A DNA stretch of 64,000 nucleotides from Candidatus Latescibacterota bacterium (GTDB lineage Bacteria; Latescibacterota; UBA2968; UBA8231). The first letter of the stretch is position 1. Each line of letters starts with the position of its first letter. Where the stretch lies: assembly GCA_965215195.1 (NCBI GenBank), contig CBDCDC010000002.1, positions 2,336,001 through 2,400,000 on the forward strand, given 5' to 3'. The position numbers were made by a program, and so were the translations under genes. Positions 1 through 64,000 of this stretch are shown piece by piece. The notes beneath the pieces were generated by a model that saw nothing but the letters and a program-made list of their open reading frames with translations, did not search any database and was not told where the DNA came from.

Positions 1-1
1 G

Positions 2-127
2 CGCTTCAACTACCACCATCAGGGGAACCTCAGTCCGGGTGAATGGGTGGTCATCAGCGACAAATGCGGAACCCGCTGGGACCCGCGCAAGAGCGACTAC
101 GAGCCACCGGACGAGCTGGTGTTGTAA
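2..127 (+). CDS. 3' end of a gene entering the window (hypothetical)
   Basis: Open frame RFNYHHQGNLSPGEWVVISDKCGTRWDPRKSDYEPPDELVL* ending at TAA 125-127, with GC3-rich codons; converges on the next gene. Confidence 0.4.
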   Translation, partial: RFNYHHQGNLSPGEWVVISDKCGTRWDPRKSDYEPPDELVL

Positions 128-1710
128 GCTTGGTCCTCCCTAGGGCCGATGACGCGGCGAGCGCGGTCGCTCAGGCGCCGCGGGGTCCATTTCGGCTCGC
201 GGACGAGGCGCACTTCGATCTCGCCGACGTCGCGCAGGCGGGCGCGGAGCTGCTCCTCAATGCCAGCGGAAAACCAATCGAGCCAGGTCTCGCGGCCCGC
301 GTACGGCATGACGATGTCGACGCGGATGTCGCTCCCTTCAATGACGACCTCCTGCACGATTCCGATATCGAAGAAGCTGAGCTGGCGCTGGCCCCAAGGC
401 GATCCTTGAACGTAGAGCTCGAATTCGTTCGTGGCCCGCAGTGCGTCCATGACATTGTCGCGGCTGATCGGCCTAGGAGCCGGGAGGGCCTCTCCTTGGG
501 TGATTGGGTTGAGCAGGCGCTGCTGGTAGCCGACGAGGTCGGCGAGGCCGCGGTGCTTTCCTCCCTCTTCGTATCGGTGCAGGACGTAGGCGTTCTTCTC
601 GTACACGTGCTCGCCAGCGCGCATCGCCGCGTTATGTACCGGATAGCGGACCCAAGTGCCGATGTGCGAGAATCCGGCGTGAGCTGGCTGCGGCCAGCTC
701 GGGTTGGTGTTCTCGAATTCGAGGTGAATGCTGCCGAATCCTTCGCCGGTTTCGCGGTTGAAATGGGTCACCCAGCGAGGGTCCTCGCGCTGCCAGCCCC
801 GGGCCCCAAAACCGATCTCTCCCTCCGGCCCCATCCAAGCTCGTTCGGGTAGCTGTTCGCCGATGACGAACTCGTCGTTGCGGCAGTCGCGGAAACGCAC
901 GTCCTCGAGAACCTCGAGCTTCGACTCCATGATGACGTAGGGCTGACCGGCCCAGAAGCTGTAGGTTACAGTAGCCATGACCTTGTGGGGCCGGCCGACT
1001 TGGGGACCGATTGACAGGATCGGATGGCCCCAGCGGCGGATGCGCACGCAGACCGGTCCCTTGACTACATCATAATCGAACAGGGGCGGGCCGTCCCAGT
1101 TGGTGAGCCGGTAGCGGCCAACGCGCTCGTCACTCCAGTCGGGGCCCCAGTGAATGGTGCCTTCGACTCCGTGGCCGTGTCGATTTACGAGTTTTGCTGG
1201 CCCCCTTTTCGAGTAGTGATCCTTCCAGTTGCCGTTCATCTTCCCGAGGACAGCGCGGTAATGCTCGTTTTCCACCTCGAGGGCATACCCTTCGCCCGAG
1301 ACCTTGAGGTCCGTGTCGTAGTGGGGCTCGGGTGCCTCCGGGTTGCCGTATAGCAGGAGGTAGGTCGCCGAACCTCCGGCGGCCACATCGGCGAGGAAAA
1401 ACAGCCGGCAGCGCAGCAACTCGTCTTCGCGGTCCATGAGGTGCGCCTGACTCGGCACGACTTCTATAGGACCGGTTTCGCTGTGGAGACGGGCGACGCG
1501 GATCTCGCGGCCGAGGTCGGTGACGTGGCCAGCGTGAATGTCCACGTCCGCTTCAATCGGTTCGCCCCGGCGGTCGTGCGTCGTGTCGTTCACCAGCACT
1601 AGGCGCTTGGCGTACTTCCAGTTAGGAGGCACTTGCGGCAGTGATGCGGTCGAGTCCCAGTCGCAGGCGGGAATGTAGATGGAAGATTCTTTCATCCGGG
1701 ATTTTTCCAT
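97..1710 (-). CDS. Hypothetical protein with C-terminal DUF59/SufT-PaaD-like (FeS assembly P) domain
   Basis: C-terminus has SFFDIGIVQEV..IRVDIVMP..EVRLVREPKWTPRRLSDRAR, the DUF59 pattern; start placed at MEKSR (1710), with MKESS (1695) as the alternative. Confidence 0.6.
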   Translation of the reverse strand: MEKSRMKESSIYIPACDWDSTASLPQVPPNWKYAKRLVLVNDTTHDRRGEPIEADVDIHAGHVTDLGREIRVARLHSETGPIEVVPSQAHLMDREDELLRCRLFFLADVAAGGSATYLLLYGNPEAPEPHYDTDLKVSGEGYALEVENEHYRAVLGKMNGNWKDHYSKRGPAKLVNRHGHGVEGTIHWGPDWSDERVGRYRLTNWDGPPLFDYDVVKGPVCVRIRRWGHPILSIGPQVGRPHKVMATVTYSFWAGQPYVIMESKLEVLEDVRFRDCRNDEFVIGEQLPERAWMGPEGEIGFGARGWQREDPRWVTHFNRETGEGFGSIHLEFENTNPSWPQPAHAGFSHIGTWVRYPVHNAAMRAGEHVYEKNAYVLHRYEEGGKHRGLADLVGYQQRLLNPITQGEALPAPRPISRDNVMDALRATNEFELYVQGSPWGQRQLSFFDIGIVQEVVIEGSDIRVDIVMPYAGRETWLDWFSAGIEEQLRARLRDVGEIEVRLVREPKWTPRRLSDRARRVIGPREDQAYNTSSSGGS

Positions 1711-1833
1711 GGCAAAAGAGTAAACATGAGTACGTTTTCCCGCGAATATGCAACGGACGCGACCGAGGCACAATAGCAGCAGCTTGATCGACTGTTGCTG
1801 GCGCACTGCTAGTTTGTTGGTGTCCCAACTGTT

Positions 1834-2109
1834 TCAACAAGCCAGATGCTCATCGAGAGCGGCACTGAGTTGGCGAAGAACCTCGGGAAACGCGGAGGAT
1901 ACGTCGTCCCTTTCGTTGCGCTCGAGATCGTACAGTATTTGGGGCCACTCGCGCTGAAGGCGCTTGGTCTCGTCAGGCGTAATGTGCATCGGCTCGAAGT
2001 TATCCCCTCCGCTGCGCTTCCTCGAGTGTTTGTCCGGCATGTGCAAGCTTTCTGTTCGGCGAGCAAGGTAGCCGTTCACCGTGTTCATTCTATAATCAAA
2101 GCTTTCCAA
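1834..2109 (-). CDS. Small hypothetical protein or fragment
   Basis: 91-aa ORF filling an intergenic gap; no recognisable motif. Confidence 0.25.
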   Translation of the reverse strand: MESFDYRMNTVNGYLARRTESLHMPDKHSRKRSGGDNFEPMHITPDETKRLQREWPQILYDLERNERDDVSSAFPEVLRQLSAALDEHLAC

Positions 2110-2243
2110 ACCTTATTCGAGGTTGTCAAGAGAAAATTTAGCGCGGCACCGACGCAAGCCACGTCCCTTCCGCACGGCGACGCGGCGATTGCGGCCTACG
2201 GCCCATTTGCCTAATCTGAATATCTTCCCCAAGCGGAGCGGCG

Positions 2244-2741
2244 ATGAACGCAGAAAAATTCGACTATGCCCAATGGTGCGACAGCACGGGCGCACCCCTA
2301 GCGAAAATGCCCGACCGGCTCGGCGTGGCGACCAATGGCTTTATCCGCGACCAGACCGGCAAAATCCTGCTGCAACAGCGCGCGGACAGCGGCTTTTGGG
2401 GCATGCCCGGCGGGCAAGTCGAACTCGGCGAGTCCGTCGAGCAGGGCGTGGTGCGCGAAGTGTATGAGGAAACGGGCTTAGAGGTGCGCGTCGAGCGGCT
2501 GATTGGGATTTACTCCGGGCCGGAGAGCTACCCGTTTATGCGCTACCCCAACGGCACCATCGTCCACTACGTCACCCACGTCTTTATCTGCGACCCCATT
2601 GCCGGCGCATTGCGGCTCTCCGCAGAAAGCACGAACATCGGCTATTTTGCCGCCGATGCCCTGCCCGCCCAGACCTTGCTCTCGCACCGCATCCGCATTG
2701 AGGACGCCCTGACCGGCCTAGTCTCCCCGTTCATTCGCTAA
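2244..2741 (+). CDS. NUDIX hydrolase
   Basis: Nudix box GGQVELGESVEQGVVREVYEETGL. Confidence 0.9.
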   Translation: MNAEKFDYAQWCDSTGAPLAKMPDRLGVATNGFIRDQTGKILLQQRADSGFWGMPGGQVELGESVEQGVVREVYEETGLEVRVERLIGIYSGPESYPFMRYPNGTIVHYVTHVFICDPIAGALRLSAESTNIGYFAADALPAQTLLSHRIRIEDALTGLVSPFIR

Positions 2742-2820
2742 TGTTGACCGCACTTCGCCCAACAGCAGATATTTCTTTTTCGCTCGCCCCAACCTTCAAC
2801 TCGCCAAGAAGAGGAACGAC

Positions 2821-3798
2821 ATGATCAAAATTGCCGAAGTCCTGCCCGATCACCCCACGCCGCTGTGGAAGATGGTCAAGCAATGCGGCGTCAACCACGT
2901 GGTCGGCGGCTTCTCCACACCCGGAGACCCGGCCGACATCCATCCCGAGCAACGGCCCTGGAGCTTTACCAACCTCGTGCGAATGAAAACCGCCTTTAAC
3001 GACGGCGGCTTCTCCCTCGACGTCATCGAAGCCCGCCCGCCGCTCAACAAGGCCAAGCTCGGCCTCTCGGACCGCGACGAGGAGATCGAGTACGCCTGCG
3101 AGCTGATTCGCAACATGGGCAAGATCGGCATTCCGGTCTGGTGCCCGGAGTGGATGCCCGTGCTCAACTGGACCCGCACCTCAATGGCCGCGCCCGGGCG
3201 CGGCGGCGCCATGGTCACCGGCTTTGACAACGAACTAATGAAAAACGCGCCCCTGACCGACGCTGGCGTCGTCACCGAAGAGCAGCTTTGGGACAATTTG
3301 CAGTACTTCCTCGAAAAGGTCGTGCCGGTCGCCGAGGAAGCTGGCGTCAAACTCGCCATGCACCCGGACGACCCCCCGCTGTCGCCCCTGCGCGGCATGG
3401 GGCGGATCATGCGCAGCGTCGAAAACTACCAGAAGCTCCTCAACCTAGTGCCCAGCCCGGCCAATGGCATCTGCCTGTGCCAAGGCAACTTCACCCTGAT
3501 GACCGACGATTTGCCTGAGGTCATTCGCCACTTTGGCGACCGCATCTTTTTCGTCCACTTCCGCGACGTGCGCGGCACGCCCGAAAAATTCGTCGAAACC
3601 TTCCACGACGAAGGCAAGACCGACATGCGTGCCTGCATGGAAGCCTACCGCGACATTGGCTTTGAAGGTGTCCTGCGCCCGGACCACGTGCCGACGATGG
3701 AAGGCGACCGCAACGACAGCCCGGGCTATTCGTCGATCGGGCGCTTGTTTGCCATCGGCTATATCAAGGGGCTGCGCGAGGCCGTGTACGCGAATTAA
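2821..3798 (+). CDS. uxuA: Mannonate dehydratase
   Basis: LAMHPDDPP, FVHFRDV and RPDHVP motifs; WDNLQYFLEKVVPVAEEAGV; RBS GAGG upstream. Confidence 0.85.
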   Translation: MIKIAEVLPDHPTPLWKMVKQCGVNHVVGGFSTPGDPADIHPEQRPWSFTNLVRMKTAFNDGGFSLDVIEARPPLNKAKLGLSDRDEEIEYACELIRNMGKIGIPVWCPEWMPVLNWTRTSMAAPGRGGAMVTGFDNELMKNAPLTDAGVVTEEQLWDNLQYFLEKVVPVAEEAGVKLAMHPDDPPLSPLRGMGRIMRSVENYQKLLNLVPSPANGICLCQGNFTLMTDDLPEVIRHFGDRIFFVHFRDVRGTPEKFVETFHDEGKTDMRACMEAYRDIGFEGVLRPDHVPTMEGDRNDSPGYSSIGRLFAIGYIKGLREAVYAN

Positions 3799-3886
3799 GC
3801 CATCCTACGTCATTCATAAGTAGGCAGGCGGTATGCTGCGGATAATCGAATGATTGTGGGTTGCTACTTACAGCCCGTTCAATGCG

Positions 3887-5245
3887 ATGTGTAATCGTTT
3901 AGCGGCAAAAATCCGCACGTACTTGTCGATACTGGGCGCGCTCCTGCTCGCCATCCATCCCTTGGGAGCCGAGGAACTGCGCCTTGGCGGGCCGGGTGGC
4001 TGGGGCGAGTGGAAGCTGCCCGGCGACGCGATCGATATCGCCGATGGCGTGCTCAAGCCCGCGTTCGTGCGCCAGAATATCGACGCAGTGCAAAACGCCG
4101 CGACCTTTGGCGGCGGCATCCGCGCCGCGGGCACGGCCCTAAATCGCGCGGCGCGGCTGATTGACGGCAACGTAGAGACGGCTTGGACGCCCGCTGCCGA
4201 GGCCCCGCTAAAGGACTGGTGGATAGAGGTCGATCTAGGTCGGGTGGTCTCGGCGCGTACCATACGCCTGCACTTTGCCGCAGGCAGCGAGCCGCTCGCA
4301 TTTTTCAAGGTTTTCACTTCCGACGGCGAGCCTTTCTTCACCAACGCTGGCGTGGCCATTGAGGGGACCCTGCGCTACAACGACCGCCGCCTGTACAGCT
4401 TTAACCAAGACCGGATCGTCGAGATCGACTTTGGCCTCAAGCCCCTAAAGCACATTCGCATCCAAGCCGACAGGAAGACCCTTGGCGCCCAGCTCAGCGA
4501 GCTGTCAGTAGAGAGCGTGGGCGACAATCTGTCCCTCGGCGCACAAGAGCGCGGCGGTCAGATCGATGTGCATAGCCTAGTCGGCTCGGGCCGGAACGAG
4601 CGCTACGAGAATCCCTTGATCAGCCGCAACCTAATCGACGGGGATATCACCTCGTACTGGGGCCGCAAGGAGGGGCGCGGGAAGACGCCGGTGGGGCGCT
4701 TCGTCCTCGACTTGGGCGTGCTCTTTTGGGTAGATCGAGTGCGGTTGTTGGGAGATTTCACCGGGCTGCCGACGACCGGCGAGAGAGCTCGCACCCGCTT
4801 TGGGTCCATCAACTACTTGTGGTACAAGATGTATGGGTCGGACGGCTCGCTGGCACCGGACGGCTCGCTGCGCTGGATCTCGCTGGGGGAGTTGCCCGAA
4901 TCGCCGCGCAACCAGCTAAGTCCCATTTTGCAGGGCCGCCGGGTGCTAACTCCTAATTCCCAACGGCACTTGCCTCCATCACCCCCAACCCTTCCTCCAA
5001 TTCCTCGACGCTGGCAAAGGCGACCAAGGTGCAATGTACCCCCTCGGTCGCCAGCACCCATTGAATCGCCCGTTCGGTGCGCGGCACGCGCTCGCCCGGC
5101 TCGGCTAGCTCGTGCCAAGGGCCTGAAACAATCGGATAGACCAGCGGCAGCTCTCGGCGAATGCCTTCCCCCCTTGGCGATAGCTCCTCGACCTTTGACT
5201 CCCCCACGGCCGACCAGTCGGTCTGCGTCTTGTCGGCCCAGCTAA
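3887..5245 (+). pseudogene. Secreted discoidin/F5-8-type-C-like protein, probably 3'-truncated near 4920
   Basis: Signal peptide; two LIDG..W..(VDLG/LDLG) discoidin-like repeats; after ~4920 the frame turns into Pro/Arg-rich antisense read-through of the opposing gene. Confidence 0.5.
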
Positions 5246-5831
5246 GCCACTGGCCGCCCAAGGCCTTCATAATCAGTACGCCCTTCCCAGCCTGTGCCGA
5301 CGCCGCAATGCCCGGGGCCTGCCAGCGGCAGACGTAGTTGTAGATGACCAAATCGGCGTCCGCTGCGGGTTCGGGGCCGCGTCCGGCATAGGCTTGTTGG
5401 TCGGCCAACATGTGCCGGATCAAGCACAAGGCGCGCACTTTGCCCTTGGCTTGGCACGCGGCGATGCGCTCGGCCAAACCCTCGTTTTGCAGATAGGCAT
5501 AGTGGTGTACCCGCAAAATATCAATGGCTTCGCGGCGCACATTGGCGAGGTGCTTGTCGATAGTTTCCTCCACCTCGGCGGCTGCCGGTGCGCCCACCTT
5601 GAGCGAGAAGAAGCGGTCGTCCCGCGGGCCTTTTAGTTCGTCCGGGATGTGGACTTCGTCGCCGTAGCCCATGTCGAATAGGTTGATGCCCAGCTCAACG
5701 GCCCGCAGGTAAATCCGGCGTTTCTCCGCGGGCGGCGGATGGCCGTTGACGCCCTCGTAGCGGGCCAACAGCCCGCCCAAGCCGATGGTACTCAGCTCCA
5801 TGTCCGTCTGTCCAAAGCGGCGGTATTCCAC
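4953..5831 (-). CDS. Aldo/keto reductase family protein
   Basis: MEYRRFGQTDMELSTIGLG, AVELGINLFD, GKVRAL, GVLIMKALGG. Confidence 0.8.
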   Translation of the reverse strand: MEYRRFGQTDMELSTIGLGGLLARYEGVNGHPPPAEKRRIYLRAVELGINLFDMGYGDEVHIPDELKGPRDDRFFSLKVGAPAAAEVEETIDKHLANVRREAIDILRVHHYAYLQNEGLAERIAACQAKGKVRALCLIRHMLADQQAYAGRGPEPAADADLVIYNYVCRWQAPGIAASAQAGKGVLIMKALGGQWLSWADKTQTDWSAVGESKVEELSPRGEGIRRELPLVYPIVSGPWHELAEPGERVPRTERAIQWVLATEGVHCTLVAFASVEELEEGLGVMEASAVGN

Positions 5832-5987
5832 GATAGCCTCCTTGCGTCGTTAGCTTGCTGCACCCAATATGGCACGTTAATTTCTCCGCCACCATCCCGG
5901 CCGCACTTGGCACGACCGCGGGCACTACGTAAAACACTGGATCAACCTGCTCATCGCCGAGCGCGCCCAACAGGAGGTCGCCACCCC

Positions 5988-6815
5988 GTGAAACTCTACT
6001 ACAGCACCTATGGCATGAAACAACTCGACGTCTTTGGGGCCTTGCCGCGCCTCGCGGACATGGGTTACGAGGGCATGGAAATCGCCGTCACCCCGGGCTG
6101 GCCGACCGCGCCAGCCAACGTGGACGCGGCTGCCCGCAAAAGGCTCGCCGACCTCTTCCGCCAGCTCGGCTTCCCAGCGCCGGCCCTGATGGCCCTGCTC
6201 TCGCCTTGCGTCGAAGGCGAGGGACGCGCAGCCGCGCTAGCCCAGTTCAGGGCGACCTTTGAACTGAGTCGCGCACTCCGGCTCGACGACCGCCCAATGG
6301 TCGTCAGCACCACCCTCGGCCATCCCAAACCCGCTTGGGAGACCGGCAAAGGGCGCATCGCTGAGCTGGTCCTCGAAGTGGCCGACATGGCCGCTGAATA
6401 CGACGTCATCGTCGCCATTGAGCCGCATGCCGGCGACGACTTTGAGACGCCGGAAAAGGCCGCTTGGCTCATGCAGCAAACCAACCACCCGCACCTCGGC
6501 CTCAACTTCGACTACAGCCACTTTTGGGTTGAGGGCATTGACTTGCAGCACTCAATTGACCTGAACCTCCAGTACTCGGTCCACAATCACATCAAGGACG
6601 GCTATCTCGACGACGAGGGGCGGGTCCGCTATCTCCTGCCCGGCAGCGGCAAGCTGGACCTGAGGGCTTACTACAAGGCCATGCAGGACGCCGGCTGGGA
6701 CCAGTACCTCTGCCCGGAGGTCACTGGCCAAATATGGAACGCAGGCGGGTACGACGCTTGGAGTACGGCGCAGTTTTGCTACGATGCGCTAAGCGCGGCG
6801 CGGGGCCGATCCTAA
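5988..6815 (+). CDS. Sugar phosphate isomerase/epimerase (xylose isomerase-like TIM barrel)
   Basis: GYEGME, AIEPH, LNFDYSH, HNHIKD, LLPGSG, CPEV; GTG start after AGGAGG. Confidence 0.85.
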   Translation: MKLYYSTYGMKQLDVFGALPRLADMGYEGMEIAVTPGWPTAPANVDAAARKRLADLFRQLGFPAPALMALLSPCVEGEGRAAALAQFRATFELSRALRLDDRPMVVSTTLGHPKPAWETGKGRIAELVLEVADMAAEYDVIVAIEPHAGDDFETPEKAAWLMQQTNHPHLGLNFDYSHFWVEGIDLQHSIDLNLQYSVHNHIKDGYLDDEGRVRYLLPGSGKLDLRAYYKAMQDAGWDQYLCPEVTGQIWNAGGYDAWSTAQFCYDALSAARGRS

Positions 6816-6960
6816 GAAGCCGCCTGAAAACCCCTCGTGGCTTCGACGTCGAGCTCCGCCGAAACGCCGTCCTCTGCAACCCACAGGCGAGGGCGAGACG
6901 CCCTCGATCCCAAGGATTCCGGCGACTTGACTCTTGCCCTCCATCCCAAGGATTTTAGCG
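6816..6960. repeat. Intergenic REP-like palindromic element
   Basis: Starts gaagccgcctgaaaac as at 62505; contains cgagggcgagacgccctcgatccc (6888-6911), the exact reverse complement of 62556-62579. Confidence 0.6.
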
Positions 6961-6975
6961 ACCTAAGACAGCTTC

Positions 6976-7178
6976 TTAAGTACCCGACACCTAAAGTAGG
7001 CGACCCTTACTTTGAGTACGCCTTTTCTGCTGTTTCCGATGGGTGCGGGATCGAGGCACCAGTTCCCAAGCACGGGCTTGCGCCTGCTCTCGGGTCCGGG
7101 ATCGAGGGCGTCCCGCCCTCGACGAGGGCAAGATGCCCTCGATCCTTGGCAGGCTGAGGGCTGGTGTCGTGTAGTAAG
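6976..7178 (+). mobile_element. MITE copy A (203 bp)
   Basis: Ends ttaagtacccgacac / gtgtcgtgtagtaag; perfect 9-bp direct repeat gacagcttc at 6967-6975 and 7179-7187. Confidence 0.85.
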
Positions 7179-7234
7179 GACAGCTTCTAACGAACCTCTA
7201 CGATGCACACCAAGAAGCGCCCGATGGCTGGCGC

Positions 7235-8050
7235 TTATTGTTCATCGCCGACGATCTCGACCTCGCTGCCCTTCTCACGCGCTTGGGCCTTAAACTCGGC
7301 CAACGCCTTGTCGAGGAGGGCCTGTGCCTCCTCAACCTCCTTGCCCCAAGCGACGATATCCACCGGCAGTCGCTGACCCTCGGCCGTGCGCTCGCTCAAC
7401 GCGACGAAGGCCTTGAGGTAGGTATTGGGACATTGGCTCATTACGCTGTGCAGGATCGGGCCGCACTGGGATTCGGGTAGGTTGACGACGACCCGCAACG
7501 AGAGCCGCACGTCGTCGTATATTCCGGCCAAGGCATCCTCTACCGACTGGCGGAACAGGGCCTCAACCTCGCGCGGCGGACCGGGCAGACTGTAAATTGT
7601 GGTCTCGCCGACCTGCGACTCCACGCAGGGAGCCACGCCCGCCGGATTGGGGTGAGCCGAGGAGCCGGCCGGTTTGGTCGCCATCTTGACCAGCCCTTCG
7701 CTGACGTCAGCGCGCCTTTCAATACTGCGGCTCTCCATGTAGTGCCTGACCAAGGTTTCATCTACTGCCGTGCTCACCCCCATGACCTTGGCGATGGCCT
7801 CAACCGTCATGTCGTCGGGCGTCGGCCCAAGTCCCCCGGTGGTGATCACCACTCGGGTGCCGCGCTGGCAGGCATCTTTGAGCGCACCGGTCAACTCGTC
7901 CATATCGTCGTCGAGGATTGCGATCCGACGCACATAGCCGCCCAGCGCTGCGATCTGCTGGGCCATCCAGAAAGAGTTGGTGTCTTGGATCTGTCCGTTT
8001 AACAGCTCGGTGCCGATTGAGTAAATTTCGATAGCCGGTCGGTCGGTCAT
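7235..8050 (-). CDS. CinA-like N-terminal (MoCF/molybdopterin-binding) domain protein
   Basis: IGTELLNGQIQDTNSFW, TTGGLGPTPDDMT, SLPGPPRE; the start is MTDRP because the longer ORF runs into a MITE. Confidence 0.85.
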   Translation of the reverse strand: MTDRPAIEIYSIGTELLNGQIQDTNSFWMAQQIAALGGYVRRIAILDDDMDELTGALKDACQRGTRVVITTGGLGPTPDDMTVEAIAKVMGVSTAVDETLVRHYMESRSIERRADVSEGLVKMATKPAGSSAHPNPAGVAPCVESQVGETTIYSLPGPPREVEALFRQSVEDALAGIYDDVRLSLRVVVNLPESQCGPILHSVMSQCPNTYLKAFVALSERTAEGQRLPVDIVAWGKEVEEAQALLDKALAEFKAQAREKGSEVEIVGDEQ

Positions 8051-8195
8051 AATCTCTTTCTCTGCGGTTGTGATAGGCAAGAAGGATCGGATATGCACCG
8101 GGCATTGAACCCAGCTAGGCAGTGGCAATATAACAAGCCGGAATAAACGATTCGAGTGGTAAATCGTCTTGTTCCTACTATCTGATGTAGGATGC

Positions 8196-8346
8196 CTTAG
8201 TACACGACCCCTAAAGTAGGCGACCCTTACTTTGAGTACGCCTTTTCTGCGGTTTCCGCTGGGTGCGGGATCGAGGGCGTCCCCCCTCGACGAGGGCAAG
8301 ATGCCCTCGATCCTTGGCCGGCTGAGGACTAGTGTCGTGTAGTAAG
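8196..8346 (+). mobile_element. MITE copy B (151 bp)
   Basis: Ends cttagtacacgac / gtcgtgtagtaag; flanks gtaggatgc (8187-8195) and gtaggatgt (8347-8355), 8/9 identical; interior matches copy A minus an internal segment. Confidence 0.85.
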
Positions 8347-8409
8347 GTAGGATGTATATTAGAGCCTAATCCAACTTCAACCGTGCTGTCGAATTACAAG
8401 GAGAAAAAT

Positions 8410-8892
8410 ATGAGCAGCGTCCACGACTTCACGGCCCAAACCATCCGCGGCCAAGACGCCGACCTAGCCGCCTACGCCGGCAAGGCGCTTCTCGTCGTCA
8501 ATGTGGCCAGTGAGTGCGGCCTGACTCCGCAATACGCCGACCTAGAGGCCCTGCATCGCCAATACGCCGCCAAGGGCCTCGTGGTTCTCGGCTTTCCCTG
8601 CAACCAGTTCGGGGGGCAAGAGCCCAACAGCGAGGCGCAGATCCTCCACTTCTGTCAGACCCGCTACGACGTCAGTTTTCCGCTCTTTGGCAAGATAGAG
8701 GTCAACGGCCCCAACCGGCATCCGCTCTATGCCTATCTCGCCGGCGAGGGCGCGGCTTTTCCCGGTGCCATCTCGTGGAACTTCGAGAAATTTCTCATCG
8801 ACAAGGACGGGCAACCGCTGGCCCGTTTCGCGCCCCGCACCACACCCCGCGATCCGAAGCTGGTCGCGGCTGTCGGAGAGGCCCTCGCGTGA
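8410..8892 (+). CDS. Glutathione peroxidase family (Gpx/BtuE-like)
   Basis: VNVASECGLTPQY, GFPCNQFGGQEP, WNFEKFL; RBS AAGGAG. Confidence 0.92.
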   Translation: MSSVHDFTAQTIRGQDADLAAYAGKALLVVNVASECGLTPQYADLEALHRQYAAKGLVVLGFPCNQFGGQEPNSEAQILHFCQTRYDVSFPLFGKIEVNGPNRHPLYAYLAGEGAAFPGAISWNFEKFLIDKDGQPLARFAPRTTPRDPKLVAAVGEALA

Positions 8893-10295
8893 CGCGCCCC
8901 AACATCGTCTTTATTCTCATCGACGATATGGGCTGGAAGGACCTCGTCTGCTACGGCAGTTCCTTCTACGAAACGCCCCACATCGACCGCCTCGCCCGCG
9001 AGGGCATGCGCTTTACCGACGCGTACGCGGCCTGCCCGGTCTGCTCGCCGACCCGCGCCAGCATCCTCACCGGCCAGTACCCGGCCACCGTTGGCATCAC
9101 CGACTGGATCGACGTGCATGGGCACATTCACCCGGCGCGTGGCCAGCTCGTCGATGTGCCGTATCTCAAGCAACTGCCAACGCAAGAACACGCGCTGGCC
9201 CGCGCCCTCAACGAGGGCGGCTATCAGACGTGGCACGTAGGCAAGTGGCACTTGGGCGGCGACGGGCACCTGCCCGCAGACCACGGCTTTGAAGTCAACA
9301 TTGGCGGCGCGCACCAAGGCTCGCCCGGGCGGGGCGGGTACTTCAGCCCTTGGACCATTCCCCCTTTAGAGGACGCCGATGTACCAGAGGGCACGTACCT
9401 AACCGACTACCTGACCGACCAAGTGCTCAACTTGGTGCGCAACCGGGACGAGCGGCCCTTCTTTTTGAACCTTTGGCACTACACCGTCCACACGCCGATC
9501 CAAGCCAAACGAGAAAAGATCGCCCACTACGAAGCCAAAGCCCGCGCCCTCGGCTTGGATCGAGTCGCAGCTTTTGCCGAGGGCGCGTACTTTCCCTGCG
9601 AGCACAAGAAGGACCAGCGCGTCAAACGGCGGCTCATCCAATCCGATCCGGTTTACGCGGCCATGATCGAGAGCCTCGACGAAAACTTGGGCCGCCTCTT
9701 CGCCTTGCTCGACGCGCTCGGCGAGGCCGAAAACACCGTCGTGTTTTTCACCTCGGACAACGGCGGCCTCGCCACCTCCGAAGGCTCGCCGACCTGTAAC
9801 GCGCCGCTGGCCGAGGGCAAGGGCTGGATGTACGAAGGCGGCACCCGCGAACCCTTGCTGGTGCGCTGGCCCGGCCAGATCGCCCGAGGCAGCATCTGCT
9901 CAGTCCCAGTGACCAGCCCGGACTTCTACCCGACGATCCTCGAACTGGCCGGCTTAGACCCCATCCCCGCGCAGCACTGCGACGGTACGAGCATCGCGCC
10001 CTTGTTGCGCGGCGTCGAATCCATTGAGCGCGAGGCCATCTTCTGGCACTATCCGCACTACGGCAATCAGGGCGGCACCCCGGGCTCGTCCGTGCGCGCC
10101 GGCGACTACAAGCTGATCGAGTTTTTTGAAGGCGGGCGGCTGGAACTCTACAATCTGCGCGACGACATCGGCGAAGAGCGCAATCTAGCCGAGCAGATGC
10201 CGCAAATCCGCGACCGGCTGCACGGTCTATTGCGCGAGTGGCGCGAAAACGTGGAAGCCAAAATTCCCCAGCCCAATCCCAATTGGCGCGGCTGA
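8889..10295 (+). CDS. Sulfatase (formylglycine-dependent, Cys type)
   Basis: PNIVFILIDDMG, CSPTRASILTG, GKWHLG, TSDNGG; GTG start overlaps the upstream stop (GTGA). Confidence 0.92.
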   Translation: MTRPNIVFILIDDMGWKDLVCYGSSFYETPHIDRLAREGMRFTDAYAACPVCSPTRASILTGQYPATVGITDWIDVHGHIHPARGQLVDVPYLKQLPTQEHALARALNEGGYQTWHVGKWHLGGDGHLPADHGFEVNIGGAHQGSPGRGGYFSPWTIPPLEDADVPEGTYLTDYLTDQVLNLVRNRDERPFFLNLWHYTVHTPIQAKREKIAHYEAKARALGLDRVAAFAEGAYFPCEHKKDQRVKRRLIQSDPVYAAMIESLDENLGRLFALLDALGEAENTVVFFTSDNGGLATSEGSPTCNAPLAEGKGWMYEGGTREPLLVRWPGQIARGSICSVPVTSPDFYPTILELAGLDPIPAQHCDGTSIAPLLRGVESIEREAIFWHYPHYGNQGGTPGSSVRAGDYKLIEFFEGGRLELYNLRDDIGEERNLAEQMPQIRDRLHGLLREWRENVEAKIPQPNPNWRG

Positions 10296-10332
10296 AGCGG
10301 TATGTTTAGCTAAAAAACGGAGATCGCCGTCT

Positions 10333-11828
<1,496 letters not shown>

Positions 11829-11932
11829 TTACCCTCGTCTCTAAATTGTTTGGTTGTCAGGGTGATAACGTATAGTCAAGTTATCGTATTGGGAGGAACG
11901 CTACGTGAGCAAGAATGAACTAGGCGAACACA

Positions 11933-11950
11933 GGTTGTCATTTGACAACC
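11933..11950. promoter_or_regulatory. Palindromic operator overlapping a TTGACA -35 box upstream of the TA pair
   Basis: ggttgtca-tt-tgacaacc with perfect 8-bp arms; an imperfect second copy ggttgtca-ggg-tgataac lies near 11852. Confidence 0.55.
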
Positions 11951-11990
11951 CCTCAACTTCCTTCCACTTTTTGTAAGAAGCTGCATCCCA

Positions 11991-12254
11991 ATGGCGAGAA
12001 AAGCTCATCCCAAACGAGAAATCGAGGCCGCTCTCAAACATGCAGAAGAACACGGATGGAGAGTCGAAGTAGGGGGTGGACACGCATGGGGTAAAATCTA
12101 CTGCCCCTATAATGACAGCGAGTGCAGATGCGGGGAATTCTGCATAGCCAGCATTTGGAGCACCCCGCGCAACCTTGGGAACCACGCAAGACAAATTCGT
12201 CGAGTCGTTGACCACTGCACTACCCGTATGAGAAGCGAAAACGGCGAGAGATGA
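11991..12254 (+). CDS. HicA-like small toxin (putative)
   Basis: 87 aa, HPKREIEAALKHAEEHGWRVEVGGGHAWG..STP; dsRBD-like HicA pattern with the His; ATGA-coupled to the next gene. Confidence 0.6.
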   Translation: MARKAHPKREIEAALKHAEEHGWRVEVGGGHAWGKIYCPYNDSECRCGEFCIASIWSTPRNLGNHARQIRRVVDHCTTRMRSENGER

Positions 12255-12787
12255 AAATGCACGAGTACGAGTTTACCTTGAAATTCAGCTTACAAAACGC
12301 GCAAGCCGACCCGCAGGAATACGTTGAGTCATTGGGTAAAGCCGGATGCGACGATGCCCTAATTGGCATTGGTCAATGCGGGCGCATCGCGTTCAGTTTT
12401 ACGCGAGAATCGATATCTGCTTACGAAGCTGTCTCAAGTGCCATAAAAGATATTCGCAAAGTGCTCCCCAATGCGAAACTGGTAGAAGCTGTTCCCGACC
12501 TTGTCGGGCTGACAGAGGTTGCCGAGCTATTGGGCTTCACGCGACAGAACATGCGCAAACTCATGATTCGCGCTGGTGCAACCTTTCCTGCACCAGTGCG
12601 CGATGGCAAACCGGCGATATGGCATCTATCTCAGATCCTATCTTGGATGACTAAGACTGGAAAATACGAGATCAACGAAGCGTTAATAGACGTTACAAAA
12701 ACCAACATGATGTATAATGTTGCCATAGCAAGCCAAGAGCTCGATCCTCAATTTCAACAAAAAATTATCCCACTGATTCGGGCGTGA
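12251..12787 (+). CDS. Putative antitoxin / AlpA-like HTH DNA-binding protein
   Basis: YEFTLKF..GCDDALIGIG..FTRES.SA.EAV.SAI; C-terminal HTH LVGLTEVAELLGFTRQNMRKLM..FPAP. Confidence 0.65.
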   Translation: MKMHEYEFTLKFSLQNAQADPQEYVESLGKAGCDDALIGIGQCGRIAFSFTRESISAYEAVSSAIKDIRKVLPNAKLVEAVPDLVGLTEVAELLGFTRQNMRKLMIRAGATFPAPVRDGKPAIWHLSQILSWMTKTGKYEINEALIDVTKTNMMYNVAIASQELDPQFQQKIIPLIRA

Positions 12788-13689
12788 CTGGAACAGTCCC
12801 CACGCCAACCCGCTACCGCGACCGCCAAACCGGGTCTATCGTCGTCGAGCACGTTCCCGGACAGTCCCTCCTCCGCTGGTTCTACGGCACGAGCACGGGG
12901 CAGCTCGTTTTTCGCGCCATCCTCAACCGGCCTCTTTTCTCCCGCTTCTACGGCTGGTGGAAGCAAATCACTTGGACTCGGCGTCAAATCCGCCCTTTTG
13001 CCGAGCGCTACCACATCGACCTCGACGAAATCGAACATCCCCTCAGCCACTATTCCAACTTCAACGACTTTTTCATTCGCCGCCTCAAGCCCGGAGCCAG
13101 ACCCTGCGACCCCGACCCCGAGCGCCTCTGTTGCCCAGCCGATGGCAAGGTCCTCGTCTATCCGCAGCTCGCCCCCGAGGAAGTACTGCCGGTCAAAAGC
13201 AACCAACTCGCAGCCCGCGAACTCCTAGCCGCAGCAATCGACCCCACCCCGTATCACAGCGGTGCCGCCCTCGTCGTGCGCCTCGCCCCGTACGACTATC
13301 ACCGCTTCCACTTCCCAGCCGACGGCCAAGTAGGTCAAACCCAGTGGATCGACGGCTCCTATCACTCGGTCAACCCCATCGCCCTCGCCCGCGTGCCCGA
13401 CGTTTTCCACCGCAACCGGCGCGCCGTCTGCGAGCTAGCGACACCCACCTTCGGCAGGATTGCCTACATCGAAGTCGGTGCTATCAACGTCGCCAGCATC
13501 GTCCAGACGTACTCGCCTGGGCCTTGCGAGCGCGGCCAAGAAAAGGGCTTTTTCCAGTTCGGCGGCTCAACCGTCGTGCTGCTCTTTGAGCCGGGGGCGA
13601 TTGCCTTTGACAGCGATCTAGTGGCCGACTCCGCAGCCGGCCTAGAGGTACACGTCCGCACCGGGGCCGGCGTCGGCAGCCGCGCTTGA
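12784..13689 (+). CDS. psd: Phosphatidylserine decarboxylase proenzyme
   Basis: FNDFFIRRLK, PADGK, RLAPYDYHRFHFP, and the FQFGGSTVV self-cleavage motif. Confidence 0.88.
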   Translation: MTGTVPTPTRYRDRQTGSIVVEHVPGQSLLRWFYGTSTGQLVFRAILNRPLFSRFYGWWKQITWTRRQIRPFAERYHIDLDEIEHPLSHYSNFNDFFIRRLKPGARPCDPDPERLCCPADGKVLVYPQLAPEEVLPVKSNQLAARELLAAAIDPTPYHSGAALVVRLAPYDYHRFHFPADGQVGQTQWIDGSYHSVNPIALARVPDVFHRNRRAVCELATPTFGRIAYIEVGAINVASIVQTYSPGPCERGQEKGFFQFGGSTVVLLFEPGAIAFDSDLVADSAAGLEVHVRTGAGVGSRA

Positions 13690-13750
13690 CCCGCTCCGGC
13701 GGCTGCGGCAAATTTCCCGCTCTGCAATCCCCTATCTCTGGAGGCTACTT

Positions 13751-14731
13751 ATGTCCCTGCAAATGCGCGTAGGTCTGGGCCAGTTCAACGAACTCACCGA
13801 CGAAAAGCTCGCCTTTATCAAGCAGATGGGCTGCGACGATTTTCTGATGAATACCCCCAAGCTCCCCGGCGACAAGCAATGGGAATACGAGGACTTGGCC
13901 GCTCTCAAAAAGCGGGCCGACGATGCCGAGCTGCGGCTGATGGCCCTCGAAAACGTGCCCACCTCGTTTTACGACAAAATCATGCTCGGGCAAAGCGGCC
14001 GCGAAGAACAGCTCCAGCACATGAGCAACACCGTGCGCAATATGGGCAAGGCCGGCATCCCAATCCTCGGCTACCACTGGATCCCCAACAGCGTCTGGCG
14101 CACGCCCGAGCCGGCGACCTTGCGCGGCGGCGCTCGCGCCACTCGCTTTGCCCTCGCCGAGCACAATCCCGAAGAACTGACCCATGGCCGCGTCTTCACC
14201 CACGACGAGATGTGGGAAAACTACTGCTGGTATTTGGAGCGCATCCTGCCCGTAGCCGAGGAAACCGATGTGCGTCTAGCCCTGCACCCGGACGACCCGC
14301 CCACCGGCACGACCCTCGGCGGCATAGCGCGGATATGCAGTTCTTTCGACGACTTCAAGCGCAACATGGACACCTTCGACAGCCCGCATCACGGGCTCGA
14401 CTTCTGCATGGGGTGCTGGTCGGAGATGGGCGGCCACGACAGCGTCATCCGCGCCGTGCGCCACTTCGGCGGGCAAAAGAAAATTATCTACATCCACTTC
14501 CGCGATGTCATCGGGCCGGTGGAGGACTTCCACGAGACCTTCATCGACTGCGGTCAAGTCGATACCTTCGAGGTCGTCAAGACGCTCAAGGCAGTCGGTT
14601 TCGACGGCTTTATGATCACCGATCACGTGCCCCACATTGTCGATGATTCGCCTTGGGGGCACCGGGGGCGCGCCCATTGCGTGGGCTTTATGCAGGCCCT
14701 GATCCAAGTGGTCGACAAGCTCGGCGCGTGA
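13751..14731 (+). CDS. uxuA: Mannonate dehydratase-like protein (second paralog)
   Basis: LALHPDDPP, YIHFRDV, DHVP, MWENYCWYLERILPVAEE. Confidence 0.75.
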   Translation: MSLQMRVGLGQFNELTDEKLAFIKQMGCDDFLMNTPKLPGDKQWEYEDLAALKKRADDAELRLMALENVPTSFYDKIMLGQSGREEQLQHMSNTVRNMGKAGIPILGYHWIPNSVWRTPEPATLRGGARATRFALAEHNPEELTHGRVFTHDEMWENYCWYLERILPVAEETDVRLALHPDDPPTGTTLGGIARICSSFDDFKRNMDTFDSPHHGLDFCMGCWSEMGGHDSVIRAVRHFGGQKKIIYIHFRDVIGPVEDFHETFIDCGQVDTFEVVKTLKAVGFDGFMITDHVPHIVDDSPWGHRGRAHCVGFMQALIQVVDKLGA

Positions 14732-14763
14732 CCCGAAATATCAGGGGATTTAGCAAAGGCATG

Positions 14764-15843
14764 CTATGCGTGCAATAAAGACGCAAGACCCATCCAATCG
14801 GCTAGTTTTTCATGCTGGAAAATCATAGTCTCTTGGATGCTCGACAGCCGTCCTTTTCCCGCTGCTTTGGCCCGTTGGTACATGGCGTGGGCAATGGCCA
14901 CATCGACATAGGCTAGACCCACTGCATTGAAATAGATCCGCTCCTCGGCTGTTTCCCGGCCGCCCTTTTCGCCAGCAACGACTTCGACCAAATTCGCGTA
15001 AATATCCTCGTCGAAGAGCTCGCCATCCTTGTACATGCGACTGAGCGTTTGCGTTCTATGCTTTACGGTCTCCCAATCGTCGCACACAATTTTATCGCAC
15101 TGTTTCGCCACTCCATATTCGTCCTCCCAGCCACCGATATGGCTGTAGAAGGCACCGGGCTTCATCCACGCCGCTTTGAGCAGAGGCGCTTGCGCACTAG
15201 TGGCGGTGACGAGAATATCGGCACCCTCCATGGCCCGCTGTGCATTCGCATCCGAGGCAACAAAGCGAAGATCGCTAAAGAGGGGCCTCATCTCTTCGAC
15301 GAACTGCCTTTCTTCGCGGGCATATTTGGCGGAAATTCGGCACTCCTCAAGGGTTGGGATCGCGGCCTTCATGGCAATTAAGTGCATCTTAGCCTGCTCG
15401 CCCGCGCCTATGAAAGCAATGCTCGTAGAATCCGGCTTGGCGAAATGCTTTGCAGCAATGGCACCCATCGCGCCCACGCGCACATTTGAGCAAAGGGTGC
15501 CGTCCATGAAAGCGATGGGGAATCCTCTCTCAATCTCGGATAGTATGATGACAGCAGAGAGGTTCTGCACACCGTACTGCTCGGGATTGGTGGGAAATAC
15601 GGATACCCATTTGACTCCGCATACCTTTTCGGGCAACAGCGTTGCTGGTAGGCAGTTGATGCGATCTTGGGTACTGTCATTGAAAATCTGGACCACTTTT
15701 TCTGGAAAAAGGATCTCATCTCTGCGGAAGGCAAGCATGGCGTTTTCCGCCGCGCTCATGGCCAAGCGCATATCCAAGCATCCCGCTTGCAGGAGATCCT
15801 CCTGCGAAAGAAAGAGGCATTCAATGCGGTTCTTATCAGTCAT
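14764..15843 (-). CDS. Ornithine cyclodeaminase / mu-crystallin family protein
   Basis: GVKWVSVFPTN, RVGAMGAIAAK, IGAGEQAK, ADILVTATS, FNAVGLAYVDVA. Confidence 0.85.
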   Translation of the reverse strand: MTDKNRIECLFLSQEDLLQAGCLDMRLAMSAAENAMLAFRRDEILFPEKVVQIFNDSTQDRINCLPATLLPEKVCGVKWVSVFPTNPEQYGVQNLSAVIILSEIERGFPIAFMDGTLCSNVRVGAMGAIAAKHFAKPDSTSIAFIGAGEQAKMHLIAMKAAIPTLEECRISAKYAREERQFVEEMRPLFSDLRFVASDANAQRAMEGADILVTATSAQAPLLKAAWMKPGAFYSHIGGWEDEYGVAKQCDKIVCDDWETVKHRTQTLSRMYKDGELFDEDIYANLVEVVAGEKGGRETAEERIYFNAVGLAYVDVAIAHAMYQRAKAAGKGRLSSIQETMIFQHEKLADWMGLASLLHA

Positions 15844-15927
15844 GGTTTCGCCTTTCTCGTGACCTGTTTAGTTTTGTGGAAACTACTTGGAGCACAAACG
15901 ATAATCCACCTAAGGCATTTTGATCAA

Positions 15928-16764
15928 ATGCGAACCGCGGCCGCGCCGCTCGCATCCTGCCGCCGTGCTCGCCGACCAAGCACGCGTCTCCTTCTCACAC
16001 TTCTGCTCGGCACCCCGGCCCTAGCCCAAGACGAGCGCCCCCCCATATCAATCCCCCAACCCGAACACCAGCGCGCGACCCCGACACCGGGCACTCCCTT
16101 GACCATCGTCCAAGTGAGCTATAGAGAGGCGATCAAGGAGCGCGACTATCTCTCGCTGGCCGCGCAGGAACTGGTGAGCTTCACTCGCGTATCGACCCAA
16201 CTCGAAGTGCCCCTGCACTCGCGCGTCCTCACCCTCGACGACCCGCGCATCGCGGACGCGCTGATGCTCTACATGACCGGCTTTGACTGCGTCATACGCC
16301 TAGACGAGCGCGAAAAGCAAGGGCTTGCCCGCTACCTGCACAGCGGCGGCCTGCTCTTTGCCGAGGATATCCTGCCCTTAGAGGCGAATGTTCGCGGATC
16401 CGCTGGCGTAGCCGGCACCCCCTTCGACCGGCAGTTCAAGGCCCTGCTCAAAGACCCGCAAGTCCTCGGCAGTAAGGGAGGCCGCTGGCGCAAGTTGCCC
16501 AAGAGCGATCCCCTGTACTCGGCCTATTTCGACTTCCCCGATGGGCCGCCCCTGAGCGGCACGAACCGGGGCAATGTCTTCGCCTTGGAAGCTATAGAAC
16601 TCAAGGGCCGGGTCGCCGTTATCTTCAGCGATCTCAACATTAGCTGGTCTTGGGGCAACCGCGACGCCGAAGGCCGCGACCGCAGCTTGCAGTTCGGCAC
16701 CAACCTCTTGGTCTGTGCGCTGGCGCAAAAATACGCGGGCCGACCCCTGCCCTTCCGGCGCTGA
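15928..16764 (+). CDS. DUF4159-like domain protein
   Basis: LYMTG..L...EKQGLARYLHSGGLLFAED, PLYSAYFDF, GRVAVIFS, LQFGTNL; signal-like N-terminus. Confidence 0.7.
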   Translation: MRTAAAPLASCRRARRPSTRLLLTLLLGTPALAQDERPPISIPQPEHQRATPTPGTPLTIVQVSYREAIKERDYLSLAAQELVSFTRVSTQLEVPLHSRVLTLDDPRIADALMLYMTGFDCVIRLDEREKQGLARYLHSGGLLFAEDILPLEANVRGSAGVAGTPFDRQFKALLKDPQVLGSKGGRWRKLPKSDPLYSAYFDFPDGPPLSGTNRGNVFALEAIELKGRVAVIFSDLNISWSWGNRDAEGRDRSLQFGTNLLVCALAQKYAGRPLPFRR

Positions 16765-16765
16765 G

Positions 16766-17683
16766 ATGGGTGCTGGCGCGGCGCACTCCGCCCAAATTCG
16801 CAGCGACCTCCTGCTCCTGCTCACAGCTCTGATCTGGGGTTTTGCCTTCGTCGCCCAACGCGCTGGCATGGAGCACGTCGGCCCCTTCTTCTTCAATGGC
16901 GTGCGCTTCGCCCTCGGCTGCTTGCCGCTTTTGCCCTTTGTCCTGCGCACCACCACCACACCGCTCGCATCCCGCCTCCGCCACGCCCTCCGAGGCGGCC
17001 TACTCGCCGGGCTTTTTCTTTTTACCGCCGCTTCCCTGCAACAGGTCGGCATCGTTTACACTACGGCCGGCAAGGCCGGGTTCATCACTGGGCTATACGT
17101 AATTCTAGTGCCAATCCTCGCCTTGTTGCTGCGGCATCGCAGTCGCCGTAGCACTTGGACCGGTGCTTTGGTGGCGACCGCCGGCCTGTACCTGCTGAGC
17201 GTGGAGCCGCCGCTGGCCATGGCCCACGGCGACGCGCTCGTGCTCGCAAGCGCGTTCTTTTGGGCCGGGCACGTGCTGGTCATCGGCAGCCTCTCGCGTC
17301 AGCTCGATTGGGCGGTGCTCGCTTTTTTGCAATTCCTCGTCTGCTCGCTCCTCAGCGCGGCCGTCGCCATCGCCACCGAGCCTATCGCCCTGCAACCGCT
17401 CGTCCATGCAGCCGTACCCGTGTTTTACGGGGGCGTGCTGTCGGTGGGCGTGGCCTATACCCTGCAAGTGGTGGCTCAGCGGCGGGCGGCCCCCGGCCAT
17501 GCGGCCATCATCCTCAGTCTGGAGACGGTTTTCGCGGCGTTGGGAGGGTGGCTTTTGCTACACGAGGAGATGCCCGTGCGCGGGCTGGTCGGGTGTGGGC
17601 TGATGTTGGCGGGGATGCTGATCTCGCAGGTGGGATTGGGGCGGACCTGCAAGAGTCTAAGGGCCGCGTCGAGACTGAAGTAA
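16766..17683 (+). CDS. DMT/EamA family transporter
   Basis: IWGFAFVAQR, GPFFFNGVRF, TAGKAGFITGLY, AAIILSLETVFA; about 10 hydrophobic segments. Confidence 0.9.
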   Translation: MGAGAAHSAQIRSDLLLLLTALIWGFAFVAQRAGMEHVGPFFFNGVRFALGCLPLLPFVLRTTTTPLASRLRHALRGGLLAGLFLFTAASLQQVGIVYTTAGKAGFITGLYVILVPILALLLRHRSRRSTWTGALVATAGLYLLSVEPPLAMAHGDALVLASAFFWAGHVLVIGSLSRQLDWAVLAFLQFLVCSLLSAAVAIATEPIALQPLVHAAVPVFYGGVLSVGVAYTLQVVAQRRAAPGHAAIILSLETVFAALGGWLLLHEEMPVRGLVGCGLMLAGMLISQVGLGRTCKSLRAASRLK

Positions 17684-17772
17684 AGACGCGGCCTATAAAA
17701 AAAGGGGAGAAGGGAGGAATGAGGGGCGGCGGCCGTACAGAAGGGAAGGGCTGCACGACTTCTGACCCTATG

Positions 17773-17908
17773 CTTACTACCCGACACCAGCCCTCAGCCT
17801 GCCAAGGATCGAGGGCATCTTGCCCTCGTCAAGGACGGGACGTCCTTGATCCCGGACCCATCGGAAACAGCAGAAAATGCGTACTCAAAGTAAGTGTCGT
17901 GTACTAAG
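17773..17908 (-). mobile_element. MITE copy C (136 bp, inverted)
   Basis: Ends cttactacccgacac / gtgtcgtgtactaag; perfect 9-bp direct repeat gaccctatg at 17764-17772 and 17909-17917. Confidence 0.88.
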
Positions 17909-18088
17909 GACCCTATGTAAAAAATGGCAGTGGAATTTTACAGGAGAGAGTACGATGTACAACGCCACCACAGACAAGAATAGGACCGCAGGACGAATAG
18001 GCTCCGTTGCTCCCCTAAGAGGGCTGCTCTATACTATGCCGTTCAACGCTAACCCACGCTAAACTCCGCACCTAGAGAAAGGATCAAA

Positions 18089-19045
18089 ATGTCGGACATC
18101 GCACTGACCAACCCATTTTCCCTCAGCACGGACGACGGCTACACTTGGCTCAAGGGCAATCTCCACTCGCACACCACCAATTCCGACGGCAAAGCCGCGC
18201 CCCAAGAGCGACTTGACGGCTATGTCGGCCAAGGCTACGACTTCCTCTGCCTGTCCGACCACCACAAAATCACCTTTGTCGATACCGTGCAGGCCCCGAG
18301 CGACTTCGTGCTCATTCAAGGGGCCGAACTGCACCCGGACAATCCCTTCGGCGGCCAGCGGCACCATTTCCTCTGCCTCCATATCCACGAGGACATGGAC
18401 GCCGAGAAGATGCCCCCCCAGCACGTCATCGACGAGGTCCGGCACCAAGGCGGTGCGGTCTGGCTGGCCCATCCCCATTGGAGTTCGGTCAACATCCTGC
18501 GCGACGCGCTGCCGCTTTCCGGCTTCGCCGGCATTGAGGTCTTCAATACCACCTGCCGCTGCGCCGGACGCGGCGAGTCGAGCGTACATTGGGACGACTG
18601 GATGGAGCTAGAGAATCGCCTCTATCCCGCGCTGGCCAACGACGATTCGCACGCCCTCGAAGCCGACCGGCGCGACACGTACCAAGGCTGGACTTGGGTC
18701 CGCGTCAAAGAGCGCACGGCCGACGCAATCGTTGCCGCCCTAGTCGCCGGTGCTTCGTACGGCAGCACTGGACCCGCAATCCACGACATCCAGCTCCGCC
18801 GCACCGACCGCGAAGGCGACGAGCGCACACAGGTCGAAGCTACAGTGTCCTGCTCGCCGGCCCAGCGCATCGCGGCAGTGTCCGACTTCTTCGGTGCCGA
18901 GTACCATCAGCATGGTGCTCTCTTTGAGACCGCGACCTTCGCACTCAGGGCCAATGTCCGCTGGGTGCGCTTCGAGGTCATCGACAGCCGCGGCCACAAG
19001 GCGTGGTCCAATCCGTTTGATCTAACGGGTCTTAGGCGGGAGTAA
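18089..19045 (+). CDS. PHP-domain metallohydrolase (CehA/McbA-like)
   Basis: KGNLHSHTTNSDG, LSDHH, LAHPHWS, IEVFN, NDDSH, AWSNP. Confidence 0.85.
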   Translation: MSDIALTNPFSLSTDDGYTWLKGNLHSHTTNSDGKAAPQERLDGYVGQGYDFLCLSDHHKITFVDTVQAPSDFVLIQGAELHPDNPFGGQRHHFLCLHIHEDMDAEKMPPQHVIDEVRHQGGAVWLAHPHWSSVNILRDALPLSGFAGIEVFNTTCRCAGRGESSVHWDDWMELENRLYPALANDDSHALEADRRDTYQGWTWVRVKERTADAIVAALVAGASYGSTGPAIHDIQLRRTDREGDERTQVEATVSCSPAQRIAAVSDFFGAEYHQHGALFETATFALRANVRWVRFEVIDSRGHKAWSNPFDLTGLRRE

Positions 19046-19079
19046 GCCGCCTATCGCCCCCTGTCGAAGGACCAATATC

Positions 19080-20291
19080 ATGGCTGACCGCCCCAAAATC
19101 GCCGCCATCAGCACCATTTTCCACCAGTACTCCCACACCCAGCACATTGTCGACCGCTTCTTGGAAGGCTACGGCTGGAACGGCCGCCACCACCGGCCGG
19201 CCATGGACCTCGTCTCGCTCTACGTCGATCAGGTCAATCCCGACCCAGAGGCCGACCGCCCGGACCTGAGCCGCGACCGCGAAGCGCGCTTTCCCCAGCT
19301 AACGATCTACCCCACCGTCGCCGACGCCCTGACGCTGGGCGGCTCAACCCTCGCCGTCGATGGCGTCTTGCTCATCGGCGAGCACGGTTCCTATGGGCAC
19401 AACGAAAAGGGCCAGCACCTCTACCCGCGCTACGAGCTTTTCAAACAGATCGCCTCGGTCTATCGCACGACCGGCAAGAGCGCACCCGTGTTCAACGACA
19501 AGCATCTTTCTTGGAACTGGGAGTGGTGCCAAGAGATGTACGATATTTCGCACGAGCTCAATTTCGCCTTTATGGCCGGCTCTTCGCTGCCCGTTACTTG
19601 GCGCACCCCGTCGCTCGACATGCCCCTTGGTGCCGAGGTCGAAGAAGCCGTCTGCGTCTGCTATGGCGGCGTCGATAGCTACGACTTCCACGGGCTGGAG
19701 ACCTTGCAGTGCATGGTCGAGCGCAGAAAGGGCGGCGAGACCGGGGTCAAATGGCTCCGGGCCTACCGCGACGACAACTTCTGGCAAGCCCACGCCGAGG
19801 GCGCGTGGTCGCATGCGCTCTTTGCAGCCTGCCTCTGCCGCAGCCACACGCTCGCTCCGGCCAGACCCGGGTTCAACAATCCTTTCCCCACCATTGACGA
19901 ACTCAAGCACCTAGTCAAAAGCCCGGTCGCCTACCAGTACGAGCACACCGACGGCCTCCGCTCGACCATGATCCTGATGAACGGGCTAGTCGAGGATTTC
20001 AACTTCGCCGCTCGGCTCAAGGGACGGGACGAGCCGTTCTCGACCCAGATGTACTTGCCCATGCCCCCGGCCCGCACCACGCTCGCCAACTTCTTCAGCC
20101 CGCTGGTCAACAACATCGAGCAGATGTTCCTGAGCGGCCAAGCCACCTATCCGGTTGAACGCACCCTGCTCACTTCGGGCTTGGTCATCGCCGGCGTCGA
20201 TAGCCTCCAGCAAGATCAGACCCAAGTCGAGACGCCCCATCTAAACATCGCCTATCAGGCCACCGCAGAATCCACTTTCTGGACAACCTAG
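19080..20291 (+). CDS. Conserved hypothetical oxidoreductase-like protein (paralog 1)
   Basis: SLYVDQ, GVLLIGEHG.Y, FNDKHLS, MAGSSLPVTWR, YDFHGLE, ERTLLTSG. Confidence 0.75.
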   Translation: MADRPKIAAISTIFHQYSHTQHIVDRFLEGYGWNGRHHRPAMDLVSLYVDQVNPDPEADRPDLSRDREARFPQLTIYPTVADALTLGGSTLAVDGVLLIGEHGSYGHNEKGQHLYPRYELFKQIASVYRTTGKSAPVFNDKHLSWNWEWCQEMYDISHELNFAFMAGSSLPVTWRTPSLDMPLGAEVEEAVCVCYGGVDSYDFHGLETLQCMVERRKGGETGVKWLRAYRDDNFWQAHAEGAWSHALFAACLCRSHTLAPARPGFNNPFPTIDELKHLVKSPVAYQYEHTDGLRSTMILMNGLVEDFNFAARLKGRDEPFSTQMYLPMPPARTTLANFFSPLVNNIEQMFLSGQATYPVERTLLTSGLVIAGVDSLQQDQTQVETPHLNIAYQATAESTFWTT

Positions 20292-20393
20292 AATGCCCCT
20301 GCTGTATTTGCGCTGCGAATCCCCTATTCTGCGCCCAGCTAGGGCACGCCCCACCCAACCCCCTCGCCCCTTTCTCTGGAGCTTTCGTCGCCC

Positions 20394-21575
20394 ATGGCCA
20401 CCAAACGCATCGCCGTCATCGCTACCATCTACCGCTACCTGTCGCACGCCCAGCACTTTGCCGACCGCTTCTTAGTCGGCTATCCCTACGGCGGCCGCTG
20501 GCACCGCCCCGACTGCAAAATCGCATCGCTCTACGTGGATCAGCAACCCGAAGGCGACCAAAGCCAAGACCGAGCGCGCGAATTCGGCTTTGCCGTGTAC
20601 CCCACCATTGCCGAGGCCCTGCGCGGCGGCGGCGACGAGCTGGCTTGCGACGCAGTGCTGATCATTGGCGAGCACGGCGAGTACCCCAAAAACAACAAAG
20701 GACAAGTTCTGTACCCGCGCTACGAGTTCTTCAAAGAATGCGTCAAGGTCTTTGAACAAGACGGCCGCACCGCGCCCATCTACAACGACAAGCACCTGTC
20801 CTACAGCTTTGACAAGGCGCAAGAGATGATCGCCGACGGGCACCGGCTCGGCTTCCCGATCTTGGCCGGTTCTTCCCTGCCGGTCACTTGGCGTCTGCCC
20901 GATGTCGAGCTGCCCTTGGGGTGCCCGATCGAAGAGGCCCTGATGATCGGCTGCGGCGGCTCCGATCCCATGGACTACCACGCGCTAGAGGCCATGCAGT
21001 GCATGATTGAGCGTCGCGGCGGCGGCGAGACTGGCGTCAAATCCGTGCAATTGATCGAAGGAGACGACGTGTGGAAAGCCGGCGAGGAAGGGCGCTATTC
21101 GCTAAGACTGCTCGAATCCGCCCTCTCGCGCAGCGACACCCCCTGCGGCAAAACCGACGAGGACGGCCGCACCCAAGACCTGCTCGGCAACGGCGAGTTG
21201 CCCCGGCTCGTCAAAGAGCCAGCCGCGTACTTTATCGAGCACAACGACGGCCTCGAGACGACCCTCCTAATGCTCAACGGCGCCATCCGCGACTACTGCT
21301 TCGCCTGCCAGCTCGCCGGCGAAGACGATCCCATCTCGACCCAATTTTTCTTGCCGCCGACGCCCAACGTCACGTATTCGGCCTGTCTGGTCGCCAAGAT
21401 CTGGGAAATGATCGAGACCGGCCGCGCCCCCTTTCCCGCCGAGCGCACCCTAATCGTCAGCGGCGCGCTCGAAAGCTGCCTGACCTCCAAAGTGGAGGGC
21501 CACAAGCGGCTCGCAACGCCTCATCTCAAGGTGGAGTACCAAGCGCCAGCCGCATCGCATCACGGCCGCTTCTAG
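20394..21575 (+). CDS. Conserved hypothetical oxidoreductase-like protein (paralog 2)
   Basis: Same motifs as 19080-20291 (SLYVDQ, IIGEHGEYP, YNDKHLS, LAGSSLPVTWR, MDYHALE). Confidence 0.75.
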   Translation: MATKRIAVIATIYRYLSHAQHFADRFLVGYPYGGRWHRPDCKIASLYVDQQPEGDQSQDRAREFGFAVYPTIAEALRGGGDELACDAVLIIGEHGEYPKNNKGQVLYPRYEFFKECVKVFEQDGRTAPIYNDKHLSYSFDKAQEMIADGHRLGFPILAGSSLPVTWRLPDVELPLGCPIEEALMIGCGGSDPMDYHALEAMQCMIERRGGGETGVKSVQLIEGDDVWKAGEEGRYSLRLLESALSRSDTPCGKTDEDGRTQDLLGNGELPRLVKEPAAYFIEHNDGLETTLLMLNGAIRDYCFACQLAGEDDPISTQFFLPPTPNVTYSACLVAKIWEMIETGRAPFPAERTLIVSGALESCLTSKVEGHKRLATPHLKVEYQAPAASHHGRF

Positions 21576-21791
21576 TCAGCGAAGTCAACGTGTTCATCAA
21601 TGGTTTCGCTTTGATACGCCGCACAATGCGATTCTTCCCGAAATAGCGAATGCCCATGCACGAGGCGTGTCGGTTGAAACCTTAGTCGAGCGCATACGCG
21701 ACTCGGTTACGACAAACTCACCTAGCTAGCCTTTGCAATGCTCTATCCGCCGACCGCACGGTCGGTACCTACAAACGAAAGGAAATATCCT

Positions 21792-22814
21792 ATGTCCACC
21801 ATCCCCACGCGCCCTTTGCGCACCGGCGTTGAGCTGAGCACACTCGGCTTTGGCGGTGCCCCTTTGGGCGAGCTTTTCGATCCGGTCAGCGAAACCCAAG
21901 CCCAAGACACCCTGCAAGCGGCTTGGAACGCCGGCATCCGCTACTACGACACCGCCCCGTTCTACGGCTACGGCAAAAGCGAGCACCGCCTCGGGCACTT
22001 TCTCCGCCAGCAGGAGCGCGGCGACTTCGTGCTCTCGACCAAAGTCGGCCGGGTGCTCACAGCCACCCGCGACCTCGATTCTTTTGCGAAGGGCTTCTGG
22101 ACCGGCGGCCTGCCCTTTGACTTCCGCTTTGACTACGGGTACGACGGCATCATGCGCTCGTGGGAAGACAGCTTGCAGCGGCTGAGCCTCAATTCCATTG
22201 ACCTGCTGTTGATCCACGACCTCGACAGCTTCTTCCACGACAGCGAGCAGCGCTTCTCCGCCCATCTCAACCGCCTAATCACCAGCGGCTGGCGCGCCCT
22301 CAACGAGCTGCGCTCCCACGGGCTGATCAAGGCCGTCGGCGCGGGTCTCAACCGCATGGGGGCCATGCCGCGCCTGCTCGACGGGGTTGATCTCGACTTC
22401 TGCATCGTCGCCATGCCCTATACGCTCTTGGACCAAGACTCCCTCGACGAGGAGTTCCCGCTCTGCCAAGAGCGCGACGTGCGCATTGTCATCGGCGCGG
22501 TCTTCGCTTCCGGCATCCTCGCCTCCGGCCCGGTCGAGGGTGCCCGCTATGCCTACGACACAGCCTCGCCCGAAATCCTCGCAAAGACCCGCCGCATCCA
22601 AGCCGTCTGCCAGCGGCACGACGTGCCCTTGCCGGCCGCCGCCATGCAGTTCCCGTTCGGGCATCCCCTCGTCGCGGCGATTATCCCGGGGGCGCAAACC
22701 CCGGCGCACATCGAGACCAACGCACAGTGGTTTCAGCACCCCATACCAACGGACCTGTGGGCCGAGCTAAAGGCCGAAGGGTTGCTGCGGGCAGACGCGC
22801 CGACTCCATCGTAG
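21792..22814 (+). CDS. Aldo/keto reductase (D-threo-aldose/L-fucose dehydrogenase-like)
   Basis: LGFGGAPLG, YYDTAPFYG.G.SE.RLG, STKVGR, FDYGYDGIMRS.EDSLQRL, IHDLD. Confidence 0.88.
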   Translation: MSTIPTRPLRTGVELSTLGFGGAPLGELFDPVSETQAQDTLQAAWNAGIRYYDTAPFYGYGKSEHRLGHFLRQQERGDFVLSTKVGRVLTATRDLDSFAKGFWTGGLPFDFRFDYGYDGIMRSWEDSLQRLSLNSIDLLLIHDLDSFFHDSEQRFSAHLNRLITSGWRALNELRSHGLIKAVGAGLNRMGAMPRLLDGVDLDFCIVAMPYTLLDQDSLDEEFPLCQERDVRIVIGAVFASGILASGPVEGARYAYDTASPEILAKTRRIQAVCQRHDVPLPAAAMQFPFGHPLVAAIIPGAQTPAHIETNAQWFQHPIPTDLWAELKAEGLLRADAPTPS

Positions 22815-22845
22815 AGGCCGCGGGCGATTCGCGAATCGCCCCTAC
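22811..22845. repeat. GTAG-type REP-like palindrome
   Basis: Perfect 20-bp palindrome gggcgattcgcgaatcgccc (22822-22841) followed by ctac. Confidence 0.55.
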
Positions 22846-22873
22846 GGAATCCCAAAGATAGAGGAGATTAAAG

Positions 22874-25800
22874 ATGAACCTTGCGGCCCTGAGCCAGCAA
22901 AAGGCATTTGATCACATCCTCGGACAGCACTACACGGTCTTTGACGGGCTGTCCGGGATGCACGTGGAAGACATCTACCAAGACCGCCGCGGTCTTCTCT
23001 GGATCGCCACGGCCGACGGCGGCGTAAGCCGGTTCGACGGAGCGCACTTTGACACTCTTGGCCTGTCGAATGGGCTGCCCCATCTCACGGTAATGACCAT
23101 TGCCGAGGACCAAGACGGGCGACTGCTGTTCGGTACGTTAGGCGGCGGGCTGGCCGCATACGACGGGAGCGGCTTTCAGGTGTACACCACCGAACACGGG
23201 CTACCTTCCAACGAGATCCTGAGCTTGCAACCTCAAGCCGATGGCTCGATACGGATGCTGACCGGCGCAGGGATAGGCCGGTTTGCTGATGGCCAGTGCG
23301 TAGAGCGCGTGACAGAAATTGCGGGTCATCCGCTAGGAGCGGTGTACGACATAGCGACCGACGCGGCGGGTACGACGTGGCTGGCGACGCGGGAGCGAGG
23401 GGTTCTTAGCCTAGATGGTCGGCGCATAAGCACAGACTCAGGCGATGGGGATGGCTCAATGCAGTGGCCTTGGAAATTCGCCCAAGGCCCCTCCGGGCCT
23501 CTTTGGATCGCCTTTCGCTACGTTGGCACCGAACCCGTTATAGGCTGCTATGATCCAGACAGCAAACAGCTCGAACTCATCAAGGCGGGCGACCAAGCCG
23601 AGGAGGCGGAGGTCATACAGCACGGTACGCGGCATGTGCGCTTGGACGATAGAGGCTTGCTGTGGATGACCCGCCGGGGCGTACTGGTGTACGACGGACA
23701 GGCCTGGCATCCATTCTCCACCCGCTTGCCCGATAGCCACTTTTCGGATACGCGGCTGACGTACGAGGACCGCGAGGGGAATATCTGGTTGGGGCTTTGG
23801 GGCGGCGGGCTGGTTTTTTGCGATCCGGTCAGCGTCCAGCTCTACACCCAAGCCGACGGCCTACCCGACTGCGAGGTCCAGTGTCTGGGCGAAGACCGCG
23901 CAGAGCGGCTATGGATCGGTACGATGAGGGGCCTAGCCTGCCGCGAAGCCGACCGGATTCGCCCAGTAGATCCAAGGCGGGCGGTCTCAACTCTGGTGGT
24001 AGATCGGCAGGGACAGGTCTGGAGCGGAAGCCCCGAAGGACAGGTATTCAAAGAGACGGGTGGAGAAGCCCAAGCGATTGAGGGGGCCGAGACGATCCAC
24101 GCCGAAGCAATCGCGGGGCTGTGGGAAGACCCAGCAGGGTGCCTTAACGTCTGCACGTCCGCGGGACGATGGGGACGAATCGAAGAAGACCGCTTTATGG
24201 CACTTGAGGAACGGTTGCCCCACGATTGCACGGTCATGCTGTCGGATGGAGCAGGAACCCTCTGGATCGGCCTTAATAGGAAATCATCGGCCCTCTGCTA
24301 CTACAAAGACGGCCATTTCCACACGCCTAATATGGCCGGCGTGGAAGACATTGCGGAGGTGAGTGCTTTGTGCGAGTACCAAGGCATCCTCTGGGTAGGG
24401 ACCGAGAACCACGGCCTGTTCGCCTTAGACCACGCTTCCGCGGAGGTCCGCCGGTTTACGGTGGATCAGGGGGCGCTGTCCGTCAATGGCATCTTAGCTC
24501 TGGTGAACGATCCGCAAGGCGGTATGTGGATTGGGACCAGCGGCGGGGGCGTCCTGAAGTACGATGGCCAGCTCTTCCACTGCATCCGGCTGGGACAGGG
24601 AGCGTTGGAAAATATCGTCGAGGCCATTCTGCGCGATAGCCAAGGCCGGCTGTGGTTCGGGACGCGGGCCGGTCTCATTGCTTATCAGCCCGGGCAGACG
24701 CCGCCTCGCATCCTAATCCGCCAAGTCGTGGCCGGGCGGACTTGGGACGAACCCCAAGCCGTGTCCTGCCCGGATAGCACCCCCGAGATTCAGTTTCACT
24801 TCCAAGGCATCAGTTTCAGGAGCGGGGCCGAGCAGATGCGCTACAGCCATCGGCTCGTCGGCCGCGGCCTAGCAGAAGAGTGGAGTGCGTTCACGTCCGC
24901 CAATAGGGCGACGTACCAAGACGTGCCGGCCGGCCTGTTCCACTTTGAGGTGCGGACCATAGATCGGGATGGCTTGATGTCGGACGTAGCTCGCCTAAAG
25001 GTGCGAGTGGTCCCCACTCATCTCCGGCGCTCGGAGCAAATGCTGCGAGTCTCGAATCAGGGTTTTCTCAGCCAAAGTCCGGCCATGGCACGGCTCCTCG
25101 ATAAGATCGAGTCAATGGCCGCAACGGACCTGACGGTGCTGGTGCTGGGCGAGACCGGGGTCGGCAAGGGAGTGCTGGCGCGGATTCTCCACAACCTCAG
25201 CCCGCGCCAAGCAAAACCCTTTATACCTGTCAATTGCGCGGGCCTGTCCCCCGGGGTGATCGAAAGCGAACTGTTCGGCCACGAAAAGGGGGCCTTTACC
25301 AGCGCGAATGCCCGAAAGATCGGCTACTTTGAACGGGCCAATGGCGGCACCTTGTTCCTCGACGAGGTGGGCGATTTGCCTTCAGAGTCCCAACGGGTCT
25401 TGCTCCACATCTTGGAGGAGGGCCACCTGACGCGCGTCGGCGGCGAGAAGTCCATCCCCGTAGATGTGCGAGTCGTTGCTGCGACCAACAAGGTTCTAGA
25501 AGAAGCCATTCAGGCGGGGGCGTTCCGCGAGGACCTGTTCTATCGGCTGAGCGTACTCTCGGCAGTACTGCCGCCCCTGCGGGAGCGTCAGGAGGATATT
25601 CCGCTCTTGGCCGCTCATTTTGCGAGCCGATGTGCCGAACAGCTAGGGCGGCCGACGCCGGTTTTGAGCGAGGCCGCGGTGGCACGTTTGCAGCAATATG
25701 CGTGGCCGGGGAATGTGCGCGAATTGGAGCATATAATTCAGCAGGCGGTCGTGTTGGGCGACAGGTACGTCATTCAGGTGGCCGATGTGCCGCTTCAGGC

Positions 25801-26017
25801 TACCGAAGCGGAGCCTGCCCTGCCTGTTGAACAAGGTTTCGACGGGGATGCTGAAGATGAGGACGAAAAGCAGCGCATTTTGGCGGCCCTCCAAGCCACG
25901 AAATGGCGGGTCTATGGCCCGCGGGGAGCGGCTCAGTTGTTGGACATGGGCCCGGAGAAGCTGCGGTATCGAATGCGCAAGCACGGGTTGCAACGGCCAA
26001 AGAAGCGGTCGCAGTAA
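22874..26017 (+). CDS. Sigma-54 enhancer-binding protein with N-terminal Reg_prop beta-propeller/YYY sensor domains
   Basis: Repeated I.ED..G.LW.GT..GGL blades; Walker [48 protein letters not shown], Fis-type HTH. Confidence 0.92.
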
Positions 26018-26060
26018 AAGATCGCGGATTAGAGGGGGTGCGGCTAATCTGTAAAAAGTC

Positions 26061-26117
26061 GTGCAAAAGTTGTGCAAAAGTCGTTCATTTGAACGGAAAT
26101 ATGAACGACTTTTGCAC
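26061..26117. promoter_or_regulatory. Putative upstream activator sequence (enhancer)
   Basis: Perfect 17-bp inverted repeat gtgcaaaagtcgttcat (26072-26088) / atgaacgacttttgcac (26101-26117), plus an extra gtgcaaaagt half-site at 26061. Confidence 0.6.
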
Positions 26118-26250
26118 GGAAAATCGTAGATCGACTTGCAACGCCATCTAATGATTGCCTTGCAGAGAGGTATTTCTCGCGATCTAACACCTTGTTTTTC
26201 AATCCTTTAGGTTCGTCCTAAAGGACTTTTTTTGTGCCTGACCTGATCGT

Positions 26251-26266
26251 TGGCACACAACTTGCA
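26251..26266 (+). promoter_or_regulatory. Sigma-54 (-24/-12) promoter
   Basis: TGGCAC-acaac-TTGCA matches the consensus with correct spacing, 50 bp before the 26317 ATG and directly downstream of the activator gene. Confidence 0.88.
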
Positions 26267-26316
26267 TTATATCGTCGTTGAAGGCGAAACCTCCTCTACC
26301 ATGAGGCGTAACGGAT

Positions 26317-27435
26317 ATGGAAGCGCTACTCAATGATTTTGGCCGCGTGTTTGCGTTGGAGCTACTGATGGTCTGTGCTCTTACCATCTGCGGTTGCTAT
26401 ACGGTCTATACGGATATTCACTTCCGCCATATCCCCAATGGGGCGAGTTGGGGCCTAGTGGCCGTAGGGTTGGTCGGCCAAGGTTTATTCTGGCTGTGGG
26501 GAGCGGTCGAACTGGAGCAGGCCGGCCTCGTCTTTTTGGTCGGTTTTGCCGTTAGTTACGCCCTCTATATCTATGGATTCTGGGCGGCAGGCGACGCCAA
26601 ATTGTTTTGGGCTTTTGTCTTGGTGCTGCCGCCGACGTGCTTCTCTTCCCCTTCCCTTTCCTCGTTTAACGCGCCGATTTGGGCCCTGCTGCTCAACGCG
26701 TTCGTGCTCACCTGTTTTGTCTTGCTGGTCTTGTGGGCGATGTTGCGTCGAGGTCGGTCCGCGGAAGCCACGGTGGATTGGGACGCCTCGCAAGGGCTGT
26801 CTCTCGGCTTGGAGTTGGCCGGCCTGATCGGGCTGGTGCTGGGTTTGGGCTCCTTCCTGCTGGGAGAGGCAATGACCTTTGTCGAGGTCGTGGTCGCTGT
26901 CCTCGTACTCTATCTACTCGTTGACCGCTTCGTGCCCCGGCGTTACCGGCTGACCTTGGCCCTGCCCGGTCTGATCTTAGGCGGCTACACGGCCTTGGCA
27001 TCTGGAGACTGGCCGATCTATCTGGTGCTGTGGATCGTCTCTTGGGGGGCGTTCTTCCTCTACCATATCATCCGGCATCTAGCTCCTCGGTCCTTCGTAC
27101 AGGTGCTGCCCATTCAGGCGTTGCGCCAAGGCATGGTGCCGCGTCTGGCGATCTATGCGGCGGATAGAGGAGGGGCCTACCGTTGTGGCGCAGAAGTCGG
27201 GCAAGAGCAGGACGTGCTGTGTCATCCCGGCCGGCCGTTGACGAAGGGGCACGTGCGGACGTTGCACGAAAAATCGGCGGGCGGTGCTTTCGCGCCATTT
27301 GGCAATGAGTTGGCAGTGGAACTGGCCGTCCCATTCGCGCCGATAATCGCTGTCGCTGGGGTGTTGACGGTGGTCTTGGGCGGGAGTCTGATCCAACCAT
27401 TGATCCAGCTATTCTCGCCGTGGCTGCGGTCTTAG
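26317..27435 (+). CDS. A24-family prepilin/class III signal peptidase
   Basis: Catalytic Asp motifs YTDIHFRHIPN and GFWAAGDAKLF; C-terminal VPFAPIIA; polytopic membrane protein. Confidence 0.8.
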   Translation: MEALLNDFGRVFALELLMVCALTICGCYTVYTDIHFRHIPNGASWGLVAVGLVGQGLFWLWGAVELEQAGLVFLVGFAVSYALYIYGFWAAGDAKLFWAFVLVLPPTCFSSPSLSSFNAPIWALLLNAFVLTCFVLLVLWAMLRRGRSAEATVDWDASQGLSLGLELAGLIGLVLGLGSFLLGEAMTFVEVVVAVLVLYLLVDRFVPRRYRLTLALPGLILGGYTALASGDWPIYLVLWIVSWGAFFLYHIIRHLAPRSFVQVLPIQALRQGMVPRLAIYAADRGGAYRCGAEVGQEQDVLCHPGRPLTKGHVRTLHEKSAGGAFAPFGNELAVELAVPFAPIIAVAGVLTVVLGGSLIQPLIQLFSPWLRS

Positions 27436-27445
27436 GGGGCTAACG

Positions 27446-28063
27446 ATGAATCGGGATAGAAAAGACCCTGTGACGATGGCCTTTGGCGTCTTGTTGGTCG
27501 CCTTGCTGCCGACCTTTTTCCTGTTGGCGAGCCGCTATCAGTCGCTCGACGAGCGCATGCGGCAGTTGCAGCCGAAGCCCTTTGTACCCGCGCCTTCCCC
27601 GGAGGACCTGTTGGCGCAAGTAAGCCACGTCGTATCCGACAGTACGCTCCATCTCCAACCGGTCTGGGCTGCCGAGCCGGAACCGACTTCTGGCCTCGTG
27701 GCCGACTACCAAGTCATGCGCGGCGACGAGGCGGTCTATCGGCTGGTGCTGTTCCGCTACGACATCGCTTGTCGTGTGTGCCGGGACGTGCTGGCTGCCG
27801 CCCTGTACGAGGGCGACACACTGGCGCAGATCCTCCTGCTCGACGAGTGGGAGGTGCGCGGCGAGCGGGTGGATACGGCGCGTTTTTTGCGCCAATTCGC
27901 CGGTCGCTTGATGGCGGAGGAACTGGCGCTTGAGTCCAATGTCGATGGAATCAGCGGAGCCACGTTTTCAACCGGGGGCTTGGTCGAACAGCTCAACACA
28001 GCCGCGGCGTGGGTGCGGGAGCATCCGCTGGAGACGCCTGCAAGCGAGGAGAAACGACTGTGA
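27446..28063 (+). CDS. Membrane-anchored FMN-binding (flavinylation motif) protein with CxxC
   Basis: N-terminal TM helix; CRVC; FLRQFAG..VDGISGATFST, the FMN_bind signature. Confidence 0.75.
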   Translation: MNRDRKDPVTMAFGVLLVALLPTFFLLASRYQSLDERMRQLQPKPFVPAPSPEDLLAQVSHVVSDSTLHLQPVWAAEPEPTSGLVADYQVMRGDEAVYRLVLFRYDIACRVCRDVLAAALYEGDTLAQILLLDEWEVRGERVDTARFLRQFAGRLMAEELALESNVDGISGATFSTGGLVEQLNTAAAWVREHPLETPASEEKRL

Positions 28064-28599
28064 ACGCTCTCAGACCCACTCGCGGGGCTACGACCTTGAT
28101 TGTGGCCACGGGCGTCCTGTTGGGAGCCTGTACTTTCTTGGCGGCCAAGATCGTCAACCCCCCTCCCATTGATCCGCTCGATGTGGAGTTTTGGGATTTG
28201 CTGGGCACGCAAGCGGCTATACTGGAATTAGAAGATCTGGCGGGCACGGGCACGGTTTCTAACGCGCAGTTTGTGAACCAGCCCTATTTGATCATTTTCG
28301 CCGACTCTGAATGCAGTGCCTGCGAGAGCATCTATCCCCACCTGCTGCGCGCCTCGCAGGTACAGGGGGTGAATGTCCTGTTGATTGCCTCGGGCGACCG
28401 GCCGGCGATGCACGACAAAATGGAGGAACACAGTTTTGCGTTCCCCGTCGCCTTTGATTCCCTGTTGACGGCGAATGCGCCCTTTGAAGTAAAGGCTTTT
28501 CCGGCCTCCGTATTGGTGGATGCCGAAGGCAACATTGCCAAAGCCGCTACCGGTGACCAGACCGCCATAGCCGTAATACGCTTGGCTGGAAGGTCCTGA
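28060..28599 (+). CDS. TlpA/MauD-like thioredoxin-fold protein
   Basis: GTGA-coupled start; N-terminal anchor; FADSECSAC; FPVAFD; cis-Pro loop AFPASVLVDAEG. Confidence 0.8.
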   Translation: MNALRPTRGATTLIVATGVLLGACTFLAAKIVNPPPIDPLDVEFWDLLGTQAAILELEDLAGTGTVSNAQFVNQPYLIIFADSECSACESIYPHLLRASQVQGVNVLLIASGDRPAMHDKMEEHSFAFPVAFDSLLTANAPFEVKAFPASVLVDAEGNIAKAATGDQTAIAVIRLAGRS

Positions 28600-28614
28600 A
28601 AGGATGAATGCACC

Positions 28615-29181
28615 ATGCAATATGTAACGCTCTTGCGTCGTCCGGTGGTGTGGACGGTGATGGCCTGTGCCGCAGTCGTGCTCTTTTTGGCGTTGCGTCC
28701 CTCTTCGTCGGCCATCTCGCCCGTGGTCTGGACCGAGCCATCGGCCAACCCTCTGTCCAAGGTGCTGCGATCGGGGGATGCTGCGCCGGACTTCGCGCTG
28801 CCGGCCGTGCAGGGTGGCGTTGTAGCATTGAGTGCGTTGCAGGGAAAGTCCGCCCTGCTCGCCTTTGTTACGGCGGAATGTCCCTATTGTCAGAAATTAA
28901 ACAAGGAACTCGAAGCCTTTGAACTGAACGCGGATCAACAACTCGTGTTCATCTGCACCGGGGAGGAGGGGGCGCGGAAGATTAGCGAGACCTATTCCTT
29001 TACGTACCCGGTGTTAATTGACTCGGCTGGCGCAGTCTCACAGGCGTACAAGACCCCCGGGGTGCCTACGGTGTATCAGATCGATACCGAGGGGACGGTG
29101 GTGGACTTCGTGTTGGGGTGGCCGCCGGCTTGGGAGTTTGTGCGGGGTTTTGGCCGCGCCCAGCCGAGCGAAGGCTCTTGA
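28615..29181 (+). CDS. TlpA/ResA-like thioredoxin-fold protein
   Basis: N-terminal anchor; GDAAPDFALP; ECPYC; YPVLID; GVPTVYQID..G. Confidence 0.85.
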   Translation: MQYVTLLRRPVVWTVMACAAVVLFLALRPSSSAISPVVWTEPSANPLSKVLRSGDAAPDFALPAVQGGVVALSALQGKSALLAFVTAECPYCQKLNKELEAFELNADQQLVFICTGEEGARKISETYSFTYPVLIDSAGAVSQAYKTPGVPTVYQIDTEGTVVDFVLGWPPAWEFVRGFGRAQPSEGS

Positions 29182-29204
29182 GGTAATTAGCTCAATGACC
29201 ACTA

Positions 29205-29312
29205 CGGCCCAGAAAGGAGGTGTATCCCGTGCTCGCAGGTTTGATGCCAAGTCAGCGACCACAACGGTTCGCTGATCCTTTTCCGACCCTTTTGAGGAGA
29301 AATGCATTATGA
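29205..29312 (+). promoter_or_regulatory. Conserved cassette leader: SD, 27-codon uORF and hairpin (copies at ~32042, ~34889; decayed at ~53226, ~55505)
   Basis: AGAAAGGAGGTG then GTG ORF VLAGLMPSQRPQRFADPFPTLLRRNAL* (29229-29312), whose TGA overlaps the peptide ATG; hairpin 29252-29275. Confidence 0.6.
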
Positions 29313-29635
29313 AGTCCTTAACGTTTGTTTTCGAGGCGACGCTGCTGGCCCCGCTGGTGGAGTTCGCCACGTCGACCAGCGGCCACGTTGAGCCGCGTCA
29401 GGGCTTGGCCTTGGGGTGGTTGGGCAGCGTGGTGGCCGGGCTGGCGGTGGTGTTCGGCACGGCCGACCAGGCGCAGGCCGATCCCTGCAACGAAGGCTGG
29501 CACTGCTCCAACGATATGTGCGACTGGGATCACCATGGAAACCCCATAGCGGCGTATGACAAGAAATGGGTTCACCATCCTAATGACCCCCCTGGATGCG
29601 TAAGCACGGCAAGGGCCTGTACCTGTCCTCCGTAA
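29309..29635 (+). CDS. Secreted 6-Cys peptide precursor 1
   Basis: RBS GAGGAG; 57-aa leader ending AQA; core DPCNEGWHCSNDMCDWDHHGNPIAAYDKKWVHHPNDPPGCVSTARACTCPP. Confidence 0.85.
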   Translation: MKSLTFVFEATLLAPLVEFATSTSGHVEPRQGLALGWLGSVVAGLAVVFGTADQAQADPCNEGWHCSNDMCDWDHHGNPIAAYDKKWVHHPNDPPGCVSTARACTCPP

Positions 29636-29703
29636 TCTACCATCCGGATATATCGCGGCTGTCCAAATAGGAGGATGGTTCTGCGGTAAGTGCTGAGAGG
29701 TAT

Positions 29704-29742
29704 AGCCCCTGTGGCACTCTAGGGCCGGGTGCCACAGGGGCT
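29704..29742 (+). terminator. Conserved strong hairpin between the peptide and FG-GAP genes (copies 32539-32569, 35395-35423, ~37711-37734)
   Basis: agcccctgtggcac...gtgccacaggggct; the outer stem co-varies between copies; no clear U-tract, so it may be a stabiliser or partial terminator. Confidence 0.5.
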
Positions 29743-29829
29743 GGTTATCCTCTGGTCTGCGGAGTCTGTCGTATCATAGAGGTAGAGCATTCGCTCGACT
29801 AACATTCTTCCCCATGCTGGAGGTGCATT

Positions 29830-32019
29830 ATGCGCTGCTTGCTGATTGCGATTGGATTACTATCGGCTCCGCTGGGAGCTTTCGCCCTAACGTGGGATTT
29901 TGACGAGGGGACAACTTGGGGCTGGACCGCCTACGAGAGTGAATTAAACTTCGGCAATCTTAATCCCACCACGGTGTACAGCGAAGTCGAAGATGGTATC
30001 TGGCGCATTGCGCCGGTGCTAAACGGACAGATACCGGCCATTCGCTTGCTCTCGCCGCTGATTGGGGAGGACTCGGCCTTGTTCGACCGGGTCACCCTCC
30101 GGCTGCGTATCATCCATAATCGCCCCACCGGGGGAACCCTCCTGATGGCGTGGTCCAATGGCGAATCCCGACGCCGCAAGCAGGAAGCGGGCCAACTTGG
30201 AAGCCGGTCGGAGTTTTATACGGGCCGTTATCAACTGTATCCCATCGAATGGGAAAATATCACGATAGATATTCGCGCCTTGGAAGCCGGTTTGGAAGCC
30301 AGACAAGAAGAGCCGATTGCGACCATTTGGGCGGATACCTCGATAGTTTGGCAGGACACTCTCTTCCACTTGCAATTAGACCTAAACTTGAACCATAACC
30401 CCGAGGGTCCGGCCGATCATCCTGAGTTTGTCGAAGTCGATTGGATTCAACTGACGGGGGCTGAAGAGTTGCTGTTCGGGGAATTGCAGCCCCGGGCGAT
30501 CGCCAAGGCTGGGTTGCCCGGGGCGTTGTTTGCCGAACCGCGTTTTTCTGCTTTGGGTCCGGGTATCGGTAGCTTAGAATCGCAAGGTACTTTGGGCGAT
30601 GTAGATGGCGATGGCGATGCCGACTTGGTGGTGGTCTGGACCCACGACACGGTCGTCAAAGTGACCGAAGGGACGTTTGAGAGGACGACCCAAGCGGGCT
30701 GGACGGTCGCGTCCAGCGACGGGTTGGGCGGCTTGGGTCCCACCCGAGAGGTGCTCCGCGGAGGCGAGCCCCTCATGGGCATTGCGGGGGACGACTTCAA
30801 CGGGGATGGACTGCTTGATCTGGCCTTTCGTGATGGTCGGACCCTCGAATTGTGGCTCAACCGGGGCGAGGATGGCTTTGAAACCATCCTCCAGCTATCC
30901 GACGTGTGGTTCGAGGGCTTAGCCGATGGCGATGGCGATGGCGATGTGGACCTGTTGGTCTGGGAGTTCGCCGACCGATTCCACCTACTAGAGTCGCAGG
31001 TGATTATGTGGATCAATGACGGCGCGGCCGGGTTTGCCCACCGCGATCGGTTCGTCCTCGACACCGAAGAAGACCTCCGTGCTTTCCTGCTGGCCGGGCA
31101 ACCGGAGGGCGAGGCCGTGCGCCTGTTGTGGTCCCGACCGTCCTGCAAGCCTGGGGGGACTTTACGGCTGACCCAGCCGTGGGCGGCCAGCGAGCAGTCT
31201 CCGCTGTTTTTTGACGCCCCGCTCAATCCCTGCGACCTGCACCTGCTCACCGATCTGGACGGGGATGGGGCGGTGGAGTTGGTTGGGACACCCGAGCGGA
31301 ATCTATACTTCGACTTTGATGTTCTCACCACCTACCACGGTTTGGCGTTGTGGCGAGTGGACGCTTCGGGCGGGGTGGAACGCCACGACCTGCTCGGTCC
31401 GCAGGTGCTTCTGCCGGATCCGTATTTTGATGATGGGGTCCTTGCCCGCGACCTGACTGGCGATGGCCTGCTGGACTTGGCCGTAGTGGATGTCAACCCG
31501 GCGACGGGGCCGGCGCTGGTGGTGCTGGTCGGCCAGCGCGATGGGGTGCCCGTCGTCGAGGGGCGCTATCCGCTGCCGGGCGTGGGCGCCGAAGTGCTCG
31601 CCGGCGATGTCAACGGCGATGGGGCTGTTGATCTGGTGGTGTTGGGCAGGAGTGTGGAAGGGGGCGATGGCGGGGCCTTCGTCTTTCTCAATCAAAGCGT
31701 CCCGGCCACTGCTATCGCGGCCGAGACGACGGCGACGCCCGCAACATTTGCGTTAGGTGCCAACTATCCCAACCCGTTCAATCCGGCTACGACGATCCCC
31801 GTATCGGTGGCGGGTGCGGGCGACGTGGCCGTAACCATCTACAACGTCTTGGGGCAGCCGGTGCGCGCGGTGTGGAACGGTCCGTTGGCGGCGGGCGAGC
31901 ATCGGCTGACGTGGGATGGCCGAGACGGGCAGGGGCAATCCGTCGCCGCCGGAGTCTATCTGGTGCGGCTGCACCAAGGCGACCACACGCGCCTCCGCAA
32001 GATGGTCAAACTCGAATAG
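29830..32019 (+). CDS. Secreted FG-GAP/VCBS repeat protein with N-terminal CBM-like domain and C-terminal FlgD-Ig/T9SS-like sorting domain (paralog 1)
   Basis: Signal peptide; GDVDGDGDADL, DFNGDGLLDL, DLTGDGLLDL and GDVNGDGAVDL repeats; ANYPNPFNP..IYNVLGQPVR..WDGRD..GVY. Confidence 0.88.
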   Translation: MRCLLIAIGLLSAPLGAFALTWDFDEGTTWGWTAYESELNFGNLNPTTVYSEVEDGIWRIAPVLNGQIPAIRLLSPLIGEDSALFDRVTLRLRIIHNRPTGGTLLMAWSNGESRRRKQEAGQLGSRSEFYTGRYQLYPIEWENITIDIRALEAGLEARQEEPIATIWADTSIVWQDTLFHLQLDLNLNHNPEGPADHPEFVEVDWIQLTGAEELLFGELQPRAIAKAGLPGALFAEPRFSALGPGIGSLESQGTLGDVDGDGDADLVVVWTHDTVVKVTEGTFERTTQAGWTVASSDGLGGLGPTREVLRGGEPLMGIAGDDFNGDGLLDLAFRDGRTLELWLNRGEDGFETILQLSDVWFEGLADGDGDGDVDLLVWEFADRFHLLESQVIMWINDGAAGFAHRDRFVLDTEEDLRAFLLAGQPEGEAVRLLWSRPSCKPGGTLRLTQPWAASEQSPLFFDAPLNPCDLHLLTDLDGDGAVELVGTPERNLYFDFDVLTTYHGLALWRVDASGGVERHDLLGPQVLLPDPYFDDGVLARDLTGDGLLDLAVVDVNPATGPALVVLVGQRDGVPVVEGRYPLPGVGAEVLAGDVNGDGAVDLVVLGRSVEGGDGGAFVFLNQSVPATAIAAETTATPATFALGANYPNPFNPATTIPVSVAGAGDVAVTIYNVLGQPVRAVWNGPLAAGEHRLTWDGRDGQGQSVAAGVYLVRLHQGDHTRLRKMVKLE

Positions 32020-32145
32020 ACACATGAGTCTATTCTCTCTTCGGCCCAGAAAGGAGGTGTATCCCGTGCTCGCAGGTTTGATGCCAAGTCAGCGACCACA
32101 ACGGTTCGCTGATCCTTTTCCGACCCTTTTGAGGAGAAATGCATT

Positions 32146-32466
32146 ATGAAGTCCTTAACGTTTGTTTTCGAGGCGACGCTGCTGGCCCCGCTGGTGGAGT
32201 TCGCCACGTCGACCAGCGGCCACGTTGAGCCGCGCCAGGGCTTGGCCTTGGGGTGGTTGGGCAGCGTGGTGGCCGGGCTGGCGGTGGTGTTCGGCACGGC
32301 CGACCAGGCGCAGGCCGATCCCTGCAACGAAGGCTGGCACTGCTCCAACGATATGTGCGCCGAGGATCACCATGGAAACGGTCTTGCGGCGTGGGACAGA
32401 TACTATGTCCACGATGATGAAAATCACTGCACAAACACGATTAGTTCCTGTAGCTGTCCTCCGTAA
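32146..32466 (+). CDS. Secreted 6-Cys peptide precursor 2
   Basis: Leader identical in amino acids to precursor 1; core DPCNEGWHCSNDMCAEDHHGNGLAAWDRYYVHDDENHCTNTISSCSCPP. Confidence 0.85.
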   Translation: MKSLTFVFEATLLAPLVEFATSTSGHVEPRQGLALGWLGSVVAGLAVVFGTADQAQADPCNEGWHCSNDMCAEDHHGNGLAAWDRYYVHDDENHCTNTISSCSCPP

Positions 32467-32664
32467 TCTACCATCCGAGTATATCATGGCTGTCCAAATA
32501 GGAGGATGGTTCTACAGTAAGTGCTGAGAGGTATAGCCCATGTGGCACTCTCGGGCCGGGTGCCACATGAGATGTTTATCCTCTGGTCTACTGCGTCTGT
32601 CGGGTGGACATAGAGAGGGTACTTGATCAGCTCACACTCCTTCCCTCATTGCTGGAGGTAAACT

Positions 32665-34866
32665 ATGCGCTACTTGCTCTTAGTCATTTTGTTGTTGGCG
32701 GCTCCGCTGGGAGTCTTGGCCATAACGTGGGATTTTGACGACGGCACTACTGGGGGCTGGACCGCCCACGAGAGCTTCTTAGGCGAGCTCAGGGCAGTTA
32801 CTCCCACCACAGTGTACAGCGAAGTCGAAGCCGGCGTCTGGCGCATTGCGCCGGTGCCGAATGGGCAGATACCGGCCATTCGCTTGCTCTCGCCGCTGAT
32901 AGGGGAAGACTCGGCTCTGTTCGACCGGGTCACCCTCCGGCTGCGCATCCTCCACGATCGCCCCACTGGGGGGAACCTCCTGATGAACTGGTCCAATGCC
33001 GAGTCCCGACGCCGCAAGCAGGAAGACTACAGACTAGACAGCCGGTCGGGGTTTTATACGCTCCGTTATCAATACTATCCCATCGACTGGGAAAACGTCA
33101 CGATAGATATACGCGGCTTGGAAGCCGGGGCGGAAGCGAGACGACAAGAGCCGATTGCGACCATTTGGGCGGACACGGCGATCACTTGGCAGGACACCCT
33201 TTTCCACTTGCAGCTAGACCTCAACGTAAACCGCGACCCCCAGGGTCCGGCCGATCATCCGGCCTTTGTCGAAGTCGATTGGATTCAACTGACGGGGGCT
33301 GAAGAGCTGCTGTTCGGGGAATTGCCGCCCCGGGCGGTCGCCGGGGCGGCCGGGGGGCCCGGAGCGTTGTTCGCCGAGCCGCGTTTTTCTCTGCTGGGCT
33401 GGAGTATCGGTAGTCCTCCATTCTCGCAAGGTACGTTGGGCGATATAGATGGCGATGGGGATGCCGATCTGGTGGTGGTCTGGACGTACTTTGAGTCCGT
33501 CAAAGTGACCGAAGGGACGTTTGATCGAACGACCCAAGCGGGCTGGACGGTCGCGTCCAGCGACGGGTTGGGTGGCTTGGTTCCCACCCGAGAAGTGCTC
33601 CGCGGAGGCGAAGATCTCATGGGCATTGCGGGGGGCGATTTCAACGGCGATGGGCTTCTTGATCTGGCCTTTCGTGATGGTCGGACCCTCGAATTGTGGC
33701 TCAACCGGGGCGAGGATGGCTTTGAAACCATCCTCCAGCTATCCGACGTCTCTTTCAAAGGCTTAGCCGATGGCGACGGCGACGGCGATGTGGACCTGTT
33801 GGTCAGGGAATACGACGACCGGTTCCATCTACTATCGTCCGAAGTGATTATGTGGCTCAATGACGGTGCGGCTGGGTTTGCCCACCGCGATCGGTTCGTC
33901 CTCGACACCGAAGAAGATTTCACTCCTCGGCTGACGACGGGGCAACCGGTGGGCGAGGCCGTGCGCGTATTGTGGATCCGAGGGATCCGAGGGTGCTATG
34001 CCGGGGAGGCTCGTCTGACCCAGCCATGGGCGGCCAGCGAGCCACCCCCGCTGTTTCTTGACGCCGAGCTCAATCCCTGCGACCTGCAGCTAATCACCGA
34101 TCTGGATGGGGATGGGACGGTGGAGTTGATCGGGACGCCCGAGCGGAATCTATACTTCGACTTTCTTGATGGCATCACCTACCACGGTTTGGCGCTGTGG
34201 CGGGTGGACGCTGCGGGCGGGGTGGAACGCCACACTCTGCTCGGTCCGCAGGTGATGGTGCCGGATGAGAATTATGGTGGGGTCCTTGCCCACGACCTGA
34301 CTGGTGATGGCCTGCTGGACTTGGCCGTGGTGGATGGCAACCCGGCGACGGGGCCGGCACTGATCGTCTTGGTCGGCCAGCGCGATGGGGTGCCTGTCGT
34401 CGAAGGGCGCTACCCCCTGCCGGGCGTGGGCAGCCAAGTGCTCGCCGGCGATGTCAACGGCGATGGGGCGACCGATCTGGTGGTGCTGGGCAGGAGTGTG
34501 GACGGCGGTTTGGGCGGGGCCTTCGTCTTTCTCAACCAGAGCAGTCCGATGACAGCCGTGGCCAGTGAGACCGCGATCACGCCCTCCACCGTTGCCCTCG
34601 GCGCGAACTACCCCAATCCGTTCAATCCGGCCACGACGATCCCCGTATCGGTGGCGGCGGATGCGGGCGACGTGGCCGTAACCATCTACAACGTCTTGGG
34701 GCAGCCGGTGCGCGCGGTGTGGAACGGTCCGTTGGCGGCGGGCGAGCATCGGCTGACGTGGGATGGCCGAGACGGGCAGGGGCAATCCGTCGCCGCCGGA
34801 GTCTATCTGGTGCGGCTGCACCAAGGCGACCACACGCGCCTGCGCAAGATGGTCAAACTCGAATAG
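32665..34866 (+). CDS. FG-GAP/FlgD-Ig secreted protein (paralog 2)
   Basis: Same architecture as 29830-32019; RBS GGAGGT. Confidence 0.88.
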   Translation: MRYLLLVILLLAAPLGVLAITWDFDDGTTGGWTAHESFLGELRAVTPTTVYSEVEAGVWRIAPVPNGQIPAIRLLSPLIGEDSALFDRVTLRLRILHDRPTGGNLLMNWSNAESRRRKQEDYRLDSRSGFYTLRYQYYPIDWENVTIDIRGLEAGAEARRQEPIATIWADTAITWQDTLFHLQLDLNVNRDPQGPADHPAFVEVDWIQLTGAEELLFGELPPRAVAGAAGGPGALFAEPRFSLLGWSIGSPPFSQGTLGDIDGDGDADLVVVWTYFESVKVTEGTFDRTTQAGWTVASSDGLGGLVPTREVLRGGEDLMGIAGGDFNGDGLLDLAFRDGRTLELWLNRGEDGFETILQLSDVSFKGLADGDGDGDVDLLVREYDDRFHLLSSEVIMWLNDGAAGFAHRDRFVLDTEEDFTPRLTTGQPVGEAVRVLWIRGIRGCYAGEARLTQPWAASEPPPLFLDAELNPCDLQLITDLDGDGTVELIGTPERNLYFDFLDGITYHGLALWRVDAAGGVERHTLLGPQVMVPDENYGGVLAHDLTGDGLLDLAVVDGNPATGPALIVLVGQRDGVPVVEGRYPLPGVGSQVLAGDVNGDGATDLVVLGRSVDGGLGGAFVFLNQSSPMTAVASETAITPSTVALGANYPNPFNPATTIPVSVAADAGDVAVTIYNVLGQPVRAVWNGPLAAGEHRLTWDGRDGQGQSVAAGVYLVRLHQGDHTRLRKMVKLE

Positions 34867-34992
34867 ACACATGAGTCTATTCTCTCTTCGGCCCAGAAAG
34901 GAGGTGTATCCCGTGCTCGCAGGTTTGATGCCAAGTCAGCGACCACAACGGTTCGCTGATCCTTTTCCGACCCTTTTGAGGAGGAATGCATT

Positions 34993-35319
34993 ATGAAGTC
35001 TTTGACGTTTGTTTTGGAGGCGACGCTGCTGGCCCCGCTGATGGAGTTCGCCACGTCGACCAGCGGCCACGTGGAGCCGCGCCAGGGCTTGGCCCTCGGC
35101 TGGCTGGGTAGCGTGGTGGCCGGGCTGGCGGTGGTGTTCGGCACGGCCGACCGGGCGCAGGCCGATCCTTGCAACGAAGGCTGGCACTGCTCCGACCCCC
35201 CCGAGGCATGCGAGTGGCATAAAAATGGAAACGTTCTAAAGTCGTGGAACTACTACTATAGCCACAGTCCTACTGATGGCTGTATAAGGTCGTCAAGTTC
35301 CTGTGTCTGTACTCCGTGA
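34993..35319 (+). CDS. Secreted 6-Cys peptide precursor 3
   Basis: Leader has 3 substitutions; core DPCNEGWHCSDPPEACEWHKNGNVLKSWNYYYSHSPTDGCIRSSSSCVCTP. Confidence 0.85.
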   Translation: MKSLTFVLEATLLAPLMEFATSTSGHVEPRQGLALGWLGSVVAGLAVVFGTADRAQADPCNEGWHCSDPPEACEWHKNGNVLKSWNYYYSHSPTDGCIRSSSSCVCTP

Positions 35320-35517
35320 TCTACCATCCGGGTATATGGTGGCTGTCGCCAAATAGGAGGACGGTGCTGTAGTACATGCTGAGACGTATAGCCCATGTGG
35401 CACTTTAGGGCTGGGTGCCACATCGGCTTTTGGCTTCTGTTCTACTGCGTCTATCCCTCGAATAGAGGTAGGGTGTTTGAGCAGCTAACACTTCTCCACT
35501 GACTCAGGAGGTGCATT

Positions 35518-37704
35518 ATGCGCTGCTTGTTCATTACGATTGGCTTGTTGGCGGCTCCGCTGGGAGCCTTCGGTTTAACGTGGGATTTTGACGAGGGCAC
35601 CACTTGGGGCTGGACCGCCCACGAGAGCGAATTAGGCAATGATGGTGGCGTTCGTCCCACCACGGTGTACAGCGAAGTCGAAGACGGCGTCTGGCGCATT
35701 GCGCCGGTGCCGGTCGCGCAACGACCCGCCATTCGCTTGCTCTCGCCGCTGATAGGGGAAGACTCGGCCCTGTTCGACCAGGTCACCCTGCGGCTACGCA
35801 TCATCCACGACCGCCCCACTTGGGGAAACCTCCTGATGTACTGGTCCAATGGCGAGTCCAGACGCCGCAAGCAGGAAGCGGGCCAACTCGGAAGCAGCAG
35901 GTTGGGGTTTTATACGCTTCGTCTTCAACTCTATCCCATCGAATGGGAAAACATCACGATAGATATACGCGCCTTGGAAGCGGCGGCGGAAGCGAGACGA
36001 CAAGAGCCGGTCGCGACCATTTGGCCGGACACCGCGGTCACGTGGCAGGACACCCTCTTCCACTTGCAACTAGACCTAAACTTAAACCAAGACGCTCAAG
36101 GTCCGGCCGATCATCCGGCCTTTGTCGAAGTCGATTGGATCCAACTGACGGGGGCCGAAGAGTTGCTGCTGGGGGAATTGCCGCCCCGGGCGATTGCCGA
36201 GACTGGGCTACCCGGCGCGTTGTTCGCCGAACCGCGCTTTTCTGTGCTGGGTCCGGGTATCGGTGGCGTATTCTCGCAAGGTGTTTTGGGCGATGTGGAC
36301 GGCGATGGGGATGCTGATCTGGTGGTGGTCTGGAGATACTACACGGTCGTCTGGATAACCGAAGAGACGGTTGAGACGACGTCCCATACGGGCTGGACCA
36401 TAGCGTCCAGCGACGGGTTGGGCGGCTTGGTTCCCACCCGAGAGGTGCTCCTTCCAAGCCAAGACAGGTTCGCGCCCCTCATGGGGATTGCGGGGGGCGA
36501 TTTCGACGGGGATGGGCTTTTCGATCTGGCCTTTGAGGAAGGATTGAACCTTGAACTGTGGCTCAACCGAGGCGAGCATGGCTTTGAAACCATCCTCCAA
36601 CTATCCGACGTCTATTTCAAAGGCTTAGCCGATGGCGACGGCGATGGCGATGTGGACCTGTTGGTCGGGGAGATCGACGACCCATGGTCCAACGTGATTA
36701 TGTGGCTCAATGACGGCGTGGGCGGTTTTGGCCACAGCGATGGGTTCGTCCTCGATACCGAGGAAGAGCTCGGTTCTTTCCTGCTGGCCGGGCAACCGGG
36801 AGGCGAGGCCGTGCGCGTGTTGTGGAACCGACCCTGCTACCAGCCGTTGGGTACTTGGCGGCTGACCCAGCCGTGGGCGGCCAGCGAGCAGTCTCCGCTG
36901 TTTTTTGACGCCGAGGTCAATCCCTGTGACCTGCATCTGCTGACCGATCTGGATGGGGATGGGGCAGTGGAGTTCATCGGGACGCCCGAGCGGAATCTAT
37001 TCTTCGACTTTGATGCGATCACCACCTACCACGGTTTGGCGCTGTGGCGGGTGGACGCTGCGGGCAGGGTGGAACGCCACGACCTGCTCGGTCCGCAGGT
37101 GATGGTGCCGTATGCGGGGGGAGTCCTTGCCCGTGACCTGAGCGGCGATGGCCTGCTGGACTTGGCCGTAGTGGATGTCAACCCGGCGACGGGTCCGGCG
37201 CTGGTGGTGCTGGTCGGCCAGCGCGATGGGGTGCCCGTCGTTGAGGGGCGCTATCCGCTGCCGGGCGTGGGCAGCCAAGTGCTCGCCGGCGATGTCAACG
37301 GCGATGGGGCGACCGATCTGGTGGTGTTGGGCAGGAGTGTGGAAGGGGGCGACGGCGGGGCCTTCGTCTTTCTCAACCAGAGCAGTCCGATGACAGCCGT
37401 AGCGGTTGAGTCGGCCACGCCATCGGCTTTTACCCTCGGCGCGAACTATCCCAATCCATTCAATCCGGCTACGACCCTCCCCGTATCGGTGGCGGCAGAT
37501 GCGGGCGACGTGGCCGTAACCATCTACAACGTCTTGGGGCAGCCGGTGCGCGCGGTGTGGAACGGTCCGTTGGCGGCGGGCGAGCATCGGCTGACGTGGG
37601 ATGGCCGAGACGGGCAGGGGCAATCCGTCGCCGCCGGAGTCTATTTGTATCGGTTGCAGGTGGGCGAGCAGACACGTCTCCGCAAGATGGTCAAACTCGA
37701 ATAG
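35518..37704 (+). CDS. FG-GAP/FlgD-Ig secreted protein (paralog 3)
   Basis: Same architecture; RBS AGGAGGT. Confidence 0.88.
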   Translation: MRCLFITIGLLAAPLGAFGLTWDFDEGTTWGWTAHESELGNDGGVRPTTVYSEVEDGVWRIAPVPVAQRPAIRLLSPLIGEDSALFDQVTLRLRIIHDRPTWGNLLMYWSNGESRRRKQEAGQLGSSRLGFYTLRLQLYPIEWENITIDIRALEAAAEARRQEPVATIWPDTAVTWQDTLFHLQLDLNLNQDAQGPADHPAFVEVDWIQLTGAEELLLGELPPRAIAETGLPGALFAEPRFSVLGPGIGGVFSQGVLGDVDGDGDADLVVVWRYYTVVWITEETVETTSHTGWTIASSDGLGGLVPTREVLLPSQDRFAPLMGIAGGDFDGDGLFDLAFEEGLNLELWLNRGEHGFETILQLSDVYFKGLADGDGDGDVDLLVGEIDDPWSNVIMWLNDGVGGFGHSDGFVLDTEEELGSFLLAGQPGGEAVRVLWNRPCYQPLGTWRLTQPWAASEQSPLFFDAEVNPCDLHLLTDLDGDGAVEFIGTPERNLFFDFDAITTYHGLALWRVDAAGRVERHDLLGPQVMVPYAGGVLARDLSGDGLLDLAVVDVNPATGPALVVLVGQRDGVPVVEGRYPLPGVGSQVLAGDVNGDGATDLVVLGRSVEGGDGGAFVFLNQSSPMTAVAVESATPSAFTLGANYPNPFNPATTLPVSVAADAGDVAVTIYNVLGQPVRAVWNGPLAAGEHRLTWDGRDGQGQSVAAGVYLYRLQVGEQTRLRKMVKLE

Positions 37705-37833
37705 ACACATTGGCACTCTAGGGCCGGATGCCACATGGACTAATGGTCCTCTGTTCTACTGCGTCTATCCCTCGAATACGAATGGAGGTAGGGCGTTTGA
37801 TCGGCTCACACTCCCCCACTCTGGAGGTGCATT

Positions 37834-40038
37834 ATGCGCTACTTGCTCACTACGATTGGCTTGTTGTCGGCACCACTTGGAGCCTTCGCTTTAACGTGGG
37901 ATTTTGACGAGGGGACAACTTGGGGCTGGACCGCCTACGAGAGCATCTTAGGCAATCTCAGTTCAGTTACTCGCACCACGGTGTACAGCGAAGTCGAAGC
38001 TGGCGTCTGGCGCATTGCGCCGGTGCCGAATGGGGAAAGACCGGCCATTAGCTTACTCTCGCCGCTGATAGGGGAAGACTCGGCTCTGTTCGACCGGGTC
38101 ACCCTCCGGCTGCGCATCCTCCACGATCGCCCCACCGGGGGGAACCTCCTGATGAACTGGTCCAATGCCGAGTCCCGACGCCGCAAGCAGGAAGACTACA
38201 GACTAGCCAGCCGGTCGGGGTTTTATACGCTCCGTCCTCAACTCTATCCCATCGAATGGGAAAACGTCACGATAGATATACGCGCCTTGGAAGCCGCGGC
38301 GGAAGCGAGACGACAAGAGCCGATTGCGACCATTTGGGCGGACACGGCGATCACTTGGCAGGACACCCTCTTCCACGTGCAGCTAGACCTAAACTTACAC
38401 ACCAACCCCCAGGGTCCGGCCGATCATCCGGCCTTTGTCGAAGTCGATTGGATTGAACTGACGGGGGCTGAAGAGTTGCTGTTCGGAGAATTGCAGCCCC
38501 GGGCGATCGCCGAGGCCGGGTTGCCCGGGGCGTTGTTCACCGAGCCGCGTTTTTCTGCTTTGGGCCCGAGTATCGGTAGCTCATCCTCGCAAGGTACGTT
38601 GGGCGATGTAGATGGCGATGGGGATGCCGATTTGGTGGTGGTTTGGACCCACGACACGGTCGTCAAAGTGACCGAAGAGACGTTTGAGAGGACGACTCAA
38701 GCGGGCTGGACCATAGCGGCCAGCGACGAGTTGGGCGGTTTGATCCCCACCCGAGAGGTGCTTCTTCTAGGCGAAGATCGCTTGGGGATTGCGGGGGGCG
38801 ATTTCGATGGCGATGGGCTGCTCGATCTGGCCTTTATTGAAGGTACTCAGGGTATTAATCAGACCCTCGAATTGTGGCACAATCGGGGCGAGCAGGGCTT
38901 TGAAACCATCCTCCAGCTATCCGACATCTATTTCGAAGGCCTCGCCGATAGCGACGGCGACAGCGATGTGGACCTGTTGGTCGGGGAGTACGACGAGCTA
39001 CGGGACGAGCTAGTATGGTCGCAGGTGATTATGTGGATTAACAACGGCGCGGCCGGGTTTGCCGACCGCAATCGGTTCGCCGTCGGCAGCGAAGAAGATC
39101 TCTTGCCTTTCCTGCTGGCAGGGCAGCCGTTGGGCGAGGCCGTGCGCCTGTTGTGGCTGCGACCCTGCTACCAGCCTCAGGGGCTTTGGCGGCTGACCCA
39201 GCCGTGGGCGGCCAGCCAGCCCTCCCCGCTGTTTTTTGACGCCGAGGTCAATCCCTGCAACTTGCACCTGCTGACCGATCTGGATGGGGATGGAGCGGTG
39301 GAGTTGGTTGGGTCGCCCGAGCGGGATCTATTCTCCAACTTTGATGCTGGCTCCACCTACCACGGTTTGGCGCTGTGGCGGGTGGATGCCTCGGGCGAGG
39401 TGGAACGCCACGACCTGCTCGGTCCGCAGGTGCTCGTGCCGGATGAGAATTATGGTGGGGTCCTTGCCCGCGACCTGACTGGCGATGGCCTGCTGGACTT
39501 GGCCGTAGTGGATGTCAACCCGGCGACGGGGCCGGCGCTGGTGGTGCTGGTCGGCCAGCGCGATGGGGTGCCTGTCGTCGAGGGGCGCTATCCCCTGCCG
39601 GGCGTGGGCAGCCAAGTGCTCGCCGGCGATGTCAACGGCGATGGGGCTGTTGATCTGGTGGTGCTGGGCAGGAGTGTGGACGGCGGTCTCGGCGGGGCCT
39701 TCGTCTTTCTCAACCAGAGCAGTCCGCCTACAGCCGTAGCGGTTGAGTCGGCCACGCCATCGGCTTTTGCCCTCGGCGCGAACTATCCCAATCCATTCAA
39801 TCCAGCCACGACCCTTCCCGTATCGGTGGCGGGTGCGGGCGACGTGGCCGTAACCATCTACAACGTCTTGGGGCAGCCGGTGCGTCAAGTATGGAACGGT
39901 CCGCTGGCGGCGGGCGAGCATCGGCTGACGTGGGATGGCCGAGACGGGCAGGGGCAGCCGGTCGCGGCCGGGGTCTATCTGGTGCGGCTGCACCAAGGCG
40001 ACCACACGCGCCTCCGCAAGATGGTCAAACTCGAATAG
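37834..40038 (+). CDS. FG-GAP/FlgD-Ig secreted protein (paralog 4; its peptide gene is deleted)
   Basis: Same architecture; only the hairpin remnant survives upstream. Confidence 0.88.
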   Translation: MRYLLTTIGLLSAPLGAFALTWDFDEGTTWGWTAYESILGNLSSVTRTTVYSEVEAGVWRIAPVPNGERPAISLLSPLIGEDSALFDRVTLRLRILHDRPTGGNLLMNWSNAESRRRKQEDYRLASRSGFYTLRPQLYPIEWENVTIDIRALEAAAEARRQEPIATIWADTAITWQDTLFHVQLDLNLHTNPQGPADHPAFVEVDWIELTGAEELLFGELQPRAIAEAGLPGALFTEPRFSALGPSIGSSSSQGTLGDVDGDGDADLVVVWTHDTVVKVTEETFERTTQAGWTIAASDELGGLIPTREVLLLGEDRLGIAGGDFDGDGLLDLAFIEGTQGINQTLELWHNRGEQGFETILQLSDIYFEGLADSDGDSDVDLLVGEYDELRDELVWSQVIMWINNGAAGFADRNRFAVGSEEDLLPFLLAGQPLGEAVRLLWLRPCYQPQGLWRLTQPWAASQPSPLFFDAEVNPCNLHLLTDLDGDGAVELVGSPERDLFSNFDAGSTYHGLALWRVDASGEVERHDLLGPQVLVPDENYGGVLARDLTGDGLLDLAVVDVNPATGPALVVLVGQRDGVPVVEGRYPLPGVGSQVLAGDVNGDGAVDLVVLGRSVDGGLGGAFVFLNQSSPPTAVAVESATPSAFALGANYPNPFNPATTLPVSVAGAGDVAVTIYNVLGQPVRQVWNGPLAAGEHRLTWDGRDGQGQPVAAGVYLVRLHQGDHTRLRKMVKLE

Positions 40039-40059
40039 ACACATGAACTGGGAGCGGAC

Positions 40060-42558
40060 ATGCTGGATAAATTGCGCCAACACATAGCGACTACCTTGCA
40101 GCGTTTGAGCGTCCGGCTAGAACGAGCCGGTACGGTTGAAGGGCTGCCGCGCCACGAGTGTCCCGTATTGATCTTTTTCCACGGCGATAGCTTGGCCCAT
40201 ACCATACGTCCTCTAGTCGTGGGACGAGCGCTGCGGGCGCGTGGCTATCCCGTCGAATTCGCGGGGGTGGGGCCTCACGCAGACCGAATCGCCGCTGAGG
40301 GGTTTCAAGTGTACGCGGTAGAAACCATGCCGCAAAGCCGCATGGATGAGTACGTGGCCCGCAGCGACTACGGCTACTACAATGCGGAGTGGATAGACCG
40401 CTGTGTACAAGCCGAACGCGCCCTCATCCGGCAACTTCGTCCTGCCCTCGTGCTGGCGGATATGCGGCCCACCTTGCCGCTCACCGCCTCCCTTGAAGGG
40501 GCGGACATAGCTCTGATTGAGGCGGCTTACAACCAACCGGGCTATCCTTTCCCCATTCGCCTGCCCACGGCCTTTTCTTTGGGCACCGAGCCCTTCGACG
40601 CATACGCTCACAACCACATCTCAACTTTCAAGCCACATCACACCCTCTACTTGGTGGCCGATGTGCCCCAGTTCCATCCACCGGGTGAAGATACCCCGTC
40701 TCACTACTGCTATGTGGGGCCACTGATCGAGTCGCCGCCACCCCGCCCTATCGCGGAGTTGGACGATTGGGATGATTCGTTACCACTGGTCTATTTCAAC
40801 TGCGGCAGCACCGGCGCTCATCCCGGCTTCCTCGACGAGGCGCTGTGCCGCATGGCCAACAAACCCTACCGCGTTCTGGTGACCACAGCGGGTCGTTGGG
40901 CAGGACAGGTAGAGACCCCCAATATCCGCGTCGCCGACTTCGTGCCCGCGGCTTGGGTGTTGGCGCGTGCGGCGCTCTTCGTCGGTGTGGGCGGCATTGG
41001 TTCCATCTATCACGCCTTGCGCCAAGGCGTGCCCGTGATCGGCGCACCCGAGCGCTTGGACCAGGAGTACCACCTCAACCGAGTGCATAACCTCGGTCTA
41101 GGATGCAAGCTCAACTGGGATGCGTTCCTCCGAGTGGATCCCCTGTTGGAGGCCATAGACGACCTTCTATCTCGGAGCGACGAGTTCGCTCCGCGCTGCC
41201 AAGCCCTTGCCGCACACATCGGGAAGTGGGACGGGGGCGAGGCCGCAGCCGATGCGGTGGACGCCTTTTTTGTAGGCCAGCATTCCGCCCACCAGATAGA
41301 GACGGCCTATCGGATGCCCGAGCCCGAATTTATCCACTATCTCAACCTGAGCACCCCGGCCGACCTCGGCGTTGAGGAGATCCGCACCTTACTTCACCGC
41401 AATCTGAGCCGCGGTCTGCCGCACATCCGACAGGGCAGCAAGATCGCCTTTGACCGGGCGGATTCTTGGAACTGGCTCTACGATCACGAGCCTGTGTTCT
41501 TTGAAAGCGATTATCGCGCCCACGAAGAGAAACGCCGCCGCTTTTTCCATTCTGTGAATGGCCACATCGCGCTGCACCGGAATCGTCAGCGCTACCGCCT
41601 CACCTATACGTATCGGCTCTACCCATCGACTTTGCCGCCCGATGTCAGCACCCGGCTCTTTCTGCCCTATCCCATACCTAGTCCACATCAAGGAGATATC
41701 GAGTTGCGCACCTGTGCGCCGGACGATCTGCGCACGTGCTTTGTGCCGCAGGCCGGTTTTTTTTACGGCTATCCCGTCCGGGCGGAGGAAGCCGCTCCAG
41801 CCTCGGTGGATTTTTCCTACACCTGTGAGTTGACCGTGCAGGGGCGTATCGGACCAACGGCCCCGGCTTCGCTGTCGGCTGGCGAATACCGCCGCTATAG
41901 CGAGATCGATCCCAAGCTGGCGCAAGAAGCGGTAGTCAAAAACTTTTTTGCCGAATTGGACTTGGATGGAGTAGAAGACCCGTTGGAAAAGGCGCGTCGC
42001 ATCTACGTCCAATTGGCCAAGACCAAGCGTTTCAAAAAAACCAAGGAGCCATCGCAGGACTTGGCCTCTTGCATCCACATGGTGTTGAACGACAATGGCG
42101 GCCACTGCATAACCTTGTCCAATACCTTTATCGTCCTCTGCCGCCTACAGGGGATCGCGGCGCGGCAGGTCACCGGGGCCCTAACGGGCTATCCCGTCGG
42201 CGAGGGTCGTTTTGCGATGGCGGTCTATAACGAGATTCTCTTCGGGCACACTTGGGCGGAAGTGTTTGCGCCGGGGCGCGGTTGGGTGCCGGTGGAGTTT
42301 CACGGCATTGTCATTGGTCCGCAGGCGGCGACGGAGGACAATGTTGCTGACGAAGCCCTGCGCCGCCATATCGCCGAAGTCGGCAGTCGCTATGTCGATT
42401 TTTACTTTGGCCAGTTGGATTGCCACCGCGTGGTGTGTTCCAATTCGGTCAAGACCCTACCGCAACTGTTGGCTCGGCACGAGACCGCATCCGGGCCACA
42501 ATTCCACATGCCGGAGGGCTTACAATACGAGTGCCAGCTCGTCATGGAGTGCCTCTGA
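40060..42558 (+). CDS. GT-B glycosyltransferase (GT1/GT28-like) fused to a transglutaminase-like domain
   Basis: LAHTIRPL, VYFNCGSTG, DFVP..VL....FVGVGGIGSIYHAL..GVPVIG.P...DQ; C-terminal GHCITLS..F..LCR..GIAAR.V.G..GHTWAEVF.PG.GWVPVE. Confidence 0.8.
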   Translation: MLDKLRQHIATTLQRLSVRLERAGTVEGLPRHECPVLIFFHGDSLAHTIRPLVVGRALRARGYPVEFAGVGPHADRIAAEGFQVYAVETMPQSRMDEYVARSDYGYYNAEWIDRCVQAERALIRQLRPALVLADMRPTLPLTASLEGADIALIEAAYNQPGYPFPIRLPTAFSLGTEPFDAYAHNHISTFKPHHTLYLVADVPQFHPPGEDTPSHYCYVGPLIESPPPRPIAELDDWDDSLPLVYFNCGSTGAHPGFLDEALCRMANKPYRVLVTTAGRWAGQVETPNIRVADFVPAAWVLARAALFVGVGGIGSIYHALRQGVPVIGAPERLDQEYHLNRVHNLGLGCKLNWDAFLRVDPLLEAIDDLLSRSDEFAPRCQALAAHIGKWDGGEAAADAVDAFFVGQHSAHQIETAYRMPEPEFIHYLNLSTPADLGVEEIRTLLHRNLSRGLPHIRQGSKIAFDRADSWNWLYDHEPVFFESDYRAHEEKRRRFFHSVNGHIALHRNRQRYRLTYTYRLYPSTLPPDVSTRLFLPYPIPSPHQGDIELRTCAPDDLRTCFVPQAGFFYGYPVRAEEAAPASVDFSYTCELTVQGRIGPTAPASLSAGEYRRYSEIDPKLAQEAVVKNFFAELDLDGVEDPLEKARRIYVQLAKTKRFKKTKEPSQDLASCIHMVLNDNGGHCITLSNTFIVLCRLQGIAARQVTGALTGYPVGEGRFAMAVYNEILFGHTWAEVFAPGRGWVPVEFHGIVIGPQAATEDNVADEALRRHIAEVGSRYVDFYFGQLDCHRVVCSNSVKTLPQLLARHETASGPQFHMPEGLQYECQLVMECL

Positions 42559-42559
42559 G

Positions 42560-43636
42560 ATGGATATTTCCGTGGTCATAGCCACCCATAACCAGCAGGA
42601 ACGGCTGCGGCTGGTGTTAGCCGGATTGCGCGGCCAGACTGCGCCGACTGGGCGCTTTGAAGTGGTGGTCGTGGATGACGGCTGTAGCGATGGGACGGCT
42701 GAGATGCTCGACGAGGTGGGTCGCCAGATGGACCTAAAGGTCGTTCGCCTGCGGCCCAACGAAGGGCGCTGTGTAGCTCGCAACCGGGGAGTGGAGGCCG
42801 CAACGGGAGAATTTGTCGCCTTCTTGGACGGGGACGCCCTGCCGCATCCACAGTGGATCCAACGCCATATCGAAGCCCTAAAACAAGGCGGGCGGGAGTC
42901 CCTGTTGTGTGGTGCCGAATACAGCTTGCCCGACTTGGAGTATCTACAAGATCCCCAACGTGGTATGCCAATGGAGGACAAGACGCCGAGCGTCGTGCGC
43001 GAGTACTGCCACGTCCACCGGCCGGCGTTGATCTTGACGGAGGACATGATCCTCAAAGCCTTTGACCCTATCGAAGCCCGCGCCGTGCTCGGCGGGTATC
43101 CCTTTCCCGAACTTGAGACCATGCAGGAACAGATCGCCGATCTTTTTGTCCAACACCCCGATTCTCCTATTGGTTGGATGGGCTTTTTCCCGCACAACGG
43201 CATGGTTGCTAGGGAGGCTTTTTTAGCGGTGGGTGGTTTTGATCCCGCCATGGCCTTTAGCGAAGGCTGGGACCTAGCATATCGACTGCAACGACGCGGC
43301 TGTCGGCCCTACTTTGTACCCGCGGCCAAGACCTATCACCTCTATCACTACCACGACTTTTCTGACCCGCTCAAGGCGCATGAGGAGACGCTTGCTCCCC
43401 AGCGGGCTGTGCAGTACATGGAGCAAAAATACGGCGATCCCAAGTTGCTGCTATTTCACTTCTGGTACGCCAGTATCTGGCCGGACCCCTTCCTACCCGA
43501 AGAGACGTTGCTGGAAGACTTGGTAGCATTTCACCATGCCTACGCGCACGAGCCTACCAGCCGACTGCGCGATCTGCGGATATTGTTGGATCATCACCCA
43601 CGATGGGCCGAACCGAGCGGAGCGCAAATCCCATGA
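42560..43636 (+). CDS. Glycosyltransferase family 2
   Basis: ISVVIATHN, EVVVVDDGCSDGT, ARNRG...A.GEFVAFLDGD, VGGFD..EGWDLAYRL. Confidence 0.9.
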   Translation: MDISVVIATHNQQERLRLVLAGLRGQTAPTGRFEVVVVDDGCSDGTAEMLDEVGRQMDLKVVRLRPNEGRCVARNRGVEAATGEFVAFLDGDALPHPQWIQRHIEALKQGGRESLLCGAEYSLPDLEYLQDPQRGMPMEDKTPSVVREYCHVHRPALILTEDMILKAFDPIEARAVLGGYPFPELETMQEQIADLFVQHPDSPIGWMGFFPHNGMVAREAFLAVGGFDPAMAFSEGWDLAYRLQRRGCRPYFVPAAKTYHLYHYHDFSDPLKAHEETLAPQRAVQYMEQKYGDPKLLLFHFWYASIWPDPFLPEETLLEDLVAFHHAYAHEPTSRLRDLRILLDHHPRWAEPSGAQIP

Positions 43637-45525
43637 AGTTGCCAACGTCAGCCGTGAGACATGCCCTGCGAGCCGGTGGGTTGGTCGCGTTGATAGCCCT
43701 GTCGTTGCTGCATCCTTCACACCTTAGTGCCTTCACTTGGGATTTTGCTCAGGAAGGCGATACCGAGGGTTGGGTCGCTTGGGAAAGTGATGCTTCGGGT
43801 GCGGTAATCAGAGCACCGCTGCATTCGGAAACAGCCGACGGAGTATGGCGCGTTGCTCCCCGGGATTTTGCGCCCGGTACTAGGCCGATCGTCGAATTGA
43901 TCTCCCCGTCAATTGGCCGCGATTCGGCCCTATTCAACCGCGTTCGCATTCGCCTGCGCGTACTGCATACGCAACCGCTTGAGAGTCAGATTTCGCTTCT
44001 CTGGAAGAATCCCGCTAACAAGAACCTCCGAGGATTCTTTATCAACGCGCAGCCGGGAACGGGGATTGATCATATCACCTTGCTCAAAAGCCAACGCCAT
44101 ATCTACACGGCCGATTGGCAGGAGGTGACGATTGATAGTGTGGCTTCCAAGACCTACGTAAGAGGGGACAAGGTATATCGGCGTGTCTGGGAAGATGAAT
44201 TGCTGGAAATACGCCTTCGTCTGCCCTTGTTCAACTACTCGAAGGACGTGGAGGGACCGGGGGAAATCCCCGAGGCGGTGGAAATTGATTGGATCGAGTT
44301 GACCCATGCGGAAAGGCCAGCTTTAGAGATCGCGCCGCCGAGAGGGGAAGAGCCGTACCCTGTCGGAACGCTCTTTGCCCTACCGCTTTTCTATCCTTTA
44401 GAGGTGCATGGATTGGACATAGGACAGCGCGGCCGGCCCGTAGCCGAATTGGGGGATCTGGATGGCGATGGCGACGTGGATATGGCGGCGGTATGGGAAA
44501 ACTGGCAGCCTAGGACTCATTCCGGCAGGGCTGGTTGGCTGTGCGCGTTCAATGAAGATGGCCGTTTCTCTCCAAAGGTCCGCATAGAACCATTCCCCGA
44601 AATCGGTCCCATCCCGAGGCTGGCCGGTGCTGATTTGCTCGGCGATGACCGCATGGAACTCATCGTGGGTTTTGGTCGTTCACTCGACCTATTGGCGCAT
44701 TCATCCGCCGGCTGGTCGGTGGCGCGGCATATGGATAGGGCAATTCCCTTGGGTATCGGCGATGTCGATGGGGATGGCGACGAGGATATATGGCTGACCG
44801 AGTTGTACTCCAAGACTTCGGTACGTGCCGTCATTTTGCTCAATGACGGGGAGGGACAGTTCGACGAACAAATGGCTCTGGCACCGGAGTTGGGCGAGTT
44901 CGATTGGATTCCCATGCGTCTGATCCACCATGTCCCAAGCGGCCGCAAGACGGGATTGCTTTGGGGCGGCCCGGATGTGGGCACTCCGCATGACTACATG
45001 GCGACTTATCTGGACGACCATGGGGCAACCATCCAAGAGTATCTCCGAGTGGATGCGGCGGCCGATTTGATCTGCTATGCAGGCGATTTTGATCGGGATG
45101 GAGATACCGATATGGTGGCGGGCAGGGCCGTCACCTCTACGACGATAGGCTCTGTGCCCACAGTGCTCACCGGGCTGGATCTTTTAATCAACCGAGGCGA
45201 CGGCGTCTTGGACAAGGTCGCATGGTACGAAGGGAGTTACGTGCAACAGGACGTGGTGTTTTCCGACCTCAATGAAGATGGTCTGTTGGACGCGGTATTT
45301 GTCGATCGCGATTTCCGCCAGCCGGCCCTCGTCGTCAGTATGGGAAGCAAGAATGGAGTGCCACTGCGGGAAGGCCACTATCCACTGCAAGGGTTGGGCG
45401 GAACGGTCATAAGCGGCGATGTGGATGGAGACGGGGACCTAGACTTGGCCGTGCTGGAAAATGCCGTGCGCGGTGGGGGTAGTGGCCTATACATCCTGTC
45501 CAACCAAACCAAAACGGACGATTGA
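43633..45525 (+). CDS. FG-GAP/VCBS secreted protein lacking the FlgD-Ig tail (divergent paralog 5)
   Basis: ATGA-coupled to GT2; TWDF..GW, ISPSIGRDSALF, EIDWIELT and DxDGDG repeats; ends at SNQTKTDD. Confidence 0.85.
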   Translation: MKLPTSAVRHALRAGGLVALIALSLLHPSHLSAFTWDFAQEGDTEGWVAWESDASGAVIRAPLHSETADGVWRVAPRDFAPGTRPIVELISPSIGRDSALFNRVRIRLRVLHTQPLESQISLLWKNPANKNLRGFFINAQPGTGIDHITLLKSQRHIYTADWQEVTIDSVASKTYVRGDKVYRRVWEDELLEIRLRLPLFNYSKDVEGPGEIPEAVEIDWIELTHAERPALEIAPPRGEEPYPVGTLFALPLFYPLEVHGLDIGQRGRPVAELGDLDGDGDVDMAAVWENWQPRTHSGRAGWLCAFNEDGRFSPKVRIEPFPEIGPIPRLAGADLLGDDRMELIVGFGRSLDLLAHSSAGWSVARHMDRAIPLGIGDVDGDGDEDIWLTELYSKTSVRAVILLNDGEGQFDEQMALAPELGEFDWIPMRLIHHVPSGRKTGLLWGGPDVGTPHDYMATYLDDHGATIQEYLRVDAAADLICYAGDFDRDGDTDMVAGRAVTSTTIGSVPTVLTGLDLLINRGDGVLDKVAWYEGSYVQQDVVFSDLNEDGLLDAVFVDRDFRQPALVVSMGSKNGVPLREGHYPLQGLGGTVISGDVDGDGDLDLAVLENAVRGGGSGLYILSNQTKTDD

Positions 45526-45570
45526 ATAGGGGGGCGCGTGTTAGGTGCTGCCGAAAAGAGAGGGCATAAG

Positions 45571-46905
45571 ATGATAAGACGGCCATGGAAAGTCCCATTC
45601 CGAAAAAATAGAAAGCTGCAAAGCTGCTTGGCGGTGTCGCTGGCCTTGCATCTGCTGGTGATCTTCGGACTCCCGCGCCACGAGCGGATCACCCACTTTC
45701 CCGTCCAACCGCCGATCATGGTGAAGTTTACCAAGAAGCGCCCGCTGCCGCGCACCCTCGCCCGCCGCCAACGGCCCCAGCAACGCCCGTTGGTGCGCCG
45801 CCCCGCCCTGCAAGCGGCCCCGGTCGTGGCCATGCGGCCGGCGCCGTCGGCGACGCGCCCGCTACCGGTGTTCAAGTCGTCGGCTCTCCGACTGCCAACG
45901 GCGGCACTGCCGGCGCGGCTGGTGCTGCCCGTGCCGGATTTCCCCGCTCGGCACATTGGTCCTCACCTACAGGCGGGGGCGTTGGAAGGGACGCGGCAAG
46001 GGGCCGACGAGATTGACTTGGCGTTGGAACTGATGGATGTGGAAGCGATGGACACGGGTCAGCACCGGGCGATGGTGGTCGTCGATCCAAAAGACCGGCG
46101 TCAGCTCAAGGGCTTTCTCTATTTGTCGAGTGTCCACAGCGAAGCGCTTGAGCGCGCCGAGGCCAGCGCGGCTTCGGAGCGCAGCGGGGGGTGGTCGCGC
46201 AGCATCGCCGAGCAGCGCATGCTGCAGGGGCTCGCCGACAAAATGAGCGAGCGCACCGGCGTACATACCCAAGTGCTCGACGGCCTCGCCTTGGACGACC
46301 CGCGGCTGATGCAGGTGCCGTTTCTGTTGCTGACGGTTCGGAGCCAAGTCGCCTTCACCCAAGCCGAAGCCAAAAACTTGGGACGTTATCTAACCTCGGG
46401 CGGGTTCCTCTATGCGGATATTGTCTCCCAGCCTCTCTCTCGCGCGGGCGGCTATCAACACGACTTGCCGGCGTTGCGCGATTTCATTCGCCAAGCCTTT
46501 GGGCAGATAGACTACGCCGAACACAAAGATTGGTCTTTCGTGCGGTTGCCGCCCGAGCACCCGCTCTACCATTGCTTCTACGACGTGGACTCCCTGCCGC
46601 GCGGTTTCTGGGACATCATGTTCTGGTATTGGAACACTGGGAGTCGCTTTGAATTGTCGCCCAATTACTTGGAGGGCATTGAGGTGGATGGCCGTATCGT
46701 GGGAGTTTACTCGCAGAAGTGCTACGCGGAAATGTGGGCTGGCGAGGCCGAGCGGATCCGCGAGGCGGATCGGGCTGCCGACAAAGCCGGTCGTTTTGAC
46801 ACGGGCGCGGATGAGTTGCCGGTCTATGACCTCGGCGTCAATATCGTGGTGTACGCCCTGACGCGCGAGGGATCATTGGCTCAACAGTTCGTCGAGGCGG
46901 ACTGA
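45571..46905 (+). CDS. Membrane-anchored DUF4159-like protein with Pro/Arg-rich linker (copy 1)
   Basis: SLALH TM anchor (TonB-like); FTQAEAKNLGRYLTSGGFLYAD, HPLYHCFYD, LEGIE..GR, LGVNIVVYALT. Confidence 0.78.
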   Translation: MIRRPWKVPFRKNRKLQSCLAVSLALHLLVIFGLPRHERITHFPVQPPIMVKFTKKRPLPRTLARRQRPQQRPLVRRPALQAAPVVAMRPAPSATRPLPVFKSSALRLPTAALPARLVLPVPDFPARHIGPHLQAGALEGTRQGADEIDLALELMDVEAMDTGQHRAMVVVDPKDRRQLKGFLYLSSVHSEALERAEASAASERSGGWSRSIAEQRMLQGLADKMSERTGVHTQVLDGLALDDPRLMQVPFLLLTVRSQVAFTQAEAKNLGRYLTSGGFLYADIVSQPLSRAGGYQHDLPALRDFIRQAFGQIDYAEHKDWSFVRLPPEHPLYHCFYDVDSLPRGFWDIMFWYWNTGSRFELSPNYLEGIEVDGRIVGVYSQKCYAEMWAGEAERIREADRAADKAGRFDTGADELPVYDLGVNIVVYALTREGSLAQQFVEAD

Positions 46906-47177
46906 GGGCTGTTGTGCCGCAATACTATAACCACGTTTGCCAAGAACTCGGCGATCTGCTGGGCATTTCCGGCTAAGCGCATATACGCCGACGTTAGGCG
47001 GTCAGACAAGGCGGATGAAACCCGCCTCGCCATAGAGCAGGCAGACGGGCGCAGGCTACACGTTCCTGTCCGCGCAAAAGATCGAAAATTTGCCGAAGAC
47101 CTCTCCGCGGAGCGCAAGTGAGTACGCTTACAGCAAGTCCTTGCCGACCCCAACGGGTTTTAGAAACGCATCTAAAG

Positions 47178-49388
47178 ATGAAAGCTCTATTCGCCGTTCT
47201 GCTCCTCGCCACGCAACTGCACCGCGCTGACGCGATAACGTGGGAATTCGACGCAGCAGACGACACCCAAGGGTGGACCGCCCGCGAAAGTGCCGATTCG
47301 GTAGCCCCTACGAATACGCTAGCTCACCTGAACTCAGAAGTCAGCGATGGGGTCTGGCGCATTGATATGGCCCCCTTTAAGTACGGGCGCAATCCGTCGC
47401 TCCAGTTAGTCTCGCCTTTTATCGGGCAGGATTCCGGGCTGTTTGATCGGGTTGAGGTTCGTCTTCGCGTGGTGCATACCACCCCGTTTCTCGGTGGTTC
47501 CTCGCTCCACTGGACGAATGTGCATAATCAATTGACCCCTGGTTGGGAGTCTCGTGAACAACAAGATCAGAATACCTTCTTCTGGGTTCTCCAGTGGCAT
47601 ACCTATACCACGGACTGGCAGGAGATCATGTACGCGCCTTTGGAGACGGGCACGGTCGAATCGCCCGGCGGCCGGCGGTACGACATCGTATGGGAAGGGG
47701 TACTGGACGATATAAGGATTGATTTACAGCTATATGCATTTGACCCGGATGATGTCCTTAACGCGGCCGTGGGTGCGGGGGATGACTTAGTGAAGAGCGC
47801 AGCCGAGGTGCCGGCGGCTGTGGAGATCGACTGGATACGATTGACGGGCGTAGAAGAGCTGATCGAGGGCGAGTTGCCGCCGCCGGCCGTAGCGTTGTCC
47901 ACGTCCTTTGGCCGCTTGTTTAACTTGCCTACTTTCCATCCTCTGGAGGTGCTACCGGATACGCGATTTGCACCGTTTTTGGGGGATATGGACGGGGACG
48001 GGACGATAGACTTGGTTGCCGAGTGGAGTAGAACCTTACCTTTAACGGACACAGAAGGCTGGTTCGTCGCGTTTGGAGACGGTGCCGGCGAATTTTCACA
48101 CGGATATGTGGAGACGGTGCCAACACCGAAGGGATGGTCTGAAATAATCGGCGGTGATATCAATAGAGACGGGTTGTTAGATCTCGTGGTGGCAAACGGG
48201 AAGACCATCGAGGTGCTCGTCAATTATGGCGCAGAGGGTTTTGTGAAACAAGAGTTAAGTTCTTTCTTCTCTGACTACAAAACCTTCTCGCCTATTACCT
48301 TGGCGGACCTTAACAGAGATGGCTACGAAGATATGTGGACCGGCGTGAACTTTGGCTATGACGACGCCGATATGCTGGTGCTGTTAAACGACGGCACAGA
48401 CCAATTCGGCTCGTCGAGTAGCCTGTCGCTGCGTCCCCAAAGGGGATTTATGGGATTTCAGCCGTCCCGGTTGATAGAGGCGATAGGAGTGAGCCAAGGG
48501 CCCGGTCTGTTGTGGCAGCCGCCTTATGATGATCCGGGGGCGGGCTACAAGGCGACATATCTCAATACAGTCGGAGACCTGGAGATTCGGTCTCTCCCCA
48601 TTCGGATAGACCATATTAAACAGACTCAACTGCTCCGCTATGTGGGAGATCTTGACCGGGACGGGGATGTGGATTGGGTTCTGAGCGATGTGAGAATTTT
48701 TGATAATTATGTGATGTTCAAAGGGCTGACCCTCGGGATCAACCCGGGCGACGGGGGCTTAGACGAGATGCGGTTGCACCGGGACGTGTTCCTCATCGGC
48801 GAGGTCCTGTCTCAAGACCTGAACGGCGATGGTCGGCTCGATTTGGTTTTCGTCAACAGCGGCTTTCGTCATCCGGGCCTCGTGGTCCACTTAGGTCAGG
48901 AGGACGGTCCCCCACTACAAGAGGGCTACTACCCGCTTAGTGGACCGGGCGGGAGCCTCGCCGCGGGCGACCTAGATAACGATGGCGATATAGATATAGT
49001 GGTATTGGAGTCGGCTGCCAGAGGGGGGGGAGGCGGGGTACATGTGCTGCTCAACGCTTCGGACGTAGCCACGGCCGTCACCGAAACGATAGGAGGCTCT
49101 CAGCCGGTTTCGTTTGCGCTAGGGGCGAACTATCCCAATCCGTTTAATCCGGCCACGACCATCCCCTTGGCCGTGCCCACCGAAGCCGGGGACGTGAACT
49201 TAGCTATCTACAACGTCTTGGGGCAGCCGGTGCGCCAAGTGTGGGCGGGTCCGTTGGCGACGGGCGAGCACCGGCTAACTTGGGATGGTCGGGACGCGCA
49301 GGGGCAATCCGTCGCTGCTGGGGTCTATTTGTATCGGTTGCAGGTGGGCAACCAGACGCGCCTCCGCAAGATGGTCAAACTCGAATAG
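47178..49388 (+). CDS. FG-GAP/FlgD-Ig secreted protein (divergent paralog 6)
   Basis: ITWEFD..GWTA, VSPFIGQDSGLFD, EIDWIRLTG, DxDGDG repeats, ANYPNPFNP tail. Confidence 0.88.
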   Translation: MKALFAVLLLATQLHRADAITWEFDAADDTQGWTARESADSVAPTNTLAHLNSEVSDGVWRIDMAPFKYGRNPSLQLVSPFIGQDSGLFDRVEVRLRVVHTTPFLGGSSLHWTNVHNQLTPGWESREQQDQNTFFWVLQWHTYTTDWQEIMYAPLETGTVESPGGRRYDIVWEGVLDDIRIDLQLYAFDPDDVLNAAVGAGDDLVKSAAEVPAAVEIDWIRLTGVEELIEGELPPPAVALSTSFGRLFNLPTFHPLEVLPDTRFAPFLGDMDGDGTIDLVAEWSRTLPLTDTEGWFVAFGDGAGEFSHGYVETVPTPKGWSEIIGGDINRDGLLDLVVANGKTIEVLVNYGAEGFVKQELSSFFSDYKTFSPITLADLNRDGYEDMWTGVNFGYDDADMLVLLNDGTDQFGSSSSLSLRPQRGFMGFQPSRLIEAIGVSQGPGLLWQPPYDDPGAGYKATYLNTVGDLEIRSLPIRIDHIKQTQLLRYVGDLDRDGDVDWVLSDVRIFDNYVMFKGLTLGINPGDGGLDEMRLHRDVFLIGEVLSQDLNGDGRLDLVFVNSGFRHPGLVVHLGQEDGPPLQEGYYPLSGPGGSLAAGDLDNDGDIDIVVLESAARGGGGGVHVLLNASDVATAVTETIGGSQPVSFALGANYPNPFNPATTIPLAVPTEAGDVNLAIYNVLGQPVRQVWAGPLATGEHRLTWDGRDAQGQSVAAGVYLYRLQVGNQTRLRKMVKLE

Positions 49389-49409
49389 ACGACCGAGCTT
49401 GGAGCCGAC

Positions 49410-49685
49410 ATGCTGGAGAAATTGCGCCACTTGCAGCATTTAAGCATCCGGCTGAAATGGGCCGGCACGGTTGAAGGGCTGCCGCGCCACGAGTGCCCCG
49501 TACTGATCTTTTTCCACGGCTACGGCTTGGCTCACACCATCCGCCCGCTGCGGGTGCGCGGCTACCCCGTCGAATTCGCAGGAGTGGGGCCTCCGCCGAA
49601 AATTCCGGCAGGGTCGGTGGGCTGTGCGCGTTCAATATTACCATTCCCCGAAGTCGATCCCAACTAGACAAAAACGGACGATTGA
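49410..49685 (+). pseudogene. Collapsed remnant of a duplicated GT-transglutaminase...FG-GAP module
   Basis: 5' part matches 40060-40275 (GTVEGLPRHECPVLIFFHG..LAHTIRPL..RGYPVEFAGVGP); later pieces match ~44520, ~44589 and the 45525 stop region. Confidence 0.85.
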
Positions 49686-49733
49686 ATGGGGGGGCGCGTG
49701 TTAGGTGCTGCCGAAAAGAGAGGGCATAAGACG

Positions 49734-51044
49734 ATGAGACGGCCATGGAAAGTCCCATTCCAAAAGAATAGAAAGCTGCAAAGCTGCTTGGCGGTGTCGC
49801 TGGCCTTGCATCTGCTGGTGATCTTCGGAATTCCGCGCCATGAGCGGGTCACCCACTTTCCCGTCCAACCGCCGATCATGGTGAAGTTTACCAAGAAGCG
49901 CCCGCTGCCGCGCACCCTCGCCCGCCGCCAACGGCCCCAACAGCGCCCGTTGGTGCGCCGCCCCGCCCTGCAAGCCGCCCCGGTCGTAGCGATGCGGCCG
50001 GTTCCCTCGGCGACGCGCCCGCTACCGGTGTTCAAGTCGTCGGCTCTCCGACTGCCAACGGCGGCACTGCCAGCGCGACTGGTGCTGCCCGTGCCGGATT
50101 TCCCCGCTCGGCAGATTGGTCCGTCCCTACAGGCTGGAGCACTGGAAGGGACGCGGCAGGGCGCGGACGAGATTGACTTGTCTTTGGAACTGATGGACGT
50201 ACAGGCGCTGGACACGGGTCGGCACCGGGCAATGGTCGTCGTCGATCCCCAAGATCGGCGCAAGCTCAAGGGCTTCCTCTACATGTCCAATGTTTATAGC
50301 CCGTCCATTGACCGGGCTGAGCCGGAAACGTCGCGCCGACTTTTTCAGACGCGCCAAATGCGAGAAAAACGGATGCTGCAAGGATTGGCCGATAAGATGG
50401 TCGCCAGTACGCAAGTCCACGTCGAAGTGCGCGACGCAGTGGCGCTTGACGACCCGCAGCTATTGCAGGTGCCCTTCGTACTGCTGACCTCGAGCGCACC
50501 CTTTGAGTTTACCGAGGCGGAGACAGCCAACTTAGGGGCCTATCTAACTTCGGGTGGCTTCCTGTTTGCCGAGATTGTGCGCGATTTGCGACCCAATTAC
50601 AGCGACGCCGAATTAGACATCTTGGCGGTGCGTTCCCTGCTGCGCACCAGCTTTCAAGCGGTGGGCTATCAAGAGTGGAAGGACTGGCAGTTTACCCGCT
50701 TAGAGATGGCCCATCCGCTCTATCATTGCTTCTACGATGTAGGCAGCCTCCCACGCGGGATGCGCGATATGCGCTATCAATATGTAGGTTCGACGCCACT
50801 AACCCCGGACTATTTGGAGGGCATCGTAGTAGGGGACCAGTTGGCCGGGGTGTATTCGATGAAGGGCTACGCCGATTTCTGGGCGGGTATCGCCGAGCAG
50901 GAGCAGGCGACCTTTGATGTGGCCAATAGTCCGTTTATCGCCAGTGCCGAGGAGCCGTTGGTATATAATTTGGGCGTCAATATCGTGGTGTATGCGTTGA
51001 CGCGGGAGGGATCATTGGCTCAACAATTCGTCGATGCGGACTGA
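49734..51044 (+). CDS. Membrane-anchored DUF4159-like protein (copy 2)
   Basis: N-terminal ~180 aa near-identical to 45571; same C-terminal motifs. Confidence 0.78.
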   Translation: MRRPWKVPFQKNRKLQSCLAVSLALHLLVIFGIPRHERVTHFPVQPPIMVKFTKKRPLPRTLARRQRPQQRPLVRRPALQAAPVVAMRPVPSATRPLPVFKSSALRLPTAALPARLVLPVPDFPARQIGPSLQAGALEGTRQGADEIDLSLELMDVQALDTGRHRAMVVVDPQDRRKLKGFLYMSNVYSPSIDRAEPETSRRLFQTRQMREKRMLQGLADKMVASTQVHVEVRDAVALDDPQLLQVPFVLLTSSAPFEFTEAETANLGAYLTSGGFLFAEIVRDLRPNYSDAELDILAVRSLLRTSFQAVGYQEWKDWQFTRLEMAHPLYHCFYDVGSLPRGMRDMRYQYVGSTPLTPDYLEGIVVGDQLAGVYSMKGYADFWAGIAEQEQATFDVANSPFIASAEEPLVYNLGVNIVVYALTREGSLAQQFVDAD

Positions 51045-51064
51045 CCCCACTCTGGAGGTGCATT

Positions 51065-53203
51065 ATGCGCTACTTGCTCATTACGATTGGATTATTGGCG
51101 GCTCCACTGGGAGCTTTGGCCCTAACGTGGGATTTTGACGAGGGCACCACTTGGGGCTGGACGGCCCAAGAAAGCTACTTAGGCGATGACAACAGGGGGG
51201 CCACCACGGTGTACAGCGAAGTCGAAGGCGGCGTCTGGCGCATTGCGCCGGTGCCGGGCGGACAACGACCCGCCATTCAATTGCGCTCGCCGCTGATTGG
51301 GGAAGACTCCGTTCTGTTTGACTATATCACCCTACGGCTACGCATCATCCACGATCGCCCCACCGGGGGGAACCTCCATCTAAAGTGGTTCAACACCGAG
51401 TACCGAGGCCTCAAGGCGGTAGGAGGAAAAATCTCACTAGACTATCGGAAGAAATTTTATACGGGACGTTATCAAATCTACCCCACCGAATGGGAAAACA
51501 TCACGCTAGATATACGCGCCTTGGAAGCCGCGGCGGAAGCGAACCCAGAAGCGGCGATCACTTGGCAGGACACCCTCTTCGACTTCCAATTAGAACTGAA
51601 TCTAAACGTCAACCCCGAGGGTTCGGCCGATCATCCGGCCTTTATAGAAGTGGACTGGATTCAACTGACGGGAGCCGAAGAGCTGCTGTTAGGGGAATTG
51701 CAACCTCGGGAGGTGGCCGCGGAGGCCGGGTTGCCCGGCGCGTTGTTCGTCGCGCCCACCTTCTTTCCCCTCGGCGAGGGCATCGAGATGAGAGAGGCGC
51801 TACGCCCGCAAAGTGCTTTGGGGGATGTGGACGGCGATGGGGATGCCGATCTGGTGGTGGCTTGGGTGCGCCGCTCTACGGGCCCAGTAGAAACGGGCTG
51901 GCTGGTGGCGTCCAACGACGGGCTGGGGGGCTTTGTCCCCACCCAAGAGGGTTCCCTCCTCGAGATAGAGCGGGGCGCTTACCCCCAACCCGTCCTCGCG
52001 GGAGGCGATTTCGACGGGGATGGACTCCTCGATCTGGCCGTTGCGGGGGGTGTTTCCGTTGAACTATGGCACAATCGGGGCAAGGACGGCTTTGAACCCA
52101 TTCTGCAATTATCCGATGTCACTTTCGTTGGCCTCGCCGATGGCGACGGCGATGGCGACGTGGACCTGTTGGGCTTGGAAGTAGGCGACCTATGGTCCAA
52201 CGTGATTATGTGGTTCAACGATGGCGACGCCGGGTTTGTCCGTAGCGATCGGTTCGTCCTCGATAGCGAGGAGCCCCTGTTTCCCTTGCCACTGGCTGGG
52301 CAACCCTTGGGCGAGGCCGTGCGCCTGTTATGGGTCCGGCCGTGTTACTTGCCCCAAGGGACTTGGCAACTGACTCGGCCGTGGGCGACTAGCAGGGAAC
52401 CGCCGCTGTTTTTTGACGCCGTGGTCAACCCCTGTAAACAACTGCACTTGCTTGTCGATGTGGATGGCAATGGAGAGGTGGAGTTCGTCGGGTCGCCCGA
52501 TCTGGCTCTACAATTCGGCCTCACTACGTACCACGGTTTGGCCCTGTGGCGTCTGGGTGCCTCGGGCGTAGTGGAACGCCCCACCCTGCTCGGCTCGCAG
52601 GTGCTCGTCCCGCATCGGGCCATTGCCCACGATTTGACCGGCGATGGCCTTTTGGACTTGGCCGTGGTCGATGGCAACTTGGCCACCGGGCCGGCACTGG
52701 TGGTGTTGGTTGGTCAGCGCGATGGGGTGCCTGTCGTCGAAGGGCACTACCCCCTGCCGGGCACGGGCGGTCCCGTGCTCGCTGGCGATGTAAACGGCGA
52801 TGGGGCGACCGATCTGCTCGTGCTGGGCAGGAGTATGGAAGGCGGTCTGGGCGGGGTCTTCGTCTTTCTCAACCAGAGCGTCCCGGCCACAGCCGTCGCG
52901 GCCGAGACGGCAGCCACGCCCCCGGCCTTTGCCCTCGGTGCGAACTATCCCAATCCGTTCAATCCGGCCACGACTATCCCTTTGGCCCTGCCCGCCGGAA
53001 CTAGCGACATGGATTTAACGATCTACAACACGTTGGGGCAGCCGGTGCGCCAAGTGTGGAACGGTCCGCTGGCGGCGGGCGAGCACCGACTCACTTGGGA
53101 TGGCCGGGACGGGCAGGGGCAGCCGGTCGCCGCTGGGGTCTATTTATATCGGGTGCAGGTGGGCGACCACACGCGCATTCGCAAGATGGTCAAAATCGAA
53201 TAG
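51065..53203 (+). CDS. FG-GAP/FlgD-Ig secreted protein (paralog 7)
   Basis: Same architecture; upstream ccccactctggaggtgcatt identical to that of paralog 4. Confidence 0.88.
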   Translation: MRYLLITIGLLAAPLGALALTWDFDEGTTWGWTAQESYLGDDNRGATTVYSEVEGGVWRIAPVPGGQRPAIQLRSPLIGEDSVLFDYITLRLRIIHDRPTGGNLHLKWFNTEYRGLKAVGGKISLDYRKKFYTGRYQIYPTEWENITLDIRALEAAAEANPEAAITWQDTLFDFQLELNLNVNPEGSADHPAFIEVDWIQLTGAEELLLGELQPREVAAEAGLPGALFVAPTFFPLGEGIEMREALRPQSALGDVDGDGDADLVVAWVRRSTGPVETGWLVASNDGLGGFVPTQEGSLLEIERGAYPQPVLAGGDFDGDGLLDLAVAGGVSVELWHNRGKDGFEPILQLSDVTFVGLADGDGDGDVDLLGLEVGDLWSNVIMWFNDGDAGFVRSDRFVLDSEEPLFPLPLAGQPLGEAVRLLWVRPCYLPQGTWQLTRPWATSREPPLFFDAVVNPCKQLHLLVDVDGNGEVEFVGSPDLALQFGLTTYHGLALWRLGASGVVERPTLLGSQVLVPHRAIAHDLTGDGLLDLAVVDGNLATGPALVVLVGQRDGVPVVEGHYPLPGTGGPVLAGDVNGDGATDLLVLGRSMEGGLGGVFVFLNQSVPATAVAAETAATPPAFALGANYPNPFNPATTIPLALPAGTSDMDLTIYNTLGQPVRQVWNGPLAAGEHRLTWDGRDGQGQPVAAGVYLYRVQVGDHTRIRKMVKIE

Positions 53204-53319
53204 ACGACCCGAGTCTATCATCCCTCCGGCCAGAAAGGAGGTGTATTCCGTGCTCGCAGGTTTGATGCCAAGTCAGCAACCACAATGTCTTGTGTTCTAC
53301 CTCTAAAGGGAGACAAACT

Positions 53320-55482
53320 ATGCGCTGCTTGCTCATTGCTATTGGCTTGTTGGCTATTCCACACGGAGTCTTCGCCCTAACGTGGGATTTTGACGAAGAC
53401 ATCACTTGGGGCTGGACCGCTCACGAGAGTGGCTACGGCAATGACATTGGAGTTAGTCCCACCACGGTGTACAGCGAAGTCGAAGAGGGCGTTTGGCGCA
53501 TTGCTCCCGTGCCGGGTGCTCAACGACCTGCCATTAAGTTGCGCTCGCCGCCGATTGGGGAAGACTCCACCCTGTTCGACTGGGTCACCCTACGGCTACG
53601 CCTCATACACCATCGCCCCACCGCGGGACAGTTCCAAATGGCGTGGTTCAATGCCGAGTACAGACGCCTCAGGGAGGAATTAGGACCAACCTCACCAGAT
53701 TATAGGCAGAAGTTTTATATGGTACGTTATCAAATCTATCCGACTGAATGGCAAGACATCACTATAAATATACGCCGGGCCTTGGAAGCAGATCTAGCAG
53801 AAAGAGAAAAGGAGATCGTTTGGCAGGACACCCTCTTTGAATTTCATATAGAGCTAAGTTTAAACGACAACGCGCAGGGCCCGGCTGATCATCCGGCCTT
53901 TTTAGAAGTGGACTGGATTCAACTGACAGGGGCCGAAGAACTGCTGCTGGGGGAGTTGCAGCCCCGGGAGATCGCCGTGGAGGTCGGATTGCCCGGCGCG
54001 TTATTCGCCGAGCCCGACTTTTTCCCCCTCGGCGAAGGCATCGAGAAAATCCTCAGTTTGGTACTCCCGCAAGGTGCTTTGGGGGATGTGGATGGCGATG
54101 AGGATGTGGATCTCGTGGCGGTCTGGGAGCGCCGTACGAACAACGGAGGAGTCCTAGAAGTAGAACAGGGCTGGCTGGTGGCGTCCAACGACGGTCTGGG
54201 AGGCTTTGTCCCCACCCGAGAGGTTTCCTTCTTCAAGATAGCGAAGGGCTCTTACCCACAACTTGTCGTTGCGGGGGGCGATTTCGACGGGGATGGACTC
54301 CTCGATCTGGCCGTTTCGAGGGGTGTTTCCGTTGAACTGTGGCACAATCGGGGCAAGGACGGCTTTGAACCCATTCTGCAATTATCCGATTTCGCTTTCG
54401 TTAGCCTCGCCGATGGCGATGGCGACGGCGACGTGGACCTGTTGGGCTTGGAAGTAGGCGACACATGGTCCAATGTGATTATGTGGTTCAACGATGGCGA
54501 CGCCGGGTTTGTCCGTAGCGATCGGTTCGTCCTCGATAGCGAGGAGCCCCTGTTTCCCTTGCCGCTGGCTGGGCAACCCTTGGGCGAGGCCGTGCGCCTG
54601 TTATGGATCCGGCCGTGCTACCTGCCCCAAGGGACTTGGCAACTGATCCGACCGTGGGCGACCAGCAGGGAACCGCCGCTGTTTTTTGACGCCGTGGTCA
54701 ACCCCTGTACCCAATTGCACTTGCTCGTCGATCTAGATGGCAATGGAGAGGTGGAGTTCGTCGGAACTCCCGATCGGGATCTACAATTTGAACTTCACGG
54801 CGGCATCACCTACCACGGTTTGGCGCTGTGGCGTCTGGGTGCCTCGGGCGTGTTGGCACGCCACACCCTGCTTGGCTCACAGGTGCTCATGCCGCATCGC
54901 GCCATTACCAGCGACCTGACCGGCGATGGCCTTTTGGACTTGGCCGTGGTCGATGGCAACTTGGCCACCGGGCCGGCGCTGGTGGTGCTGGTCGGCCAGC
55001 GCAATGGCGTACCCGTCGTCGAAGGCCGCTACCCCCTGCCGGGCGTGGGCAGCCAAGTGCTCGCCGGGGATGTCAACGGCGATGGGGCGACCGATCTGCT
55101 CGTGCTGGGAAGGAGTATGGAAGGCGGTCTCGGCGGGGCCTTCGTCTTTCTCAACCAAGGCGGTCCGGCCACTGCTATCGCGGTCGAGACGACGGCTACG
55201 CCCGCAACATTTGCGTTGGGTGCCAACTATCCCAACCCGTTCAATCCAGCCACAACGATCCCCGTATCGGTGGCGGGTGCGGGCGACGTGGATGTAACGA
55301 TCTACAACGTCTTGGGGCAGCCGGTGCGCGAGGTGTGGAACGGTCCGTTGGCGGCGGGCGAGCATCGGCTAACTTGGGATGGTCGAGACGCGCAGGGGCA
55401 GCCGGTCGCCGCCGGGGTCTATTTGTATCGGCTGCACCAAGGCGACCAGACGCGCATCCGCAAAATGGTCAAAATCGAATAG
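53320..55482 (+). CDS. FG-GAP/FlgD-Ig secreted protein (paralog 8)
   Basis: Same architecture; start MRCLLI chosen by paralogy. Confidence 0.88.
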   Translation: MRCLLIAIGLLAIPHGVFALTWDFDEDITWGWTAHESGYGNDIGVSPTTVYSEVEEGVWRIAPVPGAQRPAIKLRSPPIGEDSTLFDWVTLRLRLIHHRPTAGQFQMAWFNAEYRRLREELGPTSPDYRQKFYMVRYQIYPTEWQDITINIRRALEADLAEREKEIVWQDTLFEFHIELSLNDNAQGPADHPAFLEVDWIQLTGAEELLLGELQPREIAVEVGLPGALFAEPDFFPLGEGIEKILSLVLPQGALGDVDGDEDVDLVAVWERRTNNGGVLEVEQGWLVASNDGLGGFVPTREVSFFKIAKGSYPQLVVAGGDFDGDGLLDLAVSRGVSVELWHNRGKDGFEPILQLSDFAFVSLADGDGDGDVDLLGLEVGDTWSNVIMWFNDGDAGFVRSDRFVLDSEEPLFPLPLAGQPLGEAVRLLWIRPCYLPQGTWQLIRPWATSREPPLFFDAVVNPCTQLHLLVDLDGNGEVEFVGTPDRDLQFELHGGITYHGLALWRLGASGVLARHTLLGSQVLMPHRAITSDLTGDGLLDLAVVDGNLATGPALVVLVGQRNGVPVVEGRYPLPGVGSQVLAGDVNGDGATDLLVLGRSMEGGLGGAFVFLNQGGPATAIAVETTATPATFALGANYPNPFNPATTIPVSVAGAGDVDVTIYNVLGQPVREVWNGPLAAGEHRLTWDGRDAQGQPVAAGVYLYRLHQGDQTRIRKMVKIE

Positions 55483-55640
55483 ACGACCCGAGTCTATCAT
55501 CTCTTCGGCCAGAAAGGAGGTGTATTCCGTGCTCGTAGATTTGATGCCAAGTCAGCAACCACAACGGTTTGCTGGTCATTTTTCCTACCACTCAAGGAGG
55601 ATTTAGTTATGAAGTCTTTGCCTCTAAAGGGAGGTTCGTT

Positions 55641-57737
55641 ATGCGCTGCTTGCTCTTTGCTATTGGATTATTGGCCGCTCCACTGGGAGCCTTTGCCCTA
55701 ACATGGAATTTTGACGAGGGCACCACTTGGGGCTGGACCGCCCAAGAGAGTAGCCACAGCAGTGGGACTACAGGGAATGTCACCACGGTGTCCAGCGAAG
55801 TCGAAGACGGTGTCTGGCGCATCGCTCCGGTGCCTACCGCGCAACGACCGGCCCTTCAATTGCGTTCACCCCCGATTGGGGAAGACTCCGCCCTGTTCGA
55901 CTGGGTCACCCTACGGCTGCGCATCATTCACCATCGCCCCACTACGGGGCGGCTCGAAATGGTGTGGTTCAATTCCGAGTACAGACGCCTTGATGCGTAC
56001 CGACACCTAGAATTGTGGCCTCAGTTTCATACGGGACGTTATCAAATCTATCTCACGGAATGGCAAGACATCACCATAGATATACGGGCCTTGGAAGCGG
56101 ACCCAGAAACAGAGGTCACTTGGCAGGATACCCTTTTCGACTTCCAGATAGACTTGGATTTAAACACTGACCCGCAGGGCCCGGCTGATCATCCGGCCTT
56201 TTTAGAAGTGGACTGGATTCAACTGACAGGGGTCGAAGAGTTGCTGCTGGGGGAATTGCCGCCCCGGGAAATCGCTGTGGAGGCGGGATCGCCCGGCGCG
56301 TTGTTCGCCGCACCGGACTTTTTCCCCCTCGGCGAGGGCATCGGGAACAGAAGCGGTCTGCGAGAATCGCCGGGCACTTTGGGCGATGTGGACGGCGATG
56401 GAGATATGGATCTCGTGGCGGTCTGGCAGCGCCTTACAGACCACGGATCATTCCTTGGCTGGACAATAGCGTCACAAGACGGCTTGGGACGCTTGGTCCC
56501 CACCCTAGAGGCCACGCGCCAAGCCACGAGAATTGATCTCCAAGGGAGCGACTTCGACGGGGATGGGCTCTTAGATCTGGTCTTCTCTGGAGACCAGATC
56601 GTCGAACTGTGGCACAACTGGGGCGAGGACGGCTTTGAGACCACGCTGCGGCTGTCCGGCGTCGGGCTCCTTGGCCTAGCTGATGGCGATGGCGATGGCG
56701 ATGTGGACCTCTTGGTTATAGACTTGGATGACGAGACAGCCCACGTGATCTTATGGATCAACGATGGCGACGACGGATTTGTCCGCAGTGATCGGTTCGA
56801 TCTCGACAGCGAAGAGGAGCTGCTTCCTTACCTGCTCCCCGGGCAGCCTCTGGGCGAGGCCGTGCGCCTGTTATGGAACCGACCGTGCTATCAGCCCCAA
56901 GGGCCTTGGCAACTGACCCGGCCGTGGGCGGCCAGCGAGGAGTCGCCGCTGTTTTTCGAGGCGGAGGTCAACCCCTGTAACCTGCACCTGCTCGCCGATG
57001 TGGATGGCGATGGGGCGATGGATGTACTCGGCTCCCCCGAGAGAAGAAAGTTCCCCGGCACCACCTACTACGGTTTGACGCTGTGGCGTCTGGACACTTC
57101 GGGAGTGTTGACCCGCCACCCTCTACTCGGCTCGCAGGTGCTCGCGTCGCATCGGGCCATTGCCCACGACCTGACCGGCGATGGCCTTTTGGACTTGGCC
57201 GTGGTCGATGGCAACTTGGCCACCGGGCCGGCGCTGGTGGTGCTGGTCGGCCAGCGCGCTGGCGTGCCCGTTGTCGAAGGCCGCTACCCCCTGCCGGGCG
57301 TGGGCAGCCAAGTGCTCGCCGGGGATGTCAACGGCGATGGGGCGACCGATCTGGTGGTGCTGGGCAGGAGTGTGGACGGCGGTTCGGGCGGGGCCTTCGT
57401 CTTTCTCAACCAGAGCGTCCCGATGACAGCCGTGGCCCCGGAGGCGACCACCCCCTCAACCGTTGCCCTCGGTGCCAACTATCCCAACCCATTCAATCCG
57501 GCCACGACTATCCCTTTGGCCCTGCCCGCCGGAACTAGCGACATGGATTTAACGATCTACAACACGTTGGGGCAGCCGGTGCGCCAAGTGTGGAACGGTC
57601 CGTTGGCGGCGGGCGAGCATCGGCTAACTTGGGATGGTCGGGACGCGCAAGGGCATCCGGTAGCCGCCGGGGTCTATTTGTATCGGTTGCAGGTGGAAGA
57701 CCAGACGCGCCTGCGCAAAATGGTCAAAATCGAATAG
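55641..57737 (+). CDS. FG-GAP/FlgD-Ig secreted protein (paralog 9)
   Basis: Same architecture; RBS GGAGGT; start MRCLLF chosen by paralogy. Confidence 0.88.
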   Translation: MRCLLFAIGLLAAPLGAFALTWNFDEGTTWGWTAQESSHSSGTTGNVTTVSSEVEDGVWRIAPVPTAQRPALQLRSPPIGEDSALFDWVTLRLRIIHHRPTTGRLEMVWFNSEYRRLDAYRHLELWPQFHTGRYQIYLTEWQDITIDIRALEADPETEVTWQDTLFDFQIDLDLNTDPQGPADHPAFLEVDWIQLTGVEELLLGELPPREIAVEAGSPGALFAAPDFFPLGEGIGNRSGLRESPGTLGDVDGDGDMDLVAVWQRLTDHGSFLGWTIASQDGLGRLVPTLEATRQATRIDLQGSDFDGDGLLDLVFSGDQIVELWHNWGEDGFETTLRLSGVGLLGLADGDGDGDVDLLVIDLDDETAHVILWINDGDDGFVRSDRFDLDSEEELLPYLLPGQPLGEAVRLLWNRPCYQPQGPWQLTRPWAASEESPLFFEAEVNPCNLHLLADVDGDGAMDVLGSPERRKFPGTTYYGLTLWRLDTSGVLTRHPLLGSQVLASHRAIAHDLTGDGLLDLAVVDGNLATGPALVVLVGQRAGVPVVEGRYPLPGVGSQVLAGDVNGDGATDLVVLGRSVDGGSGGAFVFLNQSVPMTAVAPEATTPSTVALGANYPNPFNPATTIPLALPAGTSDMDLTIYNTLGQPVRQVWNGPLAAGEHRLTWDGRDAQGHPVAAGVYLYRLQVEDQTRLRKMVKIE

Positions 57738-57820
57738 ACGCACGAACTTGTAACGGACATGCTTGAGATATTGCGCCGACACATAGCGGCTGGCAGCGTT
57801 TCATGGAACGATTGAATGGG
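57738..57820 (+). pseudogene. Minimal scar of a third GT-module copy
   Basis: cggacatgcttgagatattgcgccgacacatagcg resembles 40055-40090 and is joined to acgattgaatgggggg from the 45525 junction. Confidence 0.7.
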
Positions 57821-57872
57821 GGGGCGTGGGGATGTGGATTAGGCCCTGCCGAAAAGAGAAAGGCATAAGACA

Positions 57873-59177
57873 ATGATACGGCCATGGAAAGTCCCATTCC
57901 GAAAAAATAGAAAGCTGCAAAGCTGCTTGGCGGTGTCGCTGGCCTTGCATCTGCTGGTGATCTTCGGACTCCCGCGCCACGAGCGGGTCACCCACTTTCC
58001 CTTGCAACCGCCGATCATGGTGAAGTTTACCAAGAAGCGCCCGCTGCCGCGCACCCTCGCCCGCCGCCAACGACCCCAACAGCGCCCGTTGGTGCGCCGC
58101 CCCGCCCTGCAAGCGGCCCCGGTCGTAGCGATGCGGCCGGCTCCCTCGGCGTCGCGCCCGCTACCGGTGTTCAAGTCGTCGGCTCTCCGACTGCCAACGG
58201 CGGCACTGCCGGCGCGGCTGGTGATGCCCGTGCCGGATTTCCCCGCTCGGCAGATTGGTCCATCCCTACAGGCGGGGGCATTGGAAGGGACGCGGCAGGG
58301 CGCGGACGAGATTGACTTGGCGTTGGAACTGATGGACGTGCAGGCACTGGACACGGGTCAGCATCGGGCAATGGTCGTCGTCGATCCCCAAGACCGGCGC
58401 AAGCTCAAGGGCTTCCTCTATATGTCCAATGTTTATAGCCCGTCCATTGACCGAGCTGAACGGGAAACATCGCGCCGACTGTACGAGGCGCGCCAACAGG
58501 CTGAGCGGCGGATGCTGCAAGGGTTGGCCGATAAGATGGTCGCCAGTACGCAAGTCCAAGTTGAGGTGCGCGACGCAGTGGCGCTCGACAGCCCGCAGCT
58601 TTTGCAAGTGCCCTTCGTGTTGCTGACGGCGAGTGGGCCTTTTGAGTTTACCGAGGCGGAGGCGGCCAACTTAGGGGCCTATTTGACTTCGGGTGGCTTC
58701 CTGTTTGCCGAGATTGTGCGCGAGTTGCGACCCAATTACAGCGACGCCGAATTAGACATCTTGGCGGTGCGTTCCCTGCTGCGCACCAGCTTCCAAGCGG
58801 TAGGTTATCAAGAGTGGAAGGATTGGCAGTTTAGCCGGCTGGAACTAACCCATCCGCTCTATCATTGTTTCTACGATGTAAACAGCCTCCCCCGCGGGAT
58901 GCGCGATATGCACTATACAGGATCTGCGCCGCTAACCCCGGACTATTTGGAGGGCATCGTAGTAGGGGACCAGCTAGTGGGGGTGTATTCGATGCGCGGC
59001 TACGCGGATTTCTGGGCGGGAAGTGCCCAGTTGGAGTGGGAGGCACTTGATGTGGTCAATAGTCCGTTTATCGCCAGTGCCGAGGAGCCGTTGGTGTATA
59101 ATTTGGGCGTCAATATCGTGGTGTACGCGTTGACGCGGGAAGGATCATTGGCTCAACAATTCGTCGAGGCGGACTGA
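57873..59177 (+). CDS. Membrane-anchored DUF4159-like protein (copy 3)
   Basis: Close paralog of 49734-51044; 3' flank matches that of copy 1. Confidence 0.78.
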   Translation: MIRPWKVPFRKNRKLQSCLAVSLALHLLVIFGLPRHERVTHFPLQPPIMVKFTKKRPLPRTLARRQRPQQRPLVRRPALQAAPVVAMRPAPSASRPLPVFKSSALRLPTAALPARLVMPVPDFPARQIGPSLQAGALEGTRQGADEIDLALELMDVQALDTGQHRAMVVVDPQDRRKLKGFLYMSNVYSPSIDRAERETSRRLYEARQQAERRMLQGLADKMVASTQVQVEVRDAVALDSPQLLQVPFVLLTASGPFEFTEAEAANLGAYLTSGGFLFAEIVRELRPNYSDAELDILAVRSLLRTSFQAVGYQEWKDWQFSRLELTHPLYHCFYDVNSLPRGMRDMHYTGSAPLTPDYLEGIVVGDQLVGVYSMRGYADFWAGSAQLEWEALDVVNSPFIASAEEPLVYNLGVNIVVYALTREGSLAQQFVEAD

Positions 59178-59259
59178 GGGCTGTTGTGCCGTAATACTAT
59201 AACCACGTTTGCCAAGCGGGAAGAGCCATCGCAACCCCCTTTCTAAAGGTGTTTGCCTT

Positions 59260-62200
59260 ATGAAGTCTTTGATCGGCAGCCTCATCGGATTGATGTTGAG
59301 CGTCTGCCCCTCGAACGGAACCGAGCAACCCTACTCGCCCCAAGAGCTAAAAGCAGCGAAAGCAGAACTGCGTACGCACAATCGGTTGTGGACGTTTGAG
59401 GCGGGGGCCGTACTCGGCCGTGAATGGACGAGCCGCGCACCAGAGGACGCCGAGCTGCGGGCACTCTACGCGCGTCAGCTACACGGGCAGTTGTACGGAT
59501 GCCGAGAGATCCAAGAGCAAGCTGACGCGATCTTGGAACGGGAGCCGGACAACCCGTGGGGACTCTACGTGCAAGCACTCGCGTTTCTGGCGGACAGGGA
59601 ACATTCCGAGGCGGCCGAGTCCAGCCTGCGCGCCTATATGCAGCAGCCTCGGCCGGAGTTTGCCGCGACGCACCTTCAGGCGCTTAGGTTTAGAAACGCG
59701 GAGGCGGGGAGGGCATTTCTCGACTCGCTGGATGCGGCGACCCGCCAGCATCCCGAGGTCCTCCATGCCCGGGCGGAATTCGAGTACTGGGCACAGTACA
59801 GGCTGGAGGATCCCGCCTATGCGGACACGAGCCTCGCCACCTTGGCCACGCTTCGAGCGCATTGGCCCAACCACGTCAGCGGCTACCTGCGCGCCGCAGA
59901 ACAGCTCTACCAAGCCGATAAGCCGAAGGAGGCGCTCCCGCTGATCGAAGAGGCCGTGCGCCTTGCCCCGAGCTCGGCGGACGTGCGCTCTTGTCATTGG
60001 CAGATTCTCAACGAGACGGATCAGCGCCCGGCCATTGAGGCCAGCATCACCGCGTACCGGAAGGCCGTGCCGGAGACCGTGCGCGGCCTCGCCCTGCTCA
60101 CCACGACTTATAGGAACGTACTCGAGGACCAAGAAAAGGCAGAGGCGTTTGAGGCGAAGCTGCTGGCGCGGGCGCCTGCGGGCCGACATGCGTCGCGGAT
60201 CCACCAAGGGAAGTTCGAACGGGAGTACCGACGATTACAGTCCGAGTTGGAGCGCATCGGCCACAAGGACGCGCCGGAGTACCAAGATCAGCTTCGCCTC
60301 CTGTGCGACGCGGCCTATCAGCTCCTCGAAAAACCTCTCTACGACGATAGCTTCCGCGAGCGACCGTACCGAGCGCTCTTCGGTGCCCTAAGTGCCATGA
60401 ACCCGGTTCCGGCCGAGGAACTCGCCGAGGCGGTGCGCACCTTGGTTAGGTACGAGCGGCTCAACCCGCGCCTAACGTACAGGGCCCTTATCTTGATGGC
60501 CGACCACGCGCCGCACGCCGAGGAAGCGGCCGCAATCGCTCGGGGCGTCATACCAGCCATGCTCAAGAGGGCCGCAGAGGAAGCGTGGGGAAAGCGTCGG
60601 CTGAACTACTACTTGGGCCTCGTCCACGACGCCCTCGGATGGACGCTCTACAAAGCAGGTCGCGTCGCGGAAGGCCGCAAAGAGCTTGAGCGGGCCCTGG
60701 AGCTTTCGCACAGAAACACCCGTGCTCACTATCACTTAGGCCAAGTGTTCGAGCACATGGCGACCGAGGCCGAGGAAGCCGGCACTTGGCTCGACAAGGC
60801 GGCGGACGCCTACATCGCCGGCCTCGAGATCCGATCTTGGGGACCCAACCCCTGCGAGGCGGCCTTAGTCGCGCTGTACGAGCGTCGGCACGGCTCGCGC
60901 GAAGGGTTCGACGAGTATCTCGCCACGCTCCGCGCCGAGGACTCTTCCAGTCAGATCCGCTTAACGCCCAAAATTGACCTCCATCTCGAACCGGTGCCGG
61001 TCGAAGGGCTTCCCGACCGCACGCTCAATCTCCCGCCCGGCTTTAAGGTCAAGCTCTTCTCCGACCAAGTAGATAAAGCCCGCTATATGGCTTGGGACGA
61101 CCAAGGCGTCTTGCACGTGGCCAACATGAAGCAGCGGGGAGGGAATCCGTGGAGCCCGGTCTCGGGCCGCCAAGGCACGGTGTTGGCCTTGCCCGACCAA
61201 GACGGCGATGGTCGCGCCGACACTGTGTACAAAGCGGTCGACGACCTTAACTGGCCCCACAGCATCGCCTTCTACCAAGGGGCACTCTTCGTGGCTGATG
61301 ACGATGCGATCTACCGCCTCGAAGACCGGGACGCGGACGGCTTCTACGAGGAGCGCACCGTCTTCGCCGAGGTGCCCGGTTTCATGGGTCGTGCCGTTGA
61401 GCACGTGACGCATACGCTGGTTTTCGACGAATCCAACGACAAGCTCTACTTCCACATTGGCTCAGGTTGCGACATCTGCCGCGAAGACGATCCAGAACGC
61501 TCCACGGTCATGCAGATGAACACCGACGGCACGGGACGGCGGATCTTTGCCTCTGGGCTGCGCAATGCCATCGGCCTCGACTTGCACCCGGTCACCGGCC
61601 AACTATGGGCTGCCAACACGGGGCATGATCGCGAGGGCCCAAACCTGCCGCCGGAGTGGATCACCCCCCTCCGCGACGGCGGCTTCTATGGCTGGCCGTT
61701 TGCTTACGGGGACAAAGTCTGGACCGATTTCTCCACCTACGGAAGGTCAATTTTTCCGCTGACCGCTGCCGATTCGCTGTCGGTTGCCAACATGGATACT
61801 CCAGCCATCCTCATTCCCGCCCACTTGGCACCCATGGCGCTGCATTTCTACACGCACGACCCGTTCCCTTCCCAGTACAAACACGCTGCATTTGTCGCCT
61901 GCCGCGCCGGCGCCTTGGGCAACGATCCCGGCTACAAGGTCATGGCGCTTTTTGCCGCGCCCGATGGGTCCAACGCCCGCGTCGCCGATTTTCTCACCGG
62001 CTTCCGCCTCGATTCCAGCGAGGACGACAAAGATGGCGGATTGGGTGGGTTATTCGGTTTTTTCTCTTTTAATTCCGCTAACGTGTGGGGTAAGCCCGTT
62101 GGGCTGACTACTGACGAGGCTGGACGCCTCTATTTAACCAGCGACGAAATCACCCAAGCCATCTTTCGCATTGAGGCCAGCCCCCTCCAAGGCACGTGGG

Positions 62201-62505
62201 AAAACCCCCCGCCCGACACCTTGCTCGCCGGCGCAGCACTACCTTTGCGTTCGACAATTCGCCTCCGGCGGCAGGTAGCAGACGCCGAGCCAGCACAGCT
62301 AACGGCCAATTTAGCTGCGCTGGGCGGCTCGGAGGCGTTGCCGTTGCAACGAATAGACGATCAGACCTATCGCCTCGAAGCCGACCTCTCGGCCGGTGAA
62401 CACAATGGCCGCAAAAAGCTGGTGGTGCATCTCGCCCAAGGCGACGAGGCGACCAAACTGGTGCATTCTATCGTCGTGCTGCCCAGAGAGACGCTATCGC
62501 CTTAG
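59260..62505 (+). CDS. TPR-repeat protein fused to a glucose/sorbosone (PQQ-type beta-propeller) dehydrogenase domain
   Basis: Signal-like N-terminus; helical TPRs (DALGWTLYKAG..A.YHLG); LPPGFKVKLF, ASGLRNAIGL..HP.TG.LW, GFYGWP, PAHLAPMAL, GKPVGL..D..G.LY..SD. Confidence 0.8.
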   Translation: MKSLIGSLIGLMLSVCPSNGTEQPYSPQELKAAKAELRTHNRLWTFEAGAVLGREWTSRAPEDAELRALYARQLHGQLYGCREIQEQADAILEREPDNPWGLYVQALAFLADREHSEAAESSLRAYMQQPRPEFAATHLQALRFRNAEAGRAFLDSLDAATRQHPEVLHARAEFEYWAQYRLEDPAYADTSLATLATLRAHWPNHVSGYLRAAEQLYQADKPKEALPLIEEAVRLAPSSADVRSCHWQILNETDQRPAIEASITAYRKAVPETVRGLALLTTTYRNVLEDQEKAEAFEAKLLARAPAGRHASRIHQGKFEREYRRLQSELERIGHKDAPEYQDQLRLLCDAAYQLLEKPLYDDSFRERPYRALFGALSAMNPVPAEELAEAVRTLVRYERLNPRLTYRALILMADHAPHAEEAAAIARGVIPAMLKRAAEEAWGKRRLNYYLGLVHDALGWTLYKAGRVAEGRKELERALELSHRNTRAHYHLGQVFEHMATEAEEAGTWLDKAADAYIAGLEIRSWGPNPCEAALVALYERRHGSREGFDEYLATLRAEDSSSQIRLTPKIDLHLEPVPVEGLPDRTLNLPPGFKVKLFSDQVDKARYMAWDDQGVLHVANMKQRGGNPWSPVSGRQGTVLALPDQDGDGRADTVYKAVDDLNWPHSIAFYQGALFVADDDAIYRLEDRDADGFYEERTVFAEVPGFMGRAVEHVTHTLVFDESNDKLYFHIGSGCDICREDDPERSTVMQMNTDGTGRRIFASGLRNAIGLDLHPVTGQLWAANTGHDREGPNLPPEWITPLRDGGFYGWPFAYGDKVWTDFSTYGRSIFPLTAADSLSVANMDTPAILIPAHLAPMALHFYTHDPFPSQYKHAAFVACRAGALGNDPGYKVMALFAAPDGSNARVADFLTGFRLDSSEDDKDGGLGGLFGFFSFNSANVWGKPVGLTTDEAGRLYLTSDEITQAIFRIEASPLQGTWENPPPDTLLAGAALPLRSTIRLRRQVADAEPAQLTANLAALGGSEALPLQRIDDQTYRLEADLSAGEHNGRKKLVVHLAQGDEATKLVHSIVVLPRETLSP

Positions 62506-62580
62506 AAGCCGTCTGAAAACGAAGGTTTCGCTCTCGGCCTTGACGCCGAGCCGCTGGGATCGAGGGCGTCTCGCCCTCGA
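62505..62580. repeat. Intergenic REP-like palindromic element
   Basis: gaagccgtctgaaaac plus gggatcgagggcgtctcgccctcg, shared with 6816-6911. Confidence 0.6.
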
Positions 62581-62595
62581 AACATCCGTTATAAA

Positions 62596-63804
62596 ATGAA
62601 CCGCCTCTCGCTCATCGTCCTGTGCTGTGTGTCCCTGTACTCCTGCGTCAAAAGCCTCGTTGACCCGGACATCCAGCCTTTGTCCGGGTCAAGCCCCCAA
62701 ATAATGGTCCACTACATGCCTTGGTACGCCTCCAAACCCGTCAGCGGCGAGTGGGGTTGGCACTGGACCATGAATCACTTTGATCCCGATGCAATCGCCG
62801 ACGATGGCCGCCGCGAAATAGCCTCTCATTACTACCCACTGATCGGGCCGTACGATTCAAACGACCCACGCGCATTGGAATGTCACGTATTGCTTATGAA
62901 ATTCGCGGGCATCGACGGCGCAATCATCGACTGGTACGGCATTAAAGATCACCGCGATTACGCCGCGATCCACCGCAATACCAATCACCTAATCGCGTAC
63001 ATCAAAAAGGCCGGATTGAGCTTTGCAATATGTTACGAAGACCAATCGATAAAGCACCTCGTCGACGATGGGATCCTCCGCGCAAGCCAAGCTCTTAGCC
63101 ACGGCCAAGATGTCTTGCGCTGGATGCAGGACCACTGGTTTGTCGCCGACGAATACGCCAAGATCGCTGGCCGGCCCCTGCTCCTCGTATTCGGGCCGCA
63201 GTACTTCAAAGGGGCGCAGTGGAAGCAGCTATTTTCGGGCTTGCCGCAACCTCCGTCCTTCTACACCCTGAACGCTCTTGAGGAAGGGGCCGACGGGGTA
63301 TTCGGCTGGCCTCCAGTACACGGCGGTCGCGTCGTGCCTCCGGCCGCTTGGCGCGCGTACCTAAGCCAGCTCTACGAGCAGGGTGGCGTTGGCACGGCCT
63401 TTCCCAAGTTCCACGACATCTACGAGGAAGCCGGTGTGCGCGCAAGCTACGGGTACTTAGACGACCAAGAAGGCGCGGTTTTTGCGGAGACGCTAGAACG
63501 CGCCGGGGAAAGCGCGTCCCTGATCCAGATCGCCACTTGGAACGATTACGGCGAGGGCTCCATAATTGAGCCGACCGCAGAATTCGGCTATCGCTATCTC
63601 GAAGCGATACAGGACTACCGCAAAAAGCAAGCCGACAAGACCTTTCCGTACCGCCCAGAAGATCTGCGGCTGCCCATCGCGCTATACCAGCTTCGCCAGC
63701 AAGCCGCGGCGGACGGGCTGGCGGCCGTACACCTCGACAGCGCAGCAGCGCTTATGTTCGCGTCTGAAATTGAGGCCGCGAGAAAAATGCTGCTGCGGGA
63801 GTAA
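62596..63804 (+). CDS. Glycoside hydrolase family 99/71-like lipoprotein
   Basis: Lipobox-like LYSC; VHYMPWY, YYPLIGPYDS.D, GIDG.IIDWYG, QIATWNDYGEG..IEP. Confidence 0.8.
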   Translation: MNRLSLIVLCCVSLYSCVKSLVDPDIQPLSGSSPQIMVHYMPWYASKPVSGEWGWHWTMNHFDPDAIADDGRREIASHYYPLIGPYDSNDPRALECHVLLMKFAGIDGAIIDWYGIKDHRDYAAIHRNTNHLIAYIKKAGLSFAICYEDQSIKHLVDDGILRASQALSHGQDVLRWMQDHWFVADEYAKIAGRPLLLVFGPQYFKGAQWKQLFSGLPQPPSFYTLNALEEGADGVFGWPPVHGGRVVPPAAWRAYLSQLYEQGGVGTAFPKFHDIYEEAGVRASYGYLDDQEGAVFAETLERAGESASLIQIATWNDYGEGSIIEPTAEFGYRYLEAIQDYRKKQADKTFPYRPEDLRLPIALYQLRQQAAADGLAAVHLDSAAALMFASEIEAARKMLLRE

Positions 63805-63812
63805 TGCCCTGC

Positions 63813-63916
63813 CTAAGTACACGACAGTTGGGATTTAACCTCGGATCGAGGGCGTCTCGCCCTCGATCCCGGACTCATCGCCCATCAAAGACAAATTATT
63901 GGTGTCGTGTAGTTAG
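63813..63916 (+). mobile_element. MITE copy D (104 bp, diverged)
   Basis: Ends ctaagtacacgaca / tgtcgtgtagttag; internal gatcgagggcgtctcgccctcgatc palindrome; flanks atgccctgc / gtgctttac match only 5/9. Confidence 0.65.
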
Positions 63917-64000
63917 GTGCTTTACAAATGACGTATCCAGACTAGGCGGCGACCGCGTTCCATTGACTAGAGCCAACAGAGGGAATACCCTTTGACGACC

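Follow-up and report, generated by a model that had tools for sequence, protein, structure and literature searches.

Apparent maturation and export of small hypervariable cysteine-rich peptides by an undescribed conserved gene set of an uncultured Latescibacterota bacterium

Gene content and regulation of the locus

The locus lies in the genome of an uncultured Latescibacterota bacterium (6.1 Mb, 95.2% complete, 2 contigs), within a 64-kb stretch of DNA that was analysed whole and is called the window here. An earlier note had described a sigma-54 promoter followed by 33 kb of co-directional genes, which it read as one system. As an observation this was confirmed: all the genes that it named lie on the + strand, where it had placed them, and every domain call was reproduced by Pfam and NCBIfam profile searches, including the GT-transglutaminase fusion, the GT2, three DUF4159 proteins and nine FG-GAP genes (FG-GAP_3 above cut-off in 9/9). 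The features are:

22874..26017, +, sigma-54 enhancer-binding activator (Pfam: N-terminal Reg_prop/Y_Y_Y sensor region, AAA+, HTH_8)
26054..26118, no strand assigned, inverted and direct repeats (GTGCAAAAGTCGTTCAT / ATGAACGACTTTTGCAC), candidate activator binding site
26176..26236, +, conserved element TGTTTTTCAATCCTTTAGG..CCTAAAGGA, then a T-run; stem-loop between activator gene and promoter
26251..26265, +, sigma-54 promoter TGGCACacaacTTGC, exact TGGCAC-N5-TTGC, directly after the activator gene
26317..27435, +, A24 aspartyl peptidase of TadV type, without methyltransferase domain (PF01478; invariant Asp motifs)
27446..28063, +, membrane-anchored protein with RHDIxCxxCxD and the FMN-attachment motif DGxxGAT (profile search, motif alignment)
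28009..28599, +, TlpA/ResA-like redoxin 1 (Tlp1), CSAC, N-terminal anchor (AhpC-TSA match)
28615..29181, +, TlpA/ResA-like redoxin 2 (Tlp2), CPYC, N-terminal anchor (AhpC-TSA match)
29309..29635, +, precursor peptide 1: leader to Gly25, signal-peptide-like helix to AQA, 6-Cys core (translation; GAGGAG ribosome-binding site)
29709..29744, +, GC-rich conserved hairpin after peptide gene 1, putative attenuator or RNA stabiliser
29830..32019, +, FG-GAP propeller protein 1 (FG1): signal peptide, beta-sandwich, propeller, T9SS type A tail (profiles, structure model); predicted partner of peptide 1
32146..32466, +, precursor peptide 2 (alignment of translations)
32665..34866, +, FG-GAP propeller protein 2 (profile matches)
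34993..35319, +, precursor peptide 3 (alignment of translations)
35518..37704, +, FG-GAP propeller protein 3 (profile matches)
37834..40038, +, FG-GAP propeller protein 4, without adjacent peptide (profile matches)
40060..42558, +, GT1 (MGT-like) fused to a transglutaminase-like domain, without signal peptide (profile matches)
42560..43636, +, GT2 glycosyltransferase (profile matches)
43603..45525, +, divergent FG-GAP protein without T9SS tail (profile matches)
45538..46905, +, DUF4159 protein a: one N-terminal transmembrane helix, Pro/Arg-rich linker, C-terminal DUF4159 (profile and segment analysis)
47118..49388, +, divergent FG-GAP protein 6, with T9SS tail (profile matches)
49686..51044, +, DUF4159 protein b (profile matches)
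51065..57737, +, block of FG-GAP proteins 7, 8 and 9 at 51065-53203, 53290-55482 and 55569-57737 (profile matches)
57873..59177, +, DUF4159 protein c (profile matches)

The promoter was borne out as an exact sequence, the sole exact match to TGGCAC-N5-TTGC within the window, and all five orthologous regions keep it, with one mismatch in one region. The activator matched Sigma54_activat (E 2.6e-64) in addition to Reg_prop, Y_Y_Y and HTH_8, and rpoN was found in the same genome. An activator gene upstream of the module is kept in loci L001-L004, where it is directly upstream on the same strand, and in a second locus of this genome (locus B). The repeats, some 135-200 nt upstream of the promoter, vary between loci having different activators and may be where the activator binds. 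The element that follows them was near-invariant in 6/6 aligned upstream regions, and a terminator-like sequence at 26203-26225 was listed inside it.

Hairpins equivalent to that after peptide gene 1 were found 3' of peptide gene 2 (32539-32569) and of peptide gene 3. The probable start of the GT2 gene is the ATG at 42560, two bases past the stop codon of the GT1 fusion. The mosaicism proposed in the earlier note is real: patches of 99-100% identity switch between pairs of 2.84-kb units, in which the leader and its upstream region share 93-100% identity and the peptide core 61-72%.

The conserved core: peptidase, redox proteins and precursors

Neighbourhood comparison showed that the core genes co-occur repeatedly elsewhere, in L001-L008 and in distant loci. 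The order A24-FMNb-Tlp1-Tlp2-peptide is found in all eight full loci (L001-L008). Of 12 distant loci compared, seven (L022, L023, L024, L025, L027, L028 and L030) hold FMNb, Tlp1, Tlp2, A24 and one or more peptides, with A24 identities of 26-35%; L029 has Tlp1, Tlp2, A24 and a peptide and gave no FMNb match. In the phylum as a whole, this special A24 was present in 32 of 168 genomes.

The conserved core is an A24 aspartyl peptidase, a membrane-anchored CxxC/FMN-motif protein, two TlpA-like redoxins and at least one precursor peptide. The conserved unit is this five-part core, which is smaller than the 33 kb first proposed. FG-GAP, DUF4159 and GT genes adjoin it only in this genus's loci, and they also occur elsewhere in the genome, which has 13 close DUF4159 paralogs, without maturation genes; the DUF4159 and glycosyltransferase genes are accessory to the core. 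The maturation genes had been called single-copy, which is so inside the locus and not genome-wide, where there are two A24 genes and three FMN/Tlp sets. No named pathway matched the gene set.

The A24 peptidase scored 30.7 bits against PF01478 (cut-off 26.5). A genome-wide search gave two A24 genes, at 33.5 and 36.7 bits, both above cut-off and both inside these modules. D33 (YTD) and D93 (GDAK), which we take to be the motifs of the two catalytic Asp of the A24 family, are invariant in 12/12 homologs and nearly invariant across 21 distant relatives. Ahead of the final PFAP helix the protein has a conserved insertion, a domain of about 100 aa. Profile searches of the genome found no T2SSE, T2SSF or secretin (0 matches each). 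There is thus no pilus ATPase, platform protein or secretin in the genome, and the peptidase is therefore detached from pili. Across the family, T2SSE was above cut-off in only 4 of 28 module-bearing genomes.

The three peptides of the locus (108, 106 and 108 aa) had been described as hypervariable and with six Cys each, and this was upheld: residues 1-59 are near-identical and the cores variable. The layout was examined in 40 distinct precursors: a Gly-terminated, prepilin-like leader comes first, a Sec-type signal peptide follows, and the hypervariable Cys-rich core comes last. The Gly-ending motif is present in 39/40, with leaders of 13-29 aa where the start codon is clear, and Cys counts are even in most of the 40. 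A class III signal peptide, or type IV pilin leader, is given as 6-26 aa with a conserved Gly at its end in the part of PMC4471445 consulted, and on this point the precursors agree with the class. A basic residue lies within the nine residues after the leader Gly in 39 precursors. A small-x-small site, often with Pro ahead of it, occurs within 12 residues before the first core Cys in 38/39, although the pattern is lenient and common by chance. The hydrophobic helix and a GLxLGW motif are highly conserved, whereas no non-Cys core residue is invariant across 15 precursors. The peptide matched none of the NCBIfam families. dN/dS was 0.89, 1.71 and 2.24 for the peptide core, 0-0.16 for the leader and 0.33-0.53 for FG1-4, which agrees with the diversification of the cores suggested in the earlier note. 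Five paralogs fuse the leader and signal peptide to Cys-rich modules and a T9SS tail.

The likeness to prepilins has limits. The hydrophobic tract of about 21 residues expected straight after the Gly is absent, 5-8 polar residues including a basic one standing there in 39/39 precursors; Glu+5 is found in just 2/39; and the Flp_Fap Pfam model matched 0/15, even at E up to 10. As the precursors fail two defining prepilin features and this model, cleavage by the A24 peptidase at the Gly is a guess. A second cut by A24 is, moreover, without evident reason for a peptide already having a normal signal peptide.

These data bear on two other readings. A variant Tad/Flp-type filament, with pilins having a Cys-rich head, would fit several features: a TadV-type peptidase with both Asp motifs and no methyltransferase domain, its gene beside the presumed substrates, and a Gly-ending N-terminal leader followed by a membrane helix. 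This leader presumably resembles Flp leaders at motif level, and pilins typically have hypervariable C-terminal regions. We nevertheless disfavour a filament as very improbable, because the genome lacks the ATPase, platform protein and secretin, no T2SSE match exceeds cut-off in 24 of the family's 28 genomes with the module, and the precursors lack Glu+5, carry basic residues after the Gly and gave no Flp_Fap match. Tad/Flp processing also differs in that the precursors here have a signal-peptidase-I-like site after the helix and a Cys-rich C-terminal module, fused in some paralogs to a T9SS tail, and in that the peptidase has the extra inserted domain.

Alternatively, the precursors might escape signal peptidase and, after A24 cleavage, remain as short bitopic proteins of the inner membrane, with Cys-rich heads that retain, chaperone or gate FG-GAP proteins in the periplasm or send a signal back to the sigma-54 activator. 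The high conservation of the helix and GLxLGW would suit such a role, and after prepilin-type processing the helix normally stays in the membrane, according to PMC4471445. We consider it unlikely, however, as this leader and helix also head the five fused paralogs, whose Cys-rich modules carry a T9SS tail that implies release from the inner membrane, and as the small-x-small site is so widespread.

The FMN/CxxC protein scored 18.6 bits with FMN_bind, under the Pfam cut-off of 22, and its nearest Atlas clusters are FMN_bind families at 0.87, a value of lead level only. It contains CRVC and DGISGAT, and the CxxC and DGxxGAT are invariant in 13/13 homologs. The latter fits the ApbE attachment site, [S/T]GA[S/T], as given in the part of PMC8238504 consulted. 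The genome has one ApbE gene, above cut-off, and an ApbE gene is directly upstream of the FMN/CxxC homolog in L025 and L030. The protein thus resembles the ApbE-flavinylated extracytosolic electron-transfer modules of that paper, as far as the part consulted describes them, in its membrane-anchored FMN_bind-type domain with [S/T]GA[S/T], in the genomic ApbE with an adjoining homolog in two distant loci, and in its thioredoxin-like associates. It is unlike them in having an invariant CxxC inside the same small protein and in being coupled to A24 peptidase and Cys-rich peptide genes. In the part of PMC8238504 consulted the word 'peptidase' occurs in the reference list only, though its supplementary tables may list such clusters.

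Tlp1 and Tlp2 matched AhpC-TSA at 34.2 and 62.4 bits (cut-off 26), and each has one N-terminal hydrophobic segment. All NCBIfam equivalogs were far under cut-off on both, and Tlp2 gave a weak, sub-threshold match to the PedC/BrcD bacteriocin disulfide isomerase (E 0.0039). As in TlpA/ResA/MauD/PedC oxidoreductases, a membrane-anchored thioredoxin fold with CxxC is encoded beside a Cys-containing client; here, in contrast, there are two paralogs with a flavin/CxxC partner, and the client is a hypervariable peptide family. Profile searches of the genome found one DsbD and neither DsbB nor VKOR. The missing DsbB and VKOR are not special to this genome, as Bacteroides thetaiotaomicron was absent from the 14 named matching genomes in both control searches.

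Peptides and FG-GAP propellers

A FlgD_ig/T9SS tail was found on 8/9 FG-GAP proteins of the locus, the exception being that at 43603-45525. FG1 scored 36 bits with TIGR04183 (cut-off 23) and otherwise matched only T9SS/FlgD-type NCBIfam models. PorU, the T9SS component searched for, is present in the genome (628.6 bits, cut-off 420). The FG-GAP and fused Cys-rich paralogs thus resemble type IX cargo with type A C-terminal domains, from which the system would differ in having a tail-less small subunit that rides a tailed carrier; the fused paralogs differ too, in the extra A24-type pro-leader ahead of the signal peptide.

A structure model of FG1 (pLDDT 78.5) gave CRTAC1 (9etn) as its top fold match (E 3.1e-9), followed by PVL lectins and integrin alpha-V, with TM-scores that are low across the whole model (0.33 or less). 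In these propellers (CRTAC1, integrin alpha, fungal PVL lectins) the ligand site is likewise the top face. The family here is, by contrast, bacterial and amplified to 29 copies in this genome, and an extra N-terminal beta-sandwich clamps the predicted peptide.

In this genus's loci, 20 of 21 short precursors are directly upstream of an FG-GAP gene, an order shared by two lineages of the module with just 39% identity between their A24 proteins. Within the present locus, 3/9 FG-GAP genes have an adjacent peptide and 6/9 do not. Complex prediction for peptide 1 with FG1 gave 0.67, 0.65 and 0.67, against 0.01 for the best of three controls; the pLDDT of the partner did not fall below 72, and 56% or more of the contacts were shared between runs. 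The mark used was reached by 58/80 solved complexes and 2/110 mismatched pairs, counts that hold only roughly here because our own alignments were used. Multimer prediction, with clean controls, therefore supports the two-subunit complex that the earlier note had listed as possible. Predicted interface positions vary among FG1-3 in 35/47 cases against 139/572 elsewhere (Fisher p 7.5e-12, taking all positions irrespective of surface exposure).

That note had also called the peptides and propellers matched. A test for such co-variation over 11 pairs gave none (partial Mantel r 0.06, p 0.33), and peptide-core distances correlated no less with FG positions outside the interface than with those inside it (r 0.50 vs 0.46). 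No specific peptide/FG-GAP co-evolution is therefore demonstrated. Outside this genus the peptide adjoins either a MacB-like permease, which lies 3' of the peptides in L024, L025 and L030, or a member of an unrelated 320-aa family, and the FG-GAP link is therefore not general.

The peptides could be stand-alone secreted products, such as bacteriocin-like toxins or signals, matured by the cassette, the FG-GAP proteins being co-regulated surface adhesins that do not bind them. This would fit the core without FG-GAP genes in distant genera, the permease after the peptides there, the FG-GAP/DUF4159 arrays without maturation genes in this genome, the missing co-variation and the PedC/BrcD match. 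We regard it as rather unlikely, since the precursor-before-FG-GAP order recurs in both lineages, the complex prediction passed with clean controls and no immunity-like gene was identified.

The predicted arrangement of a small Cys-rich chain on a propeller face presumably resembles the architecture of methylamine dehydrogenase. A Mau/quinohemoprotein-type enzyme, with the propeller as heavy subunit, the peptide as small Cys-rich cofactor-bearing subunit and MauD-like redoxins for maturation, would also account for the weak MauD matches of both Tlp proteins. These matches (32.6 and 29 bits) are, however, far under the cut-off of 188.6 bits, the peptide and FG1 matched no MauA or MauB family in NCBIfam, and the propellers have T9SS export tails. 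A hypervariable core with only Cys invariant across 15 precursors also misfits a cofactor-bearing subunit. Mau cluster membership was rejected, and we disfavour such an enzyme as extremely improbable. The expectation that the locus would match neither a Tad nor a Mau cluster agrees with the profile searches.

Proposed maturation and export

The gene set is conserved and undescribed, and it appears to cut, disulfide-fold and export small hypervariable Cys-rich peptides. From the earlier interpretation the recurring core, the diversification of peptide cores and the predicted complex stand, together with the proposal that the peptides, substrate-like in appearance, would be served by shared cleavage and oxidative-folding machinery. 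Matched co-variation between propellers and peptides and the 33-kb extent do not, and nothing in the data connects glycosylation or cross-linking with them. We put at about an even chance the reading of the core, from its sequences, as a cassette dedicated to maturing small secreted disulfide-rich peptides and switched on by the sigma-54 activator, with propeller-borne T9SS export in this genus.

On this reading, precursors would insert into the inner membrane and the A24 peptidase might, as a guess, act as their leader peptidase by cutting at the leader Gly. Signal peptidase I would then cut after small-x-small, releasing the Cys-rich core to the periplasm, where the two membrane-anchored TlpA-like redoxins would form or shuffle its disulfides. 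The redoxins could be recycled by the CxxC protein with its ApbE-attached FMN, with electron flow either way. In this genus the folded peptide is predicted by the model to dock onto the neighbouring FG-GAP propeller, in a cleft that its top face forms with the N-terminal beta-sandwich, and the peptide may exit with the propeller by the type IX secretion system, using the propeller's C-terminal tail. Those paralogs in which the Cys-rich modules are themselves joined to a T9SS tail would need no carrier. The cell would thereby present on its surface, or release, a varied set of peptide/propeller units, more likely for recognition or adhesion than as enzymes.

A more specific version of the cassette reading is possible, and we offer it tentatively: an A24 enzyme freed from pili serves the hypervariable peptides as leader peptidase, a small ApbE-flavinylated CxxC protein is the periplasmic disulfide generator feeding two TlpA-like carriers, and the peptides ride FG-GAP proteins through the type IX system to give a two-chain, cassette-shuffled surface recognition repertoire. 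Just as tentatively, the CxxC protein would be functionally analogous to the Erv/QSOX sulfhydryl oxidases, in a genome that has neither DsbB nor VKOR.

If the cassette reading is right, A24 prepilin peptidases would gain a bacterial job outside type IV filaments, and a flavin/CxxC route would be added to periplasmic disulfide chemistry. A tail-less subunit would leave through the type IX system aboard a tailed carrier, something for which we know no earlier case. For the Latescibacterota, which to our knowledge have no cultured representative, it would explain the large lineage-specific expansion (29 FG-GAP and 13 close DUF4159 paralogs in a 6.1-Mb genome).

Layout and regulation of the locus

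Between positions 26317 and 59177 all plausible genes lie on the forward strand, and scans with Pfam and NCBIfam models reproduced each of the domain calls that the earlier note had made from the sequence alone. The genes are listed here together with the regulator that precedes them.

Genes of the locus and its upstream regulator, with Pfam and NCBIfam assignments
22874-26017, directly 5' of the locus: sigma-54 enhancer-binding protein, Reg_prop/Y_Y_Y sensor part (Pfam)
Locus, + strand: A24 peptidase
Locus, + strand: FMN/CxxC protein, 205 aa, C-terminus weakly FMN_bind/RnfG-like
Locus, + strand: two TlpA/ResA-like redoxins (Tlp1 and Tlp2)
Locus, + strand: three short ORFs encoding peptides, matching no family
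Locus, + strand: nine FG-GAP proteins (FG1-FG9), eight of them with a FlgD_ig/T9SS tail
Locus, + strand: one GT1-transglutaminase fusion
Locus, + strand: one GT2 protein
45538-46905, + strand: DUF4159 protein
49686-51044, + strand: DUF4159 protein
57873-59177, + strand: DUF4159 protein

The exact sequence TGGCAC-N5-TTGC occurs once in the 64 kb, at 26251-26265, 52 nt 5' of the A24 start codon. This sigma-54 promoter is conserved in all five orthologous upstream regions, with a single mismatch in one, and the genome has one copy of rpoN. Between the activator gene and this promoter there is a near-invariant stem-loop element (TGTTTTTCAATCCTTTAGG..CCTAAAGGA followed by a T-run, 26176-26236), which is retained together with the promoter. 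It occupies the same position in four loci from other genomes (L001-L004) and in a second module of the same genome, and its conservation is far above that of its flanks; it could terminate transcription of the activator gene or be bound by a bending protein. The upstream repeats differ among loci having different activators.

A GC-rich hairpin (TGTGGCAC...GTGCCACA) is conserved 3' of each of the three peptide genes (29709-29744, 32539-32569 and about 35392-35425), as is the spacer around it. Several intergenic gaps of 200-300 nt occur within the 33 kb, and scans of the sequence for sigma-70 promoters and terminators gave no more sites than shuffled sequence. Contigs assembled from four sequencing runs over 26251-46250 were broken across the repeats and contained many unit-unit joints, which may reflect either assembly artefacts or strain variation. 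Next in the same direction comes a gene (59209-62505) for a 1098-aa protein that combines TPR repeats with a propeller-type domain (GSDH/DUF7133); it could be part of the locus or lie outside it. At the other end of the window (1-22800) the ORFs are on mixed strands, with a dip in G+C (0.57-0.58) at 10-16 kb.

A conserved five-part core

The order A24, FMN/CxxC, Tlp1, Tlp2, peptide is maintained across eight loci (L001-L008), in four of which (L001-L004) a co-oriented activator gene immediately precedes the core. In seven of the eight the gene after the peptide is an FG-GAP gene, the exception being L004, where the GT1 fusion is directly next; GT1-transglutaminase and GT2 genes are found downstream in L003-L008. 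Among twelve loci from distant genomes, seven (L022, L023, L024, L025, L027, L028 and L030) have FMN/CxxC, Tlp1, Tlp2, A24 and at least one peptide, with A24 identities of 26-35%. An eighth, L029, has Tlp1, Tlp2, A24 and a peptide, and a search of it for FMN/CxxC gave no match. An ApbE flavin transferase gene is directly 5' of the FMN/CxxC gene in two distant loci (L025 and L030), and a MacB-type permease is found 3' of the peptides in three (L024, L025 and L030).

The core genes thus co-occur well beyond this genome, one of the points on which the earlier proposal could have fallen. That proposal had treated the whole 33 kb as one system. FG-GAP genes are absent from the distant loci that keep the core, so it is the five-part core that is the conserved unit, and the remainder consists of genus-specific additions.

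In a large protein collection 51 relatives of the A24 protein were found, mostly of 76-98% identity. The genome loci that bear it are mostly labelled as Candidatus Latescibacterota MAGs (L003 is labelled Gemmatimonadota and L009 Rhodothermales). Within the phylum the A24 profile matched 32 of 168 genomes. At family level it matched 27 of 75 besides the present one (28 of 76 counting it), and at genus level 17 of 30. As several one-contig genomes of the genus are without it, A24 is accessory.

The present genome (6.13 Mb in two contigs, completeness 95.2%, contamination 8.5%) was searched for paralogs with tblastn. This gave two A24 genes, three FMN/Tlp1/Tlp2 sets, 29 FG-GAP paralogs, five GT1-transglutaminase fusions, seven GT2 genes and 18 DUF4159 matches, 13 of them with identity above 60%; stand-alone FG-GAP and DUF4159 arrays were also found. 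A second complete module lies about 170 kb upstream, its A24 being 39% identical. A third locus (L036, G000:C2:2762000-2781999) has 94-98% protein identity to the locus studied here and is a recent duplicate of it. Its A24 is reduced to a 58-aa remnant, the GT1 fusion and the tail-less FG-GAP gene persist as remnants of 79 aa, and it carries two genes in which leader, Cys-rich part and T9SS tail are fused.

In four genomes of other genera an amplified family of secreted proteins of about 320 aa adjoins the peptide and A24 genes.

Members of the family of about 320 aa
L021:8772-14915, five tandem copies
L022:10984-11952
L023:8145-9119
L027:11772-13692
L028
L029

The C-terminus of this family is conserved (...AVESVTWxRIKA...), and no match to it was found in Pfam, NCBIfam or the PDB. 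Homology with the N-terminal domain of the FG-GAP proteins was considered and rejected (hhalign probability 0.3%), and the two families are unrelated.

In the DUF4159 proteins a basic N-terminus leads into a single helix, which a Pro/Arg-rich linker joins to the globular DUF4159 domain at the C-terminus. About 200 residues at the start of the three copies are nearly identical, and divergence is greater in the DUF4159 domains. This layout, with the S-x3-H motif carried by the helix, is reminiscent of TonB. DUF4159a matched only one uncharacterised protein among PDB sequences (E 0.013), and an Atlas search returned DUF4159 clusters, commonest in Latescibacterota, with no function given. No signal peptide is present in the GT1-transglutaminase fusion or in GT2, which starts two bases past the stop codon of the fusion, and no link of either to the peptides was found.

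Precursor processing and the redox proteins

The three window peptides have residues 1-59 in common and differ in their six-Cys cores; GAGGAG precedes the first ATG. Forty different precursors, taken from the window and from 20 loci, were compared, and 39 of the 40 have a leader ending in ...S/E-x-G. In 39 precursors a basic residue follows within nine residues of this Gly, after which a hydrophobic helix is visible in the sequences, and 38 of these 39 have a small-x-small site shortly N-terminal of the first core Cys, frequently preceded by a Pro within a few residues. Class III (prepilin) signals are marked by a leader that terminates in Gly, and by the definition in PMC4471445 they also have hydrophobic residues immediately past it and Glu at +5. 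The precursors share the Gly-ending leader but not the other two features, and the Flp model matched none of 15. Past the Gly, the sequence looks like a normal Sec signal peptide. With the class III features incomplete and a Sec-like part after the Gly, the precursor is best read as pro-leader, signal peptide and core, separated by two putative cleavage sites.

The A24 protein retains both catalytic Asp motifs and has a conserved inserted domain. The two A24 genes of the genome are both inside these modules, and no T2SSE ATPase, T2SSF platform protein or secretin was found in this 95.2% complete genome; T2SSE was over its cut-off in four of 28 module-bearing genomes of the family. The A24 peptidase of these modules is detached from pili. 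Its profile gave no match to PDB sequences at E up to 1, and among 1.84 billion representatives it found 1264 relatives at E<=0.001 (416 at E<=1e-10 and 60 at E<=1e-30), many of them full length.

The possibility that the core module extends to the distant A24 relatives was rejected: of 80 loci from metagenomes in a low-GC subgroup, none had FMN/CxxC or Tlp matches and one had a weak peptide match. This subgroup has a different, peptide-like context, beside large radical-SAM-like genes. Eight of its metagenome loci (L041, L047, L061, L062, L070, L078, L081 and L090), with distant full-length relatives of the A24 subfamily, have a recurring arrangement of an A24-like gene followed by ORFs of about 113-192, 66-82 and 432-478 aa; in the two loci where the gene 5' of it was seen (L047 and L061), that gene is 803 aa long and has a CxxxCxxC-type motif. 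This looks like another peptide-maturation set, with a possible resemblance to His-Xaa-Ser systems.

The FMN/CxxC protein has a single N-terminal helix and two invariant motifs, RHDIxCxxCxD and DGxxGAT. The second agrees with the [S/T]GA[S/T] site flavinylated by ApbE, as described in PMC8238504, and the genome has one ApbE gene. A search of PDB sequences with the FMN/CxxC profile gave nothing meaningful. Tlp1 and Tlp2 are membrane-anchored, with a thioredoxin fold and a CxxC motif. The genome has one DsbD gene, and neither DsbB nor VKOR was found in it; this absence is a weak point because controls suggest the same in Bacteroides. A flavin beside a CxxC motif could serve disulfide generation or the delivery of electrons for isomerisation.

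Peptides, FG-GAP proteins and diversification

Five paralogs in the genome combine the peptide leader and signal peptide with Cys-rich modules and a T9SS tail. They have 8-14 Cys past the leader, and each of two that were inspected has two modules. PorU is also over its cut-off in the genome. With PorU present, these fusions mark some forms of the Cys-rich modules, at the least, as type IX cargo that must leave the inner membrane. Tail-less precursors in loci of this genus are directly 5' of an FG-GAP gene in 20 of 21 cases. Of 8000 scored candidates from a large collection, 743 are relatives of the FG-GAP family at E<=0.001, and where names are given they are only 'T9SS type A sorting domain-containing protein' or 'FG-GAP-like repeat-containing protein'.

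A fold of FG1 from its single sequence (pLDDT 33) was set aside for a model from a 42-row alignment (pLDDT 78.5, pTM 0.76), which is composed of an N-terminal beta-sandwich, a propeller and the tail domain. Its closest folds, all with TM-scores <=0.33, are CRTAC1, a Streptomyces UmbA chain, Tc toxin B subunits, PorZ, fungal PVL lectins and integrin alpha-V. Prediction of a complex between FG1 (22-640) and the six-Cys core of the first peptide (core 1, 58-108) scored 0.67, 0.65 and 0.67, the best of three controls being 0.01. Of 80 solved complexes 58 attained this mark, as did two of 110 mismatched pairs, a calibration that is approximate as custom alignments were used. Partner pLDDT was at least 72 and contact agreement between runs at least 56%. 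The modelling supports binding of core 1 to FG1, at a predicted site between the beta-sandwich and the top loops of the propeller.

Pairwise dN/dS of the cores was 0.89, 1.71 and 2.24 (about 47 codons per pair), against 0-0.16 for the leaders and 0.33-0.53 for whole FG1-4 genes. Among FG1-3, 35 of 47 predicted interface positions were variable, compared with 139 of 572 others (p 7.5e-12, surface exposure being disregarded), so that the predicted binding face coincides with the variable face. The peptides and FG-GAP proteins had been proposed to be matched. Over 11 peptide/FG pairs, core distance correlated with the distance of the FG interface (r 0.46, p 0.004) and equally with that of the rest of the FG protein (r 0.50, p 0.002). 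Co-variation specific to peptide and interface was not found in these pairs (partial correlation 0.06, p 0.33), and matched co-evolution is thus not borne out.

NCBIfam offers no name for the A24 protein, the peptides or the DUF4159 proteins. Among the papers listed, DUF4159 was found only in the Pfam paper, and none brings together Latescibacteria, sponge and FG-GAP; in PMC12993501 type IX, T9SS, integrin, sigma-54 and pili occur zero times each. For a non-pilin role of a prepilin peptidase with cysteine-rich substrates, the papers listed were on pili only (e.g. PMC10191384). No description of this gene set was found in these searches, and related flavinylation clusters may appear in the supplementary tables of PMC8238504. 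The parts of the locus are from known families. What is undescribed is their combination, above all that of a filament-free A24 peptidase and a flavin/CxxC/TlpA cassette with hypervariable Cys-rich cargo.

Follow-up and report, generated by a model that had tools for sequence, protein, structure and literature searches.

Three short open reading frames in a 64,000-nucleotide stretch of a Candidatus Latescibacterota genome (hereafter the window) encode proteins that are nearly identical over their N-terminal half and sharply divergent over a Cys-rich C-terminal half, raising the question of what kind of molecule they specify and how it is matured. We favor, at a probability of roughly 60%, a reading as mini-proteins that are exported, folded oxidatively and subject to diversifying selection, and that are matured by a dedicated, co-encoded module. 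The features of the locus are collected in Table 1.

Table 1 Features of the locus, numbered from the first nucleotide of the window
Feature	Position	Strand	Basis or remarks
Sigma-54-dependent activator with Reg_prop/Y_Y_Y sensor repeats	22874..26017	+	Pfam Sigma54_activat 2.6e-64, Reg_prop 8.1e-38, HTH_8
Sigma-54 promoter-like site (predicted)	26251..26266	+	exact match to -24/-12 consensus, 50 nt before A24-like gene
A24-like (GxGD-type) polytopic aspartyl protease	26317..27435	+	372 aa; Pfam Peptidase_A24 30.7 bits (cut-off 26.5)
Membrane-anchored FMN-binding-domain-like protein	27446..28063	+	SGAT flavinylation-type motif; Pfam FMN_bind 18.6 bits, below cut-off of 22; RnfG models weak
TlpA/ResA-like thiol-disulfide oxidoreductase 1 (CxAC)	28009..28599	+	Pfam AhpC-TSA/Redoxin; weak NCBIfam ResA/MauD matches
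TlpA/ResA-like thiol-disulfide oxidoreductase 2 (CPYC)	28615..29181	+	Pfam AhpC-TSA 5.3e-17, Redoxin 8.5e-14
Conserved 5′ untranslated element, small gene 1	29195..29308	+	invariant CAGAAAGGAGG box, 10-bp hairpin then U-rich tract, strong Shine-Dalgarno
Small gene 1	29309..29635	+	108 aa; leader residues 1-57 = 29309-29479, 6-Cys core residues 58-108 = 29480-29632
FG-GAP/VCBS repeat protein with T9SS C-terminal sorting domain (cassette partner 1)	29830..32019	+	Pfam FG-GAP_3 4.2e-16; NCBIfam TIGR04183 36 bits (cut-off 23)
Small gene 2	32146..32466	+	106 aa; leader 32146-32316, core 32317-32463
FG-GAP/T9SS protein (cassette partner 2)	32665..34866	+	~81% identical to partner 1
Small gene 3	34993..35319	+	108 aa; leader 34993-35163, core 35164-35316
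FG-GAP/T9SS protein (cassette partner 3)	35518..37704	+	cassette repeat
Fourth FG-GAP/T9SS copy	37834..40038	+	no small gene in front
GT1-like glycosyltransferase fused to transglutaminase-like domain	40060..42558	+	Pfam Transglut_core 5e-16, EryCIII-like_C 1.3e-8

A multi-copy superfamily with a constant leader and a variable core

Alignment of the three products gives 54 identical columns over the N-terminal 57 residues, in agreement with the original prediction of a near-invariant leader, and the cores of 51, 49 and 51 aa (small genes 1, 2 and 3) all fit the predicted fixed six-Cys scaffold, DPCNEGWHCS-x3/5-C-x25/23/23-C-x6-C-x-C-x-P. At the nucleotide level, the approximately 125 nt upstream and the leader are 93 to 100% identical among the three genes, identity falls to ∼59% in the most variable core window (54–60 nt) with 74 to 94% and 75 to 78% in the core windows flanking it, and it returns to 66 to 93% downstream of the cores. 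The sharp divergence between Cys residues and the AT-richer core codons that had been claimed are both borne out, the latter by GC3 values of 0.57 to 0.61 in the cores versus 0.91 to 0.93 in the leaders. The leader/core pattern is confirmed to lie far beyond chance.

Three precursor genes had been predicted, and three open reading frames lie exactly where they were placed, but the genome holds 11 to 12 genes with this leader. A database search recovered 184 homologs at E ≤ 0.01 from 189 candidates, and the pattern recurs in them. A profile of the leader alone, run against 1.84 billion proteins, matched 74 representatives at E ≤ 0.001, of which nearly all are 50 to 140 aa long and Cys-rich. Within the phylum Candidatus Latescibacterota, homologs were detected in only one family. 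Over 120 homologs, mean pairwise identity is 85% in the leader and 38% in the core, upholding the idea of a conserved leader joined to a variable, Cys-framed core, and the noted richness in His, Trp, Tyr and Asp also extends to these proteins (H 5.4%, W 4.1%, Y 7.3%, D 7.3%, with C at 10.2%). The six-Cys framework holds for 62 of them, whereas 31 have four Cys, 17 have eight and 10 have other counts. The three open reading frames are genuine genes and belong to a multi-copy superfamily restricted to this lineage.

The core was confidently predicted by AlphaFold2 as a three-stranded antiparallel β-meander (mean pLDDT 89.8; strands at residues 6–16, 22–33 and 39–49), in keeping with the mini-protein originally envisaged, and no structural relative turned up. 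In a set of 117 sequences, the Cys residues hold their places and a D-H-G-P/H motif is retained, and the conserved D-H...H motif leaves room for the possibility that the core may bind metal.

The leader resembles an extended Sec signal peptide

The leader consists of a conserved N-extension of ∼25 residues ending in EF..S.SG, a hydrophobic helix and an AxA site, with M1, E18, F19, S22, G25, R30, G36 and G44 invariant across both subfamilies. The cleavage sites, after G25 and after A57, are read from motifs; Ala occupies the position just before the predicted cut in at least 90% of 117 sequences, and a small-x-small site C-terminal to the helix is conserved superfamily-wide. The ATG start is supported by a GGAGG conserved 6 to 9 nt upstream of it in 18 of 18 aligned loci. 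Judged by this anatomy, the 57-aa leader resembles a Sec signal peptide with an added N-terminal part, and we propose that it would act as a two-part signal for export and processing, in which the N-extension (E-F-x-x-S-x-S-G) is followed by a Sec-type helix and an AQA signal-peptidase-I site before the first Cys. Once exported, the ∼50-aa core would fold into the β-meander pinned by three disulfides. Autotransporters with an ESPR also place a conserved N-terminal extension before a normal Sec signal peptide; in contrast, the leader described here matches no Pfam model, that for ESPR included, its cargo is a 50-aa peptide, and its extension co-occurs with a dedicated protease.

Four leader-bearing paralogs carry T9SS sorting domains (40.4, 34.2, 29.9 and 27.4 bits against a cut-off of 23) and the genome encodes a PorU sortase (628.6 bits, cut-off 420); therefore the leader delivers cargo to the periplasm. 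The small proteins themselves lack a T9SS domain, and the fused relatives, as annotated, show that superfamily modules can be expected to reach the cell surface or beyond.

The leader could instead recruit modifying enzymes, namely the GT1-transglutaminase fusion and a GT2 enzyme, to make a true RiPP whose core bears glycans or modified Trp or His in addition to disulfides. Such a product would be glycocin-like, and glycocin clusters likewise encode their precursor alongside thiol-disulfide oxidoreductases and a glycosyltransferase. The leader/core architecture fits this reading, and genus g1 retains a pair of glycosyltransferase genes downstream of the array of cassettes. However, the GT1-transglutaminase fusion is syntenic in genus g1 only, and the module of distant genera lacks the glycosyltransferases, which thus fall outside its conserved core. 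Radical-SAM, YcaO, lanthipeptide, RRE or similar enzymes were not found among the scanned neighbors, and a Sec-type leader would export the peptide unfolded, out of reach of cytoplasmic enzymes. The proposal of a RiPP precursor consequently stands for its conserved leader and variable core, while the Sec-signal anatomy, the T9SS paralogs and the lack of a RiPP enzyme among the scanned neighbors speak against strict RiPP status, which we regard as improbable. Glycocin (sublancin-type) and pediocin-type clusters do resemble this locus in setting a multi-disulfide ribosomal peptide beside its own thiol-disulfide oxidoreductases (oxidoreductase 2 matches the PedC/BrcD model weakly, E 0.0039, far below the cut-off); they differ in that the locus here has no double-glycine leader and no C39 peptidase/ABC transporter, and in the peripheral position of its glycosyltransferases.

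A co-encoded protease and redox module

In the A24-like protease, D33 and G-D93-A-K-L are invariant in 14 homologs, down to 32% identity, and one homolog is annotated as 'A24 family peptidase' in its source record. The genome has only two Peptidase_A24 matches, both inside these clusters. The FMN-binding-like protein carries a [ST]GA[ST] motif in 16 of 16 homologs, following the motif definition in a report on flavinylation (PMC8238504), and ApbE is encoded elsewhere in the genome. The CxAC motif of oxidoreductase 1, whose open reading frame overlaps the FMN-binding-like gene and has an uncertain start codon, occurs in 16 of 17 homologous stretches, and CPYC of oxidoreductase 2 in 16 of 19.

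Of 17 related loci, 11 keep the order A24-like protease, FMN-binding protein, oxidoreductases 1 and 2 and small gene, and the remaining six are short contigs or inner copies of arrays. A second copy of the module in the genome, 39% diverged, has its own leader-bearing genes, and three genomes of other genera keep the module (protease identity 31–36%) beside Cys-rich genes that carry the leader, FG-GAP genes being mostly missing there. Across 76 genomes of the family, which are kin and so not independent, 24 have both leader and protease, three the leader only, four the protease only and 45 neither. The A24-like protease is a candidate leader-processing enzyme, and the protease and redox proteins are the only candidate maturation genes. 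We suggest that the GxGD intramembrane protease recognizes or cleaves the N-extension at the cytoplasmic face, that disulfide formation or reshuffling falls to the two membrane-anchored thioredoxins of TlpA type (CxAC and CPYC), and that the flavinylated, extracytoplasmic FMN-binding protein carries electrons. Proteins of the TlpA family act as reductants more commonly than as oxidants. If signal peptidase I frees the core, the need for the protease is not obvious.

Prediction of a complex between the protease and leader residues 1 to 62 gave a score of 0.44 (runs 0.44, 0.41 and 0.48) against 0.00 for the best of three controls, rated as weak support, with at least 86% of contacts shared between runs and a partner pLDDT of at least 61; a hydrophobic helix against a membrane protein may score in this way without true binding. 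Of 80 solved complexes, 58 reach the calibrated mark, as do two of 110 mismatched pairs; with values of 0.60 or less, only seven of the 80 reach it, along with both passing mismatches.

This score lends weak support to a membrane-retained product, resembling a TMcin or pilin, in which an A24-like cut after the invariant S-x-S-G would leave a mature molecule of ∼83 aa that keeps its helix and has its hypervariable, Cys-rich head exposed either to the periplasm or on some surface structure, with AxA unused. The tight linkage of an A24-type protease to the leader family also argues for it, as does the invariant Gly25, which matches the Gly at −1 required by prepilin peptidases. Type IV prepilins and other class III signal-peptide substrates share with this system a GxGD A24 protease with both Asp motifs and an invariant Gly before a hydrophobic helix. 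They differ in that, here, seven polar residues separate the S-S-S-G site from the helix, the Glu usual at +5 is lacking, a signal-peptidase-I site follows the helix, and the C-terminus is a Cys-rich mini-domain and not a pilin head; on these features, the S-S-S-G leader is not a canonical A24 substrate. Furthermore, no T2SSE, T2SSF or N_methyl match was detected in the genome (95% complete); an ATPase for assembly, a platform protein and an N-methyl pilin are thus all missing, and a type IV filament is not possible.

TMcins offer a precedent. According to their description (PMC13252029), they are a Staphylococcus RiPP class made in the membrane, with an N-terminal leader and a transmembrane helix present in precursor and product, an intramembrane protease that removes the leader, and an essential disulfide introduced by a cluster-encoded oxidoreductase (Dsb). 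The TMcin protease is of the S2P/DUF3267 type, not A24, the product has one disulfide where three to five are expected here, an ABC exporter is used, and the helix is retained, whereas the signal-peptidase site here probably releases the core. Against retention stand the conserved small-x-small site, the four same-leader paralogs that are T9SS cargo and need a released periplasmic form, and the lack of a TmcBC-like ABC extractor in the window or the distant loci. We consider a membrane-retained product unlikely, yet the foremost of the alternatives.

Alternatively, the small proteins could be electron carriers or substrates of the extracytoplasmic flavin/thioredoxin chain, similar to the DUF4266 CXC proteins. 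The parts list parallels the flavinylation-associated redox clusters, which, as described in PMC8238504, also place a [S/T]GA[S/T] FMN-binding protein beside thioredoxin-like and small secreted Cys proteins; the FMN-binding protein and thioredoxins are always adjacent here, and 74 of 120 homologs have C-x-C within their last six residues. However, this ending is missing in 46 of 120 homologs and in 30 of 48 representatives, the small proteins have no Pfam match to DUF4266 or any other family, and hypervariability, multi-copy arrays and T9SS-fused forms are unexpected for a housekeeping carrier. The membrane partner also differs, being an A24-type protease and not DsbD, NapH or PepSY. We therefore give a redox-relay role little credence.

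The neighboring large secreted proteins

The small-plus-large cassette is triplicated, and each mini-protein might bind the adjoining FG-GAP/T9SS protein (a ∼300-aa secreted family in other genera), being carried out with it or regulating it. An FG-GAP gene follows the small gene in most related loci, small genes of distant genera sit among multi-copy ∼300-aa secreted proteins, and fused forms of the Cys module with a T9SS domain exist. Conversely, the large genes far outnumber the small ones: the fourth copy in the window lacks a small gene, as do runs of as many as five consecutive large genes in other loci. At locus L027, no FG-GAP gene follows the small gene. As the sole explanation, partnership appears very unlikely; it is compatible with, and not exclusive of, the exported, module-matured mini-protein.

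Regulation

The sigma-54-dependent activator lies directly upstream of the module, homologs occupy the same position in several related loci, and it probably switches the operon on. The promoter-like site is the sole zero-mismatch occurrence in the window of TGGCAC-N5-TTGCW, which we take to be the sigma-54 −24/−12 consensus. The 5′ element preceding small gene 1 is repeated at about 32032–32145 and 34879–34992; in an alignment of 18 upstream regions, four pairs of its hairpin show compensatory changes, and it has no match in Rfam.

Evolution of leader and core

The comparison of leader and core rates called for by the original prediction gives, among four close paralogs of this genome, dN/dS of 0.17 to 0.44 for the leader and 1.0 to 1.9 for the core, the latter resting on ∼27 synonymous sites per pair, with core dS (0.24–0.36) similar to that of the co-duplicated neighboring 730-aa gene (0.21–0.33). 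Core amino acids thus change at or above the neutral rate among these paralogs, a conclusion that the data support. Core pN against neighbor pS reached z = 2.2 in only one of three comparisons. Across species, where dS is saturated, core ω has a median of 0.54 and exceeds 1 in 7% of 175 finite pairs, and two orthologous pairs show purifying selection on the core (ω 0.18 and 0.37). The claim of diversifying selection is accordingly favored by the paralogs and tempered by the small counts and the cross-species median; positive selection on the core is suggested, from per-pair counts that are small and cross-species dS that is saturated.

Leader dS between small genes 1 and 2 is only 0.02, which indicates gene conversion, and core dN/dS for this pair is ∼1. 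Both values would suit decaying, non-functional duplicates with 5′ ends alike only through gene conversion. We find this scarcely credible: the frames are all open, the Cys and D-H-G-P/H positions persist in 117 sequences, the core fold is predicted with confidence, gene order is preserved between genera, and leader ω over 22 genes of several species has a median of 0.16, denoting purifying selection. Neutral decay of the cores, tried as an explanation, is contradicted by the conserved scaffold.

Under the mini-protein reading, purifying selection and gene conversion among paralogs would hold the leader and 5′ UTR constant, while the scaffold (Cys, a D-H-x-G-x-P motif and a His) is kept and amino-acid change elsewhere in the core proceeds at the neutral rate or faster. 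Such a pattern would mark a molecule that binds or antagonizes a changing target, for example competitors, phage or host molecules. Conotoxin superfamilies combine a conserved signal/pre-pro region with a hypervariable mature peptide on a fixed Cys framework, in multi-copy arrays, and the genes described here may by analogy be a bacterial counterpart of cone-snail toxin gene organization. A conserved pre-region, a hypervariable Cys-framed peptide and multiple copies are shared too with legume NCR peptides and mussel MgCRP-I; no sequence or fold relationship to such families was found. The present family differs from them in being bacterial, in its extended Sec signal with an extra N-extension, and in the dedicated protease/redox module that adjoins its genes.

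Small genes and their cassette

All three small open reading frames of the original prediction are present on the + strand, with coordinates that agree exactly. An alignment of their products bears out the near-invariant 57-residue leader (54 of 57 columns identical) and the fixed Cys scaffold of the cores (51, 49 and 51 residues), in which six Cys lie in register amid mostly differing residues; the claimed indels number two and are small. The core codons are AT-richer, as predicted, with GC3 of 0.57-0.61 versus 0.91-0.93 in the leaders. Each small gene belongs to a repeated unit: a conserved stretch of about 125 nt precedes it, and a spacer separates it from a large gene for a protein of about 730 aa with FG-GAP repeats and a T9SS C-terminal sorting domain (TIGR04183 at 36 bits versus a cut-off of 23 in the large neighbour of small gene 1); a fourth large gene has no small gene ahead of it. 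Nucleotide identity among the aligned cassettes is 93-100% from the upstream region to the end of the leader, falls to about 59% where the core varies most, with 74-94% and 75-78% in the core windows on either side, and then recovers to 66-93% across the spacer and about 85% across the large gene. Contigs of four DNA runs from one study were fragmented and repeat-collapsed, and contained many apparent joints between tandem units.

Coordinates of the small genes and of the features around them in the window
Feature	Position	Strand	Size or basis
Exact sigma-54 consensus	26251-26266		sequence match
A24-like protease	26317-27435	+	372 aa
FMN-binding-like protein	27446-28063	+	
Tlp1	28009-28599	+	
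Tlp2	28615-29181	+	
5' element of small gene 1	29195-29308		conserved, about 110 nt
Small gene 1	29309-29635	+	108 aa
Inverted repeat	29705-29741		13-nt perfect repeat
Large neighbour	29830-32019		FG-GAP/T9SS
5' element of small gene 2	about 32032-32145		conserved, about 110 nt
Small gene 2	32146-32466	+	106 aa
5' element of small gene 3	about 34879-34992		conserved, about 110 nt
Small gene 3	34993-35319	+	108 aa
Fourth large gene	37834-40038		FG-GAP/T9SS
GT1-like glycosyltransferase-transglutaminase fusion	40060-42558		
DUF4159 protein	45538-46905		
DUF4159 protein	49686-51044		
DUF4159 protein	57873-59177		

The conserved 5' element ahead of the small genes consists of an invariant CAGAAAGGAGG box, a 10-bp hairpin in which four pairs show compensatory changes among 18 sequences, a U-rich tract and then a strong Shine-Dalgarno sequence, with GGAGG lying 6-9 nt before the start codon in 18 of 18 aligned loci. 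In the loci L026 and L030, where the element precedes position 10001, an exact sigma-54 consensus is found about 35 nt upstream of the box; the element is therefore a probable 5' UTR, which may act as an attenuator or stability element. An Rfam scan of 28900-35600 gave no match, and an upstream ORF inside the conserved region was rejected because its frame is not preserved across species. The inverted repeat lies 70 nt past the stop codon of small gene 1, ahead of the large gene, and is not followed by a T-run; it may tune the ratio of small to large transcript.

Distribution of the leader

The original prediction proposed collecting more cores by way of the leader, and this proved productive: a protein search, followed by a leader profile built from its first matches, found 11-12 leader-bearing genes in the window's own genome (6.13 Mb, two contigs). 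They comprise the three small genes of the window; one small gene 400 kb away, behind a copy (94-96% identical) of three of the upstream genes; a set of three whose leader is shorter and diverged and whose products have 8-11 Cys; and four genes for proteins of 255-290 aa, in which one leader is joined to a pair of Cys-rich modules and then to a type A sorting domain of the T9SS (TIGR04183 at 27.4-40.4 bits versus a cut-off of 23), a domain absent from the three small genes themselves. In one of these fused paralogues (C2:2779125-2779988 of the window's own genome; L005:1501-2364) the second Cys-rich module opens by repeating the last part of the leader's hydrophobic segment together with the cut site, which we take to be a scar of unequal recombination between leader-bearing genes.

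A large protein database yielded 184 matches at E ≤ 0.01 among 189 candidates, the few with names all being 'hypothetical protein'. Among the best 120, mean pairwise identity is 85% in the leader versus 38% in the core, so the pattern of a conserved leader and variable core extends well beyond the window. The six-Cys scaffold extends less far: 62 of the 120 cores have six Cys, but 31 have four, 17 have eight and 10 have other counts. Run against 1.84 billion cluster representatives, a leader-only profile matched 74 proteins at E ≤ 0.001; at least three are by our reading unrelated repeat proteins, and the others are mostly of 50-140 aa with 4-10 Cys in many differing frameworks. Related loci from public genomes (n = 17) are titled Candidatus Latescibacterota or Latescibacteria in 16 cases and Gemmatimonadota in one. 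Within the phylum set the leader is present in 27 of 168 genomes, all of one family (26 of 75 when the window's genome is set aside); it occurs in 20 of 30 genomes of the window's genus, and a single genome can have as many as 20 copies. The best Protein Atlas clusters (0.84 and 0.78, most commonly labelled Candidatus Poribacteria) fall under the level at which that tool offers more than a lead. No Pfam (E ≤ 0.01) or NCBIfam model matches the small protein, PADLOC assigned none of seven proteins to a family, and judged by these searches the small proteins belong to no curated family.

The leader as an export signal

The protein sequence is conserved from Met 1 in both subfamilies, which together with the conserved GGAGG supports the small-gene start codon. 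The leader opens with an N-extension that ends in E-F-x-x-S-x-S-G, with E18, F19, S22 and G25 invariant across both subfamilies and EFxxSESG or EFxxSDSG in other genera. It continues with a short polar stretch bearing an invariant Arg (R30) and an 18-residue hydrophobic segment, and closes just before the first Cys with a small-x-small site, which is AQA here and AEA, AAA, SSA or ARA elsewhere; Ala occupies position -1 in at least 90% of 117 sequences, and AxA or SxA is found in distant genera. Sec signal peptides have a positively charged n-region, a hydrophobic stretch of about 10-20 residues and small residues at -3 and -1. By its sequence features the leader is of this type (type I), with a charged n-region, unusually long at about 31 residues, an h-region and small residues at -3 and -1. 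Its second and third parts are textbook Sec signal-peptide anatomy, and its unusual trait is the extra, strongly conserved N-extension. Because the same leader is borne by T9SS cargo, we conclude that it carries proteins across the inner membrane; the genome encodes T9SS machinery (PorU sortase, 628.6 bits).

A product that stays in the membrane is possible, on the precedent of TMcin, for which PMC13252029 describes a leader followed by a transmembrane helix, a leader-cleaving intramembrane protease of the S2P type and a DsbA encoded in the cluster; however, the conserved AxA site and the T9SS-fused paralogues speak against retention.

Type IV prepilins have Gly at -1 directly before the hydrophobic helix and, in bacteria, Glu at +5. 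The leaders do have an invariant Gly 25, but seven polar residues follow it and no Glu is conserved at +5, and a prepilin signal was rejected; the small-protein family lacks the defining features of prepilins.

Predicted fold and diversification of the cores

Modeled alone by AlphaFold2 with the family alignment, the core reaches a mean pLDDT of 89.8; in the full-length model its successive 10-residue blocks score 92, 96, 93, 80 and 94, and the leader is of low confidence. The predicted fold is a meander with three long antiparallel strands, and conservation beyond the Cys is seen in a turn of the form [WFY]-D-H-x-G-x-P and in a His of strand 2. Foldseek returned nothing at E ≤ 0.001 for the full-length model against PDB and BFVD or for the core-only model against PDB, and a profile search of PDB sequences gave three chance-level rows, none related. 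Membership of the defensin-like, laterosporulin-type or knottin folds was rejected, laterosporulin appearing only at E 6.6-7.0 with a TM of about 0.40. The likeness to conotoxin and NCR-type families is thus one of organization. Families with a conserved leader and a hypervariable Cys-framed core are a hallmark of animal venoms and host-defence peptides and a proven source of stable, drug-like scaffolds; to our knowledge, comparable bacterial families are hardly known.

Nei-Gojobori estimates for the four close paralogues of the window's genome gave core dS of 0.24-0.36, dN of 0.30-0.48 and dN/dS of 1.0-1.9, versus dN/dS of 0.17-0.44 in the leader. The co-duplicated large genes have dS of 0.21-0.33, dN of 0.11-0.13 and dN/dS of 0.37-0.53, and since core dS is no higher than that of the neighbouring large gene, the cores are not simply older. 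By these estimates amino acid replacement in the cores is as fast as the neutral rate or faster, with the Cys scaffold kept. Core pN set against neighbour pS in the three pairs within the window gave z = -0.08, 1.18 and 2.21, a comparison of limited power given the roughly 27 synonymous sites in each pair. For genes 1 and 2, dS is 0.02 in the leaders versus 0.30 in the cores, which indicates recent gene conversion of the 5' part of this pair.

Among paralogues dN/dS thus differs between leader and core, a contrast that the original prediction proposed to check; across species core omega is uninformative, with a median of 0.54 in 22 genes and 7% of 175 finite pairs above 1, core dS being saturated (median 1.18), and we rejected this comparison as a test of positive selection. 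Over the same 22 genes, from several species, the leader has a median dN of 0.09, dS of 0.51 and omega of 0.16, with no pair above 1, so purifying selection on it is clear. In two orthologous pairs from different genomes the cores are conserved (omega 0.18 and 0.37), so diversification acts mainly between paralogues rather than orthologues.

A conserved protease and redox module

Upstream of small gene 1 lie, in order, a gene for a sigma-54 activator with Reg_prop sensor repeats, the sigma-54 consensus and the genes for the A24-like protease, the FMN-binding-like protein and two TlpA/ResA-like proteins of the thioredoxin fold (Tlp1 and Tlp2). Of the 17 related loci, 11 preserve the order from protease to Tlp2 with a small gene after it, and the remainder are contigs of 2.9-4.0 kb or inner array copies. 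In these 11 loci the neighbouring proteins share 77-90% identity with those of the window, whereas identity of the small protein is 52-64% in all but the closest, L015, where it is 86%. A second copy in the window's genome, about 39% diverged and comprising protease, FMN-binding protein, two thioredoxins and a glycosyltransferase-transglutaminase fusion, sits among genes with the diverged leader. In three genomes of two other genera, where the protease is 31-36% identical, the module and a leader-bearing Cys-rich gene are contiguous in permuted order, and these distant modules are the most telling evidence for a conserved neighbourhood. Across 76 genomes of the family, leader and protease occur together in 24, the leader only in three, the protease only in four and neither in 45, a count that describes co-occurrence rather than tests it because the genomes are related to one another.

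The protease is polytopic and matches Peptidase_A24 at 30.7 bits (cut-off 26.5). D33 and the G92-D93-A-K-L segment are invariant in 14 of 14 aligned homologues, one of which is annotated 'A24 family peptidase' in its source record; we take D33 and D93, by analogy, to be the two catalytic aspartates of GxGD proteases. The genome holds two Peptidase_A24 copies (33.5 and 36.7 bits), both in modules, and no other A24 match. Models for the type II/IV assembly ATPase (PF00437), the platform protein (PF00482) and the N-methyl pilin (PF07963) had no match in this genome (95.2% complete) and matched in 13, 13 and 8 of 14 reference genomes used as positive controls. The genome thus has two orphan prepilin-type peptidases but none of these three components, on whose absence a pilin reading of the small proteins was rejected. 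Because a pilus-less A24 peptidase always adjoins an invariant-Gly motif followed by a hydrophobic helix, the leader-bearing proteins are likely its substrates. A predicted complex between the protease and residues 1-62 of the leader scored 0.44 (best of three controls 0.00; tool verdict 'weak support'), a level that the tool's calibration places as more often wrong than right unless the pairing is likely beforehand; contacts agreed by at least 86% between runs, with partner pLDDT of at least 61.

The FMN-binding-like protein matches FMN_bind at 18.6 bits, below the cut-off of 22, and has an S/T-G-A-T motif in 16 of 16 homologues; [S/T]GA[S/T] is the ApbE flavinylation motif as defined in PMC8238504. 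An ApbE is encoded elsewhere in the genome (273.9 bits, C2:1747201). CxAC is found in 16 of 17 homologous stretches of Tlp1 and CPYC in 16 of 19 of Tlp2. All three redox proteins start with a hydrophobic anchor and should therefore face the periplasm. Maturation of the MauA/MauD (tryptophan-quinone) type was rejected, MauD matching at 32.6 and 29 bits versus a cut-off of 188.6 and no other mau genes being seen.

Proposed maturation and alternatives

These genes may represent an undescribed, conotoxin-like class of ribosomal peptides in bacteria: leader-defined, hypervariable multi-disulfide mini-proteins that would be matured by a repurposed prepilin-type GxGD leader peptidase and a flavin-linked relay of two thioredoxins under sigma-54 control. 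We give this reading, taken whole, roughly three chances in ten. In the mechanism that we consider most likely, the sigma-54 activator would switch on the operon and Sec would insert the precursor; the A24-like protease would bind the N-extension on the cytoplasmic side, or clip it, at or near S-x-S-G; the thioredoxin pair would set the three disulfides, being re-oxidised or reduced via the flavoprotein; and signal peptidase I would release a core of about 50 aa to act on variable external targets. We know of no peptide pathway with such a maturation module.

The likeness to leader-guided peptide pathways is again one of organization. The RiPP precursor reading of the original prediction holds as regards the conserved leader and variable core; no co-encoded enzymes that would modify the core beyond proteolysis and disulfides were seen. 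Pfam and NCBIfam scans of the neighbours recovered only the protease, the FMN-binding-like and the thioredoxin-like proteins, with glycosyltransferases in one genus, and the small-gene loci differ from classical RiPPs in that no classical RiPP enzyme shows there. In the window's genus, where the array is followed by two glycosyltransferase genes, the product may be a RiPP with glycans or some other modification; the distant modules lack those genes. A pure redox carrier, as suggested for DUF4266 CXC proteins in PMC8238504, would account for the parts list but not for the hypervariability, and 46 of 120 homologues lack the C-x-C ending; membership of DUF4266 (PF14086) itself was rejected, the small protein having no Pfam match at E ≤ 0.01.

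The family comes with a compact, conserved candidate maturation kit of one protease, two thioredoxins and a flavoprotein. Should this kit operate as proposed, it would extend the role of prepilin-type peptidases beyond pili, connect flavinylation of the ApbE type with the oxidative folding of peptides and offer a portable system for disulfide-rich peptide libraries. Full-text literature searches gave no description of the family or module; supplementary file 1 of PMC8238504 lists flavinylation gene clusters and might already include this cluster type. If the producers are sponge symbionts, the genes could be a microbial source of sponge 'cysteine-bridged peptides', whose origin is mostly unknown; this link rests on literature about the phylum and is only a lead, and passages of PMC12426817 and PMC12993501, on sponge peptides and sponge-associated Latescibacterota, make no mention of the family.

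Large secreted neighbours

The small proteins may also serve as partners of the large secreted proteins, which would be compatible with the mechanism considered most likely. The FG-GAP gene is not adjacent in four of five distant modules. These modules are ringed by several copies of a secreted family of about 300-330 aa with no Pfam match (for example L033:5145-6119 and L034:6772-7662 and 7700-8692, and in L032, L035 and L037, loci of this kind), the copies being 37-91% identical to each other, with more distant ones in the window's genome; this family may correspond to the FG-GAP partners.

At least eight FG-GAP/T9SS paralogues lie in the window (29830-40038 and 47118-57737), with about 29 genomic tblastn matches of at least 300 aa. 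Patches of 100% identity within regions of about 85% identity mark them as a gene-conversion mosaic, and their dN/dS of about 0.4-0.5 is high for a protein of 730 aa. Three DUF4159 proteins are interleaved with these genes. Beyond the fourth large gene, a GT1-like glycosyltransferase is fused to a transglutaminase-like cysteine-protease domain; conservation of the fusion across related loci is 83-87%, and the genome encodes at least five full-length paralogues of it (33-50% identity), one of them in the second module copy.
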